Virus record (IMG/VR): IMGVR_UViG_3300047393_000086 | Location: 1 to 64,000 of that record | Length of the DNA: 64,000 nucleotides | Strand: one strand, 5' to 3' | Source of the DNA: a virus | Shown: positions 1 through 64,000 of the stretch, piece after piece | Layout: every line of letters begins with the position of its first letter | Position numbering within the stretch: position 1 is the first letter of the stretch | The notes under the pieces: generated by a model | Seen by the model: only the letters and a program-made list of their open reading frames with translations | What the model was told of the DNA's origin: nothing | Databases searched by the model: none | Made by a program: the position numbers and the translations under genes

Positions 1-58
1 TCGAGCCCACTCCTCTAGATTTTCAGTCTAGCGCAATCACCTGATCTGCCAAAGCTCC
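1..58 (-). tRNA. tRNA-Phe(GAA), 3' end truncated by window edge
   Basis: Minus strand GGAGCTTTGGCAGATCAGGTGATTGCG-CTAGA-CTGAAAA-TCTAG-AGGAGTGGGCTCGA; D arm and anticodon arm intact. Confidence 0.85.
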
Positions 59-122
59 TTGCCTTTTTTAGAGTTTTTAATAGAACATTAGAACTCAAGG
101 ACAGTACGACCTAAAAACTAAC

Positions 123-208
123 TGGTGGGATGTGATGGAGTCAAACCACCCGAGTCATAAGACAAACGATTTACAGTCGTTCCCGCTATCCCTACGGTAT
201 AACATCCC
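123..208 (-). tRNA. tRNA-Tyr(GTA)
   Basis: Cloverleaf with loop CTGTAAA, long variable arm and encoded CCA. T loop is the variant TTTGACT. Confidence 0.9.
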
Positions 209-709
209 TTATTTTGTAAAATAATAATTCTTCCAAGAATCTCCTAAATAATCCTCTATAGATATAAGATCTTTAGATTTAATTACATTTGAATGAGCTA
301 GCCTGTGACAATTTGGACAAATATACGTTAAATTAGTATTTTCATTACTTCCTCCATCCTTGCGTGGAATAATATGATGTACATCTCCTACAACACCATC
401 ATGAAACCATCCACATGAAAAACATGGTAATTTCATTCTTCTTAATATTTTCATAGTGGTTCTATTACTCATATCAAGTATTGATGTTGCTTCTACCTTT
501 CTAACATATGCAGCATGTTTTGCTATAGATCTAATAGATTTCCTTTCATCTTTACCGGTATTATCAGAACTTAAAGTTCTACTAACCTTTTCATTAATTT
601 CTGTTCTTTTGGCCTTTGTGCTAAAACCCCTTGAACATTTAGTTGAACAAAATCTACCAGAACCGTAAGTTCCTTCATGTTCATTTCCGCAATTTTCGCA
701 TTTTTTCAT
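209..709 (-). CDS. HNH homing endonuclease with N-terminal Cys/Zn motif
   Basis: CFSC...DVHHIIPRKDGGSNENTNLTYICPNCHRLAH HNH motif. Stop codon abuts the tRNA-Tyr 5' end; late-type promoter at 732-739. Confidence 0.85.
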   Translation of the reverse strand: MKKCENCGNEHEGTYGSGRFCSTKCSRGFSTKAKRTEINEKVSRTLSSDNTGKDERKSIRSIAKHAAYVRKVEATSILDMSNRTTMKILRRMKLPCFSCGWFHDGVVGDVHHIIPRKDGGSNENTNLTYICPNCHRLAHSNVIKSKDLISIEDYLGDSWKNYYFTK

Positions 710-848
710 AATATTAAGTATGTTTATATACTATATATCTATTCGAATGTGTAAAAAATGTTACAGTAGTTCAAAAATATCCAATTTTGATGGGCTCATC
801 TGATAATATGTTTCAATTACCCAGCACTTGAGATTGGCAACTCCTTGT

Positions 849-922
849 ACATCTTGAAGGATTCGAACCTACGACCTCCTCGGTGTAAACGAGGCGCTCT
901 GAACCAACTGAGCTAAAGGTGC
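849..922 (-). tRNA. tRNA-Val(TAC)
   Basis: TAGCTCAGTTGG D arm, CCTCG-TTTACAC-CGAGG anticodon arm, GGTTCGAATCC T arm. Confidence 0.9.
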
Positions 923-1026
923 ATGGAGCTTCATAATGTTCACAACTAATAACCATATTGGATTATTCATTTACGTCTGCAACAGCTTTTAACTGAGAGA
1001 TTGCAGAATTGTGTATGAAGCATTTG

Positions 1027-1099
1027 TGACCCCGGCGGGCTACGATCCCACTACCCCCAAGTTAAAAGCTTGGTGCTCTACCGATTGAGCTACGAAGTC
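1027..1099 (-). tRNA. tRNA-Lys(TTT)
   Basis: CCAAG-CTTTTAA-CTTGG anticodon arm. T loop is the variant ATCGTAG. Confidence 0.88.
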
Positions 1100-1288
1100 T
1101 GGTGTAGGCAATTACGTTTTTAAAGAACTAGAGCCAACATTAAAACTTTTAAAGAGTATAAAAGAAACATCTTACCTAAGACCGCGAATCCATGCAAGAC
1201 TTAACTACACCAAACATTTTATTTGCAACTTAAATGTCTGTCACGTTACTACACTTCCGGTTTCTTTTATTGCGTCTAGTATTTTACT

Positions 1289-1360
1289 ACGACAATATAG
1301 GATTCGAACCTATGATTCCGGCCCCTATGGCCAGCGTGTTCTCCGCTACACTAATCGCCG
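1289..1360 (-). ncRNA. Atypical tRNA-like RNA (loop CATAGGG, lacks U33)
   Basis: Acceptor CGGCGAT/ATTGTCG, D stem GTGT/ACAC, stem CTGGC/GCCGG, T arm ATAGG-TTCGAAT-CCTAT. Confidence 0.65.
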
Positions 1361-1390
1361 CAACTATTATTACCTTCAACTTTTCTCTTT

Positions 1391-1518
1391 GTGACTGTAA
1401 GGGGATTCGAACCGTGATGATTACTAACTCGCGACACTTTCATCATCTTTCATTAACCTAGTCGTTAGACGTCTGATTTACCGGCAGACCTAGTTTTACC
1501 TTTACTAGTATACAATCA
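1391..1518 (-). ncRNA. tRNA-like RNA with very large variable-region insert
   Basis: 8-bp acceptor TGATTGTA/TACAGTCA, D stem CTAGT/ACTAG, GTCTG/CAGAC arm, insert of about 55 nt, then GGTTCGAATCC. Confidence 0.55.
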
Positions 1519-1523
1519 TTTAG

Positions 1524-1595
1524 TAGCGGGGGCAGGATTCGAACCTGCGACCTTCGGGTTATGAGCCCGCTGAGCTACCTCTGCTCTACCCCGCA
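1524..1595 (-). tRNA. tRNA-fMet(CAT), initiator type
   Basis: GCGGG-CTCATAA-CCCG with three consecutive G-C pairs in the anticodon stem and an unpaired 1:72 position. Confidence 0.9.
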
Positions 1596-1601
1596 ATATA
1601 T

Positions 1602-1695
1602 GCTGATTAGGATGGATTCGAACCATAATCCTGTTTCCTCTTTCAGGTACTCCGACCTTACTCCATTCTACTGTGCGCCTTTACACCATAATCAA
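1602..1695 (-). ncRNA. tRNA-like RNA with unrecognisable anticodon arm
   Basis: Acceptor TGATTA/TAATCA, D arm GTG..CAC, T arm ATGG-TTCGAAT-CCAT; middle region expanded. Confidence 0.55.
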
Positions 1696-1744
1696 TCGTC
1701 AGTTTCGAACCTGACAGCCTTAAGGTAATTACTCTTAAGATTTG

Positions 1745-1824
1745 TTGCGATTAAAGGACTCGAACCTCTGTTGGGTATATCTACCAATACGGCTCATGAG
1801 ACCGTCAATGCACCTGCATCGCAA
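1745..1824 (-). ncRNA. Atypical tRNA(CAT) with truncated D arm and long variable arm
   Basis: Acceptor TTGCGAT/ATCGCAA, ACGGT-CTCATGA-GCCGT, variable TTGG..CCAA, T arm AGAGG-TTCGAGT-CCTTT. Confidence 0.6.
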
Positions 1825-1894
1825 TAAATACCTGTCTTTCCAGATTGTCAGCGTTCTATTAAAAATGGAAGAAGTTTTGCGCCTATACCTTTTG

Positions 1895-1992
1895 TAATTA
1901 TGATTGGATTCGAACCAATTTCAGCTTTACCATAAAGAGTATATTTCAACTCAACCTTGGGGAGGTGCCGCCAACCAATGGCCTCATAATCA
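1895..1992 (-). ncRNA. tRNA-like RNA with three small hairpins replacing the anticodon and variable arms
   Basis: Acceptor GATTATGA/TCATAATT, D GCC/GGC, hairpins ACCT/AGGT, GAGT/ACTC and CTTTA/TAAAG, T arm ATTGG-TTCGAAT-CCAAT. Confidence 0.55.
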
Positions 1993-1994
1993 TT

Positions 1995-2072
1995 TGGAGC
2001 AGAGATAGGATTCGAACCTATAACCTAATCCGGCCTATTACCGGTTGCACGTCCAATTGTGCTTCAACGCTC
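1995..2072 (-). ncRNA. Atypical tRNA-like RNA (loop TAATAGG)
   Basis: D stem GCAC/GTGC, CCGG/CCGG arm, T arm ATAGG-TTCGAAT-CCTAT. Acceptor only partly paired; ends CCA. Confidence 0.55.
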
Positions 2073-2077
2073 ATATT

Positions 2078-2192
2078 TGCGAAGTGAATGGATTCGAACC
2101 ATTTGTCTGTACTTGTACGACTTTAACCAGACCACTCCTAGAGCTGCAGCTCTGTTATAATGTATGCATCAACCTCTAAATGCTTTCCCTTT
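2078..2192 (-). ncRNA. Degenerate or expanded tRNA-like element
   Basis: T arm AATGG-TTCGAAT-CCATT, D-like GCAT/ATGC, internal AGAGCTGCAGCTCT hairpin. Acceptor weak. Confidence 0.4.
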
Positions 2193-2194
2193 GA

Positions 2195-2345
2195 CTATTA
2201 CGGATGTGGACTCGAACCACATTATTTCAGTTACCTATGCGTTTTACTTTAAGCTGCCTTATTACTAAGGTTTCGAAGCGCATCTTTGATTAGGGAGCGA
2301 CCCTATCTCTAACGTCTTAAAGTAATTTGTTAGTCTTTTCCTTAC
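2195..2345 (-). ncRNA. Structured RNA ending in a tRNA T arm
   Basis: ATGTGG-TTCGAGT-CCACAT at the 3' end, upstream hairpins TAGGG/CCCTA and CCTTA/TAAGG. 5' boundary uncertain. Confidence 0.4.
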
Positions 2346-2422
2346 CTCTTAATAATTATAATTGCCAGTCAGATGTTACCCTCTGATGCTTACCAGAACT
2401 CGCTGGAATAATTATTAAATTG

Positions 2423-2494
2423 AGCAGATAGGGAGAATCGAACTCCCATCTTCAGATTGGAAGTCTGAAGTAATGACCATTATACGATATCTGC
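2423..2494 (-). tRNA. tRNA-Gly(TCC)
   Basis: TCAGA-CTTCCAA-TCTGA anticodon arm; full cloverleaf. Confidence 0.92.
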
Positions 2495-2538
2495 ATTATT
2501 TACCAAGATTTCAAATAACGTTTGTTTTAATTTGTTAT

Positions 2539-2606
2539 GTAAATATAAACAATTTTTTTCAATCCTGAAAACTTTTTATGTTAATTTTTTGTTAAAGTTA
2601 TTAACA
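2539..2606 (-). promoter_or_regulatory. Early-type promoter (TATATTTAC) with upstream TTAAC direct repeats
   Basis: Copy of a recurring intergenic motif also at 4568, 6523, 12045, 13285, 14189, 19113, 19331, 35696 and 57393. Confidence 0.65.
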
Positions 2607-2610
2607 ATTG

Positions 2611-2684
2611 TGGTCCATCTAGGATTCGAACCTAGGACCCTCTCGTTATGAGCGAGGCGCTCTACCAGACTGAGCTAAAAGACC
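2611..2684 (-). tRNA. tRNA(CAT), Ile2 or elongator Met
   Basis: CCTCG-CTCATAA-CGAGA anticodon arm; body resembles the Ile(GAT) tRNA at 2827. Confidence 0.88.
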
Positions 2685-2746
2685 GTTTAGAGTTTTCACG
2701 TTATTAAAGCCAACGTCCGGAATAATCTCTCAACCAAACCACTTTG

Positions 2747-2818
2747 TTACTCCTAATGGAATCGAACCACTGCCGCATGGATCAAAACCATGTGTACTAA
2801 CCGTTATACGAAGGAGTA
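2747..2818 (-). tRNA. tRNA-Gln(TTG)
   Basis: CATGG-TTTTGAT-CCATG; T1-A72 first pair. Confidence 0.9.
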
Positions 2819-2826
2819 TTAATATG

Positions 2827-2900
2827 TAGGCAATAATGGACTCGAACCATTGACCTCCTCGGTATCAGCGAGGCGCTCTAACCAACTGAGCTAAATGCCT
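2827..2900 (-). tRNA. tRNA-Ile(GAT)
   Basis: CCTCG-CTGATAC-CGAGG. Confidence 0.92.
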
Positions 2901-2904
2901 GAAT

Positions 2905-3062
2905 TTGGAAGGTCACCAACAGCACCTTCCTTGGTAGTTTTAGGAATAATTGACATTCCAAGGTTTCGAATTGTTTAACGTCTTGTTCTAAAAGACTCAA
3001 CGACTGTTGCATCGTCGCCGCACGAGACTACTTCTACCTTAACGCGAACTGGTTTTAAGCTT
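2905..3062 (-). ncRNA. Putative structured ncRNA of unknown family
   Basis: GC-richer non-coding stretch with hairpins GTCTT/AAGAC, CCTTGG/CCAAGG and GGAAGG/CCTTCC. Confidence 0.4.
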
Positions 3063-3065
3063 ATT

Positions 3066-3701
3066 TTATATGATTTTACGACCTAATCTCCATCCTTCAG
3101 GTATCATATCACCTTTATTGATTTTCTTAGATTCAATTTCGTTTGTTATCCAACACTTTCCATATTGAGAGTTATTAGATCCTTTTTGTTTAAGGGAATT
3201 AGATTCTCCTATTTTTCTTTTAGTTTCTTCTGAATGAGATTTACCAGTGAAATTATCATATTTTACATTTCCACTCTTATGGTTTTTAATAGATCCATTT
3301 CTTAATATTTCTTTCATTCTAATAGAATAGTCAATATTGCTCCATTTGTTATTTAACCATACTCTAGCGCCTTCTCGTAGGTTTAGACTGTGTGTATCGT
3401 CTGATATTCCTCCACCACCTCCTAATTGAAGATTCATACATAACTCTTCGTTAATCAATTCAACATTAACGATTTGTTTTTCTCTTTCTTTTAATGTTTT
3501 TCTATCAGGTAAGAATTCTAATATTTCGCAATCATGATTGTCTTTACCATGTTTATTGATTGAATACCATAATCTTTTGCCTGAACCAATATAACCATCT
3601 TCTAGATTATCTGTTGAATGCATTCCAATATAAAACTTGTTTGTAATAATACATGTAGTTTTATAAATGTAGTGATATTTTCTTCTTTGAGCTCTTTCCA
3701 T
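3066..3701 (-). CDS. GIY-YIG (Seg-like) homing endonuclease with NUMOD3
   Basis: YIYKTT..KFYIGMH..Y.GSG N-terminus and GKSHSEETKRKI NUMOD3 motif; late-type promoter at 3728-3735. Confidence 0.88.
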   Translation of the reverse strand: MERAQRRKYHYIYKTTCIITNKFYIGMHSTDNLEDGYIGSGKRLWYSINKHGKDNHDCEILEFLPDRKTLKEREKQIVNVELINEELCMNLQLGGGGGISDDTHSLNLREGARVWLNNKWSNIDYSIRMKEILRNGSIKNHKSGNVKYDNFTGKSHSEETKRKIGESNSLKQKGSNNSQYGKCWITNEIESKKINKGDMIPEGWRLGRKII

Positions 3702-3761
3702 GGATATTTAGATATTTTTCTATAATCTATATATCTATGGAAATGGCAAAAAGTTTCACAG

Positions 3762-3833
3762 TACTGCCACGGAGAATCGAACTCCGATTTTTAGGATGAA
3801 AACCTAATGTCCTAACCGTTAGACGATGGCAGC
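3762..3833 (-). tRNA. tRNA-Glu(TTC)
   Basis: TTAGG-TTTTCAT-CCTAA. Confidence 0.9.
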
Positions 3834-3839
3834 ATTTTG

Positions 3840-3911
3840 CGGACTTGGGGAATTTCGAAATCCCGACCCTTCACTTAACAGGCGAACGCTCTTCCTCTGA
3901 GCTACAAGTCC
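3840..3911 (-). tRNA. tRNA-Asn(GTT)
   Basis: TTCGC-CTGTTAA-GTGAA. Confidence 0.88.
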
Positions 3912-4016
3912 AATTTACTCTAGCACCACCTAGAGCCTTTGTCCGGCTTGTCCAAATAACTCACAACCGATTGTTGCGTTAAGGACCGAAGCTTGTAACC
4001 GGCGATCAATGCATTG

Positions 4017-4092
4017 TCTGGTAGGCAGGATTCGAACCTGCGTGCTCTAGCGTCCAAGGCCAGCGAGATAAACCGGGCTCCTCTACTACCAG
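4017..4092 (-). tRNA. tRNA-Pro(TGG)
   Basis: CTGGC-CTTGGAC-GCTAG. Confidence 0.9.
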
Positions 4093-4098
4093 TTAATT

Positions 4099-4175
4099 TG
4101 GCGGCTCGTATGGGACTCGAACCCATGACCTTCGCCGTGACAGGGCGACATTGTAACCAACTCTACTAACGAGCC
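4099..4175 (-). tRNA. tRNA-Asp(GTC)
   Basis: TCGCC-CTGTCAC-GGCGA; encoded CCA. Confidence 0.92.
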
Positions 4176-4184
4176 AAATTTTTG

Positions 4185-4257
4185 AGCCTCCTGTCGGGCT
4201 CGAACCAACGACCTGATCATTACAAATGATCTGCTCTACCAACTGAGCTAAGGAGGC
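4185..4257 (-). tRNA. tRNA-Thr(TGT)
   Basis: GATCA-TTTGTAA-TGATC. Confidence 0.92.
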
Positions 4258-4345
4258 AAATTTGATAGGTGACCATCCTATCATGAAACTTCCATGGATG
4301 TTTCTTTTCTTTATAGAATCCGTAGATACTGTAGGAACATTTTTG

Positions 4346-4425
4346 TACCCAAGGAGGGAGTCGAACCCTCAAGCTTTCGCCACGGCTTCTAAGACCGCTG
4401 TGTCTACCAGTTCCACCACTCGGGC
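4346..4425 (-). tRNA. tRNA-Leu(TAG)
   Basis: GCGGT-CTTAGAA-GCCGT with variable arm. Confidence 0.9.
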
Positions 4426-4432
4426 AATTTTG

Positions 4433-4517
4433 CGGAGGATGTAGGATTCGAACCTACGGTACCTTGCGGTACAACGGTTTTCAAGACCGCCGCGATCGAC
4501 CACTCTGCCAATCCTCC
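4433..4517 (-). tRNA. tRNA-Ser(TGA)
   Basis: GCGGT-CTTGAAA-ACCGT, long variable arm GTACC-GCAA-GGTAC. Confidence 0.92.
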
Positions 4518-4637
4518 TTAATTTCTATGCCAAGATGTCAATGAACATTTGTTCTAAATTTTGATATGTAAATATAATCAAAACTTTTTAAACCCGAAAA
4601 CTTTAAATGTTAAATTTATGTTAAAGTTTTCTTTTTG

Positions 4638-4708
4638 AGTCCGGTGTTGGAATCGAACCAACTTATCAGAGTTTGCAATCCTGTGCCTAACCAATCGACC
4701 AACCGAAC
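4638..4708 (-). tRNA. tRNA-Cys(GCA)
   Basis: CAGGA-TTGCAAA-CTCTG; U discriminator. Confidence 0.88.
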
Positions 4709-4718
4709 CTGTAAAATC

Positions 4719-4752
4719 AAAAAAGGACCATTCATTTCTGAAAGGTCCTTTT
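4719..4752 (-). terminator. Intrinsic terminator (putative attenuator) immediately 5' of tRNA-Cys
   Basis: Minus strand AAAAGGACC-T-TTCA-GAAA-TGAA-T-GGTCCTTTTTT. Confidence 0.8.
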
Positions 4753-4775
4753 GAATATTTTGTATGTTAATAGAT

Positions 4776-4913
4776 TTAACTCATATTAACATTTTTGTTT
4801 CCAAAAGAACCGTCTTGCTTCCAATCCGAATTACTAAAATACTGCTCACATATCGGGTTGCCTGTCGTAAGGACTGGTTGTTCCATAATGATATGTTTTT
4901 GAATTGCTTGCAT
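4776..4913 (-). CDS. Putative 45-aa leader peptide MQAIQKHIIMEQPVLTTGNPICEQYFSNSDWKQDGSFGNKNVNMS
   Basis: Read manually (below the ORF-track cutoff). A-rich start context, promoters at 4969-4997, followed by alternative hairpins. Confidence 0.65.
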   Translation of the reverse strand: MQAIQKHIIMEQPVLTTGNPICEQYFSNSDWKQDGSFGNKNVNMS

Positions 4914-4968
4914 TTTAATTGTTTTTGTTTGTTCTAATCTATATATAAGATTTAATTTTCTTATGTAT

Positions 4969-4997
4969 ATTATAGATCTATATATCTTTTTGTTTCA
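4969..4997 (-). promoter_or_regulatory. Middle-type promoter TGAAAC-N17-TATAAT with nested late-type GATATATA
   Basis: The same 17-nt-spaced motif recurs upstream of thioredoxin, gp44, gp55, gp41 and gp45. Confidence 0.65.
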
Positions 4998-5034
4998 TTA
5001 AATTTCACTTTAATTTGAACTATTTTTAATTATT

Positions 5035-5328
5035 TTAAAAAAGTTCATTTCCGAGTGAATTTGACCACTTTACCAGAATATCTCCGTGACATTTATTTGG
5101 CTTACACCAACATCCAAGAGTCTTTCCCTGTAATTCTATCAAAGAATTAAATAAAGTTTCATTTTCTAGAAGATATTTTTCATATTTTTCTAGGGCTTCT
5201 GCTCTATTCTTGACCCTAAATTCTGCAAGGGTCCCTTCTTTATGTGAATATGGATTTCCCCATTTTGAGGGTCTTCCGATATAAACATCGTAAGGTTCTT
5301 TTTTAAGATGAACTATCTTTGTTTGCAT
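5035..5328 (-). CDS. DUF4326-like protein
   Basis: DVYIGRPSKWGNPY...L.GKTLGCWCKP..CHGDIL motif. Confidence 0.8.
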   Translation of the reverse strand: MQTKIVHLKKEPYDVYIGRPSKWGNPYSHKEGTLAEFRVKNRAEALEKYEKYLLENETLFNSLIELQGKTLGCWCKPNKCHGDILVKWSNSLGNELF

Positions 5329-5342
5329 CTTTATTTAATTTG

Positions 5343-5460
5343 TTGTCAGGACAGGATTCGAACCTGTATCTACGTCTAGTCTTGTTTAGCCGACCATACC
5401 CAACAAGAGCGTCTACCATGAAAGGATCTTTAATATTCCTAACTATTCCGCCACCTGACT
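5343..5460 (-). ncRNA. Leu-like tRNA scaffold with inserted D loop and enlarged anticodon loop
   Basis: GTCAGG/CCTGAC acceptor, TGGCGGAAT..[insert]..GGTAGACGC, TCTTGTT/AACAAGA arm with 15-nt loop, ACAGG-TTCGAAT-CCTGT. Confidence 0.6.
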
Positions 5461-5625
5461 ATTTTCGCTGATATTAAAACTTGTTCAATCACTTTAAAAA
5501 AATATCAACTTGCTACTTACTATATTTAGGCTCGCCAATCCTGTATCATATTATAATTTACCTGAACCTTCGTTGGGTTGTTGATTGACCACTCCCAATT
5601 ACTCAAGAAGTTTTTAAAATTTTAA

Positions 5626-5793
5626 TTACTTTACAGTGTCAACTTTTACAGTATCGACTACTGTTGAATCTACTGCTACTGAATCAACTTGAACTGCTGT
5701 TGAATCTGTTGATGTTTCTGATGTTGCAGTTGTTTTGTTACAACCTACTGCTAATGTAGCTACCAAAGCTAATGCGAAAATTACTTTTTTCAT
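5626..5793 (-). CDS. Small lipoprotein, 55 aa, with D-S/T repeats
   Basis: Manual translation MKKVIFALALVATLAVGCNKTTATSETSTDSTAVQVDSVAVDSTVVDTVKVDTVK; lipobox AVGC. Confidence 0.8.
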   Translation of the reverse strand: MKKVIFALALVATLAVGCNKTTATSETSTDSTAVQVDSVAVDSTVVDTVKVDTVK

Positions 5794-5835
5794 TTTAAAA
5801 TTTATTTAGTTAATCATGAAACTTATGTTTCATAG

Positions 5836-5906
5836 TAGCCCCGCCAAGAATCGAACTTGGAAATCCGCTTTAGAAGAGCGGCGGTATATCCGTTTACCTA
5901 CGGGGC
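5836..5906 (-). tRNA. tRNA-Arg(TCT)
   Basis: CCGCT-CTTCTAA-AGCGG. Confidence 0.9.
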
Positions 5907-5926
5907 TGTTATTCTTATTACTTTAA

Positions 5927-6280
5927 TTATACTAAAGAATCGACTTTTGTTTCAAGTTCTTTAATATGTTTACAATTGCCTCGTCTAAAAGTTGAAGCTG
6001 GACAATTACAGCTCCAAATGCCTCGTTGTCTTTTAACAACATATTCAGATTTTCCATTTGATGAAGGAACCTTAAACTCCATGTCTTTTTGAGGCTCTGG
6101 CTTCACTTCTGTTGAATCACTTACTGGTTCAATTATTATATCATCACTGAACTCTACATCATCTCTGGTAGTACCATCTTCAACAGGAATCCAACCCGGG
6201 CATATAAAGGTACCGTTTAAGGTTTTAACAATTCCAAAAGTTTGAAATACTCCGTGTCGAGGTATCTTATATTTTGCCAT
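5927..6280 (-). CDS. SWIM zinc-finger protein
   Basis: WSCNCPA....GNCKHI motif. Confidence 0.7.
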   Translation of the reverse strand: MAKYKIPRHGVFQTFGIVKTLNGTFICPGWIPVEDGTTRDDVEFSDDIIIEPVSDSTEVKPEPQKDMEFKVPSSNGKSEYVVKRQRGIWSCNCPASTFRRGNCKHIKELETKVDSLV

Positions 6281-6504
6281 TATCTTTCTAGGATTACAAA
6301 TTCACCAAATGCATTATCAAAAACTTGTAAGAGATGTTCGTAATCTCCATTCATCATTTCATTAATTAGGGCAGCACCTCGATCTTTCCATCCTAATTGG
6401 GTTGCAAATCGTTTAGCGTATGCCATAAGAACAAATGCATTACCATCAGGTCCTGTTAGATCTATAATAATTGCTCCAGTTTTTTCTTGTTTATTTCTAA
6501 TCAT
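6280..6504 (-). CDS. Hypothetical phage protein
   Basis: IDLTGPDGNAF motif; directly downstream of the early promoter at 6523. Confidence 0.7.
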   Translation of the reverse strand: MIRNKQEKTGAIIIDLTGPDGNAFVLMAYAKRFATQLGWKDRGAALINEMMNGDYEHLLQVFDNAFGEFVILER

Positions 6505-6583
6505 CTTGTTTAAATTTGATATGTAAATATAAACAAAAAAATCCAGACTAAAAAATCTGGATTGTTAAATTTATGTTAAAGTT

Positions 6584-7126
6584 TTATAAATTCATAGTGT
6601 GCTTTGTTCCGTCTGCCATACTATAAACAATATGTAGCGGTTTCAGCGAATGCTCTTGTGAATTTAAAATCTTTAAATATTTACTCCCCTTTCCAGGTTT
6701 TAAGTATGCAACTGTCATGTGTGGATGATAATCCGGATAGTCTGACGAATATGGTAGTTCGCATAGAGATTTATTTGCAGCATGTAAATTATCTCCCTTA
6801 ATGTCAAATTTAAGTACATCAAATTTTTCATTTTCAAATAGGGAAATATTGTGGGCTAAACATTCTCCAAAATCAAAGCCATCCAGCTTTTCCCTTACCT
6901 GCTCTAACGATACATCTGGTTTTAAACCATATAATAGGGTACAGTGAGGTTCTGTTTCTAATCCATGACCTCCATTATTATCATCATGATAAATGTCTTC
7001 TGCACTAATTTCTTTATGAATTGCTTTCATCTGCGGAAAGTCAAAATATAACATTGCACAATTAGAATCGTAAGTTGGTTTTTCAGCTTCGTTCATGAAT
7101 TCTTCAAATAATTTTATTCTTTTCAT
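6584..7126 (-). CDS. 2H phosphoesterase, T4 gp57B/Acb1-like
   Basis: Two HxT motifs (HCTLLYG, HMTVAY) and DYPDYHPH; carries the N-terminal tag MKRIKLFEEFMNE. Confidence 0.75.
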   Translation of the reverse strand: MKRIKLFEEFMNEAEKPTYDSNCAMLYFDFPQMKAIHKEISAEDIYHDDNNGGHGLETEPHCTLLYGLKPDVSLEQVREKLDGFDFGECLAHNISLFENEKFDVLKFDIKGDNLHAANKSLCELPYSSDYPDYHPHMTVAYLKPGKGSKYLKILNSQEHSLKPLHIVYSMADGTKHTMNL

Positions 7127-7144
7127 ATCTATTTCTTTTATTAA

Positions 7145-7444
7145 TTATGCTCCAAAATCTAAGTCAAGTGTATCATCCTTTTCATCATCATAATCTCCAG
7201 TTAAATCAACATCTTTTAAATCTATACCTTCAACTTTAATCTTTGGTCTAAAATGACCATCTCCGTCAAAATATGCTTTAAAGCTTCTACCAGAACCTAC
7301 AGCACCACACCATTCCATGAATGCAAACATTTTTAAAAAATCGTCTGCAGTTTCTTGGTCAATATTAGAAATAGTTACATTTAATGTAACTGTTCCGTCT
7401 TCCGCTTCATTTAAGAAGTCTTCGAATACTTTTATATGTTTCAT
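7145..7444 (-). CDS. Hypothetical protein with N-terminal tag
   Basis: MKHIKVFEDFLNEAE; acidic. Confidence 0.7.
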   Translation of the reverse strand: MKHIKVFEDFLNEAEDGTVTLNVTISNIDQETADDFLKMFAFMEWCGAVGSGRSFKAYFDGDGHFRPKIKVEGIDLKDVDLTGDYDDEKDDTLDLDFGA

Positions 7445-8208
7445 TATTTCTTGTTTTCTTTTTTATCGTAATATTCCCAAACCTCATCTAATTGTTTAGG
7501 ATCTGCTAACCAGCTTTCCCACCAGCCTCCACCTTCTTCTTCAACTAAAGAACCATCTTTTAATTTACGATATTCTTTTTCTTTAACTGCAATTTTAAAA
7601 GTTTTTGGTGTAAATGGAAATGATTTAATATAATGCATACAACCAATTTGTTCTTCGCTGCCCTCAGTTATACTAACATGACCTGTAAAACCATAATCTT
7701 TTCCTTCAGGAATCCATACGATTGAATCTAAGTAATATGGTTGACCTTCTTTACCTTCTTTGAAAACCGAACTAAGTCTCATATTTTGAAAAGTTCCAGT
7801 GCCTTCTTCAGCGTCTTCGTATATTGAACAATCTGACCATTCTTCGTCTGTTCCCATGATTCCTTCTCCAAGTGGCTCCTGCGCTAATAATTTCTGTAAC
7901 ACTTGAACAATAACTGCACTCGTAAATGGAGCTGAGCCACCGCTTTGACCAGAATCAGCAAATTTCTTTACTAATGCCATTACTTCAGGCACAAACTCTT
8001 TAATAATTGGAGTCCCACCTTCATCTTTACCTTCAGCATTTTTCATCATAAGATCCAATTCAAATTGAGCCTTATCGACTAATCCTTCATTGATAGAATC
8101 AACAGAGATCATCTTAACACCTTCGTGTAAGAATTTAATTAGCTGAAATTTAACTTTGTTTTCGATTGATTCTGTTAAGAATTCTTCGAATAATTTAATT
8201 CTTTCCAT
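7444..8208 (-). CDS. Hypothetical protein with N-terminal tag
   Basis: MERIKLFEEFLTES; translationally coupled to its neighbours. Confidence 0.7.
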   Translation of the reverse strand: MERIKLFEEFLTESIENKVKFQLIKFLHEGVKMISVDSINEGLVDKAQFELDLMMKNAEGKDEGGTPIIKEFVPEVMALVKKFADSGQSGGSAPFTSAVIVQVLQKLLAQEPLGEGIMGTDEEWSDCSIYEDAEEGTGTFQNMRLSSVFKEGKEGQPYYLDSIVWIPEGKDYGFTGHVSITEGSEEQIGCMHYIKSFPFTPKTFKIAVKEKEYRKLKDGSLVEEEGGGWWESWLADPKQLDEVWEYYDKKENKK

Positions 8209-8554
8209 TTGTTGGGTATTTTACCATTGTATTTCTTGTTAAACTCTTGTCTGTGTTTTTTACAAAACCTAGACCTTTATAAAATTTCTCTAATCGTGAA
8301 ACTGATGTTGCCCCAAAATCTTTTGATGGAGTTAAATATATTGGTTTGTTTTGTGCATTTGCAAATGCAATTACCAAATCCATAACTTCAGTGCCAATTC
8401 CCTCTCCCCTTTTTTCTTTAGGTATTTCAATTCTTGTAAGTTCGACATAATTTGGGGTATTAAATACATCCAACTTAATTCCGAACTTACCCTCTAAATC
8501 TTTAAGGACCATTTCCTCATTTAAGAACTCTTCGAAAAGTTTAACCTTTTTCAT
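8195..8554 (-). CDS. GNAT acetyltransferase with N-terminal tag
   Basis: RGEGIG acetyl-CoA motif and FYKGLGF; MKKVKLFEEFLNEE. Confidence 0.8.
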   Translation of the reverse strand: MKKVKLFEEFLNEEMVLKDLEGKFGIKLDVFNTPNYVELTRIEIPKEKRGEGIGTEVMDLVIAFANAQNKPIYLTPSKDFGATSVSRLEKFYKGLGFVKNTDKSLTRNTMVKYPTNGKN

Positions 8555-9338
8555 CGATTTCTTTTATTTTTTTAATCGCCCAATCGACTCCTTCATCTCC
8601 ACCCCAAATTAACCAAGCAACATATCCATTATCTTTCCATGGTGTTGATTTATATTCTGGATTTATTTCTGAATTTTTTCTATGTCGATTAAATTGTGCC
8701 ATTCTACTAATAACATCTCGGGAAAGCTTTTCTCCTTTTGCCAATTGATTCGCTCTCTGCCATCCAACTGGAGTACCTGCAGTTACCTCATCGCGACCAT
8801 ATTCATCTCTCCAATCAAGTGCTTTCTTTGCGTTTGCTTTTGCAGCAGCTGGATAGTCATTATAAGTTTCTTCAGCCTCATTTAGGGACTCTTCAACTTT
8901 ATAAGGTAACTTTTCGTCATGTCCGCCATCTCTGACCTCTTTAGCCAAATCAGCATCTGCTTTTTGCCAAGTACCATCACCTTTTTCAAGGAATGCATTT
9001 ACACGGGCATAACCCCACTGTTCTTGTGTTGCTCCTGGATGGTGGCTAGAATTCCAAGCTCCCATTCCTCTGCGCATTACAGCTCTAATAATTCCGATCG
9101 GAACTCCAGATTCTTTTGCCTTTTTATCCAATGCTTTATTGATTGCAGCATTATCTAGTTCCTCTCTAGATGTTTCTTTTTCTTCTGCTTCTTGAACATG
9201 TTCTGGAGAATTATCGTGTCCACATTCGTGACAAATATAAACATCATCTCCACCCTCTTCGAGCCTCCATTTCCAGCCGCATTCATCGCACTTTATCTGG
9301 TTCGCCGAAAATTCTTCGAATGTTTTTAGTTTTTTCAT
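8541..9338 (-). CDS. Multi-domain protein (Zn ribbon plus two small domains) with N-terminal tag
   Basis: MKKLKTFEEF, CDEC..CHEC, domains separated by VQEAEE and SLNEAEE; late promoter at 9343-9350. Confidence 0.7.
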   Translation of the reverse strand: MKKLKTFEEFSANQIKCDECGWKWRLEEGGDDVYICHECGHDNSPEHVQEAEEKETSREELDNAAINKALDKKAKESGVPIGIIRAVMRRGMGAWNSSHHPGATQEQWGYARVNAFLEKGDGTWQKADADLAKEVRDGGHDEKLPYKVEESLNEAEETYNDYPAAAKANAKKALDWRDEYGRDEVTAGTPVGWQRANQLAKGEKLSRDVISRMAQFNRHRKNSEINPEYKSTPWKDNGYVAWLIWGGDEGVDWAIKKIKEIDEKG

Positions 9339-9350
9339 AGATTATATATC

Positions 9351-9860
9351 TTATAAATAAGATGATGAAAGGTCTCTCAGATGATTTAAAAGGGATCTGT
9401 CCTCAATTCTATGAATTATTTTCATTCCTTCTTGTTGTCTTTTAAGACCAATTGTTGTTTGTCCAGAATTAAATGTAATTGTATGTAGCTTTGCAATTTT
9501 AGGGTCCATTTCAAAAATACAGCCGGAAAATTGGTCATCTTTTGTCTGTAAAGGGACTGAAACCCAATAAACTCGATGTGAATTCATAATTTTGTTGTAT
9601 TGACCTTTAGGAATTGAGAATGAATCAAAATAAATTAAGGGTGCATTTGTTTTTACCTCAACATTATTTCCATCAATTATCATATCCTTTTCAGAATCAA
9701 AAACATTTAAGGACTCATCGACTTGATGTCCATTATCTCTAAAATGTTTTGCTACAATCTTTTCGCCTAACATTCCTAATAGGACTTTTTTATAATCTAC
9801 TGACATCTTTCCATTCTTTTTTATATACTTTCTCCCAATGTGCTCTGTATTCTCTAACAT
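9351..9860 (-). CDS. Putative PD-(D/E)xK nuclease
   Basis: G.LGE, D..IDG..VEVKT pattern. Confidence 0.55.
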   Translation of the reverse strand: MLENTEHIGRKYIKKNGKMSVDYKKVLLGMLGEKIVAKHFRDNGHQVDESLNVFDSEKDMIIDGNNVEVKTNAPLIYFDSFSIPKGQYNKIMNSHRVYWVSVPLQTKDDQFSGCIFEMDPKIAKLHTITFNSGQTTIGLKRQQEGMKIIHRIEDRSLLNHLRDLSSSYL

Positions 9861-10104
9861 TAATCATTTTAATGGTGTAAGACCATTCCGTATCGTCTTC
9901 AATAATCGTTATGAATAATGTGATTGTTGATGGAGGAACATATGAATCTTTAGCCCACTTAAATAATTTTTGAATATTTCCTTTCTGTCTTAATTTTTTA
10001 GAAAATGTTCTAATATCGCAATCATGCCATACAAAGGGATGGTAGCTCAAAATACTCGAGCTACCATGTCCTATATAACCTATATTAAATATGATTAGTT
10101 TCAT
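9790..10104 (-). CDS. Hypothetical protein
   Basis: ORF coupled to the RNA ligase stop. Confidence 0.55.
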   Translation of the reverse strand: MKLIIFNIGYIGHGSSSILSYHPFVWHDCDIRTFSKKLRQKGNIQKLFKWAKDSYVPPSTITLFITIIEDDTEWSYTIKMINVREYRAHWEKVYKKEWKDVSRL

Positions 10105-11228
10105 TAGTGAGAATCTCCAACGTTATTCTTTTCACCATAAATCAAATAGTCTGGATTAATTACTTTCGCAACTTTTTGTCTTTCACCAGTAACATGTTTG
10201 ATTACAATTCCTTCATGCGGCACTTTAGTTCCTTCAATGAAATTATTAAATACAAAACCGTCTTGTACCTCTTGATTCCATAAACCATCATAAAGTACTT
10301 CAACGTGTGGAAGTTCTAATACATCTTCAATGATATATTGCGCCAAATCAGTATCTGCGTATCTACCATCGATTGTGATATCGAATCCAGCGAATTTGAT
10401 ATCGGTTAAACCATATTCGTAATTCTTTTGAATTCCTGCACCATAGATTTCTCCATATAGAACAAATCCTCCACCGATCTCTTCAGTATCTCTAGTTTTT
10501 ACAGCTTCCCATAATTTTTGTTTGATACCATAATCTTCGGCAATAGTTCTCCAAACATCAGTTGAATAGAATCCCTGAGAATCACTCCCTTTCTCCACGT
10601 TATGAGAACCATACACATATTCGTAACCAATCCATTCGTCAGCAAGTCCAAAGAATTTCTTTAATTTATCAAAGAACGATAATTTATTCTTACGAACAAT
10701 ACCGAAACGTGCATTTGTACCGTGTAATTTACGGGTAATTTGAACCCCATCCTCTTCTGTGAATAATCCAGCAACATTCTTTAAGTTCGGAAACTTATAG
10801 TAAACTGTAAAATTCGGGTTAGATTGGTAACGAATCTTTTTACCATTCGCTAATTGCACTTGTTTTACAGGTGGTTCGAACTTAGTAATACCAAGTTCAT
10901 CCATTAGGTCTCTACCCTCTCTAATACTTGATGCTTTGATATGAATGATTGGAATAATCAAACATTCTGAATAAACTCCACGTAATTTTACAGTACGTAC
11001 TCTTTGACCTTTACGTAAGTATGAAGTTACTCCCATTTTATCTGACAATTCCTGTGGAATTACAGCATCTGTAGTTGCAATTGCTACTAAAGCACCTTGG
11101 TTAAATTCACCTTTTTTAGTGACCGCATTCCACCCACCAACAATTGCTAATTCGATGTTATCAGCACCTTCAATTGGTCTGATTTCTGTGATTTGCCCTA
11201 CATAGCAAACTGAATTTTGATTTTCCAT
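10104..11228 (-). CDS. RNA ligase (DRB0094/Rnl5-like, N-terminal OB domain)
   Basis: IEGADNIE OB domain, motif I KLHGTN, GEIYG, FDI, EGIVIK, KVINPDYL. Confidence 0.88.
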   Translation of the reverse strand: MENQNSVCYVGQITEIRPIEGADNIELAIVGGWNAVTKKGEFNQGALVAIATTDAVIPQELSDKMGVTSYLRKGQRVRTVKLRGVYSECLIIPIIHIKASSIREGRDLMDELGITKFEPPVKQVQLANGKKIRYQSNPNFTVYYKFPNLKNVAGLFTEEDGVQITRKLHGTNARFGIVRKNKLSFFDKLKKFFGLADEWIGYEYVYGSHNVEKGSDSQGFYSTDVWRTIAEDYGIKQKLWEAVKTRDTEEIGGGFVLYGEIYGAGIQKNYEYGLTDIKFAGFDITIDGRYADTDLAQYIIEDVLELPHVEVLYDGLWNQEVQDGFVFNNFIEGTKVPHEGIVIKHVTGERQKVAKVINPDYLIYGEKNNVGDSH

Positions 11229-11611
11229 TATATTAATTCAAATTTAGTTATTTTATCTCTACTTTCTTCTTTGTTTATTCCTATTAAATAATTCTTAACA
11301 TTTCTAACAATTAATTTGCTATAAAATGTTCCAATATATCCTAAAGTTACTTTTTTCTTTTCGGATGGTCTTTGTGTTAAATCAATTTTAGCATTTTTAA
11401 CATCACTTATTGCGGATAGTATTTGGTTTTTATAGCCTGATTTACCATCAATTAAATTAATGGTTCTTTTAGTTAAAATACCGTCGACAACTATTCTAAT
11501 TTGATGAGGTTTCTTACCCTTAAGATATGTGATTAAATATTCATCGTATCCAGTTTGTTTAAATCCTTCATCGGTCTTTTCGTATTTTGCGACTTTAAAA
11601 CTCGTTTCCAT
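11228..11611 (-). CDS. Hypothetical protein
   Basis: ORF in operon. Confidence 0.6.
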   Translation of the reverse strand: METSFKVAKYEKTDEGFKQTGYDEYLITYLKGKKPHQIRIVVDGILTKRTINLIDGKSGYKNQILSAISDVKNAKIDLTQRPSEKKKVTLGYIGTFYSKLIVRNVKNYLIGINKEESRDKITKFELI

Positions 11612-11613
11612 AC

Positions 11614-11928
11614 TTATTTAATTAATGATTCTATTTTGTCTGTGAAATCTCCAGCATAAGTTGTACCTCCAACATTAAACTGTGTTAATTCATTTTCAGT
11701 GTAATTTCTTGAGAATGTTTTCCAATCATAAATTGTAAATATCTCATCGTTAAATTCTACGACCCATTCTACTTGAACTTTGTCGTCTCCTGAAGGTTCG
11801 TCATATGTAGGTTCTCCTAAAGTTTCTATCAATTGACTATAAGTCGCATTAATATAACCTTTGTGCGATGAACCATTAGTAACTCCGTCTGCTTCTTGAA
11901 AATTTAGTACTTTTAAATTTGTTTTCAT
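11614..11928 (-). CDS. Hypothetical phage protein
   Basis: DKVQVEW..TIYDWK motif; near the early promoter at 12045. Confidence 0.65.
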   Translation of the reverse strand: MKTNLKVLNFQEADGVTNGSSHKGYINATYSQLIETLGEPTYDEPSGDDKVQVEWVVEFNDEIFTIYDWKTFSRNYTENELTQFNVGGTTYAGDFTDKIESLIK

Positions 11929-11930
11929 CT

Positions 11931-12020
11931 TTATATTGTTTTTAATAACATTTCCATTGTTAATACTCCTGATGCATACATTTGATTTAATTCTTCGTCT
12001 GTGTAAGTTCCGTTTGCCAT
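11931..12020 (-). CDS. Small 29-aa early protein
   Basis: Manual translation MANGTYTDEELNQMYASGVLTMEMLLKTI; fills the gap after the promoter. Confidence 0.5.
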   Translation of the reverse strand: MANGTYTDEELNQMYASGVLTMEMLLKTI

Positions 12021-12115
12021 AATGGTTTTGTTTAAATTTGATATGTAAATATAAACAAAAAAATCCAGATTAAAAAATCTGGATTGTTAAATTTATGTTA
12101 AAGTTATTAACAATT

Positions 12116-12655
12116 TTACTTGAATATCTTTCCCACTTCTTCTTTACCAAATTTTGCCTCTAATGCTTCTATTGCCAGTTTTTTATCACTAGAACTTAAT
12201 GCCTTAAAGTTTGCCTCAATCATACTATTATTTTCAGTCGCACTTTTATATTTTCTACCATCATCAATATATTGAGCGTAGAAATCATATGAAAATGCAT
12301 ACTTTAAGAATTTCTCAAGTTCTGACATGTATTTCCCTTCTAATGTCTTTGTTAAATCAGCAACCTTAGTTTTCTTTTTGTTTAAATAGAATTCCCATGA
12401 ATCTGTTGTCATTCTCCATTTAGCAGTCATGAACATGTGAATAACATCACCTTCCGAAAGGGTCACTTGAAATTTAATACCATCACTTGTTGATTGGTCT
12501 TGAATATCTTTAATCCATTTTTCGTCATTAGTCGGTAGGACTCTAGAAACTACGAATTTAGCGTCTTGTAATAGTTCTTCAGGAGAACCCCACTTGCCTT
12601 TTTCTAATTCTGAATAGGTAGTGTATTTTTCAAAGGTCATTATTGCTTTTTTCAT
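12116..12655 (-). CDS. Hypothetical protein with divergent N-terminal tag
   Basis: MKKAIMTFEKY. Confidence 0.65.
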   Translation of the reverse strand: MKKAIMTFEKYTTYSELEKGKWGSPEELLQDAKFVVSRVLPTNDEKWIKDIQDQSTSDGIKFQVTLSEGDVIHMFMTAKWRMTTDSWEFYLNKKKTKVADLTKTLEGKYMSELEKFLKYAFSYDFYAQYIDDGRKYKSATENNSMIEANFKALSSSDKKLAIEALEAKFGKEEVGKIFK

Positions 12656-12665
12656 AATCTATATA

Positions 12666-13067
12666 TTATAGTTTAATTTCAAATCTTTGTTTCATTTTGT
12701 CCAAGGTTTCTTGAGGAACTCCATGAACATTAACTCCTTCATGTCTGTTTTCTACGATTAGGGAAGTTACTCGATAACCATATTGTTCAGCAAGTTTATA
12801 GTAAACTTCCATTTCCCATTCTTGAGTGAATGTATTTGAAACTATGATTGCACTATTATGTCCTAGAAACATTGCGCGTTCTACCGAACTTTGACACCAT
12901 TTATGGGCCTCTTTGATTTGAGTAACGTCGAATTTATATTCTCCATCTCTCATAAAAAACATATCAGCTTCAAAGTGAGCAGTTCCGGAACTACCAGCCC
13001 CTAATAACACTGCAGTTGTTGATTTCCCACTTCCAGGTAATCCTCTAAGTAATATTAAATTTTTCAT
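12666..13067 (-). CDS. P-loop kinase (AAA_33/PNK kinase-like)
   Basis: LLRGLPGSGKST Walker A, EADMFF, VSNTF. Confidence 0.8.
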   Translation of the reverse strand: MKNLILLRGLPGSGKSTTAVLLGAGSSGTAHFEADMFFMRDGEYKFDVTQIKEAHKWCQSSVERAMFLGHNSAIIVSNTFTQEWEMEVYYKLAEQYGYRVTSLIVENRHEGVNVHGVPQETLDKMKQRFEIKL

Positions 13068-13261
13068 TTTTTTAATTTATATAAATTAATTCCTAAAATT
13101 AGTACGTTAGTTATAATAACCGGAACTGATTCTAAAATTGAACCATAAGTAATCCATGCAATGCATCCAGCGATATTAACCAATCTTAGCTTTTTAACGT
13201 CCGTCATTAAAAAAGAGGAGGATGTTAGGATCATTGCAGCGTATCCAAGTATTTCAATCAT
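13064..13261 (-). CDS. Small membrane protein (YgjV/PQ-loop-like)
   Basis: Three hydrophobic helices, LRLVN..G...WITYG. Confidence 0.6.
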   Translation of the reverse strand: MIEILGYAAMILTSSSFLMTDVKKLRLVNIAGCIAWITYGSILESVPVIITNVLILGINLYKLKK

Positions 13262-13342
13262 TTTTGTTTGTTTTAATTTGATATGTAAATATAAATAAAA
13301 AACTCCAGACTAAAAAATCTGGAGTGTTAAATTTATGTTAAA

Positions 13343-13558
13343 TTATTCAACACTTTCGTGTTTCTTAATTTTATGATGTTTTTTATATTCGTTAATAAAG
13401 CTTTCGCCAACTCCAATTTCATCAATGATATACTCATCAGGAATTAGGGGCTTTCGGGCTCGACCATTGATAATTCTATCAGGATTTTGTTCATTTAAAA
13501 ATACTGTCATGTATTTTGTTTTTGAACGTTCTGATTTTCTATAAACTACAACTACCAT
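13343..13558 (-). CDS. Hypothetical protein
   Basis: Coupled to the sigma gene. Confidence 0.6.
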   Translation of the reverse strand: MVVVVYRKSERSKTKYMTVFLNEQNPDRIINGRARKPLIPDEYIIDEIGVGESFINEYKKHHKIKKHESVE

Positions 13559-14154
13559 TATAATACAGATTCTTCGATGATTGCTTTGCCACGACGAATA
13601 CGATTTTTAATTGTTTGAAGAGGCAAGTTATGTTTCTCTGCAATTTCTTCGTATTTCATATCATTAATTAAACGGTCTACGATAATACCTTTGTAAGCTT
13701 CTTTTAATGAATCGATAGCTTTTAAAGTTCTACCATATTTGTCCATCAATTCATTATCTTCATCGATGAAATCTTGTTCAGTTTTTAATTCGTAATCCTC
13801 GAATGCTCCTTGTAATCCAGTTGTGAATTCTCCAGCTTCATTAATTTCTACGCCAAACTCTGATAATTTATCAAGAGATGATTGTTTGTTTCTATTACTA
13901 ATATGTCCTAATGCATCATTGAAAGCAATACGATATAACCAAGTTGTAATTTGGTATTGTGGATCGTATTGATCGATTTTAGTCCACATTTTTGTTAATG
14001 TATTAATAGCAATATCTTCTGCTAATTCTCTATCTTTGACAATTTTGTTAATATAAGACGTAAGTCCTGGTTTAACTTTGTAGAATAATGCTGTAAAATC
14101 AGCGTCTGAACGCGTTTGTAAAAAGTTTTCTGTTAATTCTCTGTAACTTGCCAT
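13558..14154 (-). CDS. ECF-type sigma-70 family factor
   Basis: Region 2 AEDIAINTLTKMW..TWLYRIAFN; region 4 MKYEEIAEKHNLPLQTIKNRIRRGK. Confidence 0.9.
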   Translation of the reverse strand: MASYRELTENFLQTRSDADFTALFYKVKPGLTSYINKIVKDRELAEDIAINTLTKMWTKIDQYDPQYQITTWLYRIAFNDALGHISNRNKQSSLDKLSEFGVEINEAGEFTTGLQGAFEDYELKTEQDFIDEDNELMDKYGRTLKAIDSLKEAYKGIIVDRLINDMKYEEIAEKHNLPLQTIKNRIRRGKAIIEESVL

Positions 14155-14258
14155 TTGTGGGGATTTAGTTTGTTTAAATAATTATAATGTAAATATAACT
14201 ATAATTTGTGAATAATAAAAATCTTTTTTGTTAATTTTTTGTTAAAGTTATTAACATT

Positions 14259-14780
14259 TTACTGGTTAACTTCTTCGAACAATTCAATAAGCTTTGTTAC
14301 TTCAACTGGTCTGTATTCCCAATTATCACATGCGCAATTAATTATTCTTGTTTTATGGTCTGTTTTATATTTAGAACTAGGATGTCCTATAATAGAATAA
14401 GATCCTTTTGATTTTCTTGGCCAATCTGTTAATGGCCAATACGACATTACAACGTTCGCTTCAGGATGCTCTTCAATAGAGTTATATAAAAAGTCTATAT
14501 CATCAAATCCTAGGGTCATCGCGACGTCGGCTGTTGCCTTATCATATTCACCACTAATAACTATAATATCTCCGTTAAGGTGCTTGATAAATACTTCTGA
14601 TGTTTCAGGATCCCATGCAAAGTTACCAAGAACATATACAATATCTTCAGGCGAAACTACTGAATTCCAAGCATTAAGAAGTTCTTGGTTCATTTCATTT
14701 AAAGAATCGAATGGTCTTTTATATGCTTTGATCGCCCCTGGTCTACCAAATTGCTGGTTTGATGTTACAAATACTTTCAT
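14259..14780 (-). CDS. Calcineurin-like metallophosphoesterase fold, catalytic residues degenerate
   Basis: TSNQQFG, WNSVV..DIVYVLGNF, GEYD, SYWP and GHPS align to DxH, GD, GNHD, H and GHxH, but the ligands are substituted. Confidence 0.7.
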   Translation of the reverse strand: MKVFVTSNQQFGRPGAIKAYKRPFDSLNEMNQELLNAWNSVVSPEDIVYVLGNFAWDPETSEVFIKHLNGDIIVISGEYDKATADVAMTLGFDDIDFLYNSIEEHPEANVVMSYWPLTDWPRKSKGSYSIIGHPSSKYKTDHKTRIINCACDNWEYRPVEVTKLIELFEEVNQ

Positions 14781-15317
14781 TTATACGATTGCAAATTTTA
14801 CATTAAAATTATCCCACAAGTTTTGTAGGAATCTCTGTTCACTAATTGCGGTTGAGCCATTTACTATTTTACCCTCATCTGATGTGTCGATAAACATAAA
14901 AATAACAAAATCATAAGCAGTTGAATAAATTAAAGATTGTCCGAAACCTTCTCTAAGAGAGGCTCCGCGATCACCTTTTTTAAATTCAATAGCAATACTC
15001 ACTCCATCGCTTTCAAGTGTCATATCTGGTCGGTTTGCAGTACCCATGAATTGAATATTTTTCACGGTTGTATTTACATTACCCTCCCATTTAATCATTG
15101 TTCTTGCCTTTTCTTTGGCAAGACCCCTGCTAAAGCCTTTTTTCTCCATAACATACTCTGTTAACTGAGTAAGAAGGTGAGGATAAATAAATTGCTTTAT
15201 TTTATCCTCACTCTGAGACTTATAATCAATTGTTTCGAATATATCACGTGTTGTGATTCCTTCTAGGATAGCTTCTAGCAGATCTAATCTTTTTTTAGAT
15301 TTACTTGCTAGTTTCAT
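14781..15317 (-). CDS. Putative PD-(D/E)xK nuclease
   Basis: RPDM...IAIEFK...GQSLIY pattern. Confidence 0.6.
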   Translation of the reverse strand: MKLASKSKKRLDLLEAILEGITTRDIFETIDYKSQSEDKIKQFIYPHLLTQLTEYVMEKKGFSRGLAKEKARTMIKWEGNVNTTVKNIQFMGTANRPDMTLESDGVSIAIEFKKGDRGASLREGFGQSLIYSTAYDFVIFMFIDTSDEGKIVNGSTAISEQRFLQNLWDNFNVKFAIV

Positions 15318-15321
15318 AGTA

Positions 15322-15834
15322 TTATTTTGTTAGTTCTTCAACTTCAACAGTTGGTTTAGAATCTTTTTCAATTGCAAGATCTAATTCTGCCAATTCAACA
15401 TGTTTTTGTTGAACAACTTTATTATCGTCTGCAGTTTGTTTTAAGGCCTCTGAGATTTGAGCTCCTACGTTTGTTAATAATCTAGTGAATGTTCTAGCTG
15501 ATTCAATACCAGTTCCTGAGATGTTAGTCAATACCGTGTAAAGTGTATTAAGTTGCATAGAATTCAAAAGAATTGCAGAAGTTTTTTCTTCTGCGTTTGC
15601 ATTGATTTTTTTCTGATCAGTAATTGAATCATAAAGATTAATCAAGAAAGCAGCATTTTTAATGTTCCACTCATAACTCTTGTCAATTTGTTTTAAAATT
15701 GCATTAATGTTTTGTGTGTTTTCTAAATTTACAGAATATTCTCTAGTTGCTAATTCTGTTTGTGCCTCGTTAACTTCAATTTCTAATTGAGCACGTAGGT
15801 CTTTTAATTGACTTAATGTTTTTGCTTTCGCCAT
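15322..15834 (-). CDS. Hypothetical coiled-coil protein
   Basis: Helical N- and C-termini. Confidence 0.65.
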   Translation of the reverse strand: MAKAKTLSQLKDLRAQLEIEVNEAQTELATREYSVNLENTQNINAILKQIDKSYEWNIKNAAFLINLYDSITDQKKINANAEEKTSAILLNSMQLNTLYTVLTNISGTGIESARTFTRLLTNVGAQISEALKQTADDNKVVQQKHVELAELDLAIEKDSKPTVEVEELTK

Positions 15835-15862
15835 TGTTATTTGTTTTAGAGTTTATATATTA

Positions 15863-16342
15863 TTAAAAATTTTCATTAGTTATTTTACAATCAAAATCCA
15901 AAAAGTTTCTAAATTGTTCATTGTCTGCATTAATTCTTCGATCTGTTTCATCGTTTTTATCAGCTCGAACACCTAAGCGTTCCCTACGGGTTTCTTCGGC
16001 AATGTCTAAGTATATAACAAACAATCTGTTTCGATAATCTGCATGTAAAAGAGTGACTGCCTCAGCATTCAGAATCATTACATCACATCTTTCAAATTCA
16101 TCTTTGGTTAATCCATACTTCCAACCATTAAAATCCTGCCATTCTACGAATTCTCCTCTTTCAATTTTAGATTCGAATTCTTCTGGCGTTAAATAGTAGT
16201 AATCTTTTCCATGTACTTCGCCTTCTCTAGGAAGTCTGGTTGTGCATGAAACTCCATAGACCATTCCACGGTCCATCATTCTTTTTCTTAGGTAATCTTT
16301 ACCTGTTGCCGCAGCTCCGACAATTGCAATTTTTCCGTTCAT
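15863..16342 (-). CDS. gmk: Guanylate kinase-like protein
   Basis: GAAATGKD P-loop, SCTTRLPREGEVHGKDYYY, YG. Confidence 0.85.
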   Translation of the reverse strand: MNGKIAIVGAAATGKDYLRKRMMDRGMVYGVSCTTRLPREGEVHGKDYYYLTPEEFESKIERGEFVEWQDFNGWKYGLTKDEFERCDVMILNAEAVTLLHADYRNRLFVIYLDIAEETRRERLGVRADKNDETDRRINADNEQFRNFLDFDCKITNENF

Positions 16343-17226
16343 TCTGTTATTATATTGTTAATCCAATCGTTTAAGTTATTTATAGGCTTCCATTCTAATA
16401 AAGTTTCAGTATCTGATGGAAATTCTTCACTTGCAAATCTTTCTCCCATTCGTTCAGGTATTAGGGTATATGCACTATTGAACATATTTGCTAATTCTAT
16501 CATTGAAACATTAGTACCAGATCGTAAATGCCATTCATGATTCATTGCTGGATCTTTTTCGGCAGCTTTAATAAGTCCACTTACAATATCATCAACATGT
16601 GTAAAATCTCTTGTTTGAGTTCCTGGTGAAACTACGCTTAATAATTCTCCGGCACGATATTGTCTTTCAAAGATTCCAACAACTGTCGCGTAATCGCCCG
16701 ATGTTATTTGGCCAGGACCATAAACATTAAAGAAATAACATATCTCATAATTTAAACCGTACCAATTGCTATAGTTCTTGATTAGTTCTACCATTTTTGA
16801 TTTCATCCAAGAATATGGGCTCAAATTCTCATCCTTACCGTCATTTCCAAATTTACTTGAACTTGCTGAATAAATAAGTTTTGCATTCCATTTTCTACAA
16901 AGCTCAAGAATTACAGGTGTTCCTGACAGAATACTACGATGAACGAAATCAATATCTTCAAACGATTTAACAATTCTACTATATTCTCCAAAATGGAAAA
17001 CTGTATCGAATTCTCTGTTTCTTAAAATATGGTCGGCTTCCCAAGTATGCCCGTGATAATATTCTACGCCAGAGACATGATTCTCTTCCTTTCCTGTAAA
17101 ATAATTATCTAAGCTAACTATTGTAGAATCCGGATGGGATTCTTTAAGTTTTTTAATTAGAGAAGATCCGACAAAACCAGCACCTCCTGTTACAAGTATG
17201 TTTTTCATATATTTTATTTGTTCCAT
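16339..17226 (-). CDS. NAD-dependent epimerase/dehydratase
   Basis: TGGAGFVG, YASSS, YSWMK, FNVYGP, RDFTHVDD. True start may be the second Met. Confidence 0.88.
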   Translation of the reverse strand: MEQIKYMKNILVTGGAGFVGSSLIKKLKESHPDSTIVSLDNYFTGKEENHVSGVEYYHGHTWEADHILRNREFDTVFHFGEYSRIVKSFEDIDFVHRSILSGTPVILELCRKWNAKLIYSASSSKFGNDGKDENLSPYSWMKSKMVELIKNYSNWYGLNYEICYFFNVYGPGQITSGDYATVVGIFERQYRAGELLSVVSPGTQTRDFTHVDDIVSGLIKAAEKDPAMNHEWHLRSGTNVSMIELANMFNSAYTLIPERMGERFASEEFPSDTETLLEWKPINNLNDWINNIITE

Positions 17227-18020
17227 TTAGGGTCGTACCAAAATCTTCGACCACCTTTATCAATTATTGTTGCCATTCCAGTGACTCCATAACATTGCAT
17301 GAATTCTCTCCAGCCCATTTTAACATCTTCAAGAGTTTCAAATTGAAATGGATTTTTCCAATCTTTGAGTTCTCCACCTCCTAATAAATAGGCTTTGCTT
17401 GGAATTTCTCGACATAATGAATATAATTCAGAGTGTTTTGTTAAGGCTTCTCTTGCAGAAATGAATGGATCTACATCAACTCGATATAAAATCTCAGCTC
17501 TAAGATAATTACCAATACCGTTAAACCATCGTTGATTCATTAAAACCTCGTGAATCGGTTTGTCAAAATCTTTTTTGTGTAAGTTATCTTTGATATTTCG
17601 AACAAAGTCCTGAAATTGCACAGTTGGATCTGGTCCACGATCTTTATTCCAATTGCCCCATTTCCAATTCCCAAATCTACGAACATCAACAAAATCAAGA
17701 GTACCATCTTCAGATACAAATTTTAAATGTGAATGTTTTGAAATTGTTCCAGGAGGGACCCAATTAAAATGACCAGCCATTCCCATACCCATCATTAAGT
17801 GATGAACCTTTTTATCTGGAGCATTTGTTGGAACTGATGTTATTTCTAATCTTAATTCCTTTCCACGGCTTTCGGCTGAAAGTACAAATGGGAAATCAAT
17901 CTCTTCAAAAATATCGGCTCCTTTATGAACTGGATTCTTTTTGATCTTTGTGAAAATTCTGCCATTTCCTTCTTGGTTAATATAATCCGCGGTAAGTCTT
18001 AGTTCTGCTAATTCTGGCAT
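17214..18020 (-). CDS. Fpg/Nei DNA glycosylase, NEIL1-like
   Basis: N-terminal PE, RGKELRL, DVRRFG, H2TH FNGIGNYLRAEILYR, zincless-finger-like C-terminus. Confidence 0.88.
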   Translation of the reverse strand: MPELAELRLTADYINQEGNGRIFTKIKKNPVHKGADIFEEIDFPFVLSAESRGKELRLEITSVPTNAPDKKVHHLMMGMGMAGHFNWVPPGTISKHSHLKFVSEDGTLDFVDVRRFGNWKWGNWNKDRGPDPTVQFQDFVRNIKDNLHKKDFDKPIHEVLMNQRWFNGIGNYLRAEILYRVDVDPFISAREALTKHSELYSLCREIPSKAYLLGGGELKDWKNPFQFETLEDVKMGWREFMQCYGVTGMATIIDKGGRRFWYDPKWNK

Positions 18021-18029
18021 ATTTTGTTT

Positions 18030-18476
18030 TTAAAAATTACCTTCTGCTACTTGAAAACAAGGAACTCCATTATCTCTCCACATTTTAACAACCTTGTCTC
18101 GATCATCAAAAGCGCAAATAACGTTATGTTCTTTTTTTCTTAAATCATCTAGCCATAATTTTTTTAATTTATCATCTGGTACATAACTACCATGACGTCG
18201 CATTTTAATCATGTCTGGATAGATTCCGAAAGAAGCCAACCATTCGATAGTTTCATTAACGCTAATATCGTCTCTTCCACTGAAAATTACAATACAATAT
18301 TGTTCAGTTAAAGCCTTTAAGACTTTAATAACTGGATGATTTGGTTCATCTAATTTAATATTTTCAGGTGCAAAGAAAACATCCCAATCCATTTTTCCAT
18401 CTGGTTTGGTTGCTAAAGCGCGTCTTTTATCGATGTTTGCTAAAGTTCCATCAAGATCAAAAATTACAGTCTCCAT
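18030..18476 (-). CDS. HAD polynucleotide 3'-phosphatase (PseT C-terminal-like)
   Basis: FDLDGTLA, SGR, K, FDDR..V..MWR..G..CFQVAEGNF. Confidence 0.85.
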   Translation of the reverse strand: METVIFDLDGTLANIDKRRALATKPDGKMDWDVFFAPENIKLDEPNHPVIKVLKALTEQYCIVIFSGRDDISVNETIEWLASFGIYPDMIKMRRHGSYVPDDKLKKLWLDDLRKKEHNVICAFDDRDKVVKMWRDNGVPCFQVAEGNF

Positions 18477-18694
18477 TACTTTTTGTTATAAGAAGTTGAT
18501 GCTTTAAATAAAATTGAGAATAAAAAGTTTAATCCCATTGCTTGCCAAAATCCAATTGAGTGGGTTCCGTCAACTGCGGGAACTAAACATCCATTCCATA
18601 ATAATTGTACTGGCCATGCCAATAAGATTGCTGCGAAGATTATCAAGGCGATTCCACCTAAAATCATTCCAATTCCTGTTGCTAATTTTTCCAT
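18476..18694 (-). CDS. Small membrane protein
   Basis: Two hydrophobic segments, LLWN..IGFWQA. Confidence 0.65.
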   Translation of the reverse strand: MEKLATGIGMILGGIALIIFAAILLAWPVQLLWNGCLVPAVDGTHSIGFWQAMGLNFLFSILFKASTSYNKK

Positions 18695-18699
18695 AATGA

Positions 18700-18849
18700 T
18701 TATATTTGTTCTTCTAATTTTGTTTCAATTAATAAATAAGTTCCAACTTCTGATTGTTTTACAATTCCTGTTGAAATAATTGATTTGGCGATTTCGATGT
18801 TTTGAGCTGCTATTAAGTTTAACGTTTGCTCCATGTAGATTACTTTCAT
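18700..18849 (-). CDS. Small 49-aa hypothetical protein
   Basis: Manual translation MKVIYMEQTL...LEEQI; fills the operon gap. Confidence 0.55.
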   Translation of the reverse strand: MKVIYMEQTLNLIAAQNIEIAKSIISTGIVKQSEVGTYLLIETKLEEQI

Positions 18850-18850
18850 A

Positions 18851-19087
18851 TTAATTGATGCTTTCTTCGTAGTTAGTTTTACCGGAACTTTGTGATGTCA
18901 TTGTCTCTCCCTTTGACGTAAAATAGTGATAATGACCCTTATCAAAAAATCTATACATTTTTATTCCATCCTTTTTAAATAGGAATTTAACTCCATATTG
19001 TTCGGTTACAGTTCCTTCTGGTTTTACATTTTCTACACATGATGTTAAAAAAATTGAAATCGTAAGTATTAATAATAATTTTTTCAT
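18851..19087 (-). CDS. Small lipoprotein
   Basis: Signal peptide with lipobox LTSC. Confidence 0.7.
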   Translation of the reverse strand: MKKLLLILTISIFLTSCVENVKPEGTVTEQYGVKFLFKKDGIKMYRFFDKGHYHYFTSKGETMTSQSSGKTNYEESIN

Positions 19088-19174
19088 GATTTATTTGTTT
19101 TAATTTGTATATGTAAATATAAGCAAAATATTTCAAACCGGAAACATTTTTATGTTAATTTTTTGTTAAAGTTA

Positions 19175-19312
19175 TTAACAATCCTCTCCCTTACCTTTAT
19201 GCTTGGTTTTCTTGTAATATTTCTTTTTATTTCGGTGAGGAGTTGGTACTTTTAGGGCATCGAACCATTCTTCTAGAGTAAAATTGATCTTTGTAAGTTT
19301 TTTCTTTTCCAT
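19175..19312 (-). CDS. Small basic 45-aa early protein
   Basis: Manual translation MEKKKLTKINFTLEEWFDALKVPTPHRNKKKYYKKTKHKGKGEDC; follows the early promoter at 19331. Confidence 0.6.
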   Translation of the reverse strand: MEKKKLTKINFTLEEWFDALKVPTPHRNKKKYYKKTKHKGKGEDC

Positions 19313-19429
19313 TTTGTTTTAATTTGATATGTAAATATAATATATTTTTTTGACGCGGTAAAATGTTTTTTTGACTTTTTTCACTAGGTCGTTAAATAAA
19401 TATATTAACCTAAAAATATCTATAGAATC

Positions 19430-19567
19430 ATGGCAAAGAATGCAACTGGTGGTGCTTTTACAGAAACACCAAAAAAGAAAAGAAAAGGAGTTCACGCTAA
19501 AACTAAAACTACAAAGAACAAGGGAGCTGACAACTACAAAAAATCAAACAAAGGCCAGGGTAGATAA
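19430..19567 (+). CDS. Small basic 45-aa protein (GQGR C-terminus)
   Basis: Manual translation MAKNATGGAFTETPKKKRKGVHAKTKTTKNKGADNYKKSNKGQGR; phage-like codon usage. Confidence 0.65.
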   Translation: MAKNATGGAFTETPKKKRKGVHAKTKTTKNKGADNYKKSNKGQGR

Positions 19568-19577
19568 CCTTGGCTTT

Positions 19578-20180
19578 TTAATTTTTGCTAACTAGATATT
19601 TTTCGTAAGATCCATCCAATTTTTTATTCGGAAAATAATAAGATTTGAATTTATTACCATTCAAATAAATAATCTTGCTAAATCCTACAGGTACCATTGC
19701 TCCAGTTGTTAACCTGGTTGAACCTACGAAATCAACATAAATCTTAATTGTTACCTTATTATTAATTGCAAGTTCCTTCTCGTATGATTCTAGCACCTTC
19801 CATTGACCACGGTTTAGGTCTCGATGCTGTAACGAACAATTAACATACGAAAATGTTAATTTTAAACTAGAATACTCACAGTTAAAATCTGCAGCGGGAG
19901 CCATGTGACCTTTATCCCAAACATTATACGCATAATCTGCATCATCTGATGTATGAATTCCATTTGGTCTATAGAAATTTAAACCAGTGCGTTCATAATG
20001 TTTCTTTGAGTTCATATTACACGCAACATCATAAGTTATTTCTAAAGGTTGTTCAAAATCCTGAGAATAAACTATTGAATAGACAGAATTATTGATTGTA
20101 ACATTTTTTAAGTTTGGAGAAGTTATTCCAAGAGAAAGAAAGGCTACAATCAATAATAAGGGCAATGAAAATATTTTCAC
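19578..20180 (-). CDS. DNA/RNA non-specific endonuclease with signal peptide
   Basis: DKGHMAPAADF, TFSYVN..Q...LNRGQWK.LE; hydrophobic N-terminus. Confidence 0.85.
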   Translation of the reverse strand: MKIFSLPLLLIVAFLSLGITSPNLKNVTINNSVYSIVYSQDFEQPLEITYDVACNMNSKKHYERTGLNFYRPNGIHTSDDADYAYNVWDKGHMAPAADFNCEYSSLKLTFSYVNCSLQHRDLNRGQWKVLESYEKELAINNKVTIKIYVDFVGSTRLTTGAMVPVGFSKIIYLNGNKFKSYYFPNKKLDGSYEKYLVSKN

Positions 20181-20509
20181 TATTTGTATGTGTAATTTTT
20201 GTTTAAATCAGCGGTTGATGTTGATGTAAAAGTTACCGTGTTTGGATTTCCTGTTCCGGTATGCCAATCACAGTATGGTACATTAATCGGCTGATTCGGG
20301 ATAAAAGGTTGATACGGCTGAGCAGGATACGATGGTATTCCTGGGCCAATCCATTGATTTTGGTTTGGACTTGGTAACCATTTAGTAACTTCAGTCTTTA
20401 ATAAGACAACAGCTTCTTCAGCACTTATTAGTTTTTCGTCTAATAATCTTTGTACTATTGATTCTCTAGTTGGCATGATTCTCAAATTTTTCAAGATAGA
20501 ATCCAACAT
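20180..20509 (-). CDS. Hypothetical protein (start probably at the internal Met, about 20476)
   Basis: ORF with Pro-rich C-terminus. Confidence 0.55.
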   Translation of the reverse strand: MLDSILKNLRIMPTRESIVQRLLDEKLISAEEAVVLLKTEVTKWLPSPNQNQWIGPGIPSYPAQPYQPFIPNQPINVPYCDWHTGTGNPNTVTFTSTSTADLNKNYTYK

Positions 20510-20723
20510 CGTTAACTCCTACGAATCTTTCGATTTCAGTTCCATTCTCATCGATTAATAATACTGTTGGAATATTTCGGATTCCATACTGTTGTGTGAT
20601 TTCTTGATTTTCATCAACTAAGATTTTTTCAACAGTAATATTTGCCTCAGCAACTAATTCCATTTTTGGCGCTAATTGTTTACAAGGTCCGCACCATGGT
20701 GCGCTAAAATAAAGGTATTTCAT
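20466..20723 (-). CDS. Thioredoxin
   Basis: WCGPC active site, IPT cis-Pro loop; middle-type promoter at 20740-20768. Confidence 0.92.
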   Translation of the reverse strand: MKYLYFSAPWCGPCKQLAPKMELVAEANITVEKILVDENQEITQQYGIRNIPTVLLIDENGTEIERFVGVNDVGFYLEKFENHAN

Positions 20724-20755
20724 GATATTAAATTTAGATATTATATAAAGATGTT

Positions 20756-23449
20756 TTAAACTGTTTCAACAACATTAACTTTAATCACTCTATCAAATCT
20801 TTCTTCTAAAGCTTCAATTGCATCAATAAGAGGTTGTAAATCTAGTTTGCCTTCTTTATTAGCATCACCTAACTTATCTGCGCTCTTTTTAACACCAACA
20901 ACCGACTCTTTAACGGCTACCATAGTTGATTGAAGAACATCTCCAGCCTTAGCAGCTTCAGCGCTTTGTTTTGCTGATGCTTTTTCAAGATTAGTAATTG
21001 TTCCTGTTAATTGTTTAACTGCTTCCATTAATTTTTCAGCTAAAACTGCCATTGCAGATTCTCCTTTATTTTTTGCAAGATCTGTAAGCGCTTTAAACAT
21101 GTCTGTTGTTGCTACTATTGCTTTTATATTCATTACCTTACTTGCGTTTGCAATTCCAGTATATGATCCAGCAATACTTCTAAATGCTTTTGCCTGCGAA
21201 TTAAAATCATCTACATCAATATTTTCGTGTAGATCGGTAAGCGATGTAAATGCTTTCATTGCCATCGAAGCACCTCCATTAATCATAGCGAATCCTTTAC
21301 CAACATTTATTAATGGTATTGCAAGTTTATTAACATCAGGCGCAATAACAGCCAGACGTTCTAATATTTCAATCGGTGATGGTTGATCTCCTCCAAAAAG
21401 AGAACCAATACCATCAAGAATTCCTCCAATTGCATTACCAATACCGGACGCAATACTTGAACCAGCCATTGCTGCTGTAAAGATTAACCATGCTCCTCCT
21501 AATGCTGCAATACCAATTGCAAGGCCGATCATATTGTCAACTCCAATTTCATTTTTAAATCGGGCAAATACATCAATCATTCCATTAATTGGGGCTAATA
21601 ACATTGCTGTAAATCCTTGAGCCACTGTAATTAATTGAGGCATAACTGGAGCCAATCCAGCAAGAATCCAACCAACTGCTAATATTGTAATTGCGGCAAC
21701 AATAATACCAAGTGCTCCTAATAGAAGAGTAGCTGGTGTTAATGCAGCAACGGCAAGTCCCATTGCAACTATAGCAAGTCCCATAACTCCTAAAGCTGCT
21801 CCAGTGTTAATGGTCCAGTCAAGAGGCGGAGAAATCCATGTCCCTGGTCCTAATGATAGGATCCAACCAACTGCGATAATTGCGAAAGCAGTAACTGCAA
21901 CTGCAATAAGCCCTTTAAATAAGTCTCCAATTCCTAAGCTTCCAAGTGTTTTACTTGCAAGATATAAAACTGCTCCAAAAATTACAATAGCCAAACCAGC
22001 TTTAAGAACCCATTCTGGTTCTGGTGCAAAATATGCAATTCCACTAAGTCCTTGGAAAATCCATGCAGTTGCAAGAACTCCAAATGCAACAATTGGAATT
22101 GCTACAGCCATGAATATCATTTCTTTTAGTGTCATTCCTTTAATAGCTTTAGAAACTATATAAAAAGGAACTGCAAATATTAATAATGAAAATCCTGCCT
22201 TAAGAACCCATAAAGGATCTGGTGCAAGATATTCAGAAATTGCTGATAATCCTTGGAATATAAAGGCAGTACCTAAAATTCCGATTGCAAGAATTGGAAT
22301 TGCAATAGCGCCATATAAAAGCTCTTTTGGATTAACTCCTTTAATTGCCTTCATTATAAAATAGAATCCAACAGCATATAACCCAATTGCAAATGCAGAT
22401 TTAAGAACCCATATTGGATCTGGTGCCATAGTTGGATCTACTTGAGGTAGAATTTGAAAAATTGCGGCAACACCCATAATACCAAGTGCCATTAATGGAA
22501 TTGCAATCGCGCCAAAAATAAGTTCTTTGATGCTTGCACCTTTAATTGCCTTCATTATAAAATAGAATCCTATTGAATATAAACCTATTGCAAATGCAGA
22601 TTTAAGAACCCACAATGGATCTGGTGCTTGTAAATTACTTCCAGTTGGTAGTAACATAAATGCGTAAGCTGCTCCAACAATACCAAGTGCCATTAATGGA
22701 ATTGCGGCTGCTGCAAATACAAGTTCTTCTTTCTTAAGGTCTTTTGTTGCTTTTAAAATCATAGAATATGCAAATGCTGCCGGAATCATAATAACTGCGA
22801 CTGCTAATGCTAATAATAATTGAACTGGATTAACCATTGGCATTAAGGTAAATATTGCACCACTTAAAACAAGTGAAATTGCAATTGATGCCATTGCTAG
22901 AGTTGTTGCTCCGGCAAGTGAGAACATCGATTTTGGATTGCTCATATCTGCTGAACTATCCCCTTTTCCAATAATGTCTCTAGAATTTCTACCGAGAACT
23001 TCGGCAATTTTAACAAATGTTGGTGCTATAAGTGCAAAAATACCAGCTACAGCTAACACGGTAAGTAATTGTCCTACTGAAATAACAGGAACTAATGTAA
23101 ATAATGCGGCAGCTCCAACAATTGCTCCAGCAACACCAACGATCATCAGTGCTGTTAAACCAACGTCTTTAGCCGACATTGGAGTAAACATTCCTCCTCC
23201 AGGACCTCCTTTTGCTCCAGCACCTTTTGCTAGTAACTTATTTTGTTCTCTCATGATACTTCTAATATCAGAAAGAATTCCAGTTTGTTTTTTAAGCTCG
23301 TTTGATGTTTCGTTTCCTGATTTACTACTTGCTCCATTAAGAACAACTTCAGCGATTCTGCTAAGAAGTACTGCAGATGCTTCAGTTGCGTCTGCTATTT
23401 TCTGTAATGGTGTTGTTAATAGGGTAACTTGTTTATTATTACTGGTCAC
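20756..23449 (-). CDS. Tape-measure-like protein with hydrophobic repeats of about 66 aa
   Basis: Ala/Gly/Ile-rich, repeated APDP.WVLK..F...KAIKG units; lies after the tube and chaperone genes; late promoter at 23493. Confidence 0.65.
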   Translation of the reverse strand: MTSNNKQVTLLTTPLQKIADATEASAVLLSRIAEVVLNGASSKSGNETSNELKKQTGILSDIRSIMREQNKLLAKGAGAKGGPGGGMFTPMSAKDVGLTALMIVGVAGAIVGAAALFTLVPVISVGQLLTVLAVAGIFALIAPTFVKIAEVLGRNSRDIIGKGDSSADMSNPKSMFSLAGATTLAMASIAISLVLSGAIFTLMPMVNPVQLLLALAVAVIMIPAAFAYSMILKATKDLKKEELVFAAAAIPLMALGIVGAAYAFMLLPTGSNLQAPDPLWVLKSAFAIGLYSIGFYFIMKAIKGASIKELIFGAIAIPLMALGIMGVAAIFQILPQVDPTMAPDPIWVLKSAFAIGLYAVGFYFIMKAIKGVNPKELLYGAIAIPILAIGILGTAFIFQGLSAISEYLAPDPLWVLKAGFSLLIFAVPFYIVSKAIKGMTLKEMIFMAVAIPIVAFGVLATAWIFQGLSGIAYFAPEPEWVLKAGLAIVIFGAVLYLASKTLGSLGIGDLFKGLIAVAVTAFAIIAVGWILSLGPGTWISPPLDWTINTGAALGVMGLAIVAMGLAVAALTPATLLLGALGIIVAAITILAVGWILAGLAPVMPQLITVAQGFTAMLLAPINGMIDVFARFKNEIGVDNMIGLAIGIAALGGAWLIFTAAMAGSSIASGIGNAIGGILDGIGSLFGGDQPSPIEILERLAVIAPDVNKLAIPLINVGKGFAMINGGASMAMKAFTSLTDLHENIDVDDFNSQAKAFRSIAGSYTGIANASKVMNIKAIVATTDMFKALTDLAKNKGESAMAVLAEKLMEAVKQLTGTITNLEKASAKQSAEAAKAGDVLQSTMVAVKESVVGVKKSADKLGDANKEGKLDLQPLIDAIEALEERFDRVIKVNVVETV

Positions 23450-23504
23450 GCGCGATTCTATTTTTTTAAGATAAACACTTGTTCTCTAGGATTATATATC
23501 CCAA

Positions 23505-23535
23505 TAAAAAAGGGTCCGATTAGGGACCCTCTATT
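23505..23535 (-). terminator. Intrinsic terminator
   Basis: AGGGTC..GACCCT hairpin followed by a T tract on the minus strand. Confidence 0.65.
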
Positions 23536-23810
23536 TATTTAAGATTTGGCATTTTCATGTTAGGCATTTTCATGCTTGGCATCTTCATACCACTCATAGC
23601 TCCTGACGTTGCATCATTCTGCCCTTGGTTCTGTTTATTCTCCTCCTTGATATGTTCTATTAAATCCTTAACTAAATAATAGAACTCATAATACTCAAGG
23701 TTTTCAAGTTCACTTGGTTGAATATGTAATTTAAGATAAATGTGAAATTTAACCTTAAAGAAGTTCGCCAGCGATATCTTGAACAACGAAAAGAGATTTG
23801 ATGCCGTCAC
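23535..23810 (-). CDS. Baseplate/tail assembly chaperone, gp51-like (possibly a frameshift extension of the upstream gene)
   Basis: PSELENL.YYE pattern. Overlaps the upstream ORF by 56 nt, has no ATG start, and ends in an MKMP repeat tail. Confidence 0.55.
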   Translation of the reverse strand: MTASNLFSLFKISLANFFKVKFHIYLKLHIQPSELENLEYYEFYYLVKDLIEHIKEENKQNQGQNDATSGAMSGMKMPSMKMPNMKMPNLK

Positions 23811-24714
23811 GAAAGGTGATGGGAACTTCCTCCTCCTCGTCCCCTAACTGTACTAGCATATTTGGTTGAACTCCAATTTTCATCTTTTCAGCCAATGTAT
23901 ACACTAAATTGTATTTTTTGTTTGACCATCCGTTTAATTCAATTTCAAATTCAAAGATAGTTTTATCGCTAAAACCTCTCCAGTCCTTATTCAAATAAGG
24001 AATAATTTGAAGAATTGATTGGTCGACTTTTTGACCTTTTTGTTGCTTTTCTTTAATATAAGCAGTAATCTTTTGCATAACTCCGATAACAGGTGGAGTC
24101 ATTTCAATTGTTCCAAAAGATTTCGTTTCAATCATAAATGATTTTCTTTCTGAATCATAATACTTGTCTAATTCAGCTGGAATTTTAAAGTATTGAAAGA
24201 ATTCTTTTTTAATTTCAATTTCATGCTTCTCTCCTTTTTTCGACATGTGATCGATTTTAAGGTTAGATTCTGGCTCTGGAAATGTTAAATCTCTAATTGA
24301 TAAAATAATGTAAAATCTGTCCTCTTCAAGAATATCTTTATAAGACAATCTTTTGTTTGCTGAAGTTATTCTAATACATGATTCTAAAATTTGATTTAAT
24401 TTTTCATCAATATCTAAAACGTTAGTTTCGTCAATTGTTGAGAAATGTCTAATCTCGGTTACCTTTGCAGATCTGATTGAAATTTCAGTGCCTTCAGGAT
24501 AAAACATTCCACCAGATGGTAGTGAAATTGTAGGAATAGTATGGTAGCCTAAATGGAAATCTGCACTTTCTGCTTTTTCTCCAGTAAATCTTTCCATATT
24601 AACCCTTCCTAAATTAACGGGCTCTTCTTGTGTTTCTTGAGATTCGTTAGATTGAACCATATTCTTATATTGGTCTTCTAAGTTGATTTCGTTTTCGTTA
24701 CTTTCGTTACTCAT
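23755..24714 (-). CDS. Baseplate hub/tail assembly protein, gp26-like
   Basis: LPSGG.FYP...DRFYIILSIR pattern; structural context. Confidence 0.6.
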   Translation of the reverse strand: MSNESNENEINLEDQYKNMVQSNESQETQEEPVNLGRVNMERFTGEKAESADFHLGYHTIPTISLPSGGMFYPEGTEISIRSAKVTEIRHFSTIDETNVLDIDEKLNQILESCIRITSANKRLSYKDILEEDRFYIILSIRDLTFPEPESNLKIDHMSKKGEKHEIEIKKEFFQYFKIPAELDKYYDSERKSFMIETKSFGTIEMTPPVIGVMQKITAYIKEKQQKGQKVDQSILQIIPYLNKDWRGFSDKTIFEFEIELNGWSNKKYNLVYTLAEKMKIGVQPNMLVQLGDEEEEVPITFRDGIKSLFVVQDIAGELL

Positions 24715-24717
24715 AAA

Positions 24718-24933
24718 TTATTTGTCTTTAAGTTTTTTAATATCAATTTTTTCGAAAGGCTTGATACTACTTGCCTTTTTTTCGATTTCTTCTCTAATAA
24801 CATCTCTAATAAAAGCAGAAATTGAAATAGGTCGTTGACCCGTTTCAATTGCTTCATTTAGGATGATTCGATTAATCAAAGATACCTCGTCTTCTGACAG
24901 AAGAACCTGTAACTTTTTTGTTAATTTATCCAT
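24718..24933 (-). CDS. Small ribbon-helix-helix-like DNA-binding protein
   Basis: KLQVLLSEDE...SISAFIRDVI. Confidence 0.55.
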   Translation of the reverse strand: MDKLTKKLQVLLSEDEVSLINRIILNEAIETGQRPISISAFIRDVIREEIEKKASSIKPFEKIDIKKLKDK

Positions 24934-25019
24934 CTATATATTATATTATCATTATATTATGTTTTTGTTTCAAAAAAATGGGGAATAATTAAAAACTATT
25001 CCCCATGATTATTGAATAA

Positions 25020-25574
25020 TTATGCTAAAACTTCTTTCCAAGCATCACATCTAAAACCTACTTCTAATGCTGCTGCATCCGGAGTTTCGTAGCTTAATTC
25101 ATTTGTGAATCCTAAACCTGAAGTTATTTGGCAATCTTCTAAAGTTACAGTTCTATAAATATCTCCAGCTCTGTTGAACTGAACGATAACAATAGTACCT
25201 ACATAATCCTTTTTAAGTCCCATAGCACCTGTGTTTGGATCGTATCTTAAGTTATACCATTGTCTCATTGATTTATAAAGGTAAGCTTGATTAGCCTCGT
25301 TTAAGTTTAATGAGAAGTTAATTGTTACGTCAACTGATGTATTATCAGGAGTACCTGCATACGATCTAGTTACGAATTTGTATTTTTGTTCAATAGCACC
25401 AACTTCTTTATATAAATCTAATCCTGAGATTGAATTAATATGTTGAAGCATAAGTGGCGCATCCGAAACACCTTGTGGTGGAAGAATTGTAACTTCGAAC
25501 AAGTTACCTTGTACTGGTTCGAAGTTTCTACCTTTTCTAGACGTTTGGTCTTGATTATAATGTGGTAAAGCCAT
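25020..25574 (-). CDS. Tail tube protein (gp19-like)
   Basis: NLFEVTI, QWYNL..DP..G..K.DY; follows the sheath gene. Confidence 0.8.
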   Translation of the reverse strand: MALPHYNQDQTSRKGRNFEPVQGNLFEVTILPPQGVSDAPLMLQHINSISGLDLYKEVGAIEQKYKFVTRSYAGTPDNTSVDVTINFSLNLNEANQAYLYKSMRQWYNLRYDPNTGAMGLKKDYVGTIVIVQFNRAGDIYRTVTLEDCQITSGLGFTNELSYETPDAAALEVGFRCDAWKEVLA

Positions 25575-25608
25575 GTTTTATTAATGTTTTATTTTTTTAT
25601 ATATCTAA

Positions 25609-28230
25609 TTAACCTAAGTTACCTGATTGAATTTCTCCAGTATTTAGGATTGTTGTTCTATGAACTACGATTTCTAAACCTTTAACTGGTTCAACATAAG
25701 TATCGATAATACCCATATTGTTATCGATAACTTCGTTAGTATTGTTAGATTGATCCATTACGTTTTTAAATTCGTAAACTCCACCGTCTTGTTTAACACC
25801 TTCTAAGAATGAATCTGCTAAAGTTTTAATTTCAAGTCTAGTTTGAACATTGTTAAATTCAAATACGTAATCTTTAAGAATATCTGCCATACCGTCTTGG
25901 ATATAAATAAGGGCTTCTCTAACGTGAGCTGAAGAAAGCGCAGATTTAATAGATTGCTGTGCAGTTTTGTTTCCTAAGATTGTTAATCCAGTTCCTCTTT
26001 GGAATACAATTGGATTGATTCCGAATGGTTCTAGAACGTCTCTATCATTTTTATCAAATGCATATTCAGTTCCTTTAACGTTTGTACCAGATACAACACC
26101 ACGTCTTGGACCAGCAACGATTGACCAAGGTAAAGCGCTAGTGTATTTGTCCATGTAATTGTTTGAAACATACGCAGCTGCTGGAACAATAATATCTTTT
26201 CCATTGTCGCTTACGATTAAACCAGGTCCGTAGTAGAACGCATAGTTTGCTCCTTCAGCGATACTTGGTAAAGAGTAAACTTTTGTAGGGTTTTTATCTT
26301 GATTACCTCCGGTTGCAATATACGCGGTGTTAAATACTCCTTCTGAATCAGTAAATGATGGATCAAATGATTTTTTAAAATCTTCAATAGTAGGTGCATT
26401 TAAAATAGCAGATGCATTTTGTCTGTCTTTTGCTAATTGAGAAAGATTACGTTTGTTATTTAAACCGTTTGTGTCGAACGAAGTAAATGTATCAACAATA
26501 TATCTAAAATCGATCATATCTTTATCTACTAATGCATCATATAAACCGATACCACCTGAAAGAACAGATAAATATTGGCTAATAGTTTTAACAGTAATCT
26601 CAGCTTTTGGTAAAACAAAAGTTTTGTAATGATCAGATGCATTTTCAAAAGATTTAATAATTCTATCAGAATAGTCTGGCGTAATGTCTGTAAATACTTC
26701 GAAAATAGTTTTCAAATTATTATTTGGATCAATTTTCTTAGAAATTCTACTAACTCTTGCAAGTCTACCAGATGTTGCTGAATCTACATAATCTCCAGGT
26801 ACAATTGGGAATGCGAATGCAGGATTAAGATTTGAAATAGCTGATGTTAAATAAGATACTGTAAAACTAGTACTTCCATTTAAACCTGCTGTTAAAACTC
26901 CATTATAGTTATCTCCAAATGTATATGGAGTTACTCTACTATTTGAAACATGTAAGAATTCTAATTCTCCTGTAGTTCCAGATAGAGAAGAGTATGATGT
27001 GCTAATGTTTGCATTACATTCGATAGTAATTGTTCCTAATGCCGGTGAAAGACCAACTGCTGGTGTAGTTTCTGCCCACGGTAAAGTGTTTGTAATTAAT
27101 GTATATTCATTAGCAACTGCAGATAATAAAGAATCTTCTCCTTCAACCGCCTTAAGTGCTTCAACTTCAGTAATATTATCAATTACCAAAGTATCTCCAT
27201 TAACTGTGATTGTTTCATCTCCGGTTAATTGGATTGGGTGGTGTACGTGTACTTCTTGACCAACTACATGTGATAACAATTCGAAATCTTGTGTTTCATC
27301 TGCAATGTGACCAATAAAATCAACTTTAGTTCCGTTTTCGTCAAGTACTGCATCTTCATCAACAGCACAGAATAAACCAGTTCTTCTAGCTTCAGTGTTA
27401 ACGATTGATTCAATATATAAGTTTCTACCTTCAAGATCTTTGAATCCTGGTAAAATAGATCCAGTGTATTGTGCGATTAAGCTAACTTGTCTTAAGTTTG
27501 CAAATTCGTTTAATTTAGATTTAATTAATCCAGCTGATGTAAAGTATGCTGAGTAAATTGGATCATTTGCCATTGTAGCAGCATCAAATTCTCCTTTAAA
27601 TACAAATACGTCAATCATGAAATCTGACATTCTGTCAAATTCGTTTAAGTATTCAGGAACATTACCTTCACCGTACCATTCTCTTGCAGTTAAATCAAAT
27701 TCTTTAACTGAAGCAGCTTGTCTTACGATAACTGTAATTGAATCTTGTTTGATGTTTACGAAATTTAAGATGTTGTTATCACCATTTCCAATTTCTGCTA
27801 AAGTTGCAGAATCTGAAGGTGTCATAAATTTATCATTGTCGAAAAATTTATCATAATCACCGCTACCAGATACTGAAGTATTACCATCAATAGAACCATT
27901 AGTTGAAATCGATTGGTAATATGTAATATCGTCTCCTGTCTCGAATTTCGCCAAGTTCAATGCTAAGATTGGACCTCTTGAAAGAGCTTCGACACAAGAT
28001 CTGTGGAAAAACATTCCCTTTTTTTCTAATCCTTTATCAATTGAACCAAAAACATTATCGAATGTTTCCTGTGAATCAATTAAAACTGGAGTGTTGTAAG
28101 GTCCTTTTCTAGAGTGACCTACTACTAATCTAAGAGTCTCAACGTTAATGTTCGCTGTTTGAGATTTGTCAAACTCAAGTCTATAAACTCCTGAGCTCTT
28201 AAAATTTAATAATTGCGGACTTAGTGCCAT
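25609..28230 (-). CDS. Tail sheath protein (gp18-like)
   Basis: SSGVY N-terminus, PWSIVAGPRRG, INPI, GNKT..SALS..HVR, MDQSNNT.EVID. Confidence 0.92.
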   Translation of the reverse strand: MALSPQLLNFKSSGVYRLEFDKSQTANINVETLRLVVGHSRKGPYNTPVLIDSQETFDNVFGSIDKGLEKKGMFFHRSCVEALSRGPILALNLAKFETGDDITYYQSISTNGSIDGNTSVSGSGDYDKFFDNDKFMTPSDSATLAEIGNGDNNILNFVNIKQDSITVIVRQAASVKEFDLTAREWYGEGNVPEYLNEFDRMSDFMIDVFVFKGEFDAATMANDPIYSAYFTSAGLIKSKLNEFANLRQVSLIAQYTGSILPGFKDLEGRNLYIESIVNTEARRTGLFCAVDEDAVLDENGTKVDFIGHIADETQDFELLSHVVGQEVHVHHPIQLTGDETITVNGDTLVIDNITEVEALKAVEGEDSLLSAVANEYTLITNTLPWAETTPAVGLSPALGTITIECNANISTSYSSLSGTTGELEFLHVSNSRVTPYTFGDNYNGVLTAGLNGSTSFTVSYLTSAISNLNPAFAFPIVPGDYVDSATSGRLARVSRISKKIDPNNNLKTIFEVFTDITPDYSDRIIKSFENASDHYKTFVLPKAEITVKTISQYLSVLSGGIGLYDALVDKDMIDFRYIVDTFTSFDTNGLNNKRNLSQLAKDRQNASAILNAPTIEDFKKSFDPSFTDSEGVFNTAYIATGGNQDKNPTKVYSLPSIAEGANYAFYYGPGLIVSDNGKDIIVPAAAYVSNNYMDKYTSALPWSIVAGPRRGVVSGTNVKGTEYAFDKNDRDVLEPFGINPIVFQRGTGLTILGNKTAQQSIKSALSSAHVREALIYIQDGMADILKDYVFEFNNVQTRLEIKTLADSFLEGVKQDGGVYEFKNVMDQSNNTNEVIDNNMGIIDTYVEPVKGLEIVVHRTTILNTGEIQSGNLG

Positions 28231-28283
28231 AATTTTAAGTGTATTTTTTTTCTTTTATTATATATCCTTTTTTTGGATGGAGA

Positions 28284-30116
28284 TTACAATAAATCGTAAA
28301 TATCGTATTGCATATCACCTTGAACATCATTGTCTTTATAAAGAATTTTCTCCATAAGATCATGTTTTTCTGGTTCAATAACATCCAACAATTCTTCGAC
28401 ATAATCTGCGTAATCTGTTGTTCCAAAAAATTCAGTTGCAGTAATACAGGTCATGATAGTATCATCATTTCCCATTTGAGCTGCATAACTTCCGTTTTTA
28501 ACGGTTCCAAAAAGACTGGCTTCCTGTACTGTTGTTATATCATTTATTTTAATTCTGTTTGTTTCAATCAATTTTTTAAAGTTTTGACAGAAAATTGCCT
28601 TATTATCTGACTTAAGTCTAAGTCCAGCCTTTGGAACTTTTGAGTCATGTCTATGTTTAAATCTAAGTACCATTTCGTCCTCAAAATCATTTCTACCTGG
28701 GAAAACTGTTGAAAGATATTGTAGCAAAATACTTCCATAAGTATTGAACTCAATAACCATTTTAACGTTTTCTGAGTTAAAAACATCAATTGCTAAAGTA
28801 TATAATATTTTTGCAAAATCTTCAATTGGATGTTCATTACTTCTAAAAACAGCAACTTGATTAATCATAAAGAAATCGTACATTGCACCTGGTGTAATGA
28901 AATTTTCGATATGTTTATCCTCCATTGGTTCAACCTCAAACACGTTAATCACCGAGTAATCACCGCCGTTTCCTTCTGCAATATCTACAGAAAATAAATA
29001 GTATCTGTCAGATTCTGCAGCCGCTTCAATGTCAAAGTCTGGATCAAATGATAAGAATCCTTCGGTATCGATATGGATATTTTCAAAATCTTCCAAATCG
29101 TGCCAAATAAATTTCTTTGCATTTTTACGGATACTTTTCATTGTACCTGGACTTAGCAATAAACTCGATGAACTTGTAAATTCATTTCCATATTGTCTAT
29201 TAAATGCATCTTCTGATCCAAGGTTTCCAAGTTCTCTTTGGTACCATGCATCATCTCGATCTGGATGTTGCCACCAATCGATTCTGGTCGCTTTATATTC
29301 GTTTTTCCCCTGTTCAGCATCGGCAAAGATTTCATAGAACTTATTAAATCCATTTGGTGTAGAAGTAATATTGATTCTTGAAATTTTAGATGCAGAAAGT
29401 GTAGGATAAACGTTTTCATAAAATGAATCCACGATTGTTGGGTGAACGTGCGCAAACTCATCAAGATATAAATTATGAATCGTAAAACCAATACCGGATT
29501 TTGCAGTTGTTGACTGTCCAACCAAACGACAACCATTATCGGATCTAACGTTCATAACGTCATATTTGATAATTCCCGGTTTCATAAAGAATGGTAAGTT
29601 TTCAATAACTACCTTTGCTTTGTCAATAATCTCCTTTGTTGATTCAGATTTATTCGCTAATAATAATGTGGTTTTGTCATAATTAAATGTCAAGTACCAT
29701 GCATTAAAAATGGAGGCGGTTACGGTTTTACCCATCTGTCTGGATGCCAATACAATATTAAATCTATTATGTTGGAAATCTCTTAATAAGTCCTTTTGAT
29801 ATTCTCTAAGTTTTACTTTTTGAACCCCATTATCAGTCATTACAACTGCATAGGTTTCAGCAAAATATACAATATCATTTGCACACTTTGCAAGTTCTGC
29901 AATTTCAGCATCTGTATATTCAAATACAATATTACCCTTTCTTAGAAATTGTTTACCTTCATAAAATGGAAGACTCACTTGTGGTCTATAACCTTTATCA
30001 AGAGCAACTACTAGGTCATTAACTATTTTTGTCGACCATATTAGTTTCTGAGAATCTGCATTTGCATCTTCAGCTGGAATCCATTTATTGTCTCCTACGT
30101 AATTATCATTTGCCAT
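28284..30116 (-). CDS. Terminase large subunit (gp17-like)
   Basis: LREYQ, SRQMGKT Walker A, YLDEFAH Walker B, TSTPNG, DIAEG..GDYS, NDD. Confidence 0.95.
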   Translation of the reverse strand: MANDNYVGDNKWIPAEDANADSQKLIWSTKIVNDLVVALDKGYRPQVSLPFYEGKQFLRKGNIVFEYTDAEIAELAKCANDIVYFAETYAVVMTDNGVQKVKLREYQKDLLRDFQHNRFNIVLASRQMGKTVTASIFNAWYLTFNYDKTTLLLANKSESTKEIIDKAKVVIENLPFFMKPGIIKYDVMNVRSDNGCRLVGQSTTAKSGIGFTIHNLYLDEFAHVHPTIVDSFYENVYPTLSASKISRINITSTPNGFNKFYEIFADAEQGKNEYKATRIDWWQHPDRDDAWYQRELGNLGSEDAFNRQYGNEFTSSSSLLLSPGTMKSIRKNAKKFIWHDLEDFENIHIDTEGFLSFDPDFDIEAAAESDRYYLFSVDIAEGNGGDYSVINVFEVEPMEDKHIENFITPGAMYDFFMINQVAVFRSNEHPIEDFAKILYTLAIDVFNSENVKMVIEFNTYGSILLQYLSTVFPGRNDFEDEMVLRFKHRHDSKVPKAGLRLKSDNKAIFCQNFKKLIETNRIKINDITTVQEASLFGTVKNGSYAAQMGNDDTIMTCITATEFFGTTDYADYVEELLDVIEPEKHDLMEKILYKDNDVQGDMQYDIYDLL

Positions 30117-30117
30117 A

Positions 30118-30798
30118 TTATTCTGTAATTTCTACGTCCTCGATTTCACTTTCGTTATCATCAATACCGGCTCTAATCATTCTCATTAAGTCCTTTGAAC
30201 CTCTTTGAATGTTTCCGGAAGATGAATCTCCACCTGAAGATTCGATTTCTCTAATATCATCTTTTTTACGGTAGATTTCAATATCTTTTGCAATTCTTTT
30301 GGTACTTTCTTCAGTTGCCATTAGATACATTGTTTGAGATTTAATTATATCTAGCATTGATTTTTGAAGAGTTGCAAGAACTTCAAACATTCTTGGTGCA
30401 ACTTCTCCATCTTCAATTGCTTCTAACAGGGTTGTTAGTGCTCTTTCACCGGCTTGTAATTGATAAACTAATGAACTCATTGTCATTTCGTCCATCTTCT
30501 TTTTAGCCTGGATATATTCGTCCTTTTCAATAATGTCAGCATCAAGATAAAATTTCATTAGGGCTGAAATTGTTTTCTTTGCTTTTTTAGTTGAACTTTC
30601 TTTAAGTTCACTAAAAGACATATATGTTTCTGGTCTTTTTGCCGGAAGTTTTGGATCTGTTTCAATAACATCTGAAATCTCAGCGGAACTATCTCCACCG
30701 ATCAATTCATCAAGATCCCTTCTAATATCTTCAGCTTGGTCTTTTATACTTTTATTTTCTGACATAATTTGTGTTTTGTTAGATAGTATATGTATCAA
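30118..30798 (-). CDS. Putative terminase small subunit
   Basis: Directly upstream of TerL; PRMFEVLATL motif resembles gp16. Confidence 0.55.
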   Translation of the reverse strand: MIHILSNKTQIMSENKSIKDQAEDIRRDLDELIGGDSSAEISDVIETDPKLPAKRPETYMSFSELKESSTKKAKKTISALMKFYLDADIIEKDEYIQAKKKMDEMTMSSLVYQLQAGERALTTLLEAIEDGEVAPRMFEVLATLQKSMLDIIKSQTMYLMATEESTKRIAKDIEIYRKKDDIREIESSGGDSSSGNIQRGSKDLMRMIRAGIDDNESEIEDVEITE

Positions 30799-30800
30799 TA

Positions 30801-32765
30801 TTATCTGGCATTGGCAAACTTCTGGAATCCTAGAGATGGTATTGCATTATCAATAACTTGAGCCAATTGATTGTCTCTAACAACATATTGATTTAATACA
30901 TTTGAATGTTGTTCATATTCGATTGGTTTATTAAATACTCTAATGTTAGTCATGAACATATCATTTCCTCTTAATCCAAAATTGGTGTTGTTGTTCCATG
31001 TTAACGGAGTTGTCATTGGTCTAGTTTCAACAAATTCTTCAATTAAATTATTTGAAGACATTTGAGGTGTTATAATTTGACCAGGTGTATTTACATTAAA
31101 GTTACTATTAGGATCTAAACTATAAATTGAAACTCCTAATTGAGTAAATGTATTATTAACATTGACAACATAAGCGTACCATTTATTCGAATTGAATGTT
31201 ATTCCATGTGTGAAATTTTCAGCTACTCCATTTACTTTAAATATAAATGATGTATTAGTCAAGGCAAGTTTAAAACCTGTTATTGCAGTACTATCTCCAA
31301 ATAAAAAGTATTCGTTTGTTGATGTTGTACTAAATTGAGGAGAGAACCAACCTGTAAAAGCGGCATCTTTTCCAAGCTCAAGCTTTGATGGCGCTTCATA
31401 AAATAAAGCATTTTCATCTAATGGGAATGTAGACAAATCATAATAATTTTTACTAACAACAGTCCATCTATTTTTAAGATCGTAATCCTTGATTTTAAGT
31501 TTTCTATTAACAAATTCTCTGATACCATCTCGATATGTTGTGATAACTGATTGGAATTGTTCTTGTTTTAAATTTTTAGAATATTCTTCCTGAATCTTTT
31601 CTCCAAATATTTCATCGATTCCAGTTACTAACGCATCAGTTGCTGCATCAAATTGACCTTTAATAACATCAGTTCTATCTTGATATTTAACCAATTTAAC
31701 TCTCCAATAAGAATGGGATCTATTAAATTCATCTGCTAATGAAACTGAACTTATCTCATACATTCTATTAATAATTGGAATAAACATATAGTCCTTATTT
31801 CTAGGATATTTTCCAGCACCAAAATGTGTTTCAAATTCCTCTGCTGTTATATGAACTTCAAAATCTTCAAGTTCAATTCCAAATATATCATAAGTGTTTG
31901 CTTCAGTCGGGAATTCATTATCAGGAACCAATATCTTTATTGTTTGATTATCTACAACATTGTGTAGAGAATATTCCATAAGAATCACATCAGTTGTTCT
32001 CAGATCTGGTTCTGTTTTAAAATAATTAACCTCATGTCCGAATATGTCATTAACAATGTTCGTTAATTGTTTGTATATTTTAATTGATTTTGTTAGGGCG
32101 TATGGATTAAATTGATTTCCTGTTCCGCATGAAACTTGAATATTTGCGCAACCATTCATTGCAAATGGATCTGTGCATTCAACACAAAAGTTTGGACATG
32201 ATTCTATAATACCATCAACAGTTTCGATAGTATAAGTTATTGACAATAATGATATTGAAGTTCCGGGAATAATTCCAGCAACTTCATTTTTTACATCAAT
32301 CCATACTGGCTTGCTTGTGTCAAATGTAAGTGCTAATAAATCTCCAAATGATTCATTATGATTCAATGGACTAAATTCAGAATATAAGTAACCGTCCTGC
32401 GACCATCTATATTCATATTCAAAAAAATTATCTTCGTTTGCTGGACGATAGTATTGAAGGCCATTACCAGTTACTGTTAAAGTTTCTTCGACTACAAGTT
32501 CCAATGGGGAAATAATAGATTCAATTGTATATTCTATGTTTCCGATAATAATAATATCGCCTATTTCGAAAATTTGTGTAAACTGCGTTCCGGAACCTAT
32601 GATTACATTTTCTCCAGCAACCACGCTGATTGTTCCAGTCATAAAAGGGGTTTTAAGTCCTACTAGAATTTCCCAGTCAATAATTTTTAAAGTATTTGTG
32701 TATGGCGCTTGTAGAGATGCTATGAAAAAATCACCATATGCACTTGCAGTATATCCTGTTACCAT
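30801..32765 (-). CDS. Neck protein (gp14-like) with additional domains
   Basis: IFGHEVNYF..FGIELED..I....FE....P...D pattern in the middle region. Confidence 0.55.
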   Translation of the reverse strand: MVTGYTASAYGDFFIASLQAPYTNTLKIIDWEILVGLKTPFMTGTISVVAGENVIIGSGTQFTQIFEIGDIIIIGNIEYTIESIISPLELVVEETLTVTGNGLQYYRPANEDNFFEYEYRWSQDGYLYSEFSPLNHNESFGDLLALTFDTSKPVWIDVKNEVAGIIPGTSISLLSITYTIETVDGIIESCPNFCVECTDPFAMNGCANIQVSCGTGNQFNPYALTKSIKIYKQLTNIVNDIFGHEVNYFKTEPDLRTTDVILMEYSLHNVVDNQTIKILVPDNEFPTEANTYDIFGIELEDFEVHITAEEFETHFGAGKYPRNKDYMFIPIINRMYEISSVSLADEFNRSHSYWRVKLVKYQDRTDVIKGQFDAATDALVTGIDEIFGEKIQEEYSKNLKQEQFQSVITTYRDGIREFVNRKLKIKDYDLKNRWTVVSKNYYDLSTFPLDENALFYEAPSKLELGKDAAFTGWFSPQFSTTSTNEYFLFGDSTAITGFKLALTNTSFIFKVNGVAENFTHGITFNSNKWYAYVVNVNNTFTQLGVSIYSLDPNSNFNVNTPGQIITPQMSSNNLIEEFVETRPMTTPLTWNNNTNFGLRGNDMFMTNIRVFNKPIEYEQHSNVLNQYVVRDNQLAQVIDNAIPSLGFQKFANAR

Positions 32766-33172
32766 TATTGTTCCATTTTTTTATTAACATCATCTTGTGG
32801 TGTATAAACTTCGCCAGCAATCCATGATGCTACAAATCCTGTTAATGAAACAAAGTATAATGCAAGTTCTCCAATATTTGCCTTAAACCAAATTGCTCCG
32901 GCTCCAGCTATAGCCCAAATTATAACTACAACATAAATCATAACCTCTCTTCTCGAGTTTGGTCCTTTTTTAAAGATTGCAGTTTTTTCGCTTGGACGTT
33001 TTGCTTCAGCCCAAATATATGTTGCAGCGTATGCTGTAAGGGATCCAAAGTAGATTGCAAGATCTGCAAAACTAGCGGTTTTATAGGCTCCTAAAAGTCC
33101 CATAATTACCCATAAAGAAACTATAATGTAGACTAGTCCCTCTCTCTTTCCAAAATTACTAAAAAATTTCAT
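32765..33172 (-). CDS. Four-TM membrane protein with internal duplication (holin candidate)
   Basis: Two copies of RE..Y....W...G......LA.YF.SLT.....I..E. Confidence 0.6.
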   Translation of the reverse strand: MKFFSNFGKREGLVYIIVSLWVIMGLLGAYKTASFADLAIYFGSLTAYAATYIWAEAKRPSEKTAIFKKGPNSRREVMIYVVVIIWAIAGAGAIWFKANIGELALYFVSLTGFVASWIAGEVYTPQDDVNKKMEQ

Positions 33173-33211
33173 TGATAACAGTATTTTTATACTGTATATA
33201 TTCTTGAAATT

Positions 33212-33856
33212 CTAGTAGTCTGTGATTAATAGGATTAATGAGTTCTCAACTTCCATTTTCTGTTCTAATATGTCGAGAATATCGAGAACAATTCCAGCAT
33301 TGTGGTCATCTTCTCCATGTGATTCAACGTACATATCAATCTTTTCAGAAAGTTCACTTGCAAAAACTCTATTATAAGGTTTTTCTGGATAGAGAATTCC
33401 TAACTCTTCAAGAATTTTATTAACGTGAGGTAACTCTTCTTCGTCATATAAGTCAAATAATCGTAGGGTTGCTGTGATTACTTTAAAACTAAATTGAAGT
33501 ATTTTCTTACCCTCAATTTCAATCATTCGACTATAAGTTTTATCTTTATTTAAGTTGAATTTAACGTACTGTAGATTTTCCATTTCTAAGCACATTTGAT
33601 ACAAAAAGAAAACTGAATTAATTTCTTTATGAACAACGTCAGAACCTAACGTTTTAATTTTGTTAATTGTTGAAAGATAATTAGTTTCAAGAATTGATTT
33701 TAACTGACTCGAAGATGTCATAATAGAATCTTCAGATACCTGAATAAAATCAGCTTGATTATGAATTTGCGTCCATAATTTATTATCGATGTAGTTATAT
33801 TTGTATAGTGTAACGTCTACTGCGGTTGGCATTAGACTTAAATCGAATTGCTCCAT
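33212..33856 (-). CDS. Hypothetical protein
   Basis: Long ORF in operon. Confidence 0.65.
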   Translation of the reverse strand: MEQFDLSLMPTAVDVTLYKYNYIDNKLWTQIHNQADFIQVSEDSIMTSSSQLKSILETNYLSTINKIKTLGSDVVHKEINSVFFLYQMCLEMENLQYVKFNLNKDKTYSRMIEIEGKKILQFSFKVITATLRLFDLYDEEELPHVNKILEELGILYPEKPYNRVFASELSEKIDMYVESHGEDDHNAGIVLDILDILEQKMEVENSLILLITDY

Positions 33857-33867
33857 AAATTTACATA

Positions 33868-34296
33868 TTAGTAAACTTGCATAGAATCTTCTAACTTTTG
33901 TAAAGTTAAATATAAGTCTTCTTTAGCAAATTTTTCAAGTTCTTTAAATTCTCTCTTGCCTATTTCATTTCTTTCCATAAAAAATGAGATAGCCTCTTCT
34001 GATGGTATATATTTGCTTTTTGAAGTTACTTCTTTTTCGGGTTTTTTAGTTTTTGTATAGATCCAACCTGGAACACTTTTAAATCGTGCAGCAACAAGCG
34101 ACCAACTATCAATAACGGCGATTGGATTGATTCCATTCTTATTAAAGAATTGGGCATTTGAAGGATATTGAATCGCAAAGAAGCGATTAATCATAAAATG
34201 ATGTCGCTTCTTATTATGATTCGTGATTTTTTTATAATCGTTCGGCTTAGTGAACATTATTTTAATAAAATCAAACAGTTTTGTTTCGTCTAACAT
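33868..34296 (-). CDS. Clamp loader small subunit (gp62-like)
   Basis: LFDFI...FMINRFF pattern; near gp44. Confidence 0.55.
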   Translation of the reverse strand: MLDETKLFDFIKIMFTKPNDYKKITNHNKKRHHFMINRFFAIQYPSNAQFFNKNGINPIAVIDSWSLVAARFKSVPGWIYTKTKKPEKEVTSKSKYIPSEEAISFFMERNEIGKREFKELEKFAKEDLYLTLQKLEDSMQVY

Positions 34297-34444
34297 GTGA
34301 TATGGCTTTTTCGAATACTTCGAGTCTATTGTTATGAGTTATATGCGTTTCTTCAATTTTGTTTACTTCAGTCATGAGCTCATCAAAAATACCCTCTTCA
34401 TGTGCTTCAATCAATAATTCAATTAAAATATCCTCGTTTGTCAT
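34271..34444 (-). CDS. Small 57-aa hypothetical protein
   Basis: Manual translation MTNEDILIELLIEAHEEG...; fills the gap. Confidence 0.5.
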   Translation of the reverse strand: MTNEDILIELLIEAHEEGIFDELMTEVNKIEETHITHNNRLEVFEKAISHVRRNKTV

Positions 34445-34445
34445 T

Positions 34446-35738
34446 TTAAAATAATGTATTTAATTGTTTGGTTTCTGGTAATTTATTAACATCATCAAGT
34501 TTTAAGGTTGCAAATGGATCGAATCCTTTTGGAGCACCTTTACCGACAGATGTAGTAGAACTCCATTCAGTTCCTTCTAATATCTTTTCCATCTGAGTCA
34601 ATCCAGACAACTGCGGCTCAACACTGAAGTCTCTATCAATTTCATTATAGATACTTTTTAATATTCCCTCAGGTATTGTGTTATAGTGTAGGAGCATTAA
34701 GTCTAAGTTCTGATTGAAACGAACGCGAATTTCTTCGATAGTTGATTTGCCAACAACCTCATGAATTAAAGAAACTATAGTGTCAACTTGATTCGATGAA
34801 AAGAAATGGTCAATATGGAAATTACCTTCAGTTTCTCTGTATTTTTCAAGAATTTGAAGAGCCTGTTTTTCAGTGATTGAGTAGTTTCTAATAGAACCTG
34901 AACTTGTACGTTTAGTCCATGTAACAACTGACTGAATATTATCGCTTTTGTCACCTTGTAAAATCTTTGAGAAGATAAAATCATCACAATTGATTTCTTC
35001 GATTTTGACAGTATTTTTAATAACCCATGATTGGAAATCTTCTTTAAGCTTGTCATTCATAACTTCATTAGAAGACATGTTAAATAACATATCGTCATTA
35101 CTCATTGATGATGTTCCACCATTTTCTAATAATTCTTGGAATCCTTCAAATGCTAATAATTTTCTTTGAGAATTATAGTACCAAAGGGTATATGCATCCG
35201 TTGCTTTATTATAGTCAACTAATTGAATTAAATCACGGTCACCAGTCCAAACAATACAATTTTTACCTTCATTGTTTAATTGAGTCGACCATCCGAACAA
35301 GATATCGTCAGCTTCAGCGCCTGGCACTTTATGGATAATTACTCCACGTTTTGCTAGAATATCTTGGAATTCTGTATAAGTATTAAATACATTTTCCCAG
35401 TTAACTGAATTATCAGATACTCTAGTACCTTTATATTCGGCAGCAGGGAATAGATCCTTACGCCATGATTTTGAATCTACAGCAACTACGATTTGGTCAA
35501 CAAATGGAGTTAACTTTCTAACTTCTGATGCAAAGTCAATACATAACTTTCGCATAAATTGTTCTTGACCATCACGATCTCCTAACAATTGTTCTTTTTT
35601 AGGACGAGGTAACACGAATAATCTACTGTGGACAAAGTAGTTACCATCGATAATCAAGGTATGTTTTCCTAATTTCATAGTTCTATAATTTATTTGTAAA
35701 TATAAACAAAAGTTTTGACGCGGTAAAACTTTTATCAA
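34446..35738 (-). CDS. rnh: 5'-3' exonuclease/RNase H (T4 rnh-like); true start probably Met at about 35678
   Basis: IIDGN, SWRK....YKGTR, EADD, GDRDLIQL, GDKSDNI. Confidence 0.88.
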   Translation of the reverse strand: MIKVLPRQNFCLYLQINYRTMKLGKHTLIIDGNYFVHSRLFVLPRPKKEQLLGDRDGQEQFMRKLCIDFASEVRKLTPFVDQIVVAVDSKSWRKDLFPAAEYKGTRVSDNSVNWENVFNTYTEFQDILAKRGVIIHKVPGAEADDILFGWSTQLNNEGKNCIVWTGDRDLIQLVDYNKATDAYTLWYYNSQRKLLAFEGFQELLENGGTSSMSNDDMLFNMSSNEVMNDKLKEDFQSWVIKNTVKIEEINCDDFIFSKILQGDKSDNIQSVVTWTKRTSSGSIRNYSITEKQALQILEKYRETEGNFHIDHFFSSNQVDTIVSLIHEVVGKSTIEEIRVRFNQNLDLMLLHYNTIPEGILKSIYNEIDRDFSVEPQLSGLTQMEKILEGTEWSSTTSVGKGAPKGFDPFATLKLDDVNKLPETKQLNTLF

Positions 35739-35745
35739 TTTATTT

Positions 35746-36717
35746 TTAGTTTCTTACAATTTCTTGTATTTTGTACACACATGATAGAAGTGTAATAACT
35801 GGATCTATCACTAATGTTCTTTGAGCTTGATGCTCGGCAACACAAATAGCAATTTGTGGAATATGTCTAACGCTTTGAGCCCTTTCGGTTTGAATATACT
35901 CAATAAATTCTTCGCCAAGAGTTTGAAGTACATCATCAACTCGATTTCCGTATTCTCCAACAATATGTTTATAGTTTTTGATTGGATCCATTTCGTTAAA
36001 AATTAGATCAAATACATCTTTATAAACAGAGTTAAATTTCTTAACATCCTCTGTCGTGATATTTGTTGTTCCTTGCGTTTTATAACCTTGTAGCTTATTT
36101 AATGTACTACGAAGATCTGGAAAGTTACGACGAACGAATTCAACCAATGCTGGTTTTTCAATTGTCATTTCCTCTTTTCCACAGATTTCATAAACACGTT
36201 TAATGTATTTCTTTGTCAATTCAGATTCTTCTGCTTTATCAAAGTCAAAATTAATCACTTCAAATCTGGAAAGAATTGGATCTGGAATTTTATTCACGTA
36301 ATTACATGTTGCAATAAAACGAGAATTCGATGCAAATTGTTCCATTGTAGCACGAAGTGCTTTAAAAAATTGATCAGAAACTCCATCAACCTCATCTAAG
36401 ATAACTACTTTGAATTTTCCTTGGTCATCTAAAATTGACATAGTTGAACAGAAATCTGTAATTCTTGTTCTAATTACATCAACTGAAGTATCAGTTGAAG
36501 CATTGATATAAATATATGGAAGACCAAACTGTTGAACAATTGCTTTTGCTGTTGAAGTTTTTCCTGTACCAGGACTTCCAGCCAATAACATGTTTTGTGA
36601 TAATCCATCTTTGAATTTTGACATTACTCTTTCTGGTAAAATCAAATCCTCTAAATTTTTTGGACGGTACTTTTCTGTAAATAGCGCGTGAATCATATAT
36701 TGCTTGTTTTTATACAT
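35746..36717 (-). CDS. Clamp loader large subunit (gp44-like)
   Basis: EKYRP, GSPGTGKTS, ILDEVD, SRF. Confidence 0.92.
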   Translation of the reverse strand: MYKNKQYMIHALFTEKYRPKNLEDLILPERVMSKFKDGLSQNMLLAGSPGTGKTSTAKAIVQQFGLPYIYINASTDTSVDVIRTRITDFCSTMSILDDQGKFKVVILDEVDGVSDQFFKALRATMEQFASNSRFIATCNYVNKIPDPILSRFEVINFDFDKAEESELTKKYIKRVYEICGKEEMTIEKPALVEFVRRNFPDLRSTLNKLQGYKTQGTTNITTEDVKKFNSVYKDVFDLIFNEMDPIKNYKHIVGEYGNRVDDVLQTLGEEFIEYIQTERAQSVRHIPQIAICVAEHQAQRTLVIDPVITLLSCVYKIQEIVRN

Positions 36718-36758
36718 ATTATATAGGCAATATTAAATATGTTTCAGATAAATATCTT

Positions 36759-37262
36759 ATGGCATACAACAATAAATATCCTAAGATTCGAAGAACAGGT
36801 GGACCGTATCCACGCAATAGATACGGCGTTTGTTATGAGGGTCTTTCAAGACAACAACGTAGATTATTGTTGGAAAATCCACTAATCAAGGAGAGGGCTC
36901 AAGATGATCAGTTTCTACATATCATTTTTGAAGTTTGTAAGTTTAAACACCAATCACATAAAGACAAATATTTTTATGATTGGTCGACTGGATGTTTTAT
37001 GAAGATTGAGGAACTTGAAGAGAGTTATGATACCATTGATTGGAAATGTGCTTTATCTGGAGAACCTATTCGTTCTAATATAAATAACTTTGATGCTGAA
37101 AACTTCGTGCATCCTGATTATCACGATACTCTTGGTGGTAAAACAGTAGACGGTAGAATTATTAAATCATCAGTTGCCTTCCAAAAACACGTAAAAAAAC
37201 TCCTATTGAATCAACAACAGGAGTTCTTAAAACTTGCCAAAAAGAATTCTAAATTACATTAA
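36759..37262 (+). CDS. Hypothetical protein (rare plus-strand gene)
   Basis: Fills the gap between gp44 and the 37254 ORF; GATAAATA upstream. Confidence 0.7.
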   Translation: MAYNNKYPKIRRTGGPYPRNRYGVCYEGLSRQQRRLLLENPLIKERAQDDQFLHIIFEVCKFKHQSHKDKYFYDWSTGCFMKIEELEESYDTIDWKCALSGEPIRSNINNFDAENFVHPDYHDTLGGKTVDGRIIKSSVAFQKHVKKLLLNQQQEFLKLAKKNSKLH

Positions 37263-38444
37263 TCTAGAGAATCTTTCTTTAACACTTAAGTTTTGATATT
37301 TTGATTCATTCAAAGTATTTAAATATTCTGCCTTTTTAATCAACTCGTTATATTTTGAGTGTAATGCAGTTCCTTCAGAAACTTGCCAATCAAATTTAGA
37401 TTCAATTTCAGTAGCTAATTCATTTAATCTAACTGCTTTAGCTCTAATAACTAAAGATTCTTGTGGGGCTGATTTTTGCTTTAATGTTTCTAATTTTTTC
37501 TTCATTCCAGCAATTGCACCTTTAAGTATATTAATACCTTCTTTATTTTTATCTGGAGATTTTTCAGCATCTGCTAATTCACCTTCTTTAGTTGCGATTT
37601 CGTCTTGCAATTTTTTTATGTTTGGATCAACTTTTGTATCATCAGTAGCTTCGGTATCATCAGTAGCTTCGGTATCGTCAGTTGATTCAGAGTCGTTCTT
37701 TTTAGAAGCTGTTGTATCATCAGTTGATTCCTCGTCTTCGGTTTTTCCAGCTTTTTTATCTTTAGCTGCCTGAGCGTCAGCATCTAATTTAGCTTGAGCT
37801 GCTTTGTCGTCTTCTGCTTTTTTCTTTGCTTCTTTTTTATCATCTTCAGAAGGTTCAAGTTCTTTAATTGCTTCTTGATCTTCTTTATATTTTTGCTGAA
37901 GTTCAGCCATTTTTTCCTTATAAGTAGCTAATTTTTCAGGATCGTCTTCTAATCCTGAGGCTCTTTTAATAGATGCAATTTGTCCAGCAATTTTTTCGTT
38001 ATGAATTGCTTTACCTACAAGGTCTCCTTTTGAACTAAATTTAGCGTCAACCATTTTTTGAAGTTCAGCTGCTTGTTCTTTTGCTTGTTTTGCTTTTGCT
38101 GTAATTTTAGCTTTTTGCTGTGCGTCTGGTGCATCTGTTGCTGCTGCTTCCATATCAGTTACATTTAACTTGATTTTGTTAACTTTAGCTTGTGCCTTTC
38201 TGGCCTTTGGCATCCACCATAACCATTGCATTACAGTGCTTGGTGTAGCTGCATCTGCTTCATTAACTTCGTTAAAATCTTCGCCTTCTAATTCTTCCGT
38301 TAATTCTTTAGCAAGGGTTTCTAAAGAAGTTATAATAGTATCTACGTCATTAGAAATTGTTGGTGTTTCCGTAACAGTTGCTGTTGCTAATTCACCTTCC
38401 ATAATCATAGTATACCACGATTCAAATGTTTTTGTTGTTTTCAT
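37254..38444 (-). CDS. Charged coiled-coil protein with N-terminal tag, probable internal head protein
   Basis: MKTTKTFESWY; many (I/L/V)xE sites; TDDTEA repeats; late promoter at 38475. Confidence 0.65.
   Translation of the reverse strand: MKTTKTFESWYTMIMEGELATATVTETPTISNDVDTIITSLETLAKELTEELEGEDFNEVNEADAATPSTVMQWLWWMPKARKAQAKVNKIKLNVTDMEAAATDAPDAQQKAKITAKAKQAKEQAAELQKMVDAKFSSKGDLVGKAIHNEKIAGQIASIKRASGLEDDPEKLATYKEKMAELQQKYKEDQEAIKELEPSEDDKKEAKKKAEDDKAAQAKLDADAQAAKDKKAGKTEDEESTDDTTASKKNDSESTDDTEATDDTEATDDTKVDPNIKKLQDEIATKEGELADAEKSPDKNKEGINILKGAIAGMKKKLETLKQKSAPQESLVIRAKAVRLNELATEIESKFDWQVSEGTALHSKYNELIKKAEYLNTLNESKYQNLSVKERFSRLM
37636..37680. repeat. 18-bp tandem repeat (TDDTEA)
   Basis: gtatcatcagtagcttcg repeated. 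Confidence 0.8.
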
Positions 38445-38484
38445 GTTTTTAATATATTTTTATTACTAATAGATTATATATCAC

Positions 38485-38516
38485 AAAAAAAGGGAACCGA
38501 TTTCTCGATTCCCTTT
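38485..38516 (-). terminator. Intrinsic terminator after the major capsid gene
   Basis: AAAGGGAA..TTCCCTTT hairpin plus T tract. Confidence 0.75.
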
Positions 38517-38550
38517 GGGTATTTATAGAATGTTAGTTCTAATCTAAATA

Positions 38551-40005
38551 TTAAGCTAAAGTTAATAAGTTAGTTCCTCCATCAATAGTTATGTTAAATT
38601 TAACATATTGAGTTTCTGGGTGGAATCCAGCATCAACTAATGCGAATCTAGATTTAACAGCAACTTTAGGAGCCATAGTTCCTTCAGCGATTGTTTGTAC
38701 TGATTCAGCCATTAAGTAAGGCATAAATACAATACCAGGTCCGTTTCCGTCTCCTTTTCTACCAACTGCGATTGAATAATCATCCCAAGCCATTGTAGGG
38801 TCAGTGTAAACGTTAACTCCAGCTACAGATCCTAATGGGTAGATAGCTCCAGCAGCTTGTGCGAAAGTGTTTGCCATTGGGTTTGCAACGAAACCAGCGA
38901 TTGATTGTAAAACTGTAGCAGTTTGTGGTCCACATACTGCGAAGTTACCAGCTCCTCTTCTACCTCTGTTAGCAATTAAGTTAGCAGCAGCTAAAATTTG
39001 AGAAAGGATTCTTCTGTGTAATGATGGTAAAGTTTCACCACCAACTAAAGATCCAGCAGCAGGTAATTCTAAGTCAAAACCATTAGCTCCGAATGCTTTA
39101 GTTACGTTAGTAGCACCTAAAGTTCTGATTCTTCCTAAGATGTATTGGTTAATACCTTGAGTTAATTCATTAGTTAAAACAGCTTCAACTTGAGCAACAG
39201 CGTCAACTCCGAATTGTTTTAAATCTTGAACTTGTTCTCTTGTTACAGCAGCAGCAACTTGGAAAGTTTCAGCTGAAACTGATTTAGAGAATAAAGATAA
39301 TCCCATGATTTTGTCTGGAGTTTGTTCACCAGCTTCTCTTGAGAATGGAGAACCATTTTCGTCAGCAGCTACAAATCCTTTAACGTGATCTTCTAAAGCT
39401 TTTACTAATTCTACTTTTGGAGCAGCACCAGTAGTATCTAATACTGCGATTGCAGCAGATACAGAACCAGAGTTAGCACCAACTTCAGTAACTTTATAAA
39501 TATCTAAACCATCGATTCTTGAAGTACCTACAAATGTAAATAAGTAGTTATCTTGAGTTTCACCGTTGATTTCAGCTTTATCACCGTCAGTTTTAATGTA
39601 AGTTGGAGAAGTAGAACCAGCTACTTTACCACCTTCGTAAACGAAGTCTAAGTAAGATAATAATCCCATTGGACCAGCCATAGGAACTACAGGTACTAAA
39701 TCTAAACCGATAGTTTGAGCAGCAACTTGCATTGCTAATGGTAATAATGAAGGAGCTTTATCTCCAGAACCGTTAACAGTAGAAACTCCACCAGCACCGA
39801 TAGTACCTGGTAAAACTGTAGCGCCCATACCAAAGATGTTACCAGCAGCACCTAAAGTCATTGTAGATGCATCTTCGTATAATTTGTGGTTATGACAGTA
39901 TTCTGACATCCAAGCTAATTTGCTTGCGTCGTTGATACCTGTCGCAGATTCGATAATCGGAGACCACGTTGCTCTGATTTCTGATTCATTGATTAAATTT
40001 GCCAT
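38551..40005 (-). CDS. Major capsid protein (gp23-like)
   Basis: V.PMAGPMG, EQVQDLK..G.DA, RRGAGNF, PYL...GTMAPKVAVKSRF. Confidence 0.93.
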   Translation of the reverse strand: MANLINESEIRATWSPIIESATGINDASKLAWMSEYCHNHKLYEDASTMTLGAAGNIFGMGATVLPGTIGAGGVSTVNGSGDKAPSLLPLAMQVAAQTIGLDLVPVVPMAGPMGLLSYLDFVYEGGKVAGSTSPTYIKTDGDKAEINGETQDNYLFTFVGTSRIDGLDIYKVTEVGANSGSVSAAIAVLDTTGAAPKVELVKALEDHVKGFVAADENGSPFSREAGEQTPDKIMGLSLFSKSVSAETFQVAAAVTREQVQDLKQFGVDAVAQVEAVLTNELTQGINQYILGRIRTLGATNVTKAFGANGFDLELPAAGSLVGGETLPSLHRRILSQILAAANLIANRGRRGAGNFAVCGPQTATVLQSIAGFVANPMANTFAQAAGAIYPLGSVAGVNVYTDPTMAWDDYSIAVGRKGDGNGPGIVFMPYLMAESVQTIAEGTMAPKVAVKSRFALVDAGFHPETQYVKFNITIDGGTNLLTLA

Positions 40006-40176
40006 TTTGTTTATTTTATTTTTTTAATGGTTTTATTGTTTCGTATTTTACGAGTTTTCGATATAATTTCAGTTTTTTGCTTCTTAACTGAGCATCGAAT
40101 ATGTTTTAATAGTATTATATATCTTTATTATTTAGTTGAAAAATTTGATTTTTTCAAAAAAACACAAAAATAATGA

Positions 40177-42108
40177 TTATTTTCTAAATCTTTTTGCAAT
40201 TTCTGCACCAATTTCAGAAGCGTCATAACCTAAAGTATTAACTTCTTCAACAGCTGCTTCATTTACCATAGCGATTTTTTCCATTACTGGTGCAGTTTCT
40301 CTAAGGTCTCTAGTTTGCCAGAAGTTTGCAACTTGGTAAGAAGTTTCTAATCTGTGCATTTTTGATTGTGCAATGATTTGATTTTTCTTAGCTTCAGACA
40401 ATTTAGTCCAAGTTTCATGATATTCACTTGGCATCATTGAAATAACTGCAAGTGTAGTTTCATTTGCAGGTACAGCTCCCATTAATGAGTTAGCCCATAA
40501 TCCTAAGATTTGTCCTTCAGTTAAGTAACCTTTTCCTTCAACTGCATTGATTACTTTAGATTTTTCTTCAGATGTTAAAGCGTTAAATTCATTTACTTTC
40601 TCTTCAGAGATAAATTTAATAAATGATGGTCCTTCGTTTTTCTTGGCGTTAACTTTTTCAACCAATGCTTCTAATTTAGAAGAGATTGAATTTTTGTAAG
40701 CTTCCATAGCATCAACGTCTTTACCAGCAGCATCGCCTTCTCCAGCAAGTTCTAAATCTTTTGCTTTATCTTCAACTTCTTCAGCATCGTATTTTTTACC
40801 ATCAGCATCAATAACGTCTGGAGAAACGTCTTTAGTTTCATCTTTAATATCTTCAGCTGGTAATCCTGCATCTGTTCCGTCGTTTGCTTCTTTGATTTCT
40901 TCACCAGCAGCATCGCCTTCTCCAGCAAGTTCTAAATCTTTTGCTTTATCTTCAACTTCTTCAGCATCGTATTTTTTACCATCTGCGTCGATTACGTCTG
41001 GAGAAACGTCTTTAGTTTCATCTTTAATATCTTCAGCTGGAATTCCTGCTTCGTCTTCTAATAATAGGTTAGAGTTAACAGTTTCAGCAACGTACTCTGC
41101 ATATTCAGTTACTTTCTCTAAGTTCTCTCTTAAATATTCAGTATATTTAATTAAGTTCTCGTAAGAAGTAGAACCTTCATTATAAGATTCAGCTAAATAG
41201 TTAGTGTAATTTTTGATAGCATCAACGCTTTCTGCGATATGCTCAGAATATTGAATACCTTGATCCAATTTCTCTGCAAGACTTTCTGTGTAAGAAATAC
41301 CTTGGTCCGCTTTTTCAGCGATGTGTTCTGAATATGCGATTGATTCGTCTAATTTCTTAGCTAAATAATCAGTATACTCTTTTAATGTTTCTAATTGAGA
41401 ACTAGTTGACTCTGATTCTGTTAAAGAATTCATACCTTCTTTAATAGATTTGATTTCTTCAGAAAGATATTTAGAGTATTTATTAAAATCCTCAACCGTA
41501 ATAAATTTAGACTCTGCCATTTTTGTTTCGTTTATATTTTCGATTGTTTGTTTTTCATCTGTATTATTTATCTCGTAAATAAATAAGTCGTTTCCTTCAT
41601 TAACAAATCCATAAGATTCATTAACTCTTTTTAATTCAGCGTTCTCAAACCCAGGGTCTGCTACTAAATCATAAGTAAATAATTGTTTGATTTTTACAGT
41701 TCCATTAGATTCAACTGCACCAGCTGCTCTACTTGAAATTTGTAAAGGAACTCCAGCATCAACAAGAGCTTTTGCTTGTCTTCCAGCATCAGTATCTAAT
41801 AATCTGATACGTCCTTTAACTTGTTTGGTTGCTGTGTCGTAAGTAAGTTCTTCAATGATGTGTGAAACATTTTTTAAAGAAACGTCAAAAGTTTGTGGGT
41901 GATCTAATTCACCTAAAAGCTTTGATGATTTGATTTTTGCTTGTAGAGCTTCAATCTGTGGTAAGTACTCAGACTCAGTATAGATTCGGTTATTACGATT
42001 TTTCTTATCGATTTCTCCAAAGATACCTTCTAGAACATAGGTTCCACCTTCTTGTTTAAACTCTAACTCTGTAGATGATCTTTCTAGGATCAGTAAGTTT
42101 TTAGTCAT
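40177..42108 (-). CDS. Prohead protease (gp21-like) fused to scaffold-like domain
   Basis: LEGIF..NRNNRIY, LGELDHP, ISSRAAG, DLVADPGF, followed by an acidic coiled coil. Confidence 0.88.
   Translation of the reverse strand: MTKNLLILERSSTELEFKQEGGTYVLEGIFGEIDKKNRNNRIYTESEYLPQIEALQAKIKSSKLLGELDHPQTFDVSLKNVSHIIEELTYDTATKQVKGRIRLLDTDAGRQAKALVDAGVPLQISSRAAGAVESNGTVKIKQLFTYDLVADPGFENAELKRVNESYGFVNEGNDLFIYEINNTDEKQTIENINETKMAESKFITVEDFNKYSKYLSEEIKSIKEGMNSLTESESTSSQLETLKEYTDYLAKKLDESIAYSEHIAEKADQGISYTESLAEKLDQGIQYSEHIAESVDAIKNYTNYLAESYNEGSTSYENLIKYTEYLRENLEKVTEYAEYVAETVNSNLLLEDEAGIPAEDIKDETKDVSPDVIDADGKKYDAEEVEDKAKDLELAGEGDAAGEEIKEANDGTDAGLPAEDIKDETKDVSPDVIDADGKKYDAEEVEDKAKDLELAGEGDAAGKDVDAMEAYKNSISSKLEALVEKVNAKKNEGPSFIKFISEEKVNEFNALTSEEKSKVINAVEGKGYLTEGQILGLWANSLMGAVPANETTLAVISMMPSEYHETWTKLSEAKKNQIIAQSKMHRLETSYQVANFWQTRDLRETAPVMEKIAMVNEAAVEEVNTLGYDASEIGAEIAKRFRK
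40723..41040. repeat. Near-identical 138-bp direct repeat, period 180 bp
   Basis: 40723-40860 versus 40903-41040, encoding PAEDIKDETKDVSPDVIDADGKKYDAEEVEDKAKDLELAGEGDAAG twice. Confidence 0.9.
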
Positions 42109-42177
42109 AATTATTATTTTATTATATTTCTATTATATATCCAGTTAATTTTATTGGATTTTTAAAATTTTTAAAGA

Positions 42178-42519
42178 TTATACACCAGCTAATGGATCTT
42201 CCTCTTCTCCACCTTCAGCTTCTTTTTCAGCCTCTTTTTCTTTTTCGGCTTTCTCTTCTCTATAATCGTTAAAAAATTTAACTATAGTAAACATATCCTC
42301 TTCAGTAAAGGCAGTGTTTCCATATACTTCGTAGAAATATTCTTTAAATTCTTTTTCACTCTTACATGACATGATAGCACCTAAAATTTCAGTTGATTTA
42401 ATTTCTTTTCCTGAGTCAAGAGTAACATCATCAACTATTACTTTAGAATCTTCACCTGCTTCGATCGCGTCTTCTTTAAGTGAACCTGTGAATTCCTCAA
42501 ATGTTTTAATTATTCCCAT
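42178..42519 (-). CDS. Prohead core-like protein with N-terminal tag
   Basis: MGIIKTFEEF; lies between portal and protease, the position of gp67/68 in T4. Confidence 0.6.
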   Translation of the reverse strand: MGIIKTFEEFTGSLKEDAIEAGEDSKVIVDDVTLDSGKEIKSTEILGAIMSCKSEKEFKEYFYEVYGNTAFTEEDMFTIVKFFNDYREEKAEKEKEAEKEAEGGEEEDPLAGV

Positions 42520-42542
42520 TTTATTTTTTTATTTTTATTTAA

Positions 42543-44147
42543 TTACATTCCTCCCATCATTGCCATTGGATCTTCAGGCTCTGGTTTTTCAGCTTCTTTT
42601 GCCGCATTTCTTGCTTTATAAGCTTCGTTTGCCGCTTTATCATCTGGAGATAATTTAAGGTATCTATCAACTAAGAATTCCATATCGAAGTATGGTGATT
42701 CTTCCATAGTTAAAGGATCAGTCTTAACCAATGAATCTTTCATAGTTCCAATAAAATCAAGTCTTTTGCTCATAATTTCCATTTGCTTTAATTCAGCAAA
42801 CATATTTTCTTCATTAAATCTTAATGCAATTTGGGTTCTAAAACCTGCATCTTCTTTAAATTCAGGAAATTTAAGACACATTTGTAACCATAAAGGTTTA
42901 ATCAATATCTCTTGAAATGAGCTACGTAAACGATTAATAAACTTAGCAAATTTAATTTCATCTCTAATCATTCCATCAGCTTCCATTGCAAAATCTCCGC
43001 CTCCATCTTCATACATAAATCTAGAGTATGGAATTTTTGAAACTGCTTTAAGTTTATCTGAAAAATATTTTAATGATTCTGTGTCGCTTAATTCTGGACC
43101 ATCTCCACCAAGAGTTTCAATCTCTGGTTGTTCTCCGTCCTTACTAGGTAACCAATATTCTTTATTGAATTGTAACATTGGTTTTCCGTTCGTTGTAAGA
43201 GAAGCACTGTCCCAATCAAAATCAACAACCTCTTTATAGTTACTCATTAATTGAGAAAGCGATTGTTTTGCTCTTGTTTTAGATTTACCTCCAACTGGAA
43301 TAATAAATTTCATTCTATAAGAAGAGTTGGTAACAGCCCAAATAACTCTGGTATGCTCCATAATTCTCATTAAATTAAATGAACGGATTAATCTTTCAAG
43401 GTAAGAAACCCTTGACGCTGTAGTAATTGAACTATATGAAATGTATACAATTTGAGAATCGTATAATTTTCTTTCTTTTAATGGATCATCTTTAAACTGA
43501 ATCCATACTTTTTTACCATCTTCATGGTTATATCCTGGTACTAACGTAATTGGATCAATTTCCTTAAAACCAATAACTTCTGTCATCTCTGGATTATAAA
43601 TAATCTCGAATGATAAATAACCATCAATTAACCATTTTCTAAAGAAATACCATGCAGATTGGTCCATGTTAAAACCAAAATACTGGTAAATATCTCTATA
43701 TGCTTTATTTAGATATTTTTGAACTTCATCAGAAACTTCCATTCCGATAATTTCTGGATTGGCTATAAAGTTTTTATTATCGAATACGATTGATTCATCA
43801 CATAAAATATCTAAGATGTCTTCGATCTCATCATGCTGTGAAAACGCTCTAAGTTCATCTCTTTTACCTTTATAATTTTGGTCAAAGAATGGAATATTTT
43901 TACGCATTGTAGTATCAGCCATTGAAAGAGCTGCAAATGCGCCATACATATCATCATTGTCCAGTCCTAATGGATTCATTTGGCCGTAACCAATTGCATC
44001 TTCTACTGGACCAATTGCTTGAGATTGTCTAAGTACCAAATCATCATAATACATACCAAAAGAAGATAGCTTCTTTAGTGTATCACTTAAGACAAAAGGT
44101 TTTTTTCCAGTACTCAATGGACCATTTCTTTGTACAAATCCTGCCAT
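42543..44147 (-). CDS. Portal protein (gp20-like)
   Basis: FRKWLIDG, SYLER.I..FN, EYWLP..G...IETLGG, RDEIKFAKFI.RLR. Confidence 0.93.
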   Translation of the reverse strand: MAGFVQRNGPLSTGKKPFVLSDTLKKLSSFGMYYDDLVLRQSQAIGPVEDAIGYGQMNPLGLDNDDMYGAFAALSMADTTMRKNIPFFDQNYKGKRDELRAFSQHDEIEDILDILCDESIVFDNKNFIANPEIIGMEVSDEVQKYLNKAYRDIYQYFGFNMDQSAWYFFRKWLIDGYLSFEIIYNPEMTEVIGFKEIDPITLVPGYNHEDGKKVWIQFKDDPLKERKLYDSQIVYISYSSITTASRVSYLERLIRSFNLMRIMEHTRVIWAVTNSSYRMKFIIPVGGKSKTRAKQSLSQLMSNYKEVVDFDWDSASLTTNGKPMLQFNKEYWLPSKDGEQPEIETLGGDGPELSDTESLKYFSDKLKAVSKIPYSRFMYEDGGGDFAMEADGMIRDEIKFAKFINRLRSSFQEILIKPLWLQMCLKFPEFKEDAGFRTQIALRFNEENMFAELKQMEIMSKRLDFIGTMKDSLVKTDPLTMEESPYFDMEFLVDRYLKLSPDDKAANEAYKARNAAKEAEKPEPEDPMAMMGGM

Positions 44148-44169
44148 TATATTATTATATTAATTTTAG

Positions 44170-44805
44170 TTATATATTCTTTTTTAAATAGTCGTTAAAC
44201 ATCAATCGTATTTTCATTACGTTTGTGTTATGAAAGTCCATAAAGTCGCATATTGCAATTTCTGGCCATTTTGAATAACTTACGACTGCTTGTCGTTTTT
44301 TTCTAATAGGTATATATTGCCTTAATGCAAAATCATAACCTTCTTTCTCAAGATATTTTTTCATACCTGAATATGTTAATTTGAGTGGTTTTTCTGTTTT
44401 TGCATTAGTTTTACTAGGTGCAGAAGTACCAAGAAGCTCGTCGATTATGCTTGTTTCTGTTTTATCAACTTTAATATGCATCCTTGTATGTAAATCATCC
44501 AAAAACTTTTCTTTGAATTTAACGGGCAATAGGTTTAAATTAACACCAAAATCATTACCTCCAACCTCTTCAATTGCCAATACAACTGGATTTTTATCAA
44601 ACCACGGAAGTTCTTTAGCATACTTTGGAGTATACTCAAAAACATATATCTTTCCTGGTTGAAATCTACTTCTTGTTGAAATTGCCTCATTTACACTTTT
44701 TGATTTGATTCCTTCTTCGAACCATTCCATACAAGCTTTAGAGGCTTTTGCTTTACCTCCAAATTCTTTAGTCAATTCAGCTATTCTTTCTTTAATGTAA
44801 CCCAT
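44170..44805 (-). CDS. DNA end protector (gp2-like)
   Basis: PGKIY.F.Y.PK....LPWFD..P, G.NL..LP. Confidence 0.8.
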   Translation of the reverse strand: MGYIKERIAELTKEFGGKAKASKACMEWFEEGIKSKSVNEAISTRSRFQPGKIYVFEYTPKYAKELPWFDKNPVVLAIEEVGGNDFGVNLNLLPVKFKEKFLDDLHTRMHIKVDKTETSIIDELLGTSAPSKTNAKTEKPLKLTYSGMKKYLEKEGYDFALRQYIPIRKKRQAVVSYSKWPEIAICDFMDFHNTNVMKIRLMFNDYLKKNI

Positions 44806-45280
44806 TTTTAATAGTGTCTTCTGTTAGAACTATAAATTTCCAACATCTACTTGCAGCGTATTCTTTGGCTGCATTATATTTATCCATATTTTTAACATAC
44901 TGCTCGGCAAGAAACTTATAAGATTCTAAAGCTTTTTTAGACATCTTGGTCGGTGGTTGTGGTTTTTGAATTTGCGCTTTTGGTTTTATTTCTGCCAAAA
45001 ACTCTTCAGTTGAACTGTCTTGCTTTAATATTTTAAAATAAAAATCAGGATGGTATGTTCTTTGTTTGTTACCCTGTCTTGACCAATATTTAATCTCTAC
45101 AGGCTCACTAGACCACACTAAAACCTTGTCATTAATATCACACCAAATCATAAACTTGTATTCCCATGAACTCCTATAAATAATAGGTGTTGGCCCTGCA
45201 TACTTTTGAGGGTTTTTCGGATTAAAATAACCTTGATTGAATCCTGAGTTTTTGGTTGGTTTGAGATTTTTTATTGACAT
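44792..45280 (-). CDS. Head completion nuclease (gp4-like)
   Basis: PKNPQKY.G...IYRSSWE..FM.WCD..WSSE..Y.PDF..EIKP. Confidence 0.9.
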   Translation of the reverse strand: MSIKNLKPTKNSGFNQGYFNPKNPQKYAGPTPIIYRSSWEYKFMIWCDINDKVLVWSSEPVEIKYWSRQGNKQRTYHPDFYFKILKQDSSTEEFLAEIKPKAQIQKPQPPTKMSKKALESYKFLAEQYVKNMDKYNAAKEYAASRCWKFIVLTEDTIKNGLH

Positions 45281-45651
45281 TAAATAGAATAGATTCCACC
45301 ATTATCATCTTCACTCGATGCTCTATTCATAGAGATGGTACCTTTGTATTTTTGTGGGTGGATTTTGTTCCAGCCTTTTGCATATCCTCGCTTTGCAATT
45401 TCTGTAAAGTATGCAAATGCATTTGGATATTCTGGTTTAAATCCTCTCCAATATTTTAATAGATCTAATAATGCAAACTGAAGACAATCTTGTCTATCAT
45501 CTGGATTTACATAAGACATTCTATTAATTGCCCTTTCTGCTAATAAGATTAACATCTTTTCGGCTGTTGGTGTTAATTTGTCTAGATCCTTAGATTCGCT
45601 TATTGCGTTGTGTAGATCTTTATTGTTTAAATAGTTTTTAGTTTTAGCCAC
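45280..45651 (-). CDS. Late sigma factor (gp55-like), short
   Basis: YLNNKDL, NAFAYFTEI motif; upstream of head genes and near gp46/47. Confidence 0.8.
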   Translation of the reverse strand: MAKTKNYLNNKDLHNAISESKDLDKLTPTAEKMLILLAERAINRMSYVNPDDRQDCLQFALLDLLKYWRGFKPEYPNAFAYFTEIAKRGYAKGWNKIHPQKYKGTISMNRASSEDDNGGIYSI

Positions 45652-45771
45652 TGTATTTTCTTTAAATTTATACTAAATTATATAGACCGTTACCTTTTTG
45701 TTTCACTACTGTGTATAAACAACAAAAGGGACGCATTGCGACCCTTTTATTTTAAATATTTATATTAATTG

Positions 45772-46533
45772 TTATGCATTTAATGCAGCAATTTTATCTT
45801 CCCAAGATTTGATTTCACCGTTGATTAATAATTCAGCTTCTTTAATAGCTACATCATTTCTATCAGCACCTGATAAAACTCCTTTTTGATCTTTTAAGAA
45901 AGCGATCATTGATTCATATGTTGCAATTTTCTCTTCTTTGATTGCTAATTCAGCAGATTCTCCTTCAACCATTTCTTTTAAGAAAGAAAGCGCAGATTCT
46001 CCAGTTTCAGATGTAACATATTCTGAAGCTTCATTTGCATTTGCTGCTTTAAAGAATTTTGCAATTTTGTTAGATTTGTTAAAACGAGCAACGTATACTT
46101 CTTCGTTTAATTTGAATAAATTTACAGTTGTATTGTTTCCTTCGAAAGTTGCAGCAAAATCAAGAGTAACATAGTTTGCTAATAATGTTGGAAGAGATTC
46201 GAACAATTCAGCAATTGGTTTCTCATTATATCTTACCATACCTGCAGAAACTACATGATTTGTAAATGTATTTCCTTCAATTAATGAAGTATTGTGTTGG
46301 AATTTACCTTCAGCTAAAGTGTAGATAAATTTACATGGTCCATGGAACCATTTAATAGAATCATTTGAAAATTCAAAAGATTCAAATGCATTAATTGCAT
46401 TAACAAGAGTTGGGTTATTAGTCCCTTCAACTTCTTTAATTTCAGTGTCATTCATTTCGAAAATTCTCCCGTTTACATAAAACTGGAATGATTCTTCTAA
46501 CTTAACGAATGGTGCAAGAATATTAGTTGTCAT
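45772..46533 (-). CDS. Hypothetical late protein
   Basis: Late promoter at 46557, terminator at about 45724-45748. Confidence 0.7.
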   Translation of the reverse strand: MTTNILAPFVKLEESFQFYVNGRIFEMNDTEIKEVEGTNNPTLVNAINAFESFEFSNDSIKWFHGPCKFIYTLAEGKFQHNTSLIEGNTFTNHVVSAGMVRYNEKPIAELFESLPTLLANYVTLDFAATFEGNNTTVNLFKLNEEVYVARFNKSNKIAKFFKAANANEASEYVTSETGESALSFLKEMVEGESAELAIKEEKIATYESMIAFLKDQKGVLSGADRNDVAIKEAELLINGEIKSWEDKIAALNA

Positions 46534-46575
46534 ATTATTTAATTTTTTTCTTTTATTATATATCTGTTTAATTTA

Positions 46576-47391
46576 TTATCTATTGTCAATATCTGTATCG
46601 TCGATAATTCTAGCGTCCTCCTGGTTTTTCTGAATTATGTTTGTATTAATTTCAAACATTCTATTTCCAATATGCCTTTCAGTAGTTTCTTTATTAGTTC
46701 CAAAACTTTCATCATTACCCCAATTAAATGCCGGAATAAATGAATTGATTTCGATTGCAAATGTTATTTTATACTGATCTTTGTCTTCAAACGTAAATCC
46801 TAATGGCCTGTCTTGTGTGTAATCTTCTGGAAATGCATAATAAGATGCGATTCTATAAGTTCCTTCGTTTAAGTGGCCAACTTCAACATTAAAATAGTTT
46901 GACTTATAAAGTCTTTTAATAATTGATTCGGTTATTTTAAAAGAATCTAGTGTTGAAGATACTAGAATTTCAATATCAAATCCTAAAGTTATTGGAATCA
47001 TATCGAATTCAGCAGTGTAACCTTCCATTGCTCCTTCAGAATTCATTTTAGTATAACTACCAACTGTTCTTTTATTAACAAGTTTTGATGAATCAATATT
47101 AACTGAAGTAAGATTTGCAACCCCTCTTGGAATTGCATCATAATTACCGTCAGCGAATCCTTTATCTGGTGTACAGTTTGGTCCTGAAGCTGTCGTAAAT
47201 AAAAATTGGTCTCTTAAGAATTGATCGTCGCCTGTAATTGAATAATAAAAAGGAACATCAACTCTGACTCTTTCATTATTTGAAATTTGTCTATGAAAAT
47301 AAACCTTGTTATTAAGATCGGCTAAAAAACCAATTATAAGGTGTCTAATTACACTGTCGTCTCCGTTATACTTCAAGTTATAGGATGCCAT
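46576..47391 (-). CDS. Tail sheath stabiliser/completion protein (gp15-like)
   Basis: IRHLIIGF...VPF.Y, PR, P..L.F...I pattern. Confidence 0.6.
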   Translation of the reverse strand: MASYNLKYNGDDSVIRHLIIGFLADLNNKVYFHRQISNNERVRVDVPFYYSITGDDQFLRDQFLFTTASGPNCTPDKGFADGNYDAIPRGVANLTSVNIDSSKLVNKRTVGSYTKMNSEGAMEGYTAEFDMIPITLGFDIEILVSSTLDSFKITESIIKRLYKSNYFNVEVGHLNEGTYRIASYYAFPEDYTQDRPLGFTFEDKDQYKITFAIEINSFIPAFNWGNDESFGTNKETTERHIGNRMFEINTNIIQKNQEDARIIDDTDIDNR

Positions 47392-47409
47392 CTTTCAATT
47401 TTATTTTTA

Positions 47410-48207
47410 TTATTTATCTATTTTATTTTTACAATTGTCAAAATGCCATTGTTTCATTGCATATAATCCACCAGTCTTTTCACAATGAGGACATTTAACT
47501 ATAGGAGCTTTTCCTGTATTTTTACCTTTCTTAGAATTTGATATTTTAAGTCTGGTTTCATCAGATCTTTTTTTATCTTTCCAATATTTTGGATTATTAT
47601 CTCCTATCTTAGACATTGACATTTTTTCCTTTGATTCTTTACTATGTGTTTTACCTTTAAAGACACTAACCATTCCTTTTTTACCATTAGAAATGTTTTG
47701 TATTGATTCTTCAGATCTTTTGCCAGAGGCATTATTATTACCTAATAATGAATTTGAAATTTTGTTTTTTTCATCTTCTGTTCTAACTCTATTCCTTGAC
47801 TGCCATAATAGATTTTCTTTGGCGTTTTGACTTATACCTCTATCCTTACTTGCCTTTCCTATTTTTATTTTCGATGATTCTGTATGCGTTTTTCCAGTAA
47901 AATCAATTCCAGATGAAGTTTGCGTTTGTAAATTATAAAACATTGAATTGTTTCCTACATCATACATTTTATGTAACTCTATTTCATGTTCTAAAGCATC
48001 TATTCTATTATCAAATATTTTTAGAACATCATACTCGAATCTTTCTGGATTGACATGTTGTTCTTTAATAAATTCTTGATTTGAACTGCTCGAAAAGTAT
48101 AGAAATCCTATATCATGATGTGGTTCTATCTCTGAAGACCTAACCCCTATATACTTTTTATTAGTTAGCAAATTAGTAATTATGTATGTGTAATGGTATT
48201 TTTTCAT
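47410..48207 (-). CDS. GIY-YIG homing endonuclease with NUMOD3 repeats
   Basis: YTYIITN..KKYIGVR, multiple H/RSEE.K.KIS repeats, C-terminal CPHC..WHFDNC. Confidence 0.88.
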   Translation of the reverse strand: MKKYHYTYIITNLLTNKKYIGVRSSEIEPHHDIGFLYFSSSSNQEFIKEQHVNPERFEYDVLKIFDNRIDALEHEIELHKMYDVGNNSMFYNLQTQTSSGIDFTGKTHTESSKIKIGKASKDRGISQNAKENLLWQSRNRVRTEDEKNKISNSLLGNNNASGKRSEESIQNISNGKKGMVSVFKGKTHSKESKEKMSMSKIGDNNPKYWKDKKRSDETRLKISNSKKGKNTGKAPIVKCPHCEKTGGLYAMKQWHFDNCKNKIDK

Positions 48208-48255
48208 ATACTATATATCCATATTATACCTTGTAACTTGCCATTTAGTATATCA

Positions 48256-49929
48256 TTATTCTATAGATTCAATATCAAACTTTGAGAATCCATTTTCTCT
48301 ATAGATTTGCACTTTTTTATCGAATAATTCATGAGGCAATACAGTATGGTTAATGATAAAACAATTTATTTTGCTCTCTTTAATTACTTGACTAAGAATT
48401 TTAAGAATATTATGGATTCCATCGGCATCAACTGAACTTAATAACTCATCTAAGAACAATAAATTTAATTGTGGAAATCTTAATTTAAGAATCTTAATAA
48501 TTGCAATGATTACGATAAAATCTGCCTTCTTACGCTCTCCTGTTGAGAGTGTTAAAGGATTAATCTCTTCTCCTAAATGATTAATAATACAATTGAACTT
48601 TTCATCAAAACGAATATGGAAATGTAGGTGCATTGTTTGCGTCATTAAGGCAATATTCGCATTAAGTCCTGGTAAGATAGTTTTGATTGCTAAATTCTTA
48701 ACACCATCCTCTCCAAGTACTTCCTCAATCATTTCTAAGAAACCAAAATCAACAGCTTTTGTATCTTTTAGTGTTCCTTTCTCAAGTTCCTGTTTTTCAA
48801 AGTCGCTGATGATTTGTTCTAAATGAGAGAAATCAGCAGTACCCTTAATTGCCTCTTTGATTTTAATCAATTCGGATTTTAAGTTTCTAATGTTTGTATT
48901 TAATGTCGAAACTTTGTCTTGAACTGCTCTATCTTTAGTTCTTAAATCAATTATGCTTTCTTTAATGTTTGTAACTTCTCCACTAACTTTTTCTAGACGT
49001 TGAGGAATTGATTCAATTTCCTTTTCAAGTTCGCATTTTCTGTCAATATGAAATTCTCCGCTCAGTTCACTTTCGCAAGTTGGACATGTATTATTTTCAT
49101 ACAATTCCAATTTCTTTTTTAATTCAGCCAATTTGAATTTTAACTCAGATTCAGCTGATTGTTTTGTTTGTAAATCTGAAGTGAAATTTCCTAGACTCTG
49201 CGATATTTTAGTTTGAGCCTCTTCAAGCTTCTTTTTATTATCGTCATATTTAATTAATGAATCTTTAAGCTCTTGAATTTTTTGCTTGTCTTTTTCTTGG
49301 CTTTCCTCCATTAATTGTTCAAGCTTTTCTTTAACCGAAGCTATATTCTCATTAATTTGAGACAATTCTCTGGTAAAAGAATCAATGTCTCCTTTAAGAA
49401 CTCTTCTCTCCTCTTTGATCGCATTTTGCATTTCATTAAGAATAGAGAATCCAAACATTTTATCAATGATCTGTCTTTTATCACTATTACTCATTGTCAA
49501 AAATGATTTAAAATCATTGACTGAAAGAATAATAATGTTTTTGAATACATGGTATGGGATTCCGAAGATTTCCTCTTCTAGATAATCTTGAACTGATTTT
49601 TTACCAGCTTTATCGAATTCGATTCCATTAAGATATACTTTAAAAATACCAGGTGCCAGACCTCTTTCAATAATAACTTGAGTTGCTTTACATTGTAATT
49701 TAATACGTACCCAAAGTTCTTTATTGATTCTATTTGGTAAGTCATTTAACTTAACACCTTCAACTTTACCGTAAAGAGCAAAAACTATCGCGTTAGCAAT
49801 AGTTGTTTTACCTTCTCCGTTTTTTCCTAATGTTAAAAATAACTCTGATTTATCTTCATCGAATTCTATCTTTTGAATCTTATTTCCATAAGAAGCAAAG
49901 TTTTTTAATTCTATGCTCTGTATTTTCAT
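48256..49929 (-). CDS. Recombination ATPase (gp46/Rad50-like)
   Basis: GKNGEGKTT, CPTC hook, LSTGE, LFLDE. Confidence 0.93.
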   Translation of the reverse strand: MKIQSIELKNFASYGNKIQKIEFDEDKSELFLTLGKNGEGKTTIANAIVFALYGKVEGVKLNDLPNRINKELWVRIKLQCKATQVIIERGLAPGIFKVYLNGIEFDKAGKKSVQDYLEEEIFGIPYHVFKNIIILSVNDFKSFLTMSNSDKRQIIDKMFGFSILNEMQNAIKEERRVLKGDIDSFTRELSQINENIASVKEKLEQLMEESQEKDKQKIQELKDSLIKYDDNKKKLEEAQTKISQSLGNFTSDLQTKQSAESELKFKLAELKKKLELYENNTCPTCESELSGEFHIDRKCELEKEIESIPQRLEKVSGEVTNIKESIIDLRTKDRAVQDKVSTLNTNIRNLKSELIKIKEAIKGTADFSHLEQIISDFEKQELEKGTLKDTKAVDFGFLEMIEEVLGEDGVKNLAIKTILPGLNANIALMTQTMHLHFHIRFDEKFNCIINHLGEEINPLTLSTGERKKADFIVIIAIIKILKLRFPQLNLLFLDELLSSVDADGIHNILKILSQVIKESKINCFIINHTVLPHELFDKKVQIYRENGFSKFDIESIE

Positions 49930-49932
49930 ATG

Positions 49933-51045
49933 TTAATCCGTTTGGTTATTATATGCATGAAAGTCATGGAGTTTCTTTAATCTGTCTTTAATTTGATTTT
50001 TAGTATTTTCATCATGCATTAAACTATCGACATATACATTACATAAATGCAGAATGTTATAGTTTTTGTAAAGGTCTTCAATTTGATCCATGTCATATTC
50101 GTCCTCTCCTAAAAATGTATCTTGCTCATAAATATTTGGATCGATTTTTCGACTAATCTTTTGTACTTTATTAATTAATCTTGAAAGAGCAGATGTTGTT
50201 GCAATATTTGATGGAACATAAAGGTCAACATAATTATTTCTAATTGCATCTTTAAATTCACCAAGAGGTGTATTATATAGCTGGGTTAGATTGAACTTAA
50301 CAAACTTTGGTGATATTGTGTTCTCAAAGAAAGTTTCCTGCATGTCTTCTAAGTTAACCAGGTCAAACCCTTTGGTATTGTCCATGTCGGATCTAGTTAA
50401 TTCGTATGGAGTACCAACCATTCTAAGTTTACCTCTTCTTTGACGATAATGGATATGTCCAGAATAAACTGCATCAAATCTATCGTATGAAGATGCTTCA
50501 ACTCCATGAAAATTATCTACCTTCTTATTTAATTTAATACCTCTAACTTCAGAGTGGCAGAATACAATACTAGATTCTGGATATTCTCCAAGAGTTTCTA
50601 GTTCATGCTCCATGTCTCTTCTCCATGGCATTAGTAGAACTTTTCTACCTCCCCATGTAAATTCCTGAGGATTTTTGTAAATCGCAACATTTGGAATCCA
50701 TTTCAAAGCATCGATTGAACTTACTTCATTACTCTTTTTAGCCCAAATATCATGGTTACCACAAATAACATGTGTTGGTAAAATATTACCTAATCTTTCA
50801 AAAAGATCGATTGAATAATGAAGTACTTTGATGTTGACACTTTGTCTGTTATCGAATGCATCTCCAACTTGAACCAATATATCTCCATCTTCGTAGTTTT
50901 CTAATAAGGTTGGAATGAATTGATTGTCGTAGAAATCTTTTTGCATTTCTAGCCATTCCAAAGAACTTGAACGTACTCCTAAGTGCATATCACCTAAGAT
51001 CCAAATTCTTTTAACTGGTTTGTCTAATATTGCTTGTTCGATCAT
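49933..51045 (-). CDS. Recombination nuclease (gp47/Mre11-like)
   Basis: GDMHLG, GDAFD, GNHD, SGHIH. Confidence 0.92.
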   Translation of the reverse strand: MIEQAILDKPVKRIWILGDMHLGVRSSSLEWLEMQKDFYDNQFIPTLLENYEDGDILVQVGDAFDNRQSVNIKVLHYSIDLFERLGNILPTHVICGNHDIWAKKSNEVSSIDALKWIPNVAIYKNPQEFTWGGRKVLLMPWRRDMEHELETLGEYPESSIVFCHSEVRGIKLNKKVDNFHGVEASSYDRFDAVYSGHIHYRQRRGKLRMVGTPYELTRSDMDNTKGFDLVNLEDMQETFFENTISPKFVKFNLTQLYNTPLGEFKDAIRNNYVDLYVPSNIATTSALSRLINKVQKISRKIDPNIYEQDTFLGEDEYDMDQIEDLYKNYNILHLCNVYVDSLMHDENTKNQIKDRLKKLHDFHAYNNQTD

Positions 51046-51049
51046 AGTG

Positions 51050-51493
51050 TTAGAATAATCTATTTATATTCTTTTTCTTTAGTACGTTTGTTTTACGGTC
51101 AAGAGTTTCAATTAACTCTTCTTTGAATTTGTTTCCAAGTGATTGGTAGAATTTTGTTGGATTAATGTTAAAATAATCACATAATTCTGAAAACACTTCG
51201 ATGATTGAATGGTTTGGTCTTAACTCATCTGAAATAAATTCATAGATCTCGTTAATTTCAATCTTTTTTAATTTGGTGGTTTGATTAAACTCACTAATAT
51301 CATTAAAGTGTTTGAATCTTGAAGATTCAATTAGTTCATGAATTTTATCAACAATGATTTTACTTTCAATCTTGTCTTCTTCATCACGATTATCTGTGTA
51401 ACTTGGTGCAATTTCAAATGAAAATGTAGGATCCATTTCAAATTCGCTCTCTTCAAATGTATTGTCGAATATTTTATCTCTTTGTGTTCTCAT
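51050..51493 (-). CDS. Possible late transcription co-activator (gp33-like)
   Basis: C-terminal IIEVFSELCDYFNI.P..F...L...FKEEL resembles the gp33 helical pattern; weak. Confidence 0.4.
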   Translation of the reverse strand: MRTQRDKIFDNTFEESEFEMDPTFSFEIAPSYTDNRDEEDKIESKIIVDKIHELIESSRFKHFNDISEFNQTTKLKKIEINEIYEFISDELRPNHSIIEVFSELCDYFNINPTKFYQSLGNKFKEELIETLDRKTNVLKKKNINRLF

Positions 51494-52806
51494 TATAAAT
51501 TGTGTATATTTGAATTTGTAACATCGTCGGTTTCAGTAAGTCTCATGTATTGATAGTTAATGTCTAATCGACATTTTACTCCTTTACCTTCTCCATCTCT
51601 AATTTTTAGTACTTTAAGCCAGTATTCGCTACTTGCTCTCATTAAATCATCTTGAATAATTCCAAGCATTAAATCGGCAGTATGTGAAAGTCCTGCAGAT
51701 TCTGCAACGTCTCCCATTCCAATGTCGCTTGAATTATAATTGTTACGATTAATTTGGGTTGCTGTAACAATCAACCAACCATTTCTTACTCCCATCGCTC
51801 TTAAATCTTCGGCAATTTGCTTAATTTTAAGGTACATGTTTTCAGAGTTTGGATTTCTGTAGTTTGCTAAGATGTTAATGTAGTCAATTACAATACATCC
51901 TAACTTTATTTTTCTTTCCTCTTCAATTTGTTTTAAATAGGCTTCAATATCTAATACAGTTGCTTGTGATGTTGGAAATTGTTTTACAAATAACTGTCCT
52001 GGTGGAGTTAATCCATCACCAACATTTTCAAGCTTTCTTTTAATTAAATCTTTGTTCTTTGCTTTATCTTCATATTCGCTCATTGGAATTGTCAATAAAT
52101 TGGCTCCGATTCTTTTAAGAACTTTATGAGCTGCCATTTCCGCGGAAACAAATGCAGTGTTTACACCCATTTTAACAAAGTTTGCAGCATCATTTGCTAA
52201 ATAAATGGACTTACCAATGTTTTGCTCTCCAACATAAACTACTAATGAACCATCTTTGTCATATCCACCAGAAAGTAATCTGTCAAGAAACGAATATCCG
52301 CTCGAGATTTTTTGTCTACCTTCTTGATAGTGGTCATCTGCATTAAAGAAATCAAGACCTAGATCTGAATTAAATACAATTGAGTTTCTATCATTAATTA
52401 AAGTTTTAACTTTAGAGATAATTGACTCAACATTATCGGGATTAACATCAGTTGTTTTAATGTACTCGATAGTATCAATCAGGGTGTTGTCGAATGTTCG
52501 CCATTTAATCCAAGCTTCTGCTGTTGATATTAACCACTCATCGTCATATTGAGTCAGATCAGTGTTGTAAACCATCTCGATGATTGAATCTTCTACCTTG
52601 CCTTTAAATTTAGGACTTTGTACTAAGATTTTCATTTGCTCCGACTTTGGAGTTTCATGAAACTTCTCATGGAACTTAGTCGCTAGGAAATGCATTGTAT
52701 CGATTTCTTCTGATGTGTAGAAGCCTTTATGTATTTTCTCTAAGTACTTTGGTTTTGCCAAAGATAATTTAAAGAATATTTTTTCAAAATCTTGTCCGAA
52801 TTTCAT
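51493..52806 (-). CDS. Replicative helicase (gp41-like)
   Basis: GEQNIGKS, SAEM, IDYINI, TATQINR, AESAGL..TAD. Confidence 0.92.
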   Translation of the reverse strand: MKFGQDFEKIFFKLSLAKPKYLEKIHKGFYTSEEIDTMHFLATKFHEKFHETPKSEQMKILVQSPKFKGKVEDSIIEMVYNTDLTQYDDEWLISTAEAWIKWRTFDNTLIDTIEYIKTTDVNPDNVESIISKVKTLINDRNSIVFNSDLGLDFFNADDHYQEGRQKISSGYSFLDRLLSGGYDKDGSLVVYVGEQNIGKSIYLANDAANFVKMGVNTAFVSAEMAAHKVLKRIGANLLTIPMSEYEDKAKNKDLIKRKLENVGDGLTPPGQLFVKQFPTSQATVLDIEAYLKQIEEERKIKLGCIVIDYINILANYRNPNSENMYLKIKQIAEDLRAMGVRNGWLIVTATQINRNNYNSSDIGMGDVAESAGLSHTADLMLGIIQDDLMRASSEYWLKVLKIRDGEGKGVKCRLDINYQYMRLTETDDVTNSNIHNL

Positions 52807-52849
52807 TTATTTTTGTTTTTAATTATAGAGAAAAAACCTATTAAGTTTC

Positions 52850-53161
52850 CTATTGAAATGGGTTTATCAATATTTTATAGGCTTCTTTGCCCTCTTCAAA
52901 ATTCGTTTGCTCTAATAATCCTAATTGAATTGCTTTCTCTAGTCCCTTTTCTGCATTTTCTACCTTACCACATGAATGATAATTCAATAACGAATGTTTA
53001 GTAAAATTGTTTCTTGGACGGTCTGGTCTTTTAAGACTTTCAACTACATAAATATGAATAATGTCAAAGGGATCCGGAAAGTTTTCCAACTCTTCTTGGA
53101 TCCCTAAAACATATTTTATTGGTAGTTTATCTTCGTTTAGTATCGTAAGATTTACTTCCAT
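52850..53161 (-). CDS. Hypothetical protein
   Basis: ORF between uvsX and gp41. Confidence 0.6.
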   Translation of the reverse strand: MEVNLTILNEDKLPIKYVLGIQEELENFPDPFDIIHIYVVESLKRPDRPRNNFTKHSLLNYHSCGKVENAEKGLEKAIQLGLLEQTNFEEGKEAYKILINPFQ

Positions 53162-53162
53162 A

Positions 53163-54320
53163 TTATTCCATAGTTAAATCTTGGTCTAATAGTTCTCCAA
53201 TTTCATTGTCAATACTATCAAGTTCAGTGTTATAATTAAATAGTGGTTTAATATAAGCGTTGATTGTCTCTAAAACCTCTTTTGTAAATACTTTCTCTGT
53301 AAAGAATTCAGAGTTTGGTACAACCTCATCTAAATGTTTACAAATCCATCCTCTTGCTGTTGCTTTTGGAGTTTTAACACCTTTCTCAATAGAACCTCTT
53401 GTAATTCCACAAATATCCCATGTAGCATATTGTTCTAATCCAACATAAGGGTTCATACCTTTAGTAAAATCTAAATGGAATTTAATTGGATGTGGTTTTG
53501 CAAAACGATTCTTATCAGGCTTTGCAGTAACGATGATGCCAACCTTTTCAGCACCGTCCTTCAATTGTGCTTTATTTAACATAAGAACTATTGAAGCAGC
53601 GTATTCAGGTCCTGTACCACCACCAGCAACTTGACGTGAGATAAAATCTTGAGTCTGATACGTGTGGTTAGTAAATAAGAATGGAATCTTTAAATCAGCT
53701 AATGGAGTCATAATAATTCTAAAGATTGACTTTAAAATTTTTGAACGAGTCATATCTGCCTTTTCACTTCCAGTTGCAGCATCTTCAATTTCTTTTGCAG
53801 TTGCAAGGTTACCAGCTGAATCCAAGATAATCATAATCTTTGGAATCTCTCCGCCTTTTCTTTTAACTTCCTGCATTTTTTGAGTAATTGAAGTAATTGA
53901 AGTTCTAAATTCTTGTACTGTATTTACTGGTTGATAATTGACTTTAGTTGTGTCAATACCAAACTTTAACATTTGATCTTTATCGACTGCAGCTTCTGAA
54001 TCATAGTAGATTACGTAGTAACCCATATTAATTGCCTCTCGAACTGAATTCAGTGTCAAGAAAGTTTTACCAGTTCCTGAAGGTCCAGCAATAGAACAAG
54101 ATCTATTATTTGGCCATCCACCGAATAGACTTCCAGATAAACATGCGTTTAAATGAAAGTTTCCAGTATGAATCCATTCAGTAACTTCAGAGAAGTCTGA
54201 TTTATCCATAACAGATCCTAGTGGATTTAACCCTGCTAATTCTGAGTTTAGGTCGTCAAATGTAAATTTATTTTTTGCCATTTTTAAATTTTTTTGTTTC
54301 AAATTGTCTAAGATCCTCAA
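53163..54320 (-). CDS. uvsX: RecA-like recombinase (start probably Met at about 54281)
   Basis: GPSGTGKT, YDSE.A, ILDS.GNL, NHTY, GGG.G..YAAS. Confidence 0.92.
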   Translation of the reverse strand: MRILDNLKQKNLKMAKNKFTFDDLNSELAGLNPLGSVMDKSDFSEVTEWIHTGNFHLNACLSGSLFGGWPNNRSCSIAGPSGTGKTFLTLNSVREAINMGYYVIYYDSEAAVDKDQMLKFGIDTTKVNYQPVNTVQEFRTSITSITQKMQEVKRKGGEIPKIMIILDSAGNLATAKEIEDAATGSEKADMTRSKILKSIFRIIMTPLADLKIPFLFTNHTYQTQDFISRQVAGGGTGPEYAASIVLMLNKAQLKDGAEKVGIIVTAKPDKNRFAKPHPIKFHLDFTKGMNPYVGLEQYATWDICGITRGSIEKGVKTPKATARGWICKHLDEVVPNSEFFTEKVFTKEVLETINAYIKPLFNYNTELDSIDNEIGELLDQDLTME

Positions 54321-54459
54321 GTTCCGTTAGTAGTCCTTGAGTTTCATATTGTATTAATGTCATTTGCTTTTGAAGAGTTTCAAGTCTTTCATTGATTCTT
54401 TTATAGCTTTGAATGAATCTGTTTTGTTCTTCGCTGATGTTTTCGATGTCTATACTCAT
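54268..54459 (-). CDS. Small coiled-coil protein
   Basis: ORF in operon. Confidence 0.55.
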   Translation of the reverse strand: MSIDIENISEEQNRFIQSYKRINERLETLQKQMTLIQYETQGLLTELEDLRQFETKKFKNGKK

Positions 54460-54460
54460 A

Positions 54461-55657
54461 TTAAAATAATGATGTTGAATAAATTAAGTTTCTATTTAAC
54501 GTGTGTAATCCAACTGCCGTAAGAACCCTGTTCAATGGATCAATTACACTTTTTTCAAATTGCATTTCATAATCAACTTGAGGTGCAATTTCATAAGGAT
54601 GTGCTCCTGGTTGGTATGCAAATATTTCGCAAGTTCCATGTTTACAATGGTACAATTTTAATTTTTCACCATTACCAATCATTTTGTATTTGTTCTTAAA
54701 CTTAGGATTCTGATTCATTAAGAAATTATAGAATCCTGCAGCTTTAACATTAGGAGGACATTTTAAACCATACTGAAATTCAATAGTGTCATCAACAATA
54801 TACTTTTCAATATTGTTAGTTCTTTTATTAAAACAAATTTCATCAATACTTGCTAATTGAAATTCTTTCTTACATTGTTTCAAATAATCTACTAATCTTT
54901 TTAATAAAGACGCTGTAGGTTTTTCTGAAAGAATCAATTTAAGAATCTCAGTTAATTGCTTTCTTGCAAGTGCTGGAGTTGAACTTTGAATTGTATCAAA
55001 TCCAATAGTTTTAACCTTCTTTAATGATGGATATCGATCGTCAATTCCGATTTTATCTTCCCATGCAATATTTTGAAGATACTTTTTCTTAGCTAACCAA
55101 ATTCCAGAGTATGCAATAGTTTCTAATTCAAACGTAAGGAAATTCTCGGTATTTGTTGCTTCAGCATATTTTTCCATACACTTAAAGATATATTCTTTAA
55201 GTCTAAAGTTATAAAGTTTCATAATGAATTGGTCAATTGATAGCTTTTCTTCAAGCCATTCAATAGATTCATACATCTCTTGAAACTGTACGTAACATGA
55301 ATCGGTATCAATATAGATAACTGAAGGTTTTACCAGCTTGTTTTTAATTTCTATATTGAAATATTCATGAACTGCTTTGTCTTTAATCCAAAACTCCTGA
55401 AAATATTTGTTAAGAATCTTTTCAGAATATAGAATCGCAGATTGACCCTGTAATGTGATTGATTCTGCGATATCTATATTAAAAAAGTGAAACCATTTGT
55501 TTCCAAATGCGCCGTAAATCGAGTTAAGCATTACTTTTACTGCTTGTTCGTATGCGGTATATTTGGCTGACAACATAGAATAATGCTCAACCAAGATTTT
55601 AATCTCGTCTTTTGTTAGATCGTCTTCTGGTTTTAGTATTAATTCTTCGATTGTCAT
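54461..55657 (-). CDS. Family B DNA polymerase, C-terminal subunit (gp43B-like)
   Basis: KVMLNSIYG motif B, YIDTDS motif C, KKKY. Confidence 0.92.
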   Translation of the reverse strand: MTIEELILKPEDDLTKDEIKILVEHYSMLSAKYTAYEQAVKVMLNSIYGAFGNKWFHFFNIDIAESITLQGQSAILYSEKILNKYFQEFWIKDKAVHEYFNIEIKNKLVKPSVIYIDTDSCYVQFQEMYESIEWLEEKLSIDQFIMKLYNFRLKEYIFKCMEKYAEATNTENFLTFELETIAYSGIWLAKKKYLQNIAWEDKIGIDDRYPSLKKVKTIGFDTIQSSTPALARKQLTEILKLILSEKPTASLLKRLVDYLKQCKKEFQLASIDEICFNKRTNNIEKYIVDDTIEFQYGLKCPPNVKAAGFYNFLMNQNPKFKNKYKMIGNGEKLKLYHCKHGTCEIFAYQPGAHPYEIAPQVDYEMQFEKSVIDPLNRVLTAVGLHTLNRNLIYSTSLF

Positions 55658-55660
55658 AAT

Positions 55661-56416
55661 TTATTCAGCGGTTTGGCAAGTTGCAATTGTTAATAATGTT
55701 TCAGAATCTTTTGAGCGTAATACTACTCTGTTATCCATAACATTTGCTGAATAATCCTCTTTGTCTAAAAGAGCTAAATATTTTTTGAATAAGGTAACAT
55801 CCTTACCGTTTTCTCCTTCGAAACCATCAGTAACTAAGTAGTTGTAAGTTTTACCTTTCATTCTTACACCATCTTTATTAGTAGTGATAGTGAAAGTCTC
55901 TTCTTTGTCTAATCCGAATAGGGAACGAACTTTAGAAGTTGCAGTATAATCCATGTCAAATACATAGTTTGCTGCGTCAATATTAAAGATTGCTTGGATT
56001 TGAGAATCTGTTAAATCTTTGTAACCTAATGAAGGCTCGGAACAAGCTAATTTAATTTCTAACTCATTGTTAAAAATACGGAATTCAGTTGCTACGAAAT
56101 CTTCATCATTTTCTACGAATTCAATTTCTGCCTGAACATTACCAAACTCAAACTGCTTAAATGCATCAGTTAAACGAGAAGCATCAAAGAAAGCGATCTT
56201 TAATTCTTTAGTTGTACTAATTGCTCCTTCTTCTAATTGGAATACTTGTCCAACTGGAACTCTGTGATGTTTTACTGCATCTCTTTGTGGAAGATATGCT
56301 GAAGCTTGAATTACTCCATCCTTAATTTTAAAGTAAATGAATGTGTCAATTACTTTAAGTCGATTCACAAAACCGATGAAATTGTTTTGGTCTACTTTGT
56401 CAATGCTAATTTTCAT
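55661..56416 (-). CDS. Sliding clamp (gp45-like)
   Basis: Size, two-domain beta/alpha pattern, position next to the polymerase, middle promoter. Confidence 0.6.
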   Translation of the reverse strand: MKISIDKVDQNNFIGFVNRLKVIDTFIYFKIKDGVIQASAYLPQRDAVKHHRVPVGQVFQLEEGAISTTKELKIAFFDASRLTDAFKQFEFGNVQAEIEFVENDEDFVATEFRIFNNELEIKLACSEPSLGYKDLTDSQIQAIFNIDAANYVFDMDYTATSKVRSLFGLDKEETFTITTNKDGVRMKGKTYNYLVTDGFEGENGKDVTLFKKYLALLDKEDYSANVMDNRVVLRSKDSETLLTIATCQTAE

Positions 56417-56480
56417 GTGCTAATATTTATAAATTTAATTATTTAAGTATTATAAGGGGTATTAGCATTTTGTTTCACAT

Positions 56481-56511
56481 AAAAAAACCTGCTACAAAGT
56501 AACAGGTTTTT
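56481..56511 (-). terminator. Intrinsic terminator
   Basis: AAAAACCTG..CAGGTTTTTT. Confidence 0.7.
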
Positions 56512-56562
56512 GTTGAAACTCTTAAGAGTCGGTCCTCCGATTCTATCCTGAGGAGTGGTTCT

Positions 56563-56991
56563 TTATTTACTTCCTACTGATTTATCTTTAAATTTTATAT
56601 ATTTTCTAGCGACCATGAATCTAATAAATTCATAGATGTCTTTTGGAGCTTCTGCGGTACCATTAGAATCCGTAACACTAGCGATCCATTTACCGTCTTT
56701 AAACTGATAAGTCCATGTTGCGCCTCCGAATTTAGTTGTTAATATACCATCTTGTATTGATTTTTCTTTTACTTGAATACCAAGATCTCTTAATGCCGAT
56801 GCAGCATTTGTTAGAATTTCGGTAGAATACTCTGATGCATTTGAAATAACAGTTTGGTTATCTTTCCATTCTGCAGAAGCTCCAGTAGATCCGCTATATC
56901 TTCCAATAGATCTTCCATTTCCTGCTGCGGATTGAAGAGCCATGTCATTGGATTCATCAATAAATTGTTCAAATAGTTTAATGTGTTTCAT
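56563..56991 (-). CDS. Hypothetical protein with N-terminal tag
   Basis: MKHIKLFEQFIDES. Confidence 0.7.
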   Translation of the reverse strand: MKHIKLFEQFIDESNDMALQSAAGNGRSIGRYSGSTGASAEWKDNQTVISNASEYSTEILTNAASALRDLGIQVKEKSIQDGILTTKFGGATWTYQFKDGKWIASVTDSNGTAEAPKDIYEFIRFMVARKYIKFKDKSVGSK

Positions 56992-57009
56992 AATTTTTTT
57001 TGCTTTATA

Positions 57010-57345
57010 TTATTTTTCGTTAGCTCTACACCAGTTAAGTGCATCTTTAACAGTTTCTAATTCTTCGTCATATCCGCTTAAATCATAGATTCCAAGAATA
57101 GTTTCGCCATCATCATTTAAGTAGAATGAAAACTCTTCCATTTCTCCTTCGTGTCTATCTGCTTTTGATTCTAATCCATTTGCAAAATGTACAATATGTG
57201 GAAATTCTTCATCTTTGTCTAATCCCCAAACTACTTTTTCTACGTTTTTAGCTTTAGATAATTCTTTAAATAATTTAACAAGAATTTCTGGTTTTGGACT
57301 AGAAGCTTCTGTTACAAAATCTTCAAATAATTTAATATGTTTCAT
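57010..57345 (-). CDS. Hypothetical protein with N-terminal tag
   Basis: MKHIKLFEDFVTEAS; late promoter at 57370. Confidence 0.7.
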   Translation of the reverse strand: MKHIKLFEDFVTEASSPKPEILVKLFKELSKAKNVEKVVWGLDKDEEFPHIVHFANGLESKADRHEGEMEEFSFYLNDDGETILGIYDLSGYDEELETVKDALNWCRANEK

Positions 57346-57441
57346 AATTTTATTTATTTTTATTATAGTTATATATCTTTTTAATTTGATATGTAAATAT
57401 AATCAATTAAAACGATCTGGTAAAATTTTTTAGATAAATTT

Positions 57442-58491
57442 TTACCTTTTTTGAAATTTGTTTATATTTTGATTAATTATTTCTCCATTTTCTATATCAA
57501 TGGATCTATTAATAACTAAATCTTCTTTCCATTTTTTAGGTTTCATGATAGTATCTAAGTATGGAAGTAATGCACTTGAAATTTCACGAGATGCTGCATT
57601 CCATAAATATGTTGGTGTATGGTCTACTGAATAGTATGAAATTCCTCTTTCTAATTTAATTATCGGTTCTTCAAAAGAGGTCGGAACTGCAAAAAAGAAT
57701 CCCATACCACTATCACAGCTAATATCTATTATTGCTGCATTTTTCTTTAAAGAATCTAATTGTTCTTGAGTTTCAATATAATTTAAGGGTGCATTGACGT
57801 TTTGTAAAATACCGTTAAAAATTATATCGGCATTATTTAGGTCTTTACTAAGATCGTCATTTTTAAAAGATTTATAGTATACATCTGGATTTTTATCAGC
57901 AACTAAATGAGATTCTCTTTGAGTGTATACTATAATATTGTTAAATCCACGACCTTGTAGAGCATATATAGCTCCTCTACTTACTGAACCATATCCTAAG
58001 ATTACTACGTTTTTTCTAGGACCATAATGTCCATCCATTCCTTTCAATTCTAAAAAGTGTAGAACTCCAGCGTATCCTGCTAATTCATTGTTACGATAGA
58101 AAATATGAAGTTTTCCATGCTTATTTTCAATATTCATTTCCTCCCATGCCAACAATGTAAGTTTTTTCCTAATAGCAAGATCCGTAATATCTCGTTGTTG
58201 GACTGCATGAGTCCATCCGCATAATATCCCTCCAAATTTCATTTTTTCAAGATCTGTTGCTATTGGTTTTGGAAGTATAATAATATCGCAATTATAAAGA
58301 GATTCTCTAGACCCTAAGGTACATCCCCAACTTTCTAGGTCAGCGTCAGTGTATCCATAATCCTCTCCATATCCATGTTCGAAGATTAATTCTTTAAGTA
58401 AAGATGGATCTATATTTTTAATATGATCAGGATAGATTGGTAATCTTTTCTCGTTCTCTTTATACGACGTTTTAAATACTCCTGTCTTCAT
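57442..58491 (-). CDS. N5-(carboxyethyl)ornithine synthase-like, AlaDh/PNT family
   Basis: KENEKRLP, E.GYG, GWTHAVQ, RNNELAGY.GV, GYGSV.RGA, DISCD, VDHTP. Confidence 0.8.
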   Translation of the reverse strand: MKTGVFKTSYKENEKRLPIYPDHIKNIDPSLLKELIFEHGYGEDYGYTDADLESWGCTLGSRESLYNCDIIILPKPIATDLEKMKFGGILCGWTHAVQQRDITDLAIRKKLTLLAWEEMNIENKHGKLHIFYRNNELAGYAGVLHFLELKGMDGHYGPRKNVVILGYGSVSRGAIYALQGRGFNNIIVYTQRESHLVADKNPDVYYKSFKNDDLSKDLNNADIIFNGILQNVNAPLNYIETQEQLDSLKKNAAIIDISCDSGMGFFFAVPTSFEEPIIKLERGISYYSVDHTPTYLWNAASREISSALLPYLDTIMKPKKWKEDLVINRSIDIENGEIINQNINKFQKR

Positions 58492-58495
58492 ATTG

Positions 58496-59587
58496 TTACT
58501 TAATATTAAAGAAGTATTTATATCCATCTTTTGCCTTAGGATCTGTTAATACAGTATAATCCATTGGCCATTGAGAAGATTCAATTTCTTTTTTGAATTT
58601 TGGATAGTAATTTTGGTGGCCAGGTACTACATATTTTAAATAAATATCCTCTAAGAATTCGTTGTCTAAAGATTCTCCATAAAAATCTTCGTACATTGCT
58701 TTGTAAACCTCACACATTTTAACACTTCCAAGTCCAGTTGCAGATGATGTTTCCATAATCCACATTTTTCCTTTTTTATCTACAACAATATCTAACGCCC
58801 ATAAATCTAGGTCTAAGAACGTTTTAATATCTTTACAGATTGACATTACATTTTCAATAAATTCAGGATCTACTTTGTTTTGGTCTTGATAAACATAAGT
58901 AAAACTGATTTTCTCTTCTGCTGTTTTTGTTTTAATTGAACGATCGTCCTCAATTCTCGGTACTCTTTCATTAATAACAAAAATCTTGTCTCTACACAAC
59001 ATTACTCTGTATTCTCTTGCAAAATCTATAAATTGACAGAATAAATCAAATTCGTCTTTGCTATCTTCTAATTCTTTGGCGCTATCAAACTTTTGAATTC
59101 CTAGTCCGCTATGTCCATCTTTTATTTTTGCAATTACTGGAAAACCAACATCTCCATTAATAGCCTCTTCTTTTGTAAAAACAGTATTTGGAAGCCAGTC
59201 AAATTTTGATGATGCTTTTGCAAATTTTACTTTGTCTCCTGAAAGTTGAAGCAATTCTCTTTTATTATAAAGATTGTCATTTTTAATTCCTTTATTTTTT
59301 AAAAACATCTCTGCTTCAGGGTGATTTGGTCCTCCAAATCCTCCATAATAAAGAATTGGTACATCAGAAGGTACCGAAACTTTATCATCTTCGAAATCTT
59401 CTTTTGTTGCGTAATTTAAGAATAGGTTACCTTTTGCGGCAATATTGTATTTCTTTTCGCGGCCATTAACATCACCTGAAGTTGCATGAATGTCGTTTGA
59501 CATCATAATCCATGCTACTTTTTTTGCGTATTTGTTTTTAAGATTTTCTTTGTATACGAATTCTTCAAAAAGCTTAATTGGAATCAT
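58496..59587 (-). CDS. RimK-like ATP-grasp ligase with N-terminal tag
   Basis: DKVKF, FPVIAK..GHSGLGI, QFID..EYRV, ALDIV..WIME; MIPIKLFEEF; late promoter at 59610. Confidence 0.75.
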   Translation of the reverse strand: MIPIKLFEEFVYKENLKNKYAKKVAWIMMSNDIHATSGDVNGREKKYNIAAKGNLFLNYATKEDFEDDKVSVPSDVPILYYGGFGGPNHPEAEMFLKNKGIKNDNLYNKRELLQLSGDKVKFAKASSKFDWLPNTVFTKEEAINGDVGFPVIAKIKDGHSGLGIQKFDSAKELEDSKDEFDLFCQFIDFAREYRVMLCRDKIFVINERVPRIEDDRSIKTKTAEEKISFTYVYQDQNKVDPEFIENVMSICKDIKTFLDLDLWALDIVVDKKGKMWIMETSSATGLGSVKMCEVYKAMYEDFYGESLDNEFLEDIYLKYVVPGHQNYYPKFKKEIESSQWPMDYTVLTDPKAKDGYKYFFNIK

Positions 59588-59632
59588 CTATAGTGTATTA
59601 TATTTCTATTATATATCCATCTTTTTAAACAT

Positions 59633-59664
59633 AAAAAAGCAGGGAGTAGCGAATTCCCTGCTTT
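59633..59664 (-). terminator. Intrinsic terminator after nrdA
   Basis: AAAGCAGGGA..TCCCTGCTTTTTT. Confidence 0.75.
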
Positions 59665-59722
59665 ACTTTCCGTGAACTAGTCCCGGTCCTAAAATGCAAT
59701 CGTATTTCAGATTGCCGTATTT

Positions 59723-61348
59723 TTATCCTTCACAGCTTGAACATTCAAGAATGTCTCTTGCAAATGATTGAGCTGAACTTTGACTAAATTGATAGTATAA
59801 AGTTTTAATCCCTTCTTCGTGAGCATATAGATATAGTGTATTAATATCTTTAGCTGAAACTGAAGGATGTATCATTAAATTTAACGACTGAGATTGGTCA
59901 ATAAAATGTTGTCTTTGAGCCGCTTGTAAAACTATTTCTTTTGGACTGATTTCAACAAATGATTTAAAAACTTCTTTTGTTGGAAAATCTAAATGTTGAA
60001 CGCTACCGTCTCTTTTTAAGATTCCTTCCCAAACATCTGGTGTATTTAAACCATATTTTTCAAGTTCTTCAATTAAGAAAGGATTTTTATAGATAGTTTT
60101 CGACTTTGCCAAATCTTTAATAAAATAATTAGACTTGATTGGTTCAATTCCCATACTTACCTGTCCTAAAATAAATGAACTACTTTTCGTTGGAGCAATT
60201 GCAATCAATGTTGTGTTTGCATATCCTGGTCGAATTGATCTATACCCTTTCTCATCATGTAACCATTTTGAAGCTTCTTCGCTCTTTTCTTTTAATGTTG
60301 AAAAGATTTCATGATTTAATTGTTTTGCTTGAAGTGAATCAAACGTAATTAATTTAGATTGAAACAACGAATGATAACCTAAAACTCCAAGTCCTAATGC
60401 TCTATGATCGTTTGCAAATCTCCATGCTCTTTTCATACCAGGCATGTTATATGATTTAAGAATGAATTCATCCATAACCGCGTTTAAGAACAAAGTGTAA
60501 ACTTCAATTGCATCAGTTTCTTTAATTTCATCCCAATGCAATAAGTTAATAGAACCTAAACAACATACAAAAGAATTGAATGAATCTGTTGGTAATTGAA
60601 TTTCACTACATAAATTACTTGCAGTAATATCAAGTCCTAATTCTTTGTATGGTGAATTGTTATTTGAGTTATCTTTAAACATGATGTAAGGAAAACCAAA
60701 CTCGTTACGTCTTTGAATAACTTTAGCCCAAACTTTACGTTTGTCAGCATCTCCAGCTTTCATTTCGTCTAACCAAGCGTCAGTTACTGTAACTCCATAT
60801 TGTAAATTTTGAATTGGATTACCATCAGTTCCAATGTCTAAAAATTCTAAAATATCACTATGTTCGATTGGTAACCATGCAGCGCATGCTCCTCTTCTTG
60901 CTTCTGATTGTTTACATACATCAACGGTGGTATCGTACATTCTGGCATAATGGACTGGTCCGTCTGCTGTTCCTCCTGTTGAGATTTTAGTTCCTCTTGC
61001 TCTAATGTTTCCTAAAAATACTGAAGTACCTCCTCCGTATTTCGACATCATTCCAATTTCTCTAGAACCATTTAAGATACTATCTAAAGTATCATCAACA
61101 TTGCTTCCATAACAACTAACTGGAAGTCCTTTATCTTTTCCATAATTGATCCAAACTGGAGTTGATAAACTATAAAAACCTCTTGTCATATAGTCCTCGA
61201 ACTTTTTTGCAAACCCTTCAATTTTTAATTGTTTTTCTGCAGTGTTTGCTACATCTTTAATTCGCTGTTCTGGAGATTCTTTAATATAACCTCTAGATAA
61301 AAATGTTCTACTGTCTTCATTTAGCCAGTAATTTTTTGTGTATTCCAT
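59723..61348 (-). CDS. nrdA: Ribonucleotide reductase class I alpha
   Basis: PVSC, GGG, RRGA, SNLCSEI, IAPTKSSS, KTLYY, C-terminal CSSCEG. Confidence 0.95.
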   Translation of the reverse strand: MEYTKNYWLNEDSRTFLSRGYIKESPEQRIKDVANTAEKQLKIEGFAKKFEDYMTRGFYSLSTPVWINYGKDKGLPVSCYGSNVDDTLDSILNGSREIGMMSKYGGGTSVFLGNIRARGTKISTGGTADGPVHYARMYDTTVDVCKQSEARRGACAAWLPIEHSDILEFLDIGTDGNPIQNLQYGVTVTDAWLDEMKAGDADKRKVWAKVIQRRNEFGFPYIMFKDNSNNNSPYKELGLDITASNLCSEIQLPTDSFNSFVCCLGSINLLHWDEIKETDAIEVYTLFLNAVMDEFILKSYNMPGMKRAWRFANDHRALGLGVLGYHSLFQSKLITFDSLQAKQLNHEIFSTLKEKSEEASKWLHDEKGYRSIRPGYANTTLIAIAPTKSSSFILGQVSMGIEPIKSNYFIKDLAKSKTIYKNPFLIEELEKYGLNTPDVWEGILKRDGSVQHLDFPTKEVFKSFVEISPKEIVLQAAQRQHFIDQSQSLNLMIHPSVSAKDINTLYLYAHEEGIKTLYYQFSQSSAQSFARDILECSSCEG

Positions 61349-61371
61349 TTAAGTTCGCTATGTTTTTTAAT

Positions 61372-62349
61372 TTAAAATAAGTCGTCTTCGGTAATTGCCT
61401 TAGACTTTTTGTTGTAGTCAATTGATTTTTTATAGAAGAAATCACCCTCTTTTGTTGAAAGAATTTCAACGTCAAACCATAAAGATTTCTCTACTTCTGT
61501 AAAATCAACTTCAAATACTGGTTTCATTCCAATTCTTTGTAAAGAATTATTGAAACGATTTTGAATAAATTGTTTGATTGTTTCTTTTGATAGAAAATCA
61601 AGTTCTCCCTTTTCGAAAATCCAATCAAGAATTTTAACCTCTGCTAAATATGCTTTTTTGCAAGCAGAATCTATAAGTTGTTCGAATTCCTCATCAAACC
61701 ATTCTGGATTTTCTCTCTTAATAATATTGATTAATTCAGAACCAAAGTTTCCGTGGATTTCCTCTTCTTTTGAAGTTGCTTCAACTACATTTGAAATACC
61801 TTTAAATAAGTTTTTCTCTTTGTTGAAAGACATCATAATAAAGAATTGGCTAAATAAACTAACATGCTCAATAAACAATGAAAATAATAATACGGATTTC
61901 GTATACATTTTATTGTCCTTACTTCTTGTACCGTCCAAATACTTTGACAAGTATGCAATTCTATCTTTAATTGCTGGAATCTCTACTACATGTTGAAATT
62001 CGTCTTCTAATCCTAGGATTCTTAATAATTGTGCGTAAGCATCTTTGTGTCTTACTTCAGATTCTGCAAATGTCATACCAACATCTCCAATTTCTGTGAT
62101 AGGCATTCTTTTATAAAGATCTGCCCAAAATGTTTTAACGTTAACTTCAATTTGAGCAATAGCTAACATTGCTCTTTTAATTACTTCACGCTCAGAATCA
62201 GATACTTTAGTCATAAAGTCATCAATATCTGTCGTAAAGTTAAATTCTGTGTGGATCCAGTATGAATGTCGGATCGCATCTTTGTATGCTAATAGGGAAG
62301 GGTATTCGTATGGTAAAATGTTTACTCTTTTTTCAAAAATGTTATTCAT
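61372..62349 (-). CDS. nrdB: Ribonucleotide reductase class I beta
   Basis: EVRHKDAY, EEEIH, DFF..K...Y.K. Confidence 0.95.
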   Translation of the reverse strand: MNNIFEKRVNILPYEYPSLLAYKDAIRHSYWIHTEFNFTTDIDDFMTKVSDSEREVIKRAMLAIAQIEVNVKTFWADLYKRMPITEIGDVGMTFAESEVRHKDAYAQLLRILGLEDEFQHVVEIPAIKDRIAYLSKYLDGTRSKDNKMYTKSVLLFSLFIEHVSLFSQFFIMMSFNKEKNLFKGISNVVEATSKEEEIHGNFGSELINIIKRENPEWFDEEFEQLIDSACKKAYLAEVKILDWIFEKGELDFLSKETIKQFIQNRFNNSLQRIGMKPVFEVDFTEVEKSLWFDVEILSTKEGDFFYKKSIDYNKKSKAITEDDLF

Positions 62350-62378
62350 GATTTGGAATTTCTTTTTTTGTTAGTTAT

Positions 62379-63776
62379 TTATCTAAGTCTTTTGGCTAGT
62401 TCGTCAGCTTTTGTAAAGTATTCATAAGAAGTTTTCTTATAATCTTTACGTTGCGCATATAAGTCACTTAATATCTTTCTAAGGATAGAATCTTCGGTCT
62501 TATATACTACTCCATTATCACATACAATTACGTTCTTGTCTTTACGTCTTTCATCAATTTCACTTTTATAAATCTTTTCAATGTAAGCATCGGGTGATAT
62601 ATTAAACTGACGCATAATTGAAGGATATAGTGAAGCAAAGTCAAATGCACTTACTCCTTCATAGAATCCTAAAATTGGTTCTTTTACAAATGCTCCAGCA
62701 TATTGGCCATCTTTTTGGCCATCTGCTTTTTCTTCACTTCCAATTCTCATTCCCTGTTCTGCGAGTTTTCTGGCCATAATAGCTTCAGTAACTGCCACTG
62801 GAGAACTTGCCTTATAAAGTGGCATGTTTGTAATATTTGCAAGTGTTAGTAGTACTTCCATTGATTTTAATTTCTGATCAATATAATAAACTAGCACTGA
62901 ATCGACTACGTTATAATAAATGTATTTAACAAAATTATCTCGATATAAATCTTGAAGAGATCCTGTAAATTTAATCTTGTTAACATTAAGTACTTGACTA
63001 GAAACATAATCAAGAGAATTGGATTCTTTTACCTTAACTGAACGATCGTATTTATCATACAATTGCATATAATCCAGAATTCCAATATGTAATGGACGAC
63101 CATCTGTATTATCAACAGATCCTGTCATTCCAACTTCGCTAATATTGATTTGAAGTCTTTTACAACGATTAACAATATATTGCCAGTCATAGTTAATAAA
63201 ATTCCATCCAGTCATCATTGGAAACTTAGGTAAGAATTTCATTAAGAATGTATTTACCATGTCATACTCTGATTTGAACTTATGGTACTTAAATTCCCAA
63301 TCCATATCAAAATCTTTGAAGTACTCATTAGTATCATCTTGAATCTTTTGAATTTTATCTGAAGCCATATCTTCAAGACCTAAAACGATTGCTTTACGGT
63401 CTGGTGTAATAATTGAGAATGAAAGGATTCTACTTTTAGCCTCTTCAGCTTTTGGAAATCCATCAACAATCTCAGTTTCAATATCGACGAAATAAGTTTT
63501 CGGCATATTGTAAGCTGTTAGGTCAGCTTTATCTTTCTCAGAAAGGCTATCTAAGAAATATAGGATCGAAAACTTGTTGAATTGTCTTCCATATCCTAAT
63601 TTGACCGAACGGCCGTCCCAGTTTTTATACTCTGGACTGGCCGCTCTGTCTTTGTCATCACAAACATACCAGTTTTGGAACTTGTCCACTGGATATTGTT
63701 TGAATGCTACTTCTCCTTTTTCATTGTAGTATGAAATGATTACATCTTTTTCACGCTGTTCGATGTCTAATATCAT
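62379..63776 (-). CDS. Family B DNA polymerase, N-terminal subunit (exonuclease plus motif A; gp43A-like)
   Basis: DIET ExoI, GWNF..YDW ExoII, YNVVDS ExoIII, DFASLYPSI motif A. Confidence 0.92.
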   Translation of the reverse strand: MILDIEQREKDVIISYYNEKGEVAFKQYPVDKFQNWYVCDDKDRAASPEYKNWDGRSVKLGYGRQFNKFSILYFLDSLSEKDKADLTAYNMPKTYFVDIETEIVDGFPKAEEAKSRILSFSIITPDRKAIVLGLEDMASDKIQKIQDDTNEYFKDFDMDWEFKYHKFKSEYDMVNTFLMKFLPKFPMMTGWNFINYDWQYIVNRCKRLQINISEVGMTGSVDNTDGRPLHIGILDYMQLYDKYDRSVKVKESNSLDYVSSQVLNVNKIKFTGSLQDLYRDNFVKYIYYNVVDSVLVYYIDQKLKSMEVLLTLANITNMPLYKASSPVAVTEAIMARKLAEQGMRIGSEEKADGQKDGQYAGAFVKEPILGFYEGVSAFDFASLYPSIMRQFNISPDAYIEKIYKSEIDERRKDKNVIVCDNGVVYKTEDSILRKILSDLYAQRKDYKKTSYEYFTKADELAKRLR

Positions 63777-64000
63777 TTAATATCCTCTTTTTTGACGGTT
63801 AACATTTTCTTCGGCTTTTGCGAAGTAATAATTGTATGCTGTTTTTGCATCTAATCCGATTGAAGATGCATAGTTTATAAAGAAGTGTAAAATATCTACC
63901 CATTCCATATAAAGTTCTTTTTTATCATCTTCAGAAAGGTCAGAGATTTTCATTGTTTCAAACTTTGAAAAGTCTTTTTTCCAATATTTCCATACTGCAT
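63777..64000 (-). CDS. dCTPase/dUTPase (gp56-like), C-terminal part
   Basis: Manual translation WKYWKK...ELYMEWVDILHFF...YFAKAEENVNRQKRGY*. Confidence 0.75.
   Translation of the reverse strand, partial: AVWKYWKKDFSKFETMKISDLSEDDKKELYMEWVDILHFFINYASSIGLDAKTAYNYYFAKAEENVNRQKRGY

Follow-up and report, generated by a model that had tools for sequence, protein, structure and literature searches.

A large T4-like phage from freshwater carries, among its clustered tRNA genes, an array of modules which, with moderate confidence, we read as genes for small, stable, non-decoding RNAs built on a tRNA chassis, which would be processed by the host and would carry family-specific cargo with a job in trans. 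The array, contained in the stretch of 64,000 nucleotides that was analysed (the window), consists of about nine modules from more than six unrelated families, lying head to tail among real tRNAs on the same strand (Table 1). The eight elements listed in an earlier note were all found in place, on the minus strand, and a motif scan bears out that each is closed by the T arm GGTTCGA(A/G)TCC, which reads GGAYTCGAACC on the plus strand at 1300, 1403, 1614, 1756, 1906, 2008, 2090 and 2208. The motif occurs at 16 sites in the window, compared with 0.07 expected from shuffles. The GC content of the element region is 41–45%, versus ~30% around it, and no open reading frame of more than 75 aa is present there. 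What the earlier note took for an early promoter (2539) is a putative promoter at 2571–2542, upstream of tRNA-Gly, that matches the sigma-70 consensus at 9 of 12 positions.

Table 1. Modules of the array, with the tRNA and endonuclease genes among them (positions in the window)
Feature	Position	Strand	Description
HNH gene	209–709		inside the array
E1	1288–1361	−	cloverleaf; ARAGORN tRNA-Leu(tag); without long variable arm; A33; probable pentaloop AUAGG
E2	1391–1522	−	7-bp acceptor, 5-bp D arm, 5-bp arm with conserved 9-nt loop CCGGUAAAY, 3-bp hairpin
tRNA-Met, initiator type	1523–1595		within the element stretch; default ARAGORN call
E3a+E3	1602–1743	−	two-hairpin leader and tRNA-like body; 142 nt
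E4	1744–1823	−	D-armless; canonical CUCAUGA loop (CAU, G37); 4-bp long variable arm; T arm
E4a	1824–1893	−	spacer of 70 nt without clear fold; conservation limited to G001; no tRNA chassis
E5	1894–1994	−	7-bp acceptor, D arm, three small hairpins replacing anticodon and variable arms, T arm
E6	1995–2077	−	near-cloverleaf; 4–5-bp acceptor, D arm, 4–5-bp 'anticodon' stem, T arm
E7	2078–2195	−	two conserved hairpins, then a ~60-nt mini-tRNA core; without anticodon arm
E8b	2196–2245	−	T-arm hairpin UGUGG-UUCGAGU-CCACA with tail; leader travelling with E7
E8a	2246–2330	−	long-range stem UUACUUUAAG/CUUAAAGUAA around two hairpins; no tRNA chassis
sp8	2331–2421	−	structured spacer after tRNA-Gly(UCC); several hairpins, not tRNA-like
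tRNA-Gly(UCC)	2422–2494		followed by the spacer sp8
GIY-YIG gene	3066–3701		inside the array
Ninth element, same kind	5341–5465	−	acceptor and T arm kept; inserts in D and anticodon regions

E1 is the only one of the eight elements to pass either the threshold of the Rfam tRNA model (RF00005, gathering score 29 bits) or the default settings of ARAGORN. Apart from tRNA-Met, the default ARAGORN calls in the stretch comprise only 1288–1361 ('Leu-tag'), and the Rfam model gives 46.7 bits for 1289–1360, 27.3 for 1997–2071 and 23.4 for 1745–1823. E2, E3, E5, E7 and E8 have no Rfam tRNA match at E up to 10, and beyond these tRNA-model scores the elements as a set match no Rfam family. The set of features that makes up a tRNA elbow is nevertheless widely kept, with the T arm in all eight elements and an acceptor of 6–7 bp in six; in E1–E7, the D loop or its replacement contains a GG. 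The paired acceptor and D stems that the earlier note ascribed to most elements are borne out: the acceptor has 7 bp in E1, E2 and E5 and 6 bp in E3, E4 and E7, but 4–5 bp in E6 and a weak stem in E8, and the D stem, present in E1, E2, E3, E5 and E6, is absent from E4, E7 and E8.

The lower halves are non-canonical, as had been claimed. E1 and E6 have pentaloops, E2 has a loop of 9 nt, E5 has three hairpins and E4 a D-armless body, and the anticodon arm is wholly missing from E5, E7 and E8. The exception is the loop of E4, which is canonical. E4 alone has a 7-nt loop with U33, purine 37 and an anticodon conserved among orthologues; the other seven of the eight are without such a loop. The apparent 'anticodons' differ among close homologues: in those of E1 (~80% identity) the stems are kept and the loop is changed, ARAGORN reading tag, tac or none, and in those of E3 the calls are aat, aaa or agt. 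When introns are allowed, relaxed ARAGORN reports intron-containing tRNAs at 2079–2193, 1894–1991 and 5342–5453, a reading that we reject because conservation and structure mark the 'introns' as inserts, whereas the anticodons vary. A recent origin from canonical tRNAs was likewise rejected, the identity of the bodies to 508 canonical tRNAs of these phages being at or below background.

The 3′ trailer is of the type that follows real tRNAs. After the discriminator it reads CAA in 33 of 82 orphan modules and in 96 of 197 real tRNAs of the phage group, whereas CCA accounts for no more than 5% and 9%, respectively; a CCA-adding-type nucleotidyltransferase is encoded by the relatives G003 and G004.

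Each family places its own structures on or beside the tRNA-like frame; among the loops, UCGCGA and UCAUGA are palindromic. In E2, the 5′ strand of the T stem is interrupted by a 6-bp hairpin, the 20-nt loop of which is invariant, and the extra domain amounts to ~55 nt besides the 9-nt loop. The leader of E3 (E3a, 49 nt, 1695–1743), which is part of the element, folds into two hairpins, the second with a GGUUCGAAAC loop, and the body has a 6-bp acceptor, a D arm, a variable middle that contains a single hairpin and in G003 and G004 is shorter by 20 nt, and an extended T arm. E4 carries A73, G2-C71 and C3-G70; 18 members score at least 63 bits with its model (R1), compared with at most 36 for ordinary tRNAs. 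The loop of E6, UAAUAGG, is without U33 and of the pentaloop type seen in E1; the element is 92–100% identical in relatives, sits in a different place in G001 and G003, and has its stem changed from CCGG/CCGG to CUGG/CCAG in relatives, with changes in the loop also. The core of E7 comprises a 6-bp acceptor, which closes the core only, a GG-containing D-like loop, a small hairpin and the T arm. Its acceptor exists in three compensated versions, GGAGUG/CACUUC here and GGAUAG/CUAUCC and GGAGAG/CUCUCC in relatives, in which E7 is 82–99% identical; the CAA trailer is present. The ninth element also has a CAA trailer; the Rfam tRNA model gives it 29.6 bits with large inserts, and relaxed ARAGORN calls it only with introns allowed.

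The eighth element of the earlier note is a composite of a 5′ stem-loop domain (E8a) and a 3′ T-arm hairpin (E8b). E8b stands directly before E7, without E8a, in six loci (L053, L055, L057, L058, L090 and L143), and E8a is found apart from E8b in L052 and is missing where E8b and E7 stand alone. E8a is 100% identical in G003 and 89–99% in L036, L034, L052 and L054, and its core blocks AAGACGTTA and TTCGAAACCTT are repeated at 2929–2985. The spacer sp8, which has no Rfam match, is 83–87% identical in at least eight relatives, with compensatory changes in two hairpins versus G004. E4a is 97% identical in G001 and absent from G003 and G004, with a fold z-score of +0.4. We note that some observations count against the reading as tRNA-chassis RNAs: E8a, sp8 and E4a have none, the acceptors of E6 and E8 are weak, and the fold energies are unremarkable, single-sequence z-scores being −0.1 to −1.6 compared with −2.1 and −3.0 for two real tRNAs.

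The modules are independent units, 80–100% identical in related IMG/VR phages, whose order varies between genomes and whose break points fall at module ends. Versus G003, they are 92–100% identical, compared with 79% for the promoter region and, at the DNA level, 88% for a neighbouring protein gene, and the spacer before E8 is in part unalignable. Across 19 related loci, the orphan T-arm modules number 112 and belong to more than 15 sequence families. The closest relative in the annotated collection, LR756500.1, has no module homologue except tRNA-Met-like pieces. When metagenomes were scanned with a 16-mer of E5, most matches were due to chance: blastn confirmed 5 of the 80 loci screened, and two more real ones were among the remaining loci.

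Covariation was used in place of an acceptor search, for which ~2.4 chance matches are expected (6 of 7 pairs over 180 nt). Across related phages, E2, E3, E4 and E5 pass. In E2, 99.5% of cells are paired and 9 of 31 pairs are changed on both sides, a count reached by none of 500 shuffles; the corresponding values are 98%, 8 of 24 and none of 500 for E3, and 97.5%, 4 of 28 and four of 500 for E5 (13 distinct homologues). For E4, where alignments were fitted to the model and, in 17 of 18 members, the search pattern had already set the anticodon arm, 100% of cells are paired and 11 of 20 pairs are changed on both sides (none of 500 shuffles); a homologue in L052, found without the search pattern, keeps the loop, and its stem covaries. 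Slid alignments serve as controls and give 24–52% paired overall (24–50% for E5). These compensatory changes, together with the conservation, uphold the earlier argument that retained pairing speaks against random decay; the lack of compensatory changes, which the earlier note named as a sign of plain pseudogenes, is contradicted. A bacterial origin of E4 was considered and rejected: the 17-mer of its anticodon arm has 25 matches in genome_contigs, below the estimated chance count, and the two best of these score 36 and 32 bits with the model, compared with at least 63 for members.

Six metatranscriptome runs hold 34–52% of the sampled words of 1100–2620, by word matching. The three canonical tRNAs make up ~14% of this interval, too little to supply the words matched, and the matches point, only suggestively, to transcripts beyond canonical tRNAs. 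When the 77-kb contig was searched for sites antisense to the conserved loops, only self matches and chance 10-mers appeared.

In the mechanism that we favour, each module retains as its chassis the upper half of a tRNA, with its acceptor stem and T arm and with a GG-containing D loop able to form the elbow, and the lower half is swapped for conserved cargo particular to the family, such as odd loops, additional hairpins or entire domains. RNase P, the 3′-end trimming enzymes and the CCA-adding enzyme recognize this upper half in tRNAs. Because this half is kept, we infer that the modules would be excised from a polycistronic tRNA transcript and matured at their ends like tRNAs, to give RNAs that would be stable. 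The conservation of the cargo, of which the long loop of E2 is an example, suggests that the cargo would do the work, acting in trans and most plausibly binding a protein in the phage–host conflict over tRNAs. E4 is the exception, in that it retains a canonical CAU anticodon loop. Among the three roles offered in the earlier note (decoy, processing scaffold and Y-RNA-like molecule), the processing scaffold fits best, with the processing half kept, head-to-tail packing and the same CAA trailer as real tRNAs. Speculatively, such modules may form a general platform of large phages for RNA production, in which the tRNA-maturation enzymes of the host would excise and CCA-tag chassis RNAs, swappable cargos would be directed against tRNA-directed immunity, and E4 would be charged and act on the ribosome; we regard this extension as rather doubtful.

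Of the alternatives, the one that survives best, though it is unlikely, is that the elements are decoys or sponges for host defence proteins that bind tRNAs, among them anticodon nucleases, tRNA-modifying toxins and tRNA sensors, and would thereby spare the real tRNAs. Phage tRNAs counter tRNA-cleaving defences. The array adjoins genes for anti-defence and RNA repair, with an Acb1/2H phosphoesterase, a Tad3-like protein, an Rnl2-type RNA ligase, a P-loop kinase and a PNKP-type phosphatase as neighbours, from which it is argued that the lineage is under attack on its tRNAs. Fast-evolving loops on conserved bodies in E1, E6 and E3, as in an arms race, and the perfect CAU loop on an abnormal body in E4 are in keeping with this. 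However, most loops are unlike any anticodon loop, with no U33 and with 5 or 9 nt, and therefore anticodon-specific nucleases would not be fooled. The decoy idea is thus neither supported nor excluded, the loops arguing against decoys for anticodon-specific nucleases; it overlaps with the chassis reading, in that the chassis would still be the maturation handle.

It is improbable that the elements are unusual working tRNAs, which might read quadruplet or recoded codons or include a D-armless Met/Ile2 tRNA. This reading draws on E4, with its conserved CUCAUGA loop, covarying stem and positions A73, G2-C71 and C3-G70, on the score of E1 as a tRNA, and on the 9-nt loop of E2, which recalls frameshift-suppressor tRNAs. 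D-armless tRNAs are known from mitochondria. Natural tRNAs with non-standard cloverleaves, the allo-tRNAs, are also on record (PMC5389517). E3 resembles this type in its 6-bp acceptor and extended T arm, and E4 resembles non-canonical cloverleaf tRNAs in that its anticodon loop is canonical although the D arm is missing and the variable arm is long. However, allo-tRNAs and D-armless tRNAs are shown or argued to decode, whereas E4 is at most a candidate for decoding, and its G37 after CAU is atypical. The variation of 'anticodons' in near-identical homologues, the absence of a 7-nt loop with U33 and purine 37 from all elements but E4, and the lack of an anticodon arm in E5, E7 and E8 also stand against decoding. 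With the standard bacterial code, the genes of the window read through in long frames without interruption and therefore give no pointer to recoding.

We give as little credence to the proposal that the modules are only cis-acting parts of the operon, as processing punctuation, spacers or insulators, or, in a variant, that selection acts on the DNA of T arms as targets of homing endonucleases. The head-to-tail packing among real tRNAs is compatible with a cis role, and the GIY-YIG and HNH genes within the array with the DNA variant. The T-arm motif of tRNA genes is the recognition site of T4 SegB (PMC2330249), and recognition of this kind could be the reason why modules are shuffled at T arms. 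Yet real tRNAs have their own processing signals and are packed elsewhere without such modules, as in G005, where tRNA-Gly is followed by tRNA-Lys with no orphan T arm between them, and the compensatory changes in cargo helices and the invariant loops far from T arms show selection on a folded RNA and not on a DNA site. That the elements are decaying tRNA pseudogenes, as their location in a tRNA array and their failure in standard tRNA callers might suggest, is refuted by the compensatory changes and is scarcely credible given covariation, conserved family-specific inserts, raised GC, bodies unlike canonical tRNAs, and conservation at least equal to that of the real tRNA-Gly (94.5%) and of adjacent coding DNA (88%).

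The reading as tRNA-chassis RNAs has partial parallels among known RNAs. In the TMERs of Murid herpesvirus 68, an uncharged tRNA-shaped viral module is the handle by which host tRNA-processing enzymes release small RNAs; the TMERs differ in belonging to a eukaryotic virus, in using RNA polymerase III and tRNase Z, and in having the cargo 3′ of the tRNA-like part, not inside it. Bacterial and phage Y RNAs of the YrlA type, bound by Ro60/Rsr, are also non-decoding and combine a tRNA-like module (T arm, D-loop contact and acceptor-like stem) with non-tRNA helices, but the window elements lack the long Ro-binding stem that closes the molecule. The Y-RNA-like role put forward earlier finds no partner: TROVE/Ro (PF05731) is absent from G000, G001, G003 (complete), G004 and G005, with positive controls, RtcB is absent from this contig and from the complete 256-kb relative, and the Rfam Y_RNA and YrlA models have no match at E up to 10; the host itself may encode an Rsr. 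GOLLD and ROOL are single RNAs of roughly 580–800 nt (580 nt for ROOL) with Rfam models of their own, whereas the window has separate modules of 60–140 nt, mostly in an acceptor/T frame; these models gave no match at E up to 1 in 1–6000 or at E up to 10 in 1100–2420. Each is a structured RNA that phages encode close to clustered tRNA genes, with no function assigned to it (PMC12286853).

The closest likeness in kind is to the long-known RNA C and RNA D, encoded in the tRNA cluster of T4, the roles of which were listed as unknown in a 2010 review (PMC3014915). RNA C (species 1, rnaC, 139 nt) and RNA D (species 2, rnaD, 119 nt) are, like the modules of the window, encoded by small RNA genes in a phage tRNA cluster, on the tRNA strand and head to tail with a tRNA, and a GIY-YIG endonuclease gene lies inside the cluster in both phages; the upstream gene is 57B (annotated as an RNA ligase) in T4 and an Acb1/2H-type phosphoesterase in the window. 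The 3′ 93 nt of rnaC form an 8-bp acceptor and a GGGUUCGAAUCCC T arm, followed by ACAAA, and are preceded by a ~46-nt 5′ extension. This layout, a tRNA-like acceptor/T-arm 3′ domain with a non-tRNA remainder, is that of E3a+E3, and E2 and E5 also have such a 3′ domain and remainder. In sensitive blastn, the homology to rnaC and rnaD is confined to T-arm 17–23-mers at E of at least 0.075, and Rfam has no model for either RNA. A GGGTCGCT hairpin motif common to E8a and rnaD was set aside as within chance (~0.2 common 8-mers expected, by estimate). T4 has two such RNAs, whereas the putative RNAs of the window outnumber them severalfold and fall into unrelated families.

Genes of the RNA C and RNA D kind are thus not an oddity of T4, and form in this phage a rich, selected and modular repertoire. 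For annotation, they are a warning that relaxed tRNA callers yield spurious anticodons (Leu-tag, Val-tac, Ile-aat, Thr-agt). The covariation-backed structures provide concrete RNAs for synthesis and testing. If E4 is indeed charged, it would be the first D-armless CAU tRNA body with a long variable arm in a bacterial system. If the modules are matured by the tRNA machinery, the natural chassis might serve for stable expression of small RNAs in bacteria, and the RNAs themselves would constitute a new class of players in the conflict between phage and host over tRNAs.

The window covers the first 64 kb of a viral contig of 76,991 bp. It encodes a T4-type portal, sheath and prohead protease, a family B polymerase and ribonucleotide reductase, which together indicate a large T4-like myovirus. 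The portal is 58% identical to that of the nearest annotated-collection record, a 462-kb uncultured phage, and the runs containing this DNA derive from freshwater and wastewater metagenomes. The minus strand carries every large ORF in the window, as well as a tRNA array (1-5907) with 18 tRNAs by ARAGORN, in which the promoter proposed for the elements in the earlier note matches the consensus at only nine of 12 positions. The minus-strand genes at 6584-18476 form a tRNA/RNA repair and anti-defence neighbourhood, and the array with these upstream genes parallels the T4 tRNA region (57B, segB, tRNAs, rnaD and rnaC).

Coordinates of the tRNA-like elements and neighbouring features, with identity to the window in relatives where given
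Feature	Position	Strand	Location or structure	Identity
E1	1288-1361	-
E2	1391-1522	-		81-98%
E3a+E3	1602-1743	-		72-90% (E3)
E4	1744-1823	-		98.75% in three genomes
E5	1894-1994	-		88-97%
E6	1995-2077	-		92-100%
E7	2078-2195	-		99% in G003
E8b+E8a	2196-2245, 2246-2330	-		100% in G003 (E8)
Structured spacer	2331-2421	-	multi-hairpin, between tRNA-Gly(UCC) and E8
Ninth tRNA-shaped element	5341-5465	-	D- and anticodon-region inserts; CAA trailer
HNH gene	209-709		within array
GIY-YIG endonuclease gene	3066-3701		within array
2H/Acb1-like phosphoesterase	6584-7126	-	upstream of array
Tad3-like protein	7444-8208	-	upstream of array
Rnl2-type RNA ligase	10104-11228	-	upstream of array
P-loop kinase	12666-13067	-	upstream of array
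Sigma factor	13558-14154	-	same neighbourhood
PNKP-type HAD phosphatase	18030-18476	-	upstream of array
tRNA-Gly (comparison)				85-96%
Promoter region (comparison)				72-79%
Adjacent coding DNA (comparison)				78-88%

The T-arm motif occurs at 16 sites in the window against 0.07 expected, and default tRNA calls miss seven of them in 1289-2345 and one at 5354. The Rfam tRNA model scores E1 (46.7 bits), E6 (27.3) and E4 (23.4) and returns no score for E2, E3, E5, E7 or E8. No other Rfam family matches the stretch, its GC content is 41-45% against about 30% for the genome, and it contains no ORF longer than 75 aa. The eight tRNA-like elements described in the earlier note are thus real and lie where it placed them, far above chance, and its interpretation is borne out in part. 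E8 does carry a T arm but splits into two modules, E8a and E8b, rather than forming a single element, and E3 is preceded by a two-hairpin leader, E3a. The ninth element scores 29.6 bits, just over the Rfam tRNA gathering score; among the fetched relatives only its T-arm end finds a match. The spacer RNA, which does not resemble a tRNA and matches no Rfam family, is 83-87% identical in at least eight relatives, has hairpins compensated relative to the related genome G004 and includes two conserved blocks, GGTAAGCATC and GGTAAGGAAAAGAC. Two core blocks of E8a, AAGACGTTA and TTCGAAACCTT (2256-2320, minus strand), recur at 2929-2985 (minus strand), upstream of tRNA-Ile(GAU), as a second, shorter version of the motif without the hairpin insert GGGTCGCTCCC.

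The covariation results carry caveats: the compared sequences are related to one another, and single-sequence folding energies of the modules are unremarkable. The E4 covariance model gathers 18 members at 63-108 bits, compared with at most 36 bits for all ordinary tRNAs. In the alignment of 17 of the 18, fitted to its own model and with the anticodon arm fixed by the search word in 17/18 members, 180 of 180 cells are paired and 11 of 20 pairs have changed on both sides; no shuffle attains 11 such pairs, and slid controls are 33-47% paired. In the E4 family a GGU-containing loop of 8-12 nt replaces the D stem, and the 4-bp variable arm occurs in three versions, with compensated changes between them. 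A homologue found without the search word, in the relative L052, keeps the CUCAUGA loop on a covarying stem. E5 (13 distinct sequences) is 97.5% paired, and its compensated pairs fall in the acceptor, in the D stem and in hairpin 2. E2 is 99.5% paired, with 9 of 31 pairs compensated (D stem, 'anticodon' stem, 3-bp hairpin and large hairpin), and has an invariant 9-nt loop, CCGGUAAAY, and an invariant 20-nt loop. E3a+E3 is 98% paired; compensated changes affect 8 of 24 pairs, among them pairs in the leader's T-like hairpin and in the middle hairpin. The E3 middle is 20 nt shorter in G003 and G004. The 6-bp E7 acceptor exists in three compensated versions. We note palindromes in the conserved loops of E4 (UCAUGA), E2 (UCGCGA and CCGG) and E7 (UGCA), which could permit loop-loop dimers; the T loop UUCGAA is likewise palindromic, so these may be coincidence.

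Six IMG/VR contigs sharing the neighbouring Tad3-like gene have tRNA arrays sited elsewhere with the same modules inside, and exact-word scans with module cores extend the set with IMG/VR contigs (16, 7 and 10 contigs) and a few metagenome contigs. Orphan T-arm modules number 112 in 19 loci and comprise more than 15 sequence families. E4 precedes E5 in G003 and follows it in the window, and E6 stands after tRNA-Lys in G001 and G003; the rearrangement break points are module ends. For comparison with the module identities, a stretch of the spacer ahead of E8 fails to align with G003. Since T4 SegB has the T-arm motif as its target (PMC2330249), the homing endonucleases of the array may, by analogy, drive module shuffling at T arms. 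In L052 (IMGVR_UViG_3300045539_000120, about 2546-2625 in tRNA orientation), a natural deletion variant of E7 lacks the T arm and D-like region, both acceptor strands being kept as a plain hairpin joined straight to E5.

RNase P, the CCA-adding enzyme and the enzymes that process tRNA 3' ends all recognise the acceptor, T arm and elbow. The conserved upper half of each module would be a handle read by such enzymes, and the lower half, differing between families and conserved within each, would be its cargo. On this division we lean, by a little over even chances, towards stable RNAs in which a tRNA chassis carries cargo. The modules would be matured like tRNAs, for which a common trailer signature is the best support available, as indirect evidence. 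Within this phage group, the triplet that follows the discriminator is CAA for 49% of the distinct canonical tRNAs and for 40% of the orphan modules (among them E2, E4, E5, E6, E7 and the 5354 element); the corresponding shares are 17% and 16% for CTA and just 9% and 5% for CCA. A nucleotidyltransferase of the CCA-adding type is encoded in the relatives G003 and G004 (L205, L204). The decoy role raised in the earlier note overlaps with the chassis-and-cargo reading; judged apart from it, it seems rather unlikely.

The modules appear to be non-decoding, E4 perhaps excepted. In E1 and E6 position 33 is A and the loop is probably a pentaloop, the anticodon-equivalent loop of E2 is 9 nt, E5, E7 and E8 have no anticodon arm, and ARAGORN assigns differing 'anticodons' to close homologues of E1 and of E3. 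The CAU tRNA at 1523-1595 (minus strand) is of initiator type, given its 1-72 mismatch and GGG/CCC anticodon stem, and that at 2610-2684 (minus strand) is probably tRNA-Ile2, its body resembling tRNA-Ile(GAU) at 2826-2900 (minus strand), which makes E4 a third CAU species. Working non-canonical tRNAs, chiefly E4, are improbable, and we give equally little credence to roles purely in cis or at the DNA level. When their acceptor, D and T regions are compared with 508 canonical tRNAs from these phages, no resemblance exceeds background, so the modules are old, separate lineages and not recently decayed tRNAs; that the modules are pseudogenes is highly improbable.

The Y-RNA-like reading of the earlier note fails, as a gene for the partner Ro protein was not found in this contig or in a complete relative. 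Structured RNAs such as GOLLD and ROOL gather at phage tRNA islands (PMC12286853), and neither model matches the modules. The closest kind is T4 RNA C and RNA D, which occupy the same location, share no sequence homology with the modules and have a still unexplained role (PMC3014915); RNA C has the same layout and the same CAA-type 3' end. The RNAs predicted from the modules add new families to a kind of phage RNA that is known but has no explanation.

Follow-up and report, generated by a model that had tools for sequence, protein, structure and literature searches.

The stretch of DNA analysed here (the window) comprises 64,000 nucleotides, positions 1 to 64,000 of the IMG/VR virus record IMGVR_UViG_3300047393_000086, and all features described below lie on its minus strand. 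At the head of the tRNA array of this freshwater phage, a promoter-like site is followed by a short leader ORF, an inner hairpin carrying the stop codon of that ORF, a terminator and the gene for tRNA-Cys. The promoter-like site (4969-4998; ATGAAA, 18 nt, TATAAT) agreed with a sigma-70-like consensus at 10 of 12 positions in a scan that is to be read with the probable host in mind, a member of the Bacteroidota with other promoter rules. Just past the -10-like hexamer, an inverted repeat read from the sequence (ATAAGA / TCTTAT, 4945-4964) may serve as a 5' hairpin of the leader RNA or as an operator, and the A-rich leader that follows contains the motif TTAGAACAAA (4928-4937), common to the repeated intergenic cassettes of this phage. 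The leader ORF (4776-4913) consists of 45 codons and a TAA stop codon. It includes a small conserved hairpin (4861-4877, CCAGTC ... GACAGG; pairs 74-80 with 86-92 in RNAalifold) and, at codons 35-38, the sequence GGTTCTTTTGGA (4800-4811), which is the 5' strand of an anti-terminator in the RNAalifold consensus helix. The inner hairpin (4764-4792) has 9 bp here and a 7-bp conserved core.

Between the leader and the tRNA genes lies an intrinsic terminator (4713-4755), the T-tract of which extends to 4713 and ends 11 nt before tRNA-Cys(GCA) (4637-4708), the first gene past it according to ARAGORN. A repeated intergenic cassette, with a degenerate hairpin followed by a TTATATTTACATA core (4577-4565), occupies positions 4535-4630 before tRNA-Ser and is likely an internal promoter. 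The remaining array (1-4517) holds 16 more tRNAs detected by ARAGORN, a gene for a GIY-YIG endonuclease and tRNA-like elements, and it ends with the contig, inside tRNA-Phe(GAA). Upstream of the leader, ARAGORN found tRNA-Arg(TCT) at 5907-5835 as the sole tRNA, in agreement with the preliminary description, and Rfam added one weak tRNA-like match at 5460-5343. The other features listed there (ORF, promoter-like site, terminator, alternative pairing, inner stem and tRNAs) were all recovered at their positions. A cmscan search of positions 1-9000 with E up to 1 returned just tRNA matches and chance plastid motifs on tRNA genes, and no Rfam family other than tRNA in 4709-4997.

The terminator is formed by the stem AAAAGGACC/GGTCCTTTT (4752-4744 with 4729-4721), an inner TTCA/TGAA stem and a GAAA loop, with a predicted energy of -16 kcal/mol, followed by TTTTTTGATTTT, and it occurs as a single copy in the window. 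Its 5' arm is part of TTCAAAAGGACC (4755-4744), to which GGTTCTTTTGGA can pair over 12 bp, including two G.U pairs, with -14.5 kcal/mol. This anti-terminator helix encloses the 9-bp stem 4792-4784 / 4772-4764, in the loop of which the TAA stop codon (4778-4776) is located. The alternative pairing and the enclosed stem, both previously proposed from the window, were borne out by folding. When the 158 nt upstream were shuffled 3000 times with dinucleotides preserved, the strength of the duplex was never matched (mean -5.5, sd 1.5), and the value of -14.5 was tied by only two of 973 genomic windows, which are presumed to be overlapping windows with the true site. The two structures are mutually exclusive, and the anti-terminator was obtained as the 12-bp helix itself, as the minimum free energy fold of nascent RNA and as the RNAalifold consensus: RNA lacking the 3' arm of the terminator folded into the anti-terminator plus the inner hairpin in all three sequences tried, and RNAalifold on 12 sequences selected the anti-terminator helix. 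Constrained folds of the complete RNA gave -31.8 for the terminator versus -27.5 for the anti-terminator in the window, and -28.0 versus -28.8, respectively, in the related locus L090. No clear anti-anti-terminator (1:2) element was found, there being no strand that competes for the 5' strand of the anti-terminator, and the untranslated RNA is therefore predicted to read through.

Related large phages in metagenomes from freshwater, wastewater and the sea keep the module; they form four clades, with 28 distinct DNA versions of it. Clades 1 and 2 (16 IMG/VR and 14 metagenome loci) were found by the leader peptide, and the two more diverged clades, 3 and 4, by the terminator pattern only. No near relatives were present in the GenBank phage collection, which returned tRNA and DUF4326 matches only, and no comparable leader precedes the annotated tRNA-Cys of Flavobacterium phage immuto. 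The 9-bp outer stem of the terminator is invariant in all four clades, and tRNA-Cys, although belonging to two diverged sequence types among them, always starts 44 nt past the start of the terminator. Clades 1 and 2 show no variation in the TATAAT region, which clades 3 and 4 also possess, and the 5' inverted repeat reads ACAAGA / TCTTGT in clade 3 (a compensatory change from T-A to C-G) and TATAAG / CTTATA in clade 4. The stop codon sits in the loop of the inner hairpin in all clades, as TAG in L214. The gene with a DUF4326 domain upstream of the leader was considered as a further component. Most of clade 2 has no such gene upstream of the leader, and it was placed outside the module because L006, L007 and other more distant phages carry other ORFs there.

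Across 18 distinct sequences, 12 of 12 anti-terminator pairs are kept (100% of cells). In clade 3, GGTCTTTTTGAA stands in place of GGTTCTTTTGAA, a swap of TC to CT that replaces Ser by Leu and leaves both pairs with the GG in the terminator arm intact; anti-terminator pairing thus appears to outrank coding. The preliminary description had envisaged a conserved, codon-diverse upstream ORF with covarying hairpins in related phages. The ORF and the folds are indeed conserved in four clades, but two-sided covariation was found in neither the terminator nor the anti-terminator helix. Because the common 3' strand is invariant, the structural support consists of conservation, one-sided changes that keep pairs, and the shuffle statistics.

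The leader of the window encodes 19 amino acids with 33 distinct codons, and 27 successive codons in it occur without a repeat. As many as 33 distinct codons were reached by 0.2% of 45-codon windows in the genes of this phage, 0.8% of stop-free six-frame windows and 7.8% of composition-matched shuffles, and the 27-codon run by less than 0.1% in each control, so that the earlier impression of a codon diversity above background is upheld. All 20 amino acids within at most 28 residues, as found in the leaders of clades 2 and 4, were met in none of 1012 other ORFs of 40-60 aa (six frames of the genome and the collected loci); the same occurred in 7.5e-4 of composition-matched stop-free shuffles, and with a frequency of 2e-5 per window for independent draws at the amino-acid frequencies of the phage proteome.

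The sense frame is open in all 19 versions of clades 1 and 2, whereas stops interrupt every one of the other five frames in at least some of them, and the indels are all in frame (+3, +9, -6). In clades 3 and 4 an ORF of 42-48 aa with the same end position is found. The start context is typical for genes of this phage, being A-rich and lacking a Shine-Dalgarno sequence; A-rich upstream regions are usual, and a Shine-Dalgarno core precedes only 3 of 75 phage genes. As for the encoded peptide, dN/dS ranged from 0.4 to 1.4, with 10, 16 and 15 variable sites at the first, second and third codon positions, respectively. No Pfam family was detected in it, and AlphaFold2 with 13 sequences predicted no secondary structure (pLDDT 56), which is weak evidence only. 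The peptide sequence thus appears to be weakly constrained, with translation mattering more than the peptide. Within clades 1 and 2 the N-terminal half includes some invariant residues, which could reflect a function of the peptide. The hairpin inside the ORF (4877-4861) is likewise nearly invariant in these two clades, a single A-to-G change retaining a U.G pair, and it is possibly an RNA polymerase pause or synchronising hairpin.

The conserved frame and the several invariant residues would also be expected of an ordinary small phage gene that has a promoter of its own and ends at a normal terminator, past which tRNA-Cys, the least-used tRNA, would receive leak-through transcription while the cassette promoter at 4577-4565 drives the remaining array. 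Such an arrangement would agree with the promoter-like cassette found after tRNA-Cys in most members and with Cys being the rarest residue of the phage proteome (0.8%). Both the amino-acid diversity and the upstream complement to the terminator arm would then be side effects. However, the complement is far beyond chance and survives a change of the encoded residue, dN/dS lies close to 1 without an excess of variable third positions, and the peptide is devoid of any predicted fold or family. We therefore regard an ordinary gene as unlikely, and the content of the leader, described next, adds two observations that it would leave unexplained.

Comparison of the leaders with the arrays behind them suggested that the amino-acid set of the leader follows, imperfectly, the tRNA set behind the terminator. 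In clades 2 and 4, where the arrays are complete or nearly so, the leaders fit all 20 amino acids into 24-28 codons, despite N-terminal halves that are unlike each other. In clade 2 the sequence upstream of the leader (about 1-10 kb, the span varying by locus) is free of tRNAs, and 23-27 tRNAs lie downstream where the sequence is long enough. Neither Ala nor Asp occurs in the leaders of clade 3, and tRNA-Ala and tRNA-Asp are missing from the arrays that follow; in phage G003 of this clade both tRNAs belong to a separate Ala-Leu-Ile-Asp cluster about 26 kb away, before which no second leader was seen. Similarly, Ala is missing from both the leader and the array of L111. The leader of the window itself carries a GCA codon. 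The most complete array of clade 3, that of L233, lacks Ala, Asp and Ser, and the sensing part of its leader lacks Ala, Asp, Arg and Ser, an overlap for which we calculated a chance of 17/4845 on the assumption of equally likely amino acids. It had been remarked from the window alone that Arg is the one amino acid missing from the leader and that tRNA-Arg lies upstream of it, and this relation holds across the clades: where tRNA-Arg(TCT) is upstream (clades 1 and 3), no Arg codon precedes the anti-terminator strand, whereas an AGA codon does so where it is downstream (clades 2 and 4).

Leader codons matching the product of the regulated genes were thus found in four clades, with some mismatches. 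The leader of L232 has His, Ile and Ser in the absence of corresponding ARAGORN tRNAs behind it; Glu, Lys, Thr and Trp are unmatched in L235, the array of which runs to the contig end; and in clades 1 and 3 tRNA-Arg(ACG) is found behind the terminator, yet would not be sensed. The matches for Ala, Asp and Arg represent perhaps three or four independent events, not one per sequence. An ordinary gene would give no reason why the amino acids missing from the leader are those with tRNAs that are not behind it, nor why 20 amino acids are assembled in 24-28 residues in two clades with unlike N-terminal halves.

The same observations bear on a second alternative, an RNA switch coupled to translation that involves no codon-by-codon reading of tRNAs. 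It would report ribosome loading only (for example with infection timing or following host shut-off), or would govern tRNA-Cys alone via the single invariant Cys codon. The two-state fold with its default read-through would suit such a switch, as would the single invariant TGT codon together with the invariant link to tRNA-Cys, and the cassette promoter after that gene. However, one Cys codon in 45 is expected by chance in about a third of such ORFs by our estimate from 0.8% Cys, and the near-complete amino-acid set and its co-variation with the array would be left without reason. This alternative seems to us rather improbable.

Exact copies of the repeated motif TTATATTTACATA occur at 4577-4565, right after tRNA-Cys, and at 2548-2536, and the caveat about internal promoters in the preliminary description was also right. 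The motif belongs to terminator-promoter cassettes, each with a stem-loop and the promoter motif, at 2503-2618, 4535-4630, 6506-6586, 12020-12119, 13267-13356 and 19094-19182. Hairpins of the cassettes inside arrays are degenerate, that of 4535-4630 having -0.5 kcal/mol versus -11 to -17 kcal/mol at several cassettes before protein genes. Behind tRNA-Cys, a promoter-like cassette is present in clades 1, 2 and 4 and in part of clade 3; two clade 3 phages have no cassette core between tRNA-Cys and the next tRNAs. Given this promoter-like cassette in most members, most of the array may be transcribed independently of the switch, which may then contribute to that transcription instead of controlling it. 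A consensus scan found no promoter-like site between the start of the leader and tRNA-Cys. The 3' arm of the inner hairpin was considered as a copy of the cassette promoter core and rejected, since 3 of 13 positions are mismatched and C stands at the key second position of the -10-like hexamer.

Cassettes of this kind resemble the promoter-early stem-loops (PeSLs) of T4-type phages (PMC2839356, PMC4122927): in this phage a hairpin, a T-run, TTATATTTACATA and a short A-rich leader flank small modules, including the position after tRNA-Cys, with mosaic joints nearby. A third alternative is that the nearly invariant 100 nt are kept at the level of DNA or of RNA acting in trans, as a recombination joint of mosaic modules like the PeSLs, as a target of a homing endonuclease, or as a small regulatory RNA released by termination. 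Recombination at or near the leader block is indicated by L086 and L104, in both of which a leader of clade 2 is combined with a tRNA-Cys of the type found in clade 1; hairpin and promoter-motif cassettes recur through the genome, as described for PeSLs; and a GIY-YIG endonuclease gene lies within the array. On the other hand, this would not account for the conservation of an open frame, for a stop codon placed in the hairpin loop, or for the match of leader and array. The likeness to PeSLs is confined to the flanks, whereas the leader unit lacks a TTATATTTACATA core and has its own distinct upstream region, a coding frame and a two-state fold. As an explanation of the block we consider constraint on DNA or trans-acting RNA decidedly unlikely. 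Such a constraint could also hold in addition to attenuation.

Taken together, the element is probably, as judged from comparative sequence analysis, a multivalent ribosome-mediated (leader-peptide) transcription attenuator at the head of a phage tRNA array. The earlier reading as a general rather than a single-amino-acid attenuator is supported computationally, in that the frame is kept while the peptide drifts, all 12 pairs are kept and the leader content tracks the array. In the proposed mechanism, transcription from a site near 4970 would yield a leader RNA, and ribosomes would translate it into a 45-residue peptide that would itself have no function. In the nascent RNA, codons 35-38 (4811-4800) would pair with 4755-4744 around the inner hairpin and hide the 5' arm of the terminator, and the default would therefore be read-through into tRNA-Cys and beyond. 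A ribosome abreast of the polymerase would open both this helix and the inner hairpin as it approaches the stop codon in the loop; the terminator (4752-4713) would then form, and transcription would halt 11 nt before tRNA-Cys. At the stop codon the ribosome would span about 4793-4766 and leave the anti-terminator strand itself, 7 nt away, uncovered, which counts against the mechanism; we infer on steric grounds that it would block the anti-terminator helix. A ribosome stalled at any earlier codon would leave the anti-terminator intact. Ahead of the anti-terminator strand, nearly all amino acids with a tRNA behind the terminator have a codon, or a few, in the leader, and the array would therefore be transcribed more when any of these charged tRNAs is in short supply. 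Such sparse representation is unlike the codon runs that give classical attenuators their sensitivity. What the sequences show is the set of parts, both folds with their energies and conservation, the frame that stays open and the agreement between leader and array; that the ORF is translated, that transcription terminates, what stalling does and what triggers the switch we infer.

A more far-reaching version may be offered tentatively, as possible but doubtful: the leader would be an 'all-amino-acid' test message, with one codon per tRNA species of the array, that detects the loss of any host tRNA by starvation or anticodon-nuclease cleavage and induces the near-complete tRNA set of the phage. 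It would then act as a counter-defence sensor derived from a classical attenuator, and belong to a wider, undescribed class of codon-matched leaders preceding the tRNA arrays of phages.

Leader-peptide attenuators control the amino-acid operons trp, his, leu and phe, the multivalent thr and ilvGMEDA operons, and also pheST. The present element shares with them a short ORF (translation being predicted here), a terminator just before the regulated genes, an upstream strand pairing with the terminator 5' arm, and codons that match the downstream supply. It differs in regulating tRNA genes instead of enzymes, in covering as many as all 20 amino acids, each with one or a few codons, where the known leaders have runs for one or a few amino acids, in having no clear 1:2 element, with read-through predicted for the untranslated RNA, and in being borne by a phage with a probable Bacteroidota host that does not use Shine-Dalgarno sequences. 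T-box riboswitches sense tRNA charging as well, by directly binding one tRNA, and need no translation. Sensing of tRNA charging through a choice between terminator and anti-terminator, as proposed here, is common to both, but no match to a T-box covariance model was obtained in 4709-4997 with E up to 1.

Ribosome-stalling attenuators of antibiotic-resistance genes of the vmlR type (PMC9226507), as well as the prediction of terminator/anti-terminator pairs (PMC5314783), have been described. The former likewise combine an upstream ORF with such a pair and answer to a general slowdown of translation, not to one amino acid; they depend, however, on drug-stalled ribosomes at particular peptide contexts and have protein targets, whereas here the leader content follows the tRNA set. 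The trn operon of Anabaena PCC 7120 is a long tRNA array that is silent until translation is impaired (PMC8421152), a report in which the words attenuator, leader and terminator are absent; its control is attributed to the transcriptional repressor TrcR by the title of a second report (PMC10272220). Both systems comprise a large extra tRNA array, the expression of which increases under translational stress in Anabaena and is predicted to do so here, but the former is bacterial with a TrcR repressor and the latter belongs to a phage.

Literature searches found no published attenuator or leader peptide before phage tRNA genes; leader-peptide control has been described for amino-acid operons and was not found described for tRNA genes. 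Phage tRNA arrays are usually discussed as aids to codon usage and lately as replacements for host tRNAs destroyed by defence nucleases, and to our knowledge the control of their expression is largely unknown. Because the element is small, sharply defined and conserved, the attenuator idea can be tested directly with reporters and reconstituted transcription-translation. If true, it would mean that phage tRNA arrays are under demand-driven control by a leader that samples the amino acids of the array, it would extend attenuation of the trp/his type from amino-acid supply to tRNA supply, and it would offer a natural sensor, compact in size, of the capacity to decode all 20 amino acids.

The sequence of elements described preliminarily, all on the minus strand, was recovered: a sigma-70-like match to consensus at 4998–4969 (a Bacteroidota-type host may follow other promoter rules), a leader ORF of 45 codons at 4913–4776, a hairpin with a predicted folding energy of −16 kcal/mol followed by a T-tract at 4752–4713 (the terminator), and tRNA-Cys at 4708–4637. 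Directly after the −10-like hexamer lies an inverted repeat (4945–4964, minus strand), ATAAGA/TCTTAT in the window and ACAAGA/TCTTGT in clade 3 of the relatives, a compensatory change (compared in loci L136, L214 and L154); the leader RNA may form a 5′ stem-loop here, or the repeat may serve as a palindromic operator. The 77-kb contig containing the window (33% G+C) comes from a large tailed phage carrying genes for tail sheath, portal, terminase, prohead protease, RNA ligase, ribonucleotide reductase and DNA polymerase, nearly all phage genes being on the minus strand. A Shine-Dalgarno core was found in 3 of 75 genes and the start regions are A-rich, a pattern typical of Bacteroidota hosts. 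The metagenome sources of the stretch are freshwater, wastewater and marine, and the largest related contigs measure 236 kb.

Recounting confirmed that the leader ORF uses 19 amino acids and 33 distinct codons, with a run of 27 codons without repeats. In comparison with background, 33 distinct codons were matched by 0.2% of windows in phage genes and 7.8% of composition-matched stop-free shuffles, and the run of 27 by less than 0.1% in every control. The leaders of clades 2 and 4 contain all 20 amino acids within 24–28 residues, wholly before the anti-terminator strand. By statistics picked after inspection of the data, 20 amino acids in 28 residues are expected at 2e-5 per window (independent draws at phage proteome amino-acid frequencies), occur in 7.5e-4 of composition-matched stop-free shuffles and in 0 of 1012 other ORFs of 40–60 codons (six frames, genome and loci), while ~1% of shuffles and 0.4% of the small ORFs match the window leader (clade 1a), with its 19 amino acids in 29 residues.

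With the leader peptide as query, 5.8 billion proteins gave only 12 clusters (72–100% identity), and peptide-pattern scans yielded 16 viral and 14 metagenome loci, representing 19 distinct DNA versions. Conservation of the ORF in related phages was borne out, the sense frame being open in all 19 versions and each of the other five frames stopped in some or all. The three leader indels (+3, +9 and −6) are all in frame, variable sites at codon positions 1/2/3 number 10/16/15, and pairwise dN/dS is 0.4–1.4; the frame is therefore kept, with much of the peptide free to change. Neither a Pfam family nor a predicted fold was found for the peptide. It is considered quite improbable that the unit amounts to an ordinary small gene followed by a terminator. 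A terminator-pattern scan of viral contigs detected two further groups, clade 3 (L136, L137, L143, L214 and L218), with leaders of 42 codons, and clade 4 (L154, L170, L191 and L194), with a leader of 48 codons that differs from those of clades 1–2 in its N-terminal half.

The proposed 12-bp pairing of 4811–4800 with the 5′ arm of the terminator (4755–4744) was reproduced at −14.5 kcal/mol, as was the 9-bp hairpin inside this helix with the stop codon in its loop. The upstream 158 nt were dinucleotide-shuffled 3000 times without once doing as well, and just two of 973 genome windows tied, taken to be overlapping windows that both contain the true site. Folding gave terminator and anti-terminator structures close in energy, at −31.8 vs −27.5 kcal/mol in the window and −28.0 vs −28.8 kcal/mol in the related locus L090 (constrained folds). 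RNA ending before the 3′ arm of the terminator adopts the anti-terminator and inner hairpin in all three sequences folded, and the RNAalifold consensus of 12 relatives is likewise the anti-terminator; read-through is therefore the predicted outcome when the leader is not translated. Passage of a ribosome over codons 35–45 would remove the anti-terminator. The footprint of a ribosome waiting on the stop codon would be roughly 4793–4766, with the anti-terminator strand outside, and we infer that such a ribosome would prevent the helix. A clear anti-anti-terminator (1:2 element) was not found in the leader.

A stretch of ~100 nt that runs from the anti-terminator strand through the T-tract is nearly invariant, and the tRNA-Cys behind it is widely variable, with compensatory stem changes. 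That the role of this conserved block is mainly DNA-level or trans-RNA is regarded as very improbable. Across 18 distinct sequences from all clades, 100% of anti-terminator cells are paired; variation is confined to three positions, each on a single side of the helix, and a standard pair is always kept. Clade 3 has GGTCTTTTTGAA in place of GGTTCTTTTGAA, a TC-to-CT swap that changes Ser to Leu; opposite the GG of the terminator arm, a U·G and a C–G pair trade places and 12 of 12 pairs stay. Where covarying hairpins had been looked for, the comparison gave conservation and one-sided, pair-keeping changes; two-sided pair changes were found in neither anti-terminator nor terminator among the 18 sequences, because the shared strand never varies. 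Support for the predicted anti-terminator is accordingly conservation, not covariation. In two loci (L086 and L104, set against L085 and L090) a clade 2 leader is joined to a clade 1 type tRNA-Cys, and recombination therefore occurred within or adjoining the invariant terminator block.

The distance from terminator start to tRNA-Cys start is 44 nt in every locus. In clade 2, up to 10 kb examined upstream of the module contain no tRNA, and 23–27 same-strand tRNAs follow downstream in loci with enough sequence; the module is exactly at the array head. Clades 1 and 3 have a lone tRNA-Arg(TCT) upstream, joined by tRNA-Lys in locus L236. The arrays of clades 2 and 4 span 19–20 amino acids, that of clade 4 ending at the contig end. 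Ala and Asp are missing from clade 3 leaders, and tRNA-Ala and tRNA-Asp from all three longer clade 3 arrays; in record G003, which holds L137, these two tRNAs lie in a separate cluster ~26 kb off, and tRNA-Ser(TGA) 10 kb upstream. In L111, Ala and Arg are missing from the leader and only Ala from the complete 20-tRNA array. In L233, whose array is the fullest of clade 3, the leader section ahead of the anti-terminator strand is without Ala, Asp, Arg and Ser and the array without Ala, Asp and Ser, an overlap with a chance of 17/4845 by our own calculation with amino acids equally likely; in the phage proteome these three are relatively common residues. As the preliminary description had noted, the window leader lacks Arg alone and tRNA-Arg(TCT) lies upstream. 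Across clades, an AGA codon ahead of the anti-terminator strand is confined to clades 2 and 4, the ones with tRNA-Arg(TCT) downstream, and in L089 and L090, where the usual codon-6 Arg is replaced, AGA appears at codon 27 instead. The window array was compared up to the contig end inside tRNA-Phe(GAA), with Ala, His and Trp tRNAs outside the comparison. The correspondence is imperfect, mismatches being present, and the Ala, Asp and Arg matches represent perhaps three or four evolutionary events; clade members are not independent. A translation-coupled switch that is blind to individual tRNAs, or serves tRNA-Cys only, is judged unlikely.

A cassette of ~90 nt recurs through the early region, comprising a AACTTTAACA-type box, a weak or strong hairpin with a T-run, TTATATTTACATA, and TTAAAACAAA in an A-rich leader before a start codon or tRNA. 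Cassettes lie on the minus strand at 2503–2618, 4535–4630, 6506–6586, 12020–12119, 13267–13356, 19094–19182, 19310–19363 and 57379–57413; the window contains eight exact copies of the core. They resemble the PeSL (promoter-early stem-loop) terminator-promoter cassettes of T4-type phages (PMC2839356, PMC4122927). Mosaic joints between relatives adjoin cassettes. Behind tRNA-Cys, a copy is present in clades 1, 2 and 4 and in some clade 3 members, and a separate promoter may therefore serve much of the array. The hairpin of this copy is degenerate (−0.5 to −2.9 kcal/mol vs −11 to −17 at several protein-gene cassettes), and the core is absent between tRNA-Cys and the next tRNAs in two clade 3 phages; read-through transcripts can therefore run on into the array.

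Several further features were observed in and around the arrays. The tRNA-like elements of the preliminary description coincide with weak Rfam tRNA matches on the minus strand, at 5343–5460 (29.6 bits; 118 nt, hence with inserts) and 1745–1823 (23.4 bits), neither called by ARAGORN. ARAGORN reported a four-letter anticodon, (ttga), ~1.9–2.1 kb past the leader in L114 and L118–L123, in clade 2 arrays otherwise without tRNA-Ser, and further odd loops, (aa), (gg) and Tyr(ata), in loci including L111 and L143; these could be tRNAs with eight-membered loops or miscalled tRNA-Ser. A second, separate tRNA cluster (Ala, Leu-TAA, Ile, Asp) is present in G003 (L231, ~15.1–16.0 kb), with an HNH-like ORF between tRNAs; no leader-plus-terminator unit precedes it, and tRNA-like remnants lie upstream. 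Within the window array, a GIY-YIG/NUMOD3 homing-endonuclease-like gene occupies 3066–3701 (minus strand), comparable to SegB of the tRNA region of T4 (cited in PMC8421152). A DUF4326 gene at 5035–5328 (minus strand), missing from that place in most clade 2 relatives, is found inside tRNA arrays here and in several unrelated giant phages (L006, L007, L016 and L020; contigs of 170–430 kb). Less than 6 kb from the array lie genes for an RNA ligase (PHROG 968; 10104–11228) and a 2H-phosphoesterase/Acb1-like protein (6584–7126), both on the minus strand, which fits a phage equipped against RNA/tRNA damage or cyclic-nucleotide defence.

No Rfam family matched the module, and the literature searched contained no account of phage tRNA genes governed by a leader peptide. 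In function, the closest published counterpart is a tRNA array of Anabaena, which is induced by translational stress (PMC8421152, where the words attenuator and leader are absent) and whose control the title of PMC10272220 ascribes to a repressor. At the sequence level, the predicted anatomy is that of a leader-peptide attenuator: the ORF is short and conserved, the terminator intrinsic and the anti-terminator exclusive, and the codons match the regulated product. As differences, it would regulate tRNA genes, samples up to all 20 amino acids and is without a 1:2 element. The open frame, the conserved pairing and the match between leader and array support the attenuator reading advanced earlier, and the module is probably a multivalent ribosome-mediated attenuator of the tRNA array, whose response, with single codons per amino acid, should be shallow.

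Follow-up and report, generated by a model that had tools for sequence, protein, structure and literature searches.

A 13-residue N-terminal leader with the consensus M-K-x-[IV]-K-L-F-E-[EQD]-F-[ILV]-x-E is shared by 15 otherwise unrelated ORFs among the approximately 90 genes of a 76,991-bp viral contig, the first 64,000 nucleotides of which form the window. This leader is probably (estimated probability about 0.7) a lineage-specific version, longer by three residues, of the T4 capsid targeting sequence (CTS), that is, an address-and-cut label for proteins packaged in the phage head. Capsid targeting had been proposed in a preliminary description of this DNA, and is supported at the sequence level by the alignment with the T4 leaders, an S77 protease-scaffold protein, tagged ORFs in the head module, late-type motifs, tRNA synteny and a hydrophobic-x-Glu boundary in front of the cargo.

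Sequence and distribution of the leader

All eleven ORFs for which the leader had been claimed (starts at 7126, 7444, 8208, 8554, 9338, 12655, 38444, 42519, 56991, 57345 and 59587) were found on the minus strand, with the quoted peptides at their starts. The earlier estimate of about 11 tagged proteins was too low for the contig, however, since a motif scan of the whole contig raised the total to 15, four of them outside the window. All were on the coding strand, and none was on the opposite strand. In a six-frame scan of the contig the tag core matched 13 times, always on the coding strand and in 12 cases at an ORF start. A looser scan added tagged ORFs at 73726 and 73398, where Tyr takes the place of Phe7, and at 76067, which has a short form of T4 length ending in LNE. 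Within the window, the DNA pattern for K-x-F-E-x-F was observed nine times compared with 0.15 expected, and none of 100 shuffles reached nine. The ORF starting at 12655 is real and its homologues retain the same atypical start, but it is a doubtful carrier and probably lies outside the tagged set.

Codons inside the tag vary synonymously (TTT/TTC 31/16 and 23/22; four different codons for Leu; both GAA and GAG), indicating that the tag is conserved as a peptide and not as DNA. The DNA upstream of the tagged genes was not conserved.

In the contig and three relatives together, 47 tagged ORFs represented 29 unrelated body families. The tag pattern matched 9–16 times per relative, on the coding strand only, and across the four genomes the tagged genes were clustered and showed fast turnover. 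Glu13 was present in 37 of the 47 ORFs, and was absent from the tags at 9338, 38444, 42519 and 59587. Among homologues of the 2H phosphoesterase cargo, 118 of 119 had [LIVMF]-x-E just before the folded body, whatever the leader. In 109 this site preceded the body anchor by 8–9 residues, a spacing that held across at least five different leader types, and one leaderless homologue begins exactly at this boundary.

Table 1. Features of the window discussed in the text.
Feature	Position	Strand	Evidence or remark
Tagged cargo, Acb1-like 2H phosphoesterase, 180 aa, last operon gene	6584..7126	-	Pfam, HxT motifs, AF2, Foldseek
Tagged cargo, acidic ORFan, 99 aa	7145..7444	-	Tag MKHIKVFEDFLNE; mature pI 4.1
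Tagged cargo, Tad3 homologue, 254 aa, N-terminal extension of ~44 residues	7444..8208	-	Pfam, phmmer, Foldseek
Tagged cargo, small GNAT-like protein, 119 aa	8195..8554	-	Tag MKKVKLFEEFLNE
Tagged cargo, DUF5824 protein, 265 aa, first operon gene	8541..9338	-	Pfam DUF5824 42.8 bits
Late-type motif GATATATA, head of five-gene operon	9343..9350	-	12 nt upstream of start 9338
Doubtful member, 179 aa, MKKAIMTFEKY	12116..12655	-	Atypical tag without Glu13-type ending
Tagged highly charged coiled-coil protein, 396 aa, directly after capsid gene	37254..38444	-	Tag variant MKTTKTFESW; late motif 38 nt upstream
Late-type motif upstream of 396-aa tagged gene	38475..38482	-	GATATATA copy
Major capsid protein, gp23 family	38551..40005	-	Pfam Gp23 6.8e-42; 24% identity to T4 gp23
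gp21-like (S77) prohead protease fused to gp22-like scaffold	40177..42108	-	Pfam Peptidase_S77 2.1e-11
Tagged acidic protein, 113 aa, between portal and protease	42178..42519	-	Tag MGIIKTFEEF; T4 gp67/68 prohead-core position
Portal protein, gp20 family	42543..44147	-	Pfam Portal_T4 3.4e-69
Tagged cargo, ORFan, 142 aa	56563..56991	-	Tag MKHIKLFEQFIDE
Tagged cargo, acidic ORFan, 111 aa	57010..57345	-	Tag MKHIKLFEDFVTE; late motif 32 nt upstream
Late-type motif heading 57345/56991 unit	57370..57377	-	GATATATA copy
Tagged cargo, ATP-grasp-like protein, 363 aa	58496..59587	-	Late motif 30 nt upstream
Late-type motif upstream of ATP-grasp-like tagged gene	59610..59617	-	GATATATA copy

Predicted cargo proteins

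The bodies behind the tag had been described as unrelated, and family searches agreed, giving 2H/Acb1, Tad3, weak GNAT, DUF5824 and weak ATP-grasp matches beside ORFans. Every GNAT match of the 119-aa protein was under its Pfam cut-off, as were the weak ATP-grasp matches of the 363-aa protein, whose homologues in relatives carry the canonical tag MKRIKLFEQFIAE. The C-terminal part of the DUF5824 protein matched genes of haloarchaeal and other tailed viruses whose annotations name a prohead protease, a portal or a capsid protein. The sole family match of the 99-aa ORFan was phrog_10928, of unknown function, and the 142-aa ORFan had none in Pfam, PHROGs or NCBIfam. The mature tagged proteins are mostly acidic (pI < 6 in 11 of 15).

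Tad3 blocks the ThsB sensor of the Thoeris defence, and Acb1 destroys the signals of CBASS. The 254-aa product of the five-gene operon is a clear Tad3 homologue, with a Pfam score of 68.9 bits (PF25185; cut-off 27), a Tad3 family profile E-value of 9.6e-46, and a Foldseek E-value of 1e-15 at 37–38% identity. In phmmer, its residues 45–249 matched residues 5–190 of PDB chain 9b7d_B (E 1.8e-35). The body is thus of the same family as free Tad3 in the ThsB-Tad3 complex (PDB 9b7d), but the solved chain has no counterpart of the leader-bearing extension. This extension ends in a nearly invariant N-E right before the Tad3 body.

The 180-aa product scored 30.4 bits for 2_5_RNA_ligase2 and 28.7 bits for Acb1 (PF23474) in Pfam, both with a cut-off of 27, so that its assignment to Acb1 is marginal and it is best described as Acb1-like. 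It has two H-x-T motifs, HCT at 61 and HMT at 136. The AF2 model had a pLDDT of 86.8, but residues 1–15 were below 50, indicating that the tag is not part of the 2H fold. Foldseek with this model retrieved 2H enzymes including Acb1 (7t27), the best being Usb1 and a poxvirus cGAMP phosphodiesterase. The enzyme could alternatively be a LigT-type RNA-repair phosphodiesterase. When compared by sequence and predicted fold with T4 Acb1 (gene 57B; PMC9117128), it has the 2H fold and the two HxT motifs in common, with a marginal Pfam score, and BLAST to T4 57B matched the second HxT motif alone. A tRNA array adjoins the five-gene operon, as is also the case for ipI and 57B in T4 (synteny; also PMC9117128). 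None of the papers found describes Tad3 or Acb1 as packaged in the virion.

The head module

Two tagged ORFs are located among the head genes, and in both the tag is conserved in dozens of relatives, down to 32–46% capsid identity. The product of the ORF at the gp67/68 position has a mature pI of 4.2, compared with 4.1 for T4 gp67, and the tag core is kept in 78 homologous ORFs of relatives. The coiled-coil protein encoded after the capsid gene is a probable prohead-core or internal protein, and 23 homologues were found with K-T-F-x-x-W/F at their start.

Between these two ORFs lies the fused protease-scaffold gene, whose product presumably recognises and cuts the tag. The protease motifs LGELDHP and SSRAAG are the aligned counterparts of the His and Ser motifs of T4 gp21, tblastn matches cover both gp21 and gp22 of Aeromonas and Acinetobacter phages, and the scaffold part is rich in [ILV]-A-E sites. 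The capsid protein has a conserved K-L-Y-E-D-A site at about residue 45, in the N-terminal propeptide region. Where T4 gp23 is cut, the aligned residue is not Glu, and just L-Y-E occurs nearby. No cultured relative, virion proteome or cleavage data were found, and among deposited phages the best capsid match, from a metagenomic record without annotation, had 52% identity.

Promoter motifs

All 16 copies of the late-type motif GATATATA are on the coding strand, and the opposite strand has none. The motif is located 12–38 nt upstream of the tagged genes starting at 9338, 38444, 57345, 59587, 70144 and 76067, and six of the 16 copies directly precede tagged units (Fisher p = 0.004). For 13 of the 15 tagged genes it is the nearest motif upstream, and it is also found ahead of the genes for the capsid, the protease and the sheath. 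From this we infer that the tagged units would belong to a late promoter class. The proposal that tagged units start just after this motif held at 9343, 38475, 57370 and 59610 but not at 12655, where a middle-type TGAAAC-N17-TATAAT is found instead, 39 nt upstream of the start.

Comparison with T4 and other phages

The principle of an address-and-cut leader is already published for T-even phages, and the T4 capsid targeting sequence was reportedly described by Mullaney and Black in 1996. It is found on IPI, IPII, IPIII and the Alt propeptide, and is removed by the prohead protease gp21 (PMC9026906, PMC3012670, PMC5694885). Tyr4 and Phe7 of the T4 leader are needed for targeting, and Ile8 and Glu10 for processing (PMC9026906). 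In the T4 record, the leaders of ipII and ipIII end in Y-Q-E-F-I-A-E and that of gp23 in F-L-T-E, each followed by A. When Y-Q-E-F-I-A-E is aligned with F-E-E-F-[ILV]-x-E, these key residues correspond to Phe7, Phe10, [ILV]11 and Glu13. Both leaders have Glu as the P1 residue, an aliphatic P3 and aromatic P4 and P7 residues. In both phages the short N-terminal leader is the sole likeness among otherwise unrelated proteins, late ones in T4 and putatively late ones here, the head module has genes for an S77 protease and for a scaffold core, and the cargo locus adjoins 57B/Acb1 (here the Acb1-like gene) and tRNA genes.

There are also clear differences. The T4 CTS has 10 residues, while the leader found here has 13 and begins with an additional M-K-x-[IV]-K, and the strict tag pattern was not found in T4, cyanophage S-RIM50 or Lak-A1. 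Fifteen tagged ORFs are present in 77 kb, compared with three internal proteins and Alt in all of T4, and the protease is fused to the scaffold, unlike in T4. The cargo is mostly acidic, whereas T4 IPI–III are basic (pI 9.0–9.7), although a basic character is not strictly defining, because Alt and gp67 are not basic. Unlike the T4 internal proteins, the cargo as predicted from its sequence includes enzymes and a Tad3 homologue. With 24% capsid identity to T4, this environmental clade is far from Tequatrovirus.

Hypervariable internal-protein loci in T-even phages were reportedly described by Repoila et al. in 1994. The tagged loci resemble them as a fast-changing arsenal in hotspots, with the leader alone in common and, in the present case, putative injection and counter-defence. 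Each of Ip1, Ip2 and Ip3 blocks a GmrSD type IV restriction enzyme of its own (PMC12373910). The known targets of the T-even internal proteins are all type IV restriction enzymes, while the recognisable cargo described here would act on signalling defences (Thoeris, possibly CBASS).

In phiKZ-like and SPN3US-like giant phages, an S80 prohead protease processes ejection or inner-body proteins at S/A-x-Glu, and the paralogues gp53 and gp54 of that system have an identical 15-residue N-terminus (PMC5694885). A Glu-type cut by a head protease, which removes propeptides from packaged and ejected proteins, is predicted here as well. The giant phages, however, have no single short leader common to many unrelated proteins, and both the protease branch and the cut motif differ.

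Alternative explanations

The leader may be read by a phage machine other than the prohead core, serving as a modifying-enzyme site, a chaperone or docking site of tail or baseplate, or a timing or degradation signal. The acidity of the mature cargo, unlike that of the T4 internal proteins, would fit such a role, and the evidence that links the tag to the head is all drawn from sequence. This explanation is nevertheless unlikely: no radical-SAM or similar modifying enzyme was detected among approximately 45 contig ORFs scanned, two conserved head-module ORFs bear the tag, the tag matches the T4 signal at the experimentally tested residues, and it ends in a Glu-type site of the kind that this protease family cuts (PMC5694885). 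Less probable again is a removable propeptide that holds enzymes inactive or soluble until it is cut, with no routing to the capsid. The fixed hydrophobic-x-Glu boundary before the body across lineages and the position of the tag outside the AF2 fold would be expected of a propeptide, but many tagged proteins are small non-enzymes, and the same tag is present on scaffold-like head-module proteins. Moreover, the only protease of the contig with this site preference is the prohead protease, and that of T4 works inside the closed prohead (PMC5694885).

That the shared start has no peptide role, being an mRNA-level element (a translation start region or cassette recombination site) or the result of common descent or chance, appears very improbable. 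The clustering and quick turnover of tagged genes are as cassettes would show, but free third codon positions and unconserved upstream DNA contradict this reading, and the excess of pattern copies over expectation, the complete strand bias and the origin of the bodies in different Pfam families and folds speak against it as well.

Proposed mechanism and biological meaning

If the leader is a capsid targeting sequence, the tagged proteins would be made late in infection, alongside the head proteins. The tag, probably a short amphipathic helix with Ile4, Phe7, Phe10 and Leu11 on one face, would dock the cargo on the scaffold core forming at the portal, and the core with its cargo would become enclosed by the capsid shell. 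The scaffold-fused gp21-type protease would cleave on the C-terminal side of the Glu in the [ILV]-x-Glu ending, at Glu13 in canonical tags and farther downstream in the head-module variants. The mature cargo would be retained in the head and exit with the DNA at the next infection.

The cargo comprises a Tad3 homologue, an Acb1-like 2H phosphoesterase and many fast-changing small ORFans, and its use in counter-defence is therefore likely. Since the tag is present on some 15 unrelated and putatively late proteins, among them relatives of two known immune-blocking proteins, this uncultured T4-like phage probably delivers preformed counter-defence proteins into the host along with its DNA. If this reading is true, counter-defence would likely be in place ahead of any phage gene expression.

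Identification of the N-terminal tag

The preliminary description had reported a common N-terminal peptide on 11 ORFs, and in the ORF check on the contig all 11 opened with the peptides, and at the positions, that it had quoted. A six-frame scan of the contig for the tag core gave 13 matches, all on the coding strand, of which 12 lay at an ORF start. Relaxing the pattern brought in three more: two ORFs (starts 73726 and 73398) in which position 7 is Tyr, and one of 775 aa (start 76067) whose leader, of T4 length, ends L-N-E. Thus 15 ORFs among about 90 genes of the contig are tagged, and none on the opposite strand. The consensus is M1, K2, x3, [IV]4, K5, L6, F7, E8, [EQD]9, F10, [ILV]11, x12, E13, with Glu13 present in 37 of the 47 tagged ORFs of the contig and three relatives.

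Several other origins of such a peptide were considered and rejected. Chance would give 0.15 copies of the core DNA pattern in the window, as estimated from shuffles, against nine observed. A DNA-level element is at odds with the synonymous codons inside the tag, which vary freely, and with the upstream DNA, which shows no conservation; it is the peptide that is conserved. Divergence of paralogues would leave related bodies behind the tag, but the tagged bodies are of different folds and families. A signal peptide should be hydrophobic, whereas the tag is charged and amphipathic.

The motif scan proposed in the preliminary description gave 9–16 pattern matches in each relative, all on the coding strand, against 0–1 in the controls. 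Related loci totalling 1.14 Mb contained 61 copies of the tag core on the gene strand and a single copy on the opposite one. The exact tag matched more than 119 contigs in IMG/VR; 61 of the 80 exact-tag loci fetched have genes in common with the contig, with capsid identity down to 32–46%. In T4, cyanophage S-RIM50, Lak-A1 and two huge metagenomic phages the strict pattern did not occur or was no more frequent than in controls, indicating that the exact tag is clade-specific.

Leader and body in other lineages

By BLASTP, the 47 tagged ORFs of the contig and the three relatives (170–236 kb) fell into 29 body families, 21 of them singletons. The 2H phosphoesterase cargo has 673 homologues, and 83 of the best 120 bear the 13-residue tag. 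Other members of these 120 have very different leaders, for instance M-I-K-L-L-D-L-L-N-E, M-K-x-I-K-D-Y-x-x-W-L-F-E and x-F-K-R-M-Q-E-L-A-G-I-I-x-E, and one leaderless homologue begins exactly at the boundary between leader and body. In 118 of 119 homologues from this best 120, [LIVMF]-x-E precedes the conserved start of the body, in 109 of the 119 by 8–9 residues.

Neighbouring unrelated ORFs have a local leader in common in other lineages too. One IMG/VR contig of another T4-like lineage (L233) has eight or nine [FY]-S-[DEQ]-F-[IV]-x-E starts within a single 20-kb locus, closer to the T4 leader; two further such contigs (L229 and L235) carry x-F-K-R-[ML]-Q-E-L-A-G-I-I-x-E on the 2H enzyme and on another ORF, and two R-M-Q-x-L-A-G-x-I-x-E starts were found in one other-lineage locus. 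Local leaders common to neighbours, together with a hydrophobic-x-Glu boundary that stays fixed while the leaders change, show that leaders track the phage lineage and bodies the cargo, the joint always being a Glu-type site.

Comparison with the T4 capsid targeting sequence

In the T4 record, the internal proteins IPII and IPIII start M-K-T-Y-Q-E-F-I-A-E and are cut before Ala, the IPI leader is related but has 19 residues, and gp23 is cut after F-L-T-E. When T4 Y-Q-E-F-I-A-E is aligned to F-E-E-F-[ILV]-x-E, T4 residues 4 and 7, reported to be important for targeting, correspond to Phe7 and Phe10, and residues 8 and 10, important for processing (PMC9026906), correspond to [ILV]11 and Glu13. 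According to this alignment the tag is the T4 capsid targeting sequence (CTS) with three extra residues in front. Exchange of the Glu for Asp in T4 prevents processing, whereas targeting still takes place. The T-even internal proteins are a diverse defence-countering set with the CTS as their sole common part (PMC3012670), and the CTS is possibly a general route by which T4-like phages load various proteins (PMC9026906).

The gene order is also reminiscent of T4, where ipI adjoins 57B (Acb1) and a tRNA array (T4 record; PMC9117128): the five-gene tagged operon ends with the Acb1-like gene, beside a tRNA array. Mature cargo is mostly acidic here, unlike T4 IPI–III. The N-terminus of T4 57B (M-M-E-F-K-D-F-S-T) resembles the IPI leader (M-K-T-F-K-E-F-T-S-T), and T4 Acb1 could conceivably carry, or have carried in the past, a leader for head loading; no report of its being packaged was found.

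The head module and the presumed reader of the tag

The viral contig is 76,991 bp long, the window being its initial 64 kb, and nearly all window genes lie on the minus strand. The head and tail module in the window is of T4 type. Its capsid protein is 24% identical to T4 gp23, and the top match among deposited phages (52%) is in an unannotated 462-kb metagenomic phage; hundreds of IMG/VR relatives have portal identities of 83–97%. Most genes have an A-rich stretch before the start codon and lack a Shine-Dalgarno sequence (e.g. 7127-7170 and 42520-42560). Such starts are typical of Bacteroidota-type translation initiation, and may hint at the phage host.

Coordinates of features in the contig (L225, its portion past the window) and in the T4 record (L082)
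Feature	Coordinates	Strand	Remarks
Tagged operon	9338-6584	-	
Tad3 homologue	7444-8208	-	
DUF5824 cargo	8541-9338	-	
Major capsid protein gp23	38551-40005	-	T4-type module
gp21-type S77 prohead protease	40177-42108	-	At start of 643-aa ORF
Portal gp20	42543-44147	-	T4-type module
Large terminase, sheath, gp15-like protein, clamp loader			Within T4-type module
775-aa tagged ORF	73740-76067 (L225:9740-12067)	-	
Cytidylyltransferase-like ORF	76090-76926 (L225:12090-12926)		
T4 ipI	L082:13592-13879		
T4 57B	L082:13953-14411		

Over its first ~170 residues the 643-aa ORF can be aligned with T4 gp21, and the alignment takes in the L-G-E-L-[DN]-H-P and S-S-R motifs, the sites of the catalytic His and Ser. 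The remainder is scaffold-like, and tblastn matches span gp21 and gp22 of Aeromonas and Acinetobacter phages. Cleavage by gp21 is always after Glu, as at ITE-6 and LTE-619 of Alt (PMC5694885), and the [ILV]-A-E sites in which the scaffold part is rich are, judged by their sequence, of the kind that gp21 cuts. The capsid protein's own cut site was not fixed by alignment with T4 gp23. The acidic middle of the same ORF contains a near-perfect tandem duplication of ~50 residues (P-A-E-D-I-K-D-E-T-K-D ... G-E-G-D-A-A-G, twice).

Two head-module ORFs are themselves tagged. One is an acidic ORF of 113 aa between portal and protease, the place of T4 gp67/68, and 78 homologous ORFs in relatives carry the tag as well. 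The other is a charged 396-aa ORF after the capsid gene, with a K-T-F-x-x-W variant that is also found on 23 homologues.

Late-type motif and timing of expression

The late-type motif GATATATA was found in 16 copies on the coding strand and none on the other, upstream of the capsid, protease-scaffold and sheath genes and of some homing endonucleases. It lies 12–38 nt upstream of six tagged genes (Fisher p = 0.004), and is the nearest upstream promoter-like motif for 13 of the 15. Of the 11 tagged proteins that had been described as late, the one starting at 12655 is the main exception; its atypical tag and a middle-type motif (TGAAAC-N17-TATAAT) 39 nt upstream make it a doubtful member. The homing endonuclease genes preceded by GATATATA (at window positions 709-739, 3701-3735 and 48207-48219, minus strand) are one HNH and two GIY-YIG/NUMOD3 genes, which would thus be expressed late.

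Tagged proteins

The tagged bodies had been called unrelated, and they do belong to different Pfam families and folds or are ORFans: in the window, a 2H phosphoesterase, a Tad3-family protein, DUF5824, weakly GNAT-like and ATP-grasp-like proteins, a charged coiled-coil protein and several ORFans. For most of the small cargo proteins Pfam, PHROGs and NCBIfam gave no function.

The Acb1 and 2'-5' RNA ligase Pfam scores of the 2H phosphoesterase barely exceed their cut-offs. In its AlphaFold2 model (pLDDT 86.8) residues 1-15 are below 50, which places the tag outside the fold, and Foldseek retrieved 2H enzymes including a poxvirus cGAMP phosphodiesterase, a Burkholderia phage phosphodiesterase and Acb1 of phage FBB1. 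BLAST against T4 57B matched 13 residues only, so Acb1 membership rests on Pfam and the fold; a LigT-like role in RNA repair is a possible alternative.

Another cargo gene of the operon clearly encodes a Tad3 homologue, as seen from comparison with chain B of the ThsB-Tad3 complex 9b7d (phmmer E 1.8e-35; family profile E 9.6e-46) and from Foldseek (E 1e-15, identity 37–38%). In type I Thoeris, the sensor ThsB is bound and blocked by Tad3 (PMC13728456). The first ~44 residues of the homologue, absent from the solved chain, include the tag and a helix as well as an almost invariant N-E immediately before the Tad3 body, possibly a second site of cleavage.

Tad3 and DUF5824 domains, separate genes of one operon in the window, are fused (410–422 aa) in the Tad3-family homologues P0139, P0154, P0156, P0160, P0168 and P0184. 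In haloarchaeal tailed viruses, Roseobacter phages and others, the matches to residues ~158–263 of the DUF5824 cargo carry prohead protease, portal, head morphogenesis or capsid annotations; this C-terminal domain looks like one that travels with head proteins.

Beyond the window, the cytidylyltransferase-like ORF ends I-M-T-F-E-Q-F-I-N-K-D-I before its stop, followed by the late motif and the 775-aa tagged ORF, in which an internal stretch near residue 440, M-K-T-K-F-I-Y-E-S-F-S-E-F-V-E-N-K-L-N-E, resembles a leader. The tag-like end and the internal stretch possibly represent remnants, or else joints, of a polyprotein loaded into the head.

Implications for T4-like phages

The putative loading of tagged proteins into the capsid agrees with all sequence-level tests that could be made. 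Ip1, Ip2 and Ip3 each inhibit a different GmrSD enzyme, and the T4 internal proteins whose targets are known, three in all, inhibit type IV restriction enzymes without exception (PMC12373910). In the literature searched, which mostly did not extend to subscription journals, no paper was found reporting packaged Acb1 or Tad3, the 13-residue tag, or ready-made delivery of inhibitors of signalling defences. In the contig the T4 principle appears to recur in an environmental clade distant from T4: the leader is longer, the cargo proteins are far more numerous and for the most part acidic, and the cargo points towards signalling defences. It is a tentative proposal, with a probability of roughly 0.4, that the capsids of a large environmental T4-like clade deliver a kit, readable from sequence, of preformed proteins that inhibit signalling immunity, among them a ThsB blocker of Tad3 type and a signal nuclease of Acb1 type. 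In that case Thoeris and CBASS would be neutralised ahead of all phage gene expression, the full injected proteome could be catalogued from sequence alone by means of the tag, and the tagged ORFan families, which number in the dozens, would be new proteins of counter-defence.

Should the tag function as it does in T4, the capsid-loading principle would extend to a lineage about as distant from T4 as T4-like phages go. The packaged and injected proteins of widespread uncultured phages could then be read from their genomes, giving a short list of candidate counter-defence proteins, mostly ORFans, and suggesting that inhibitors of Thoeris, and possibly of CBASS, arrive ready-made rather than being expressed after entry.
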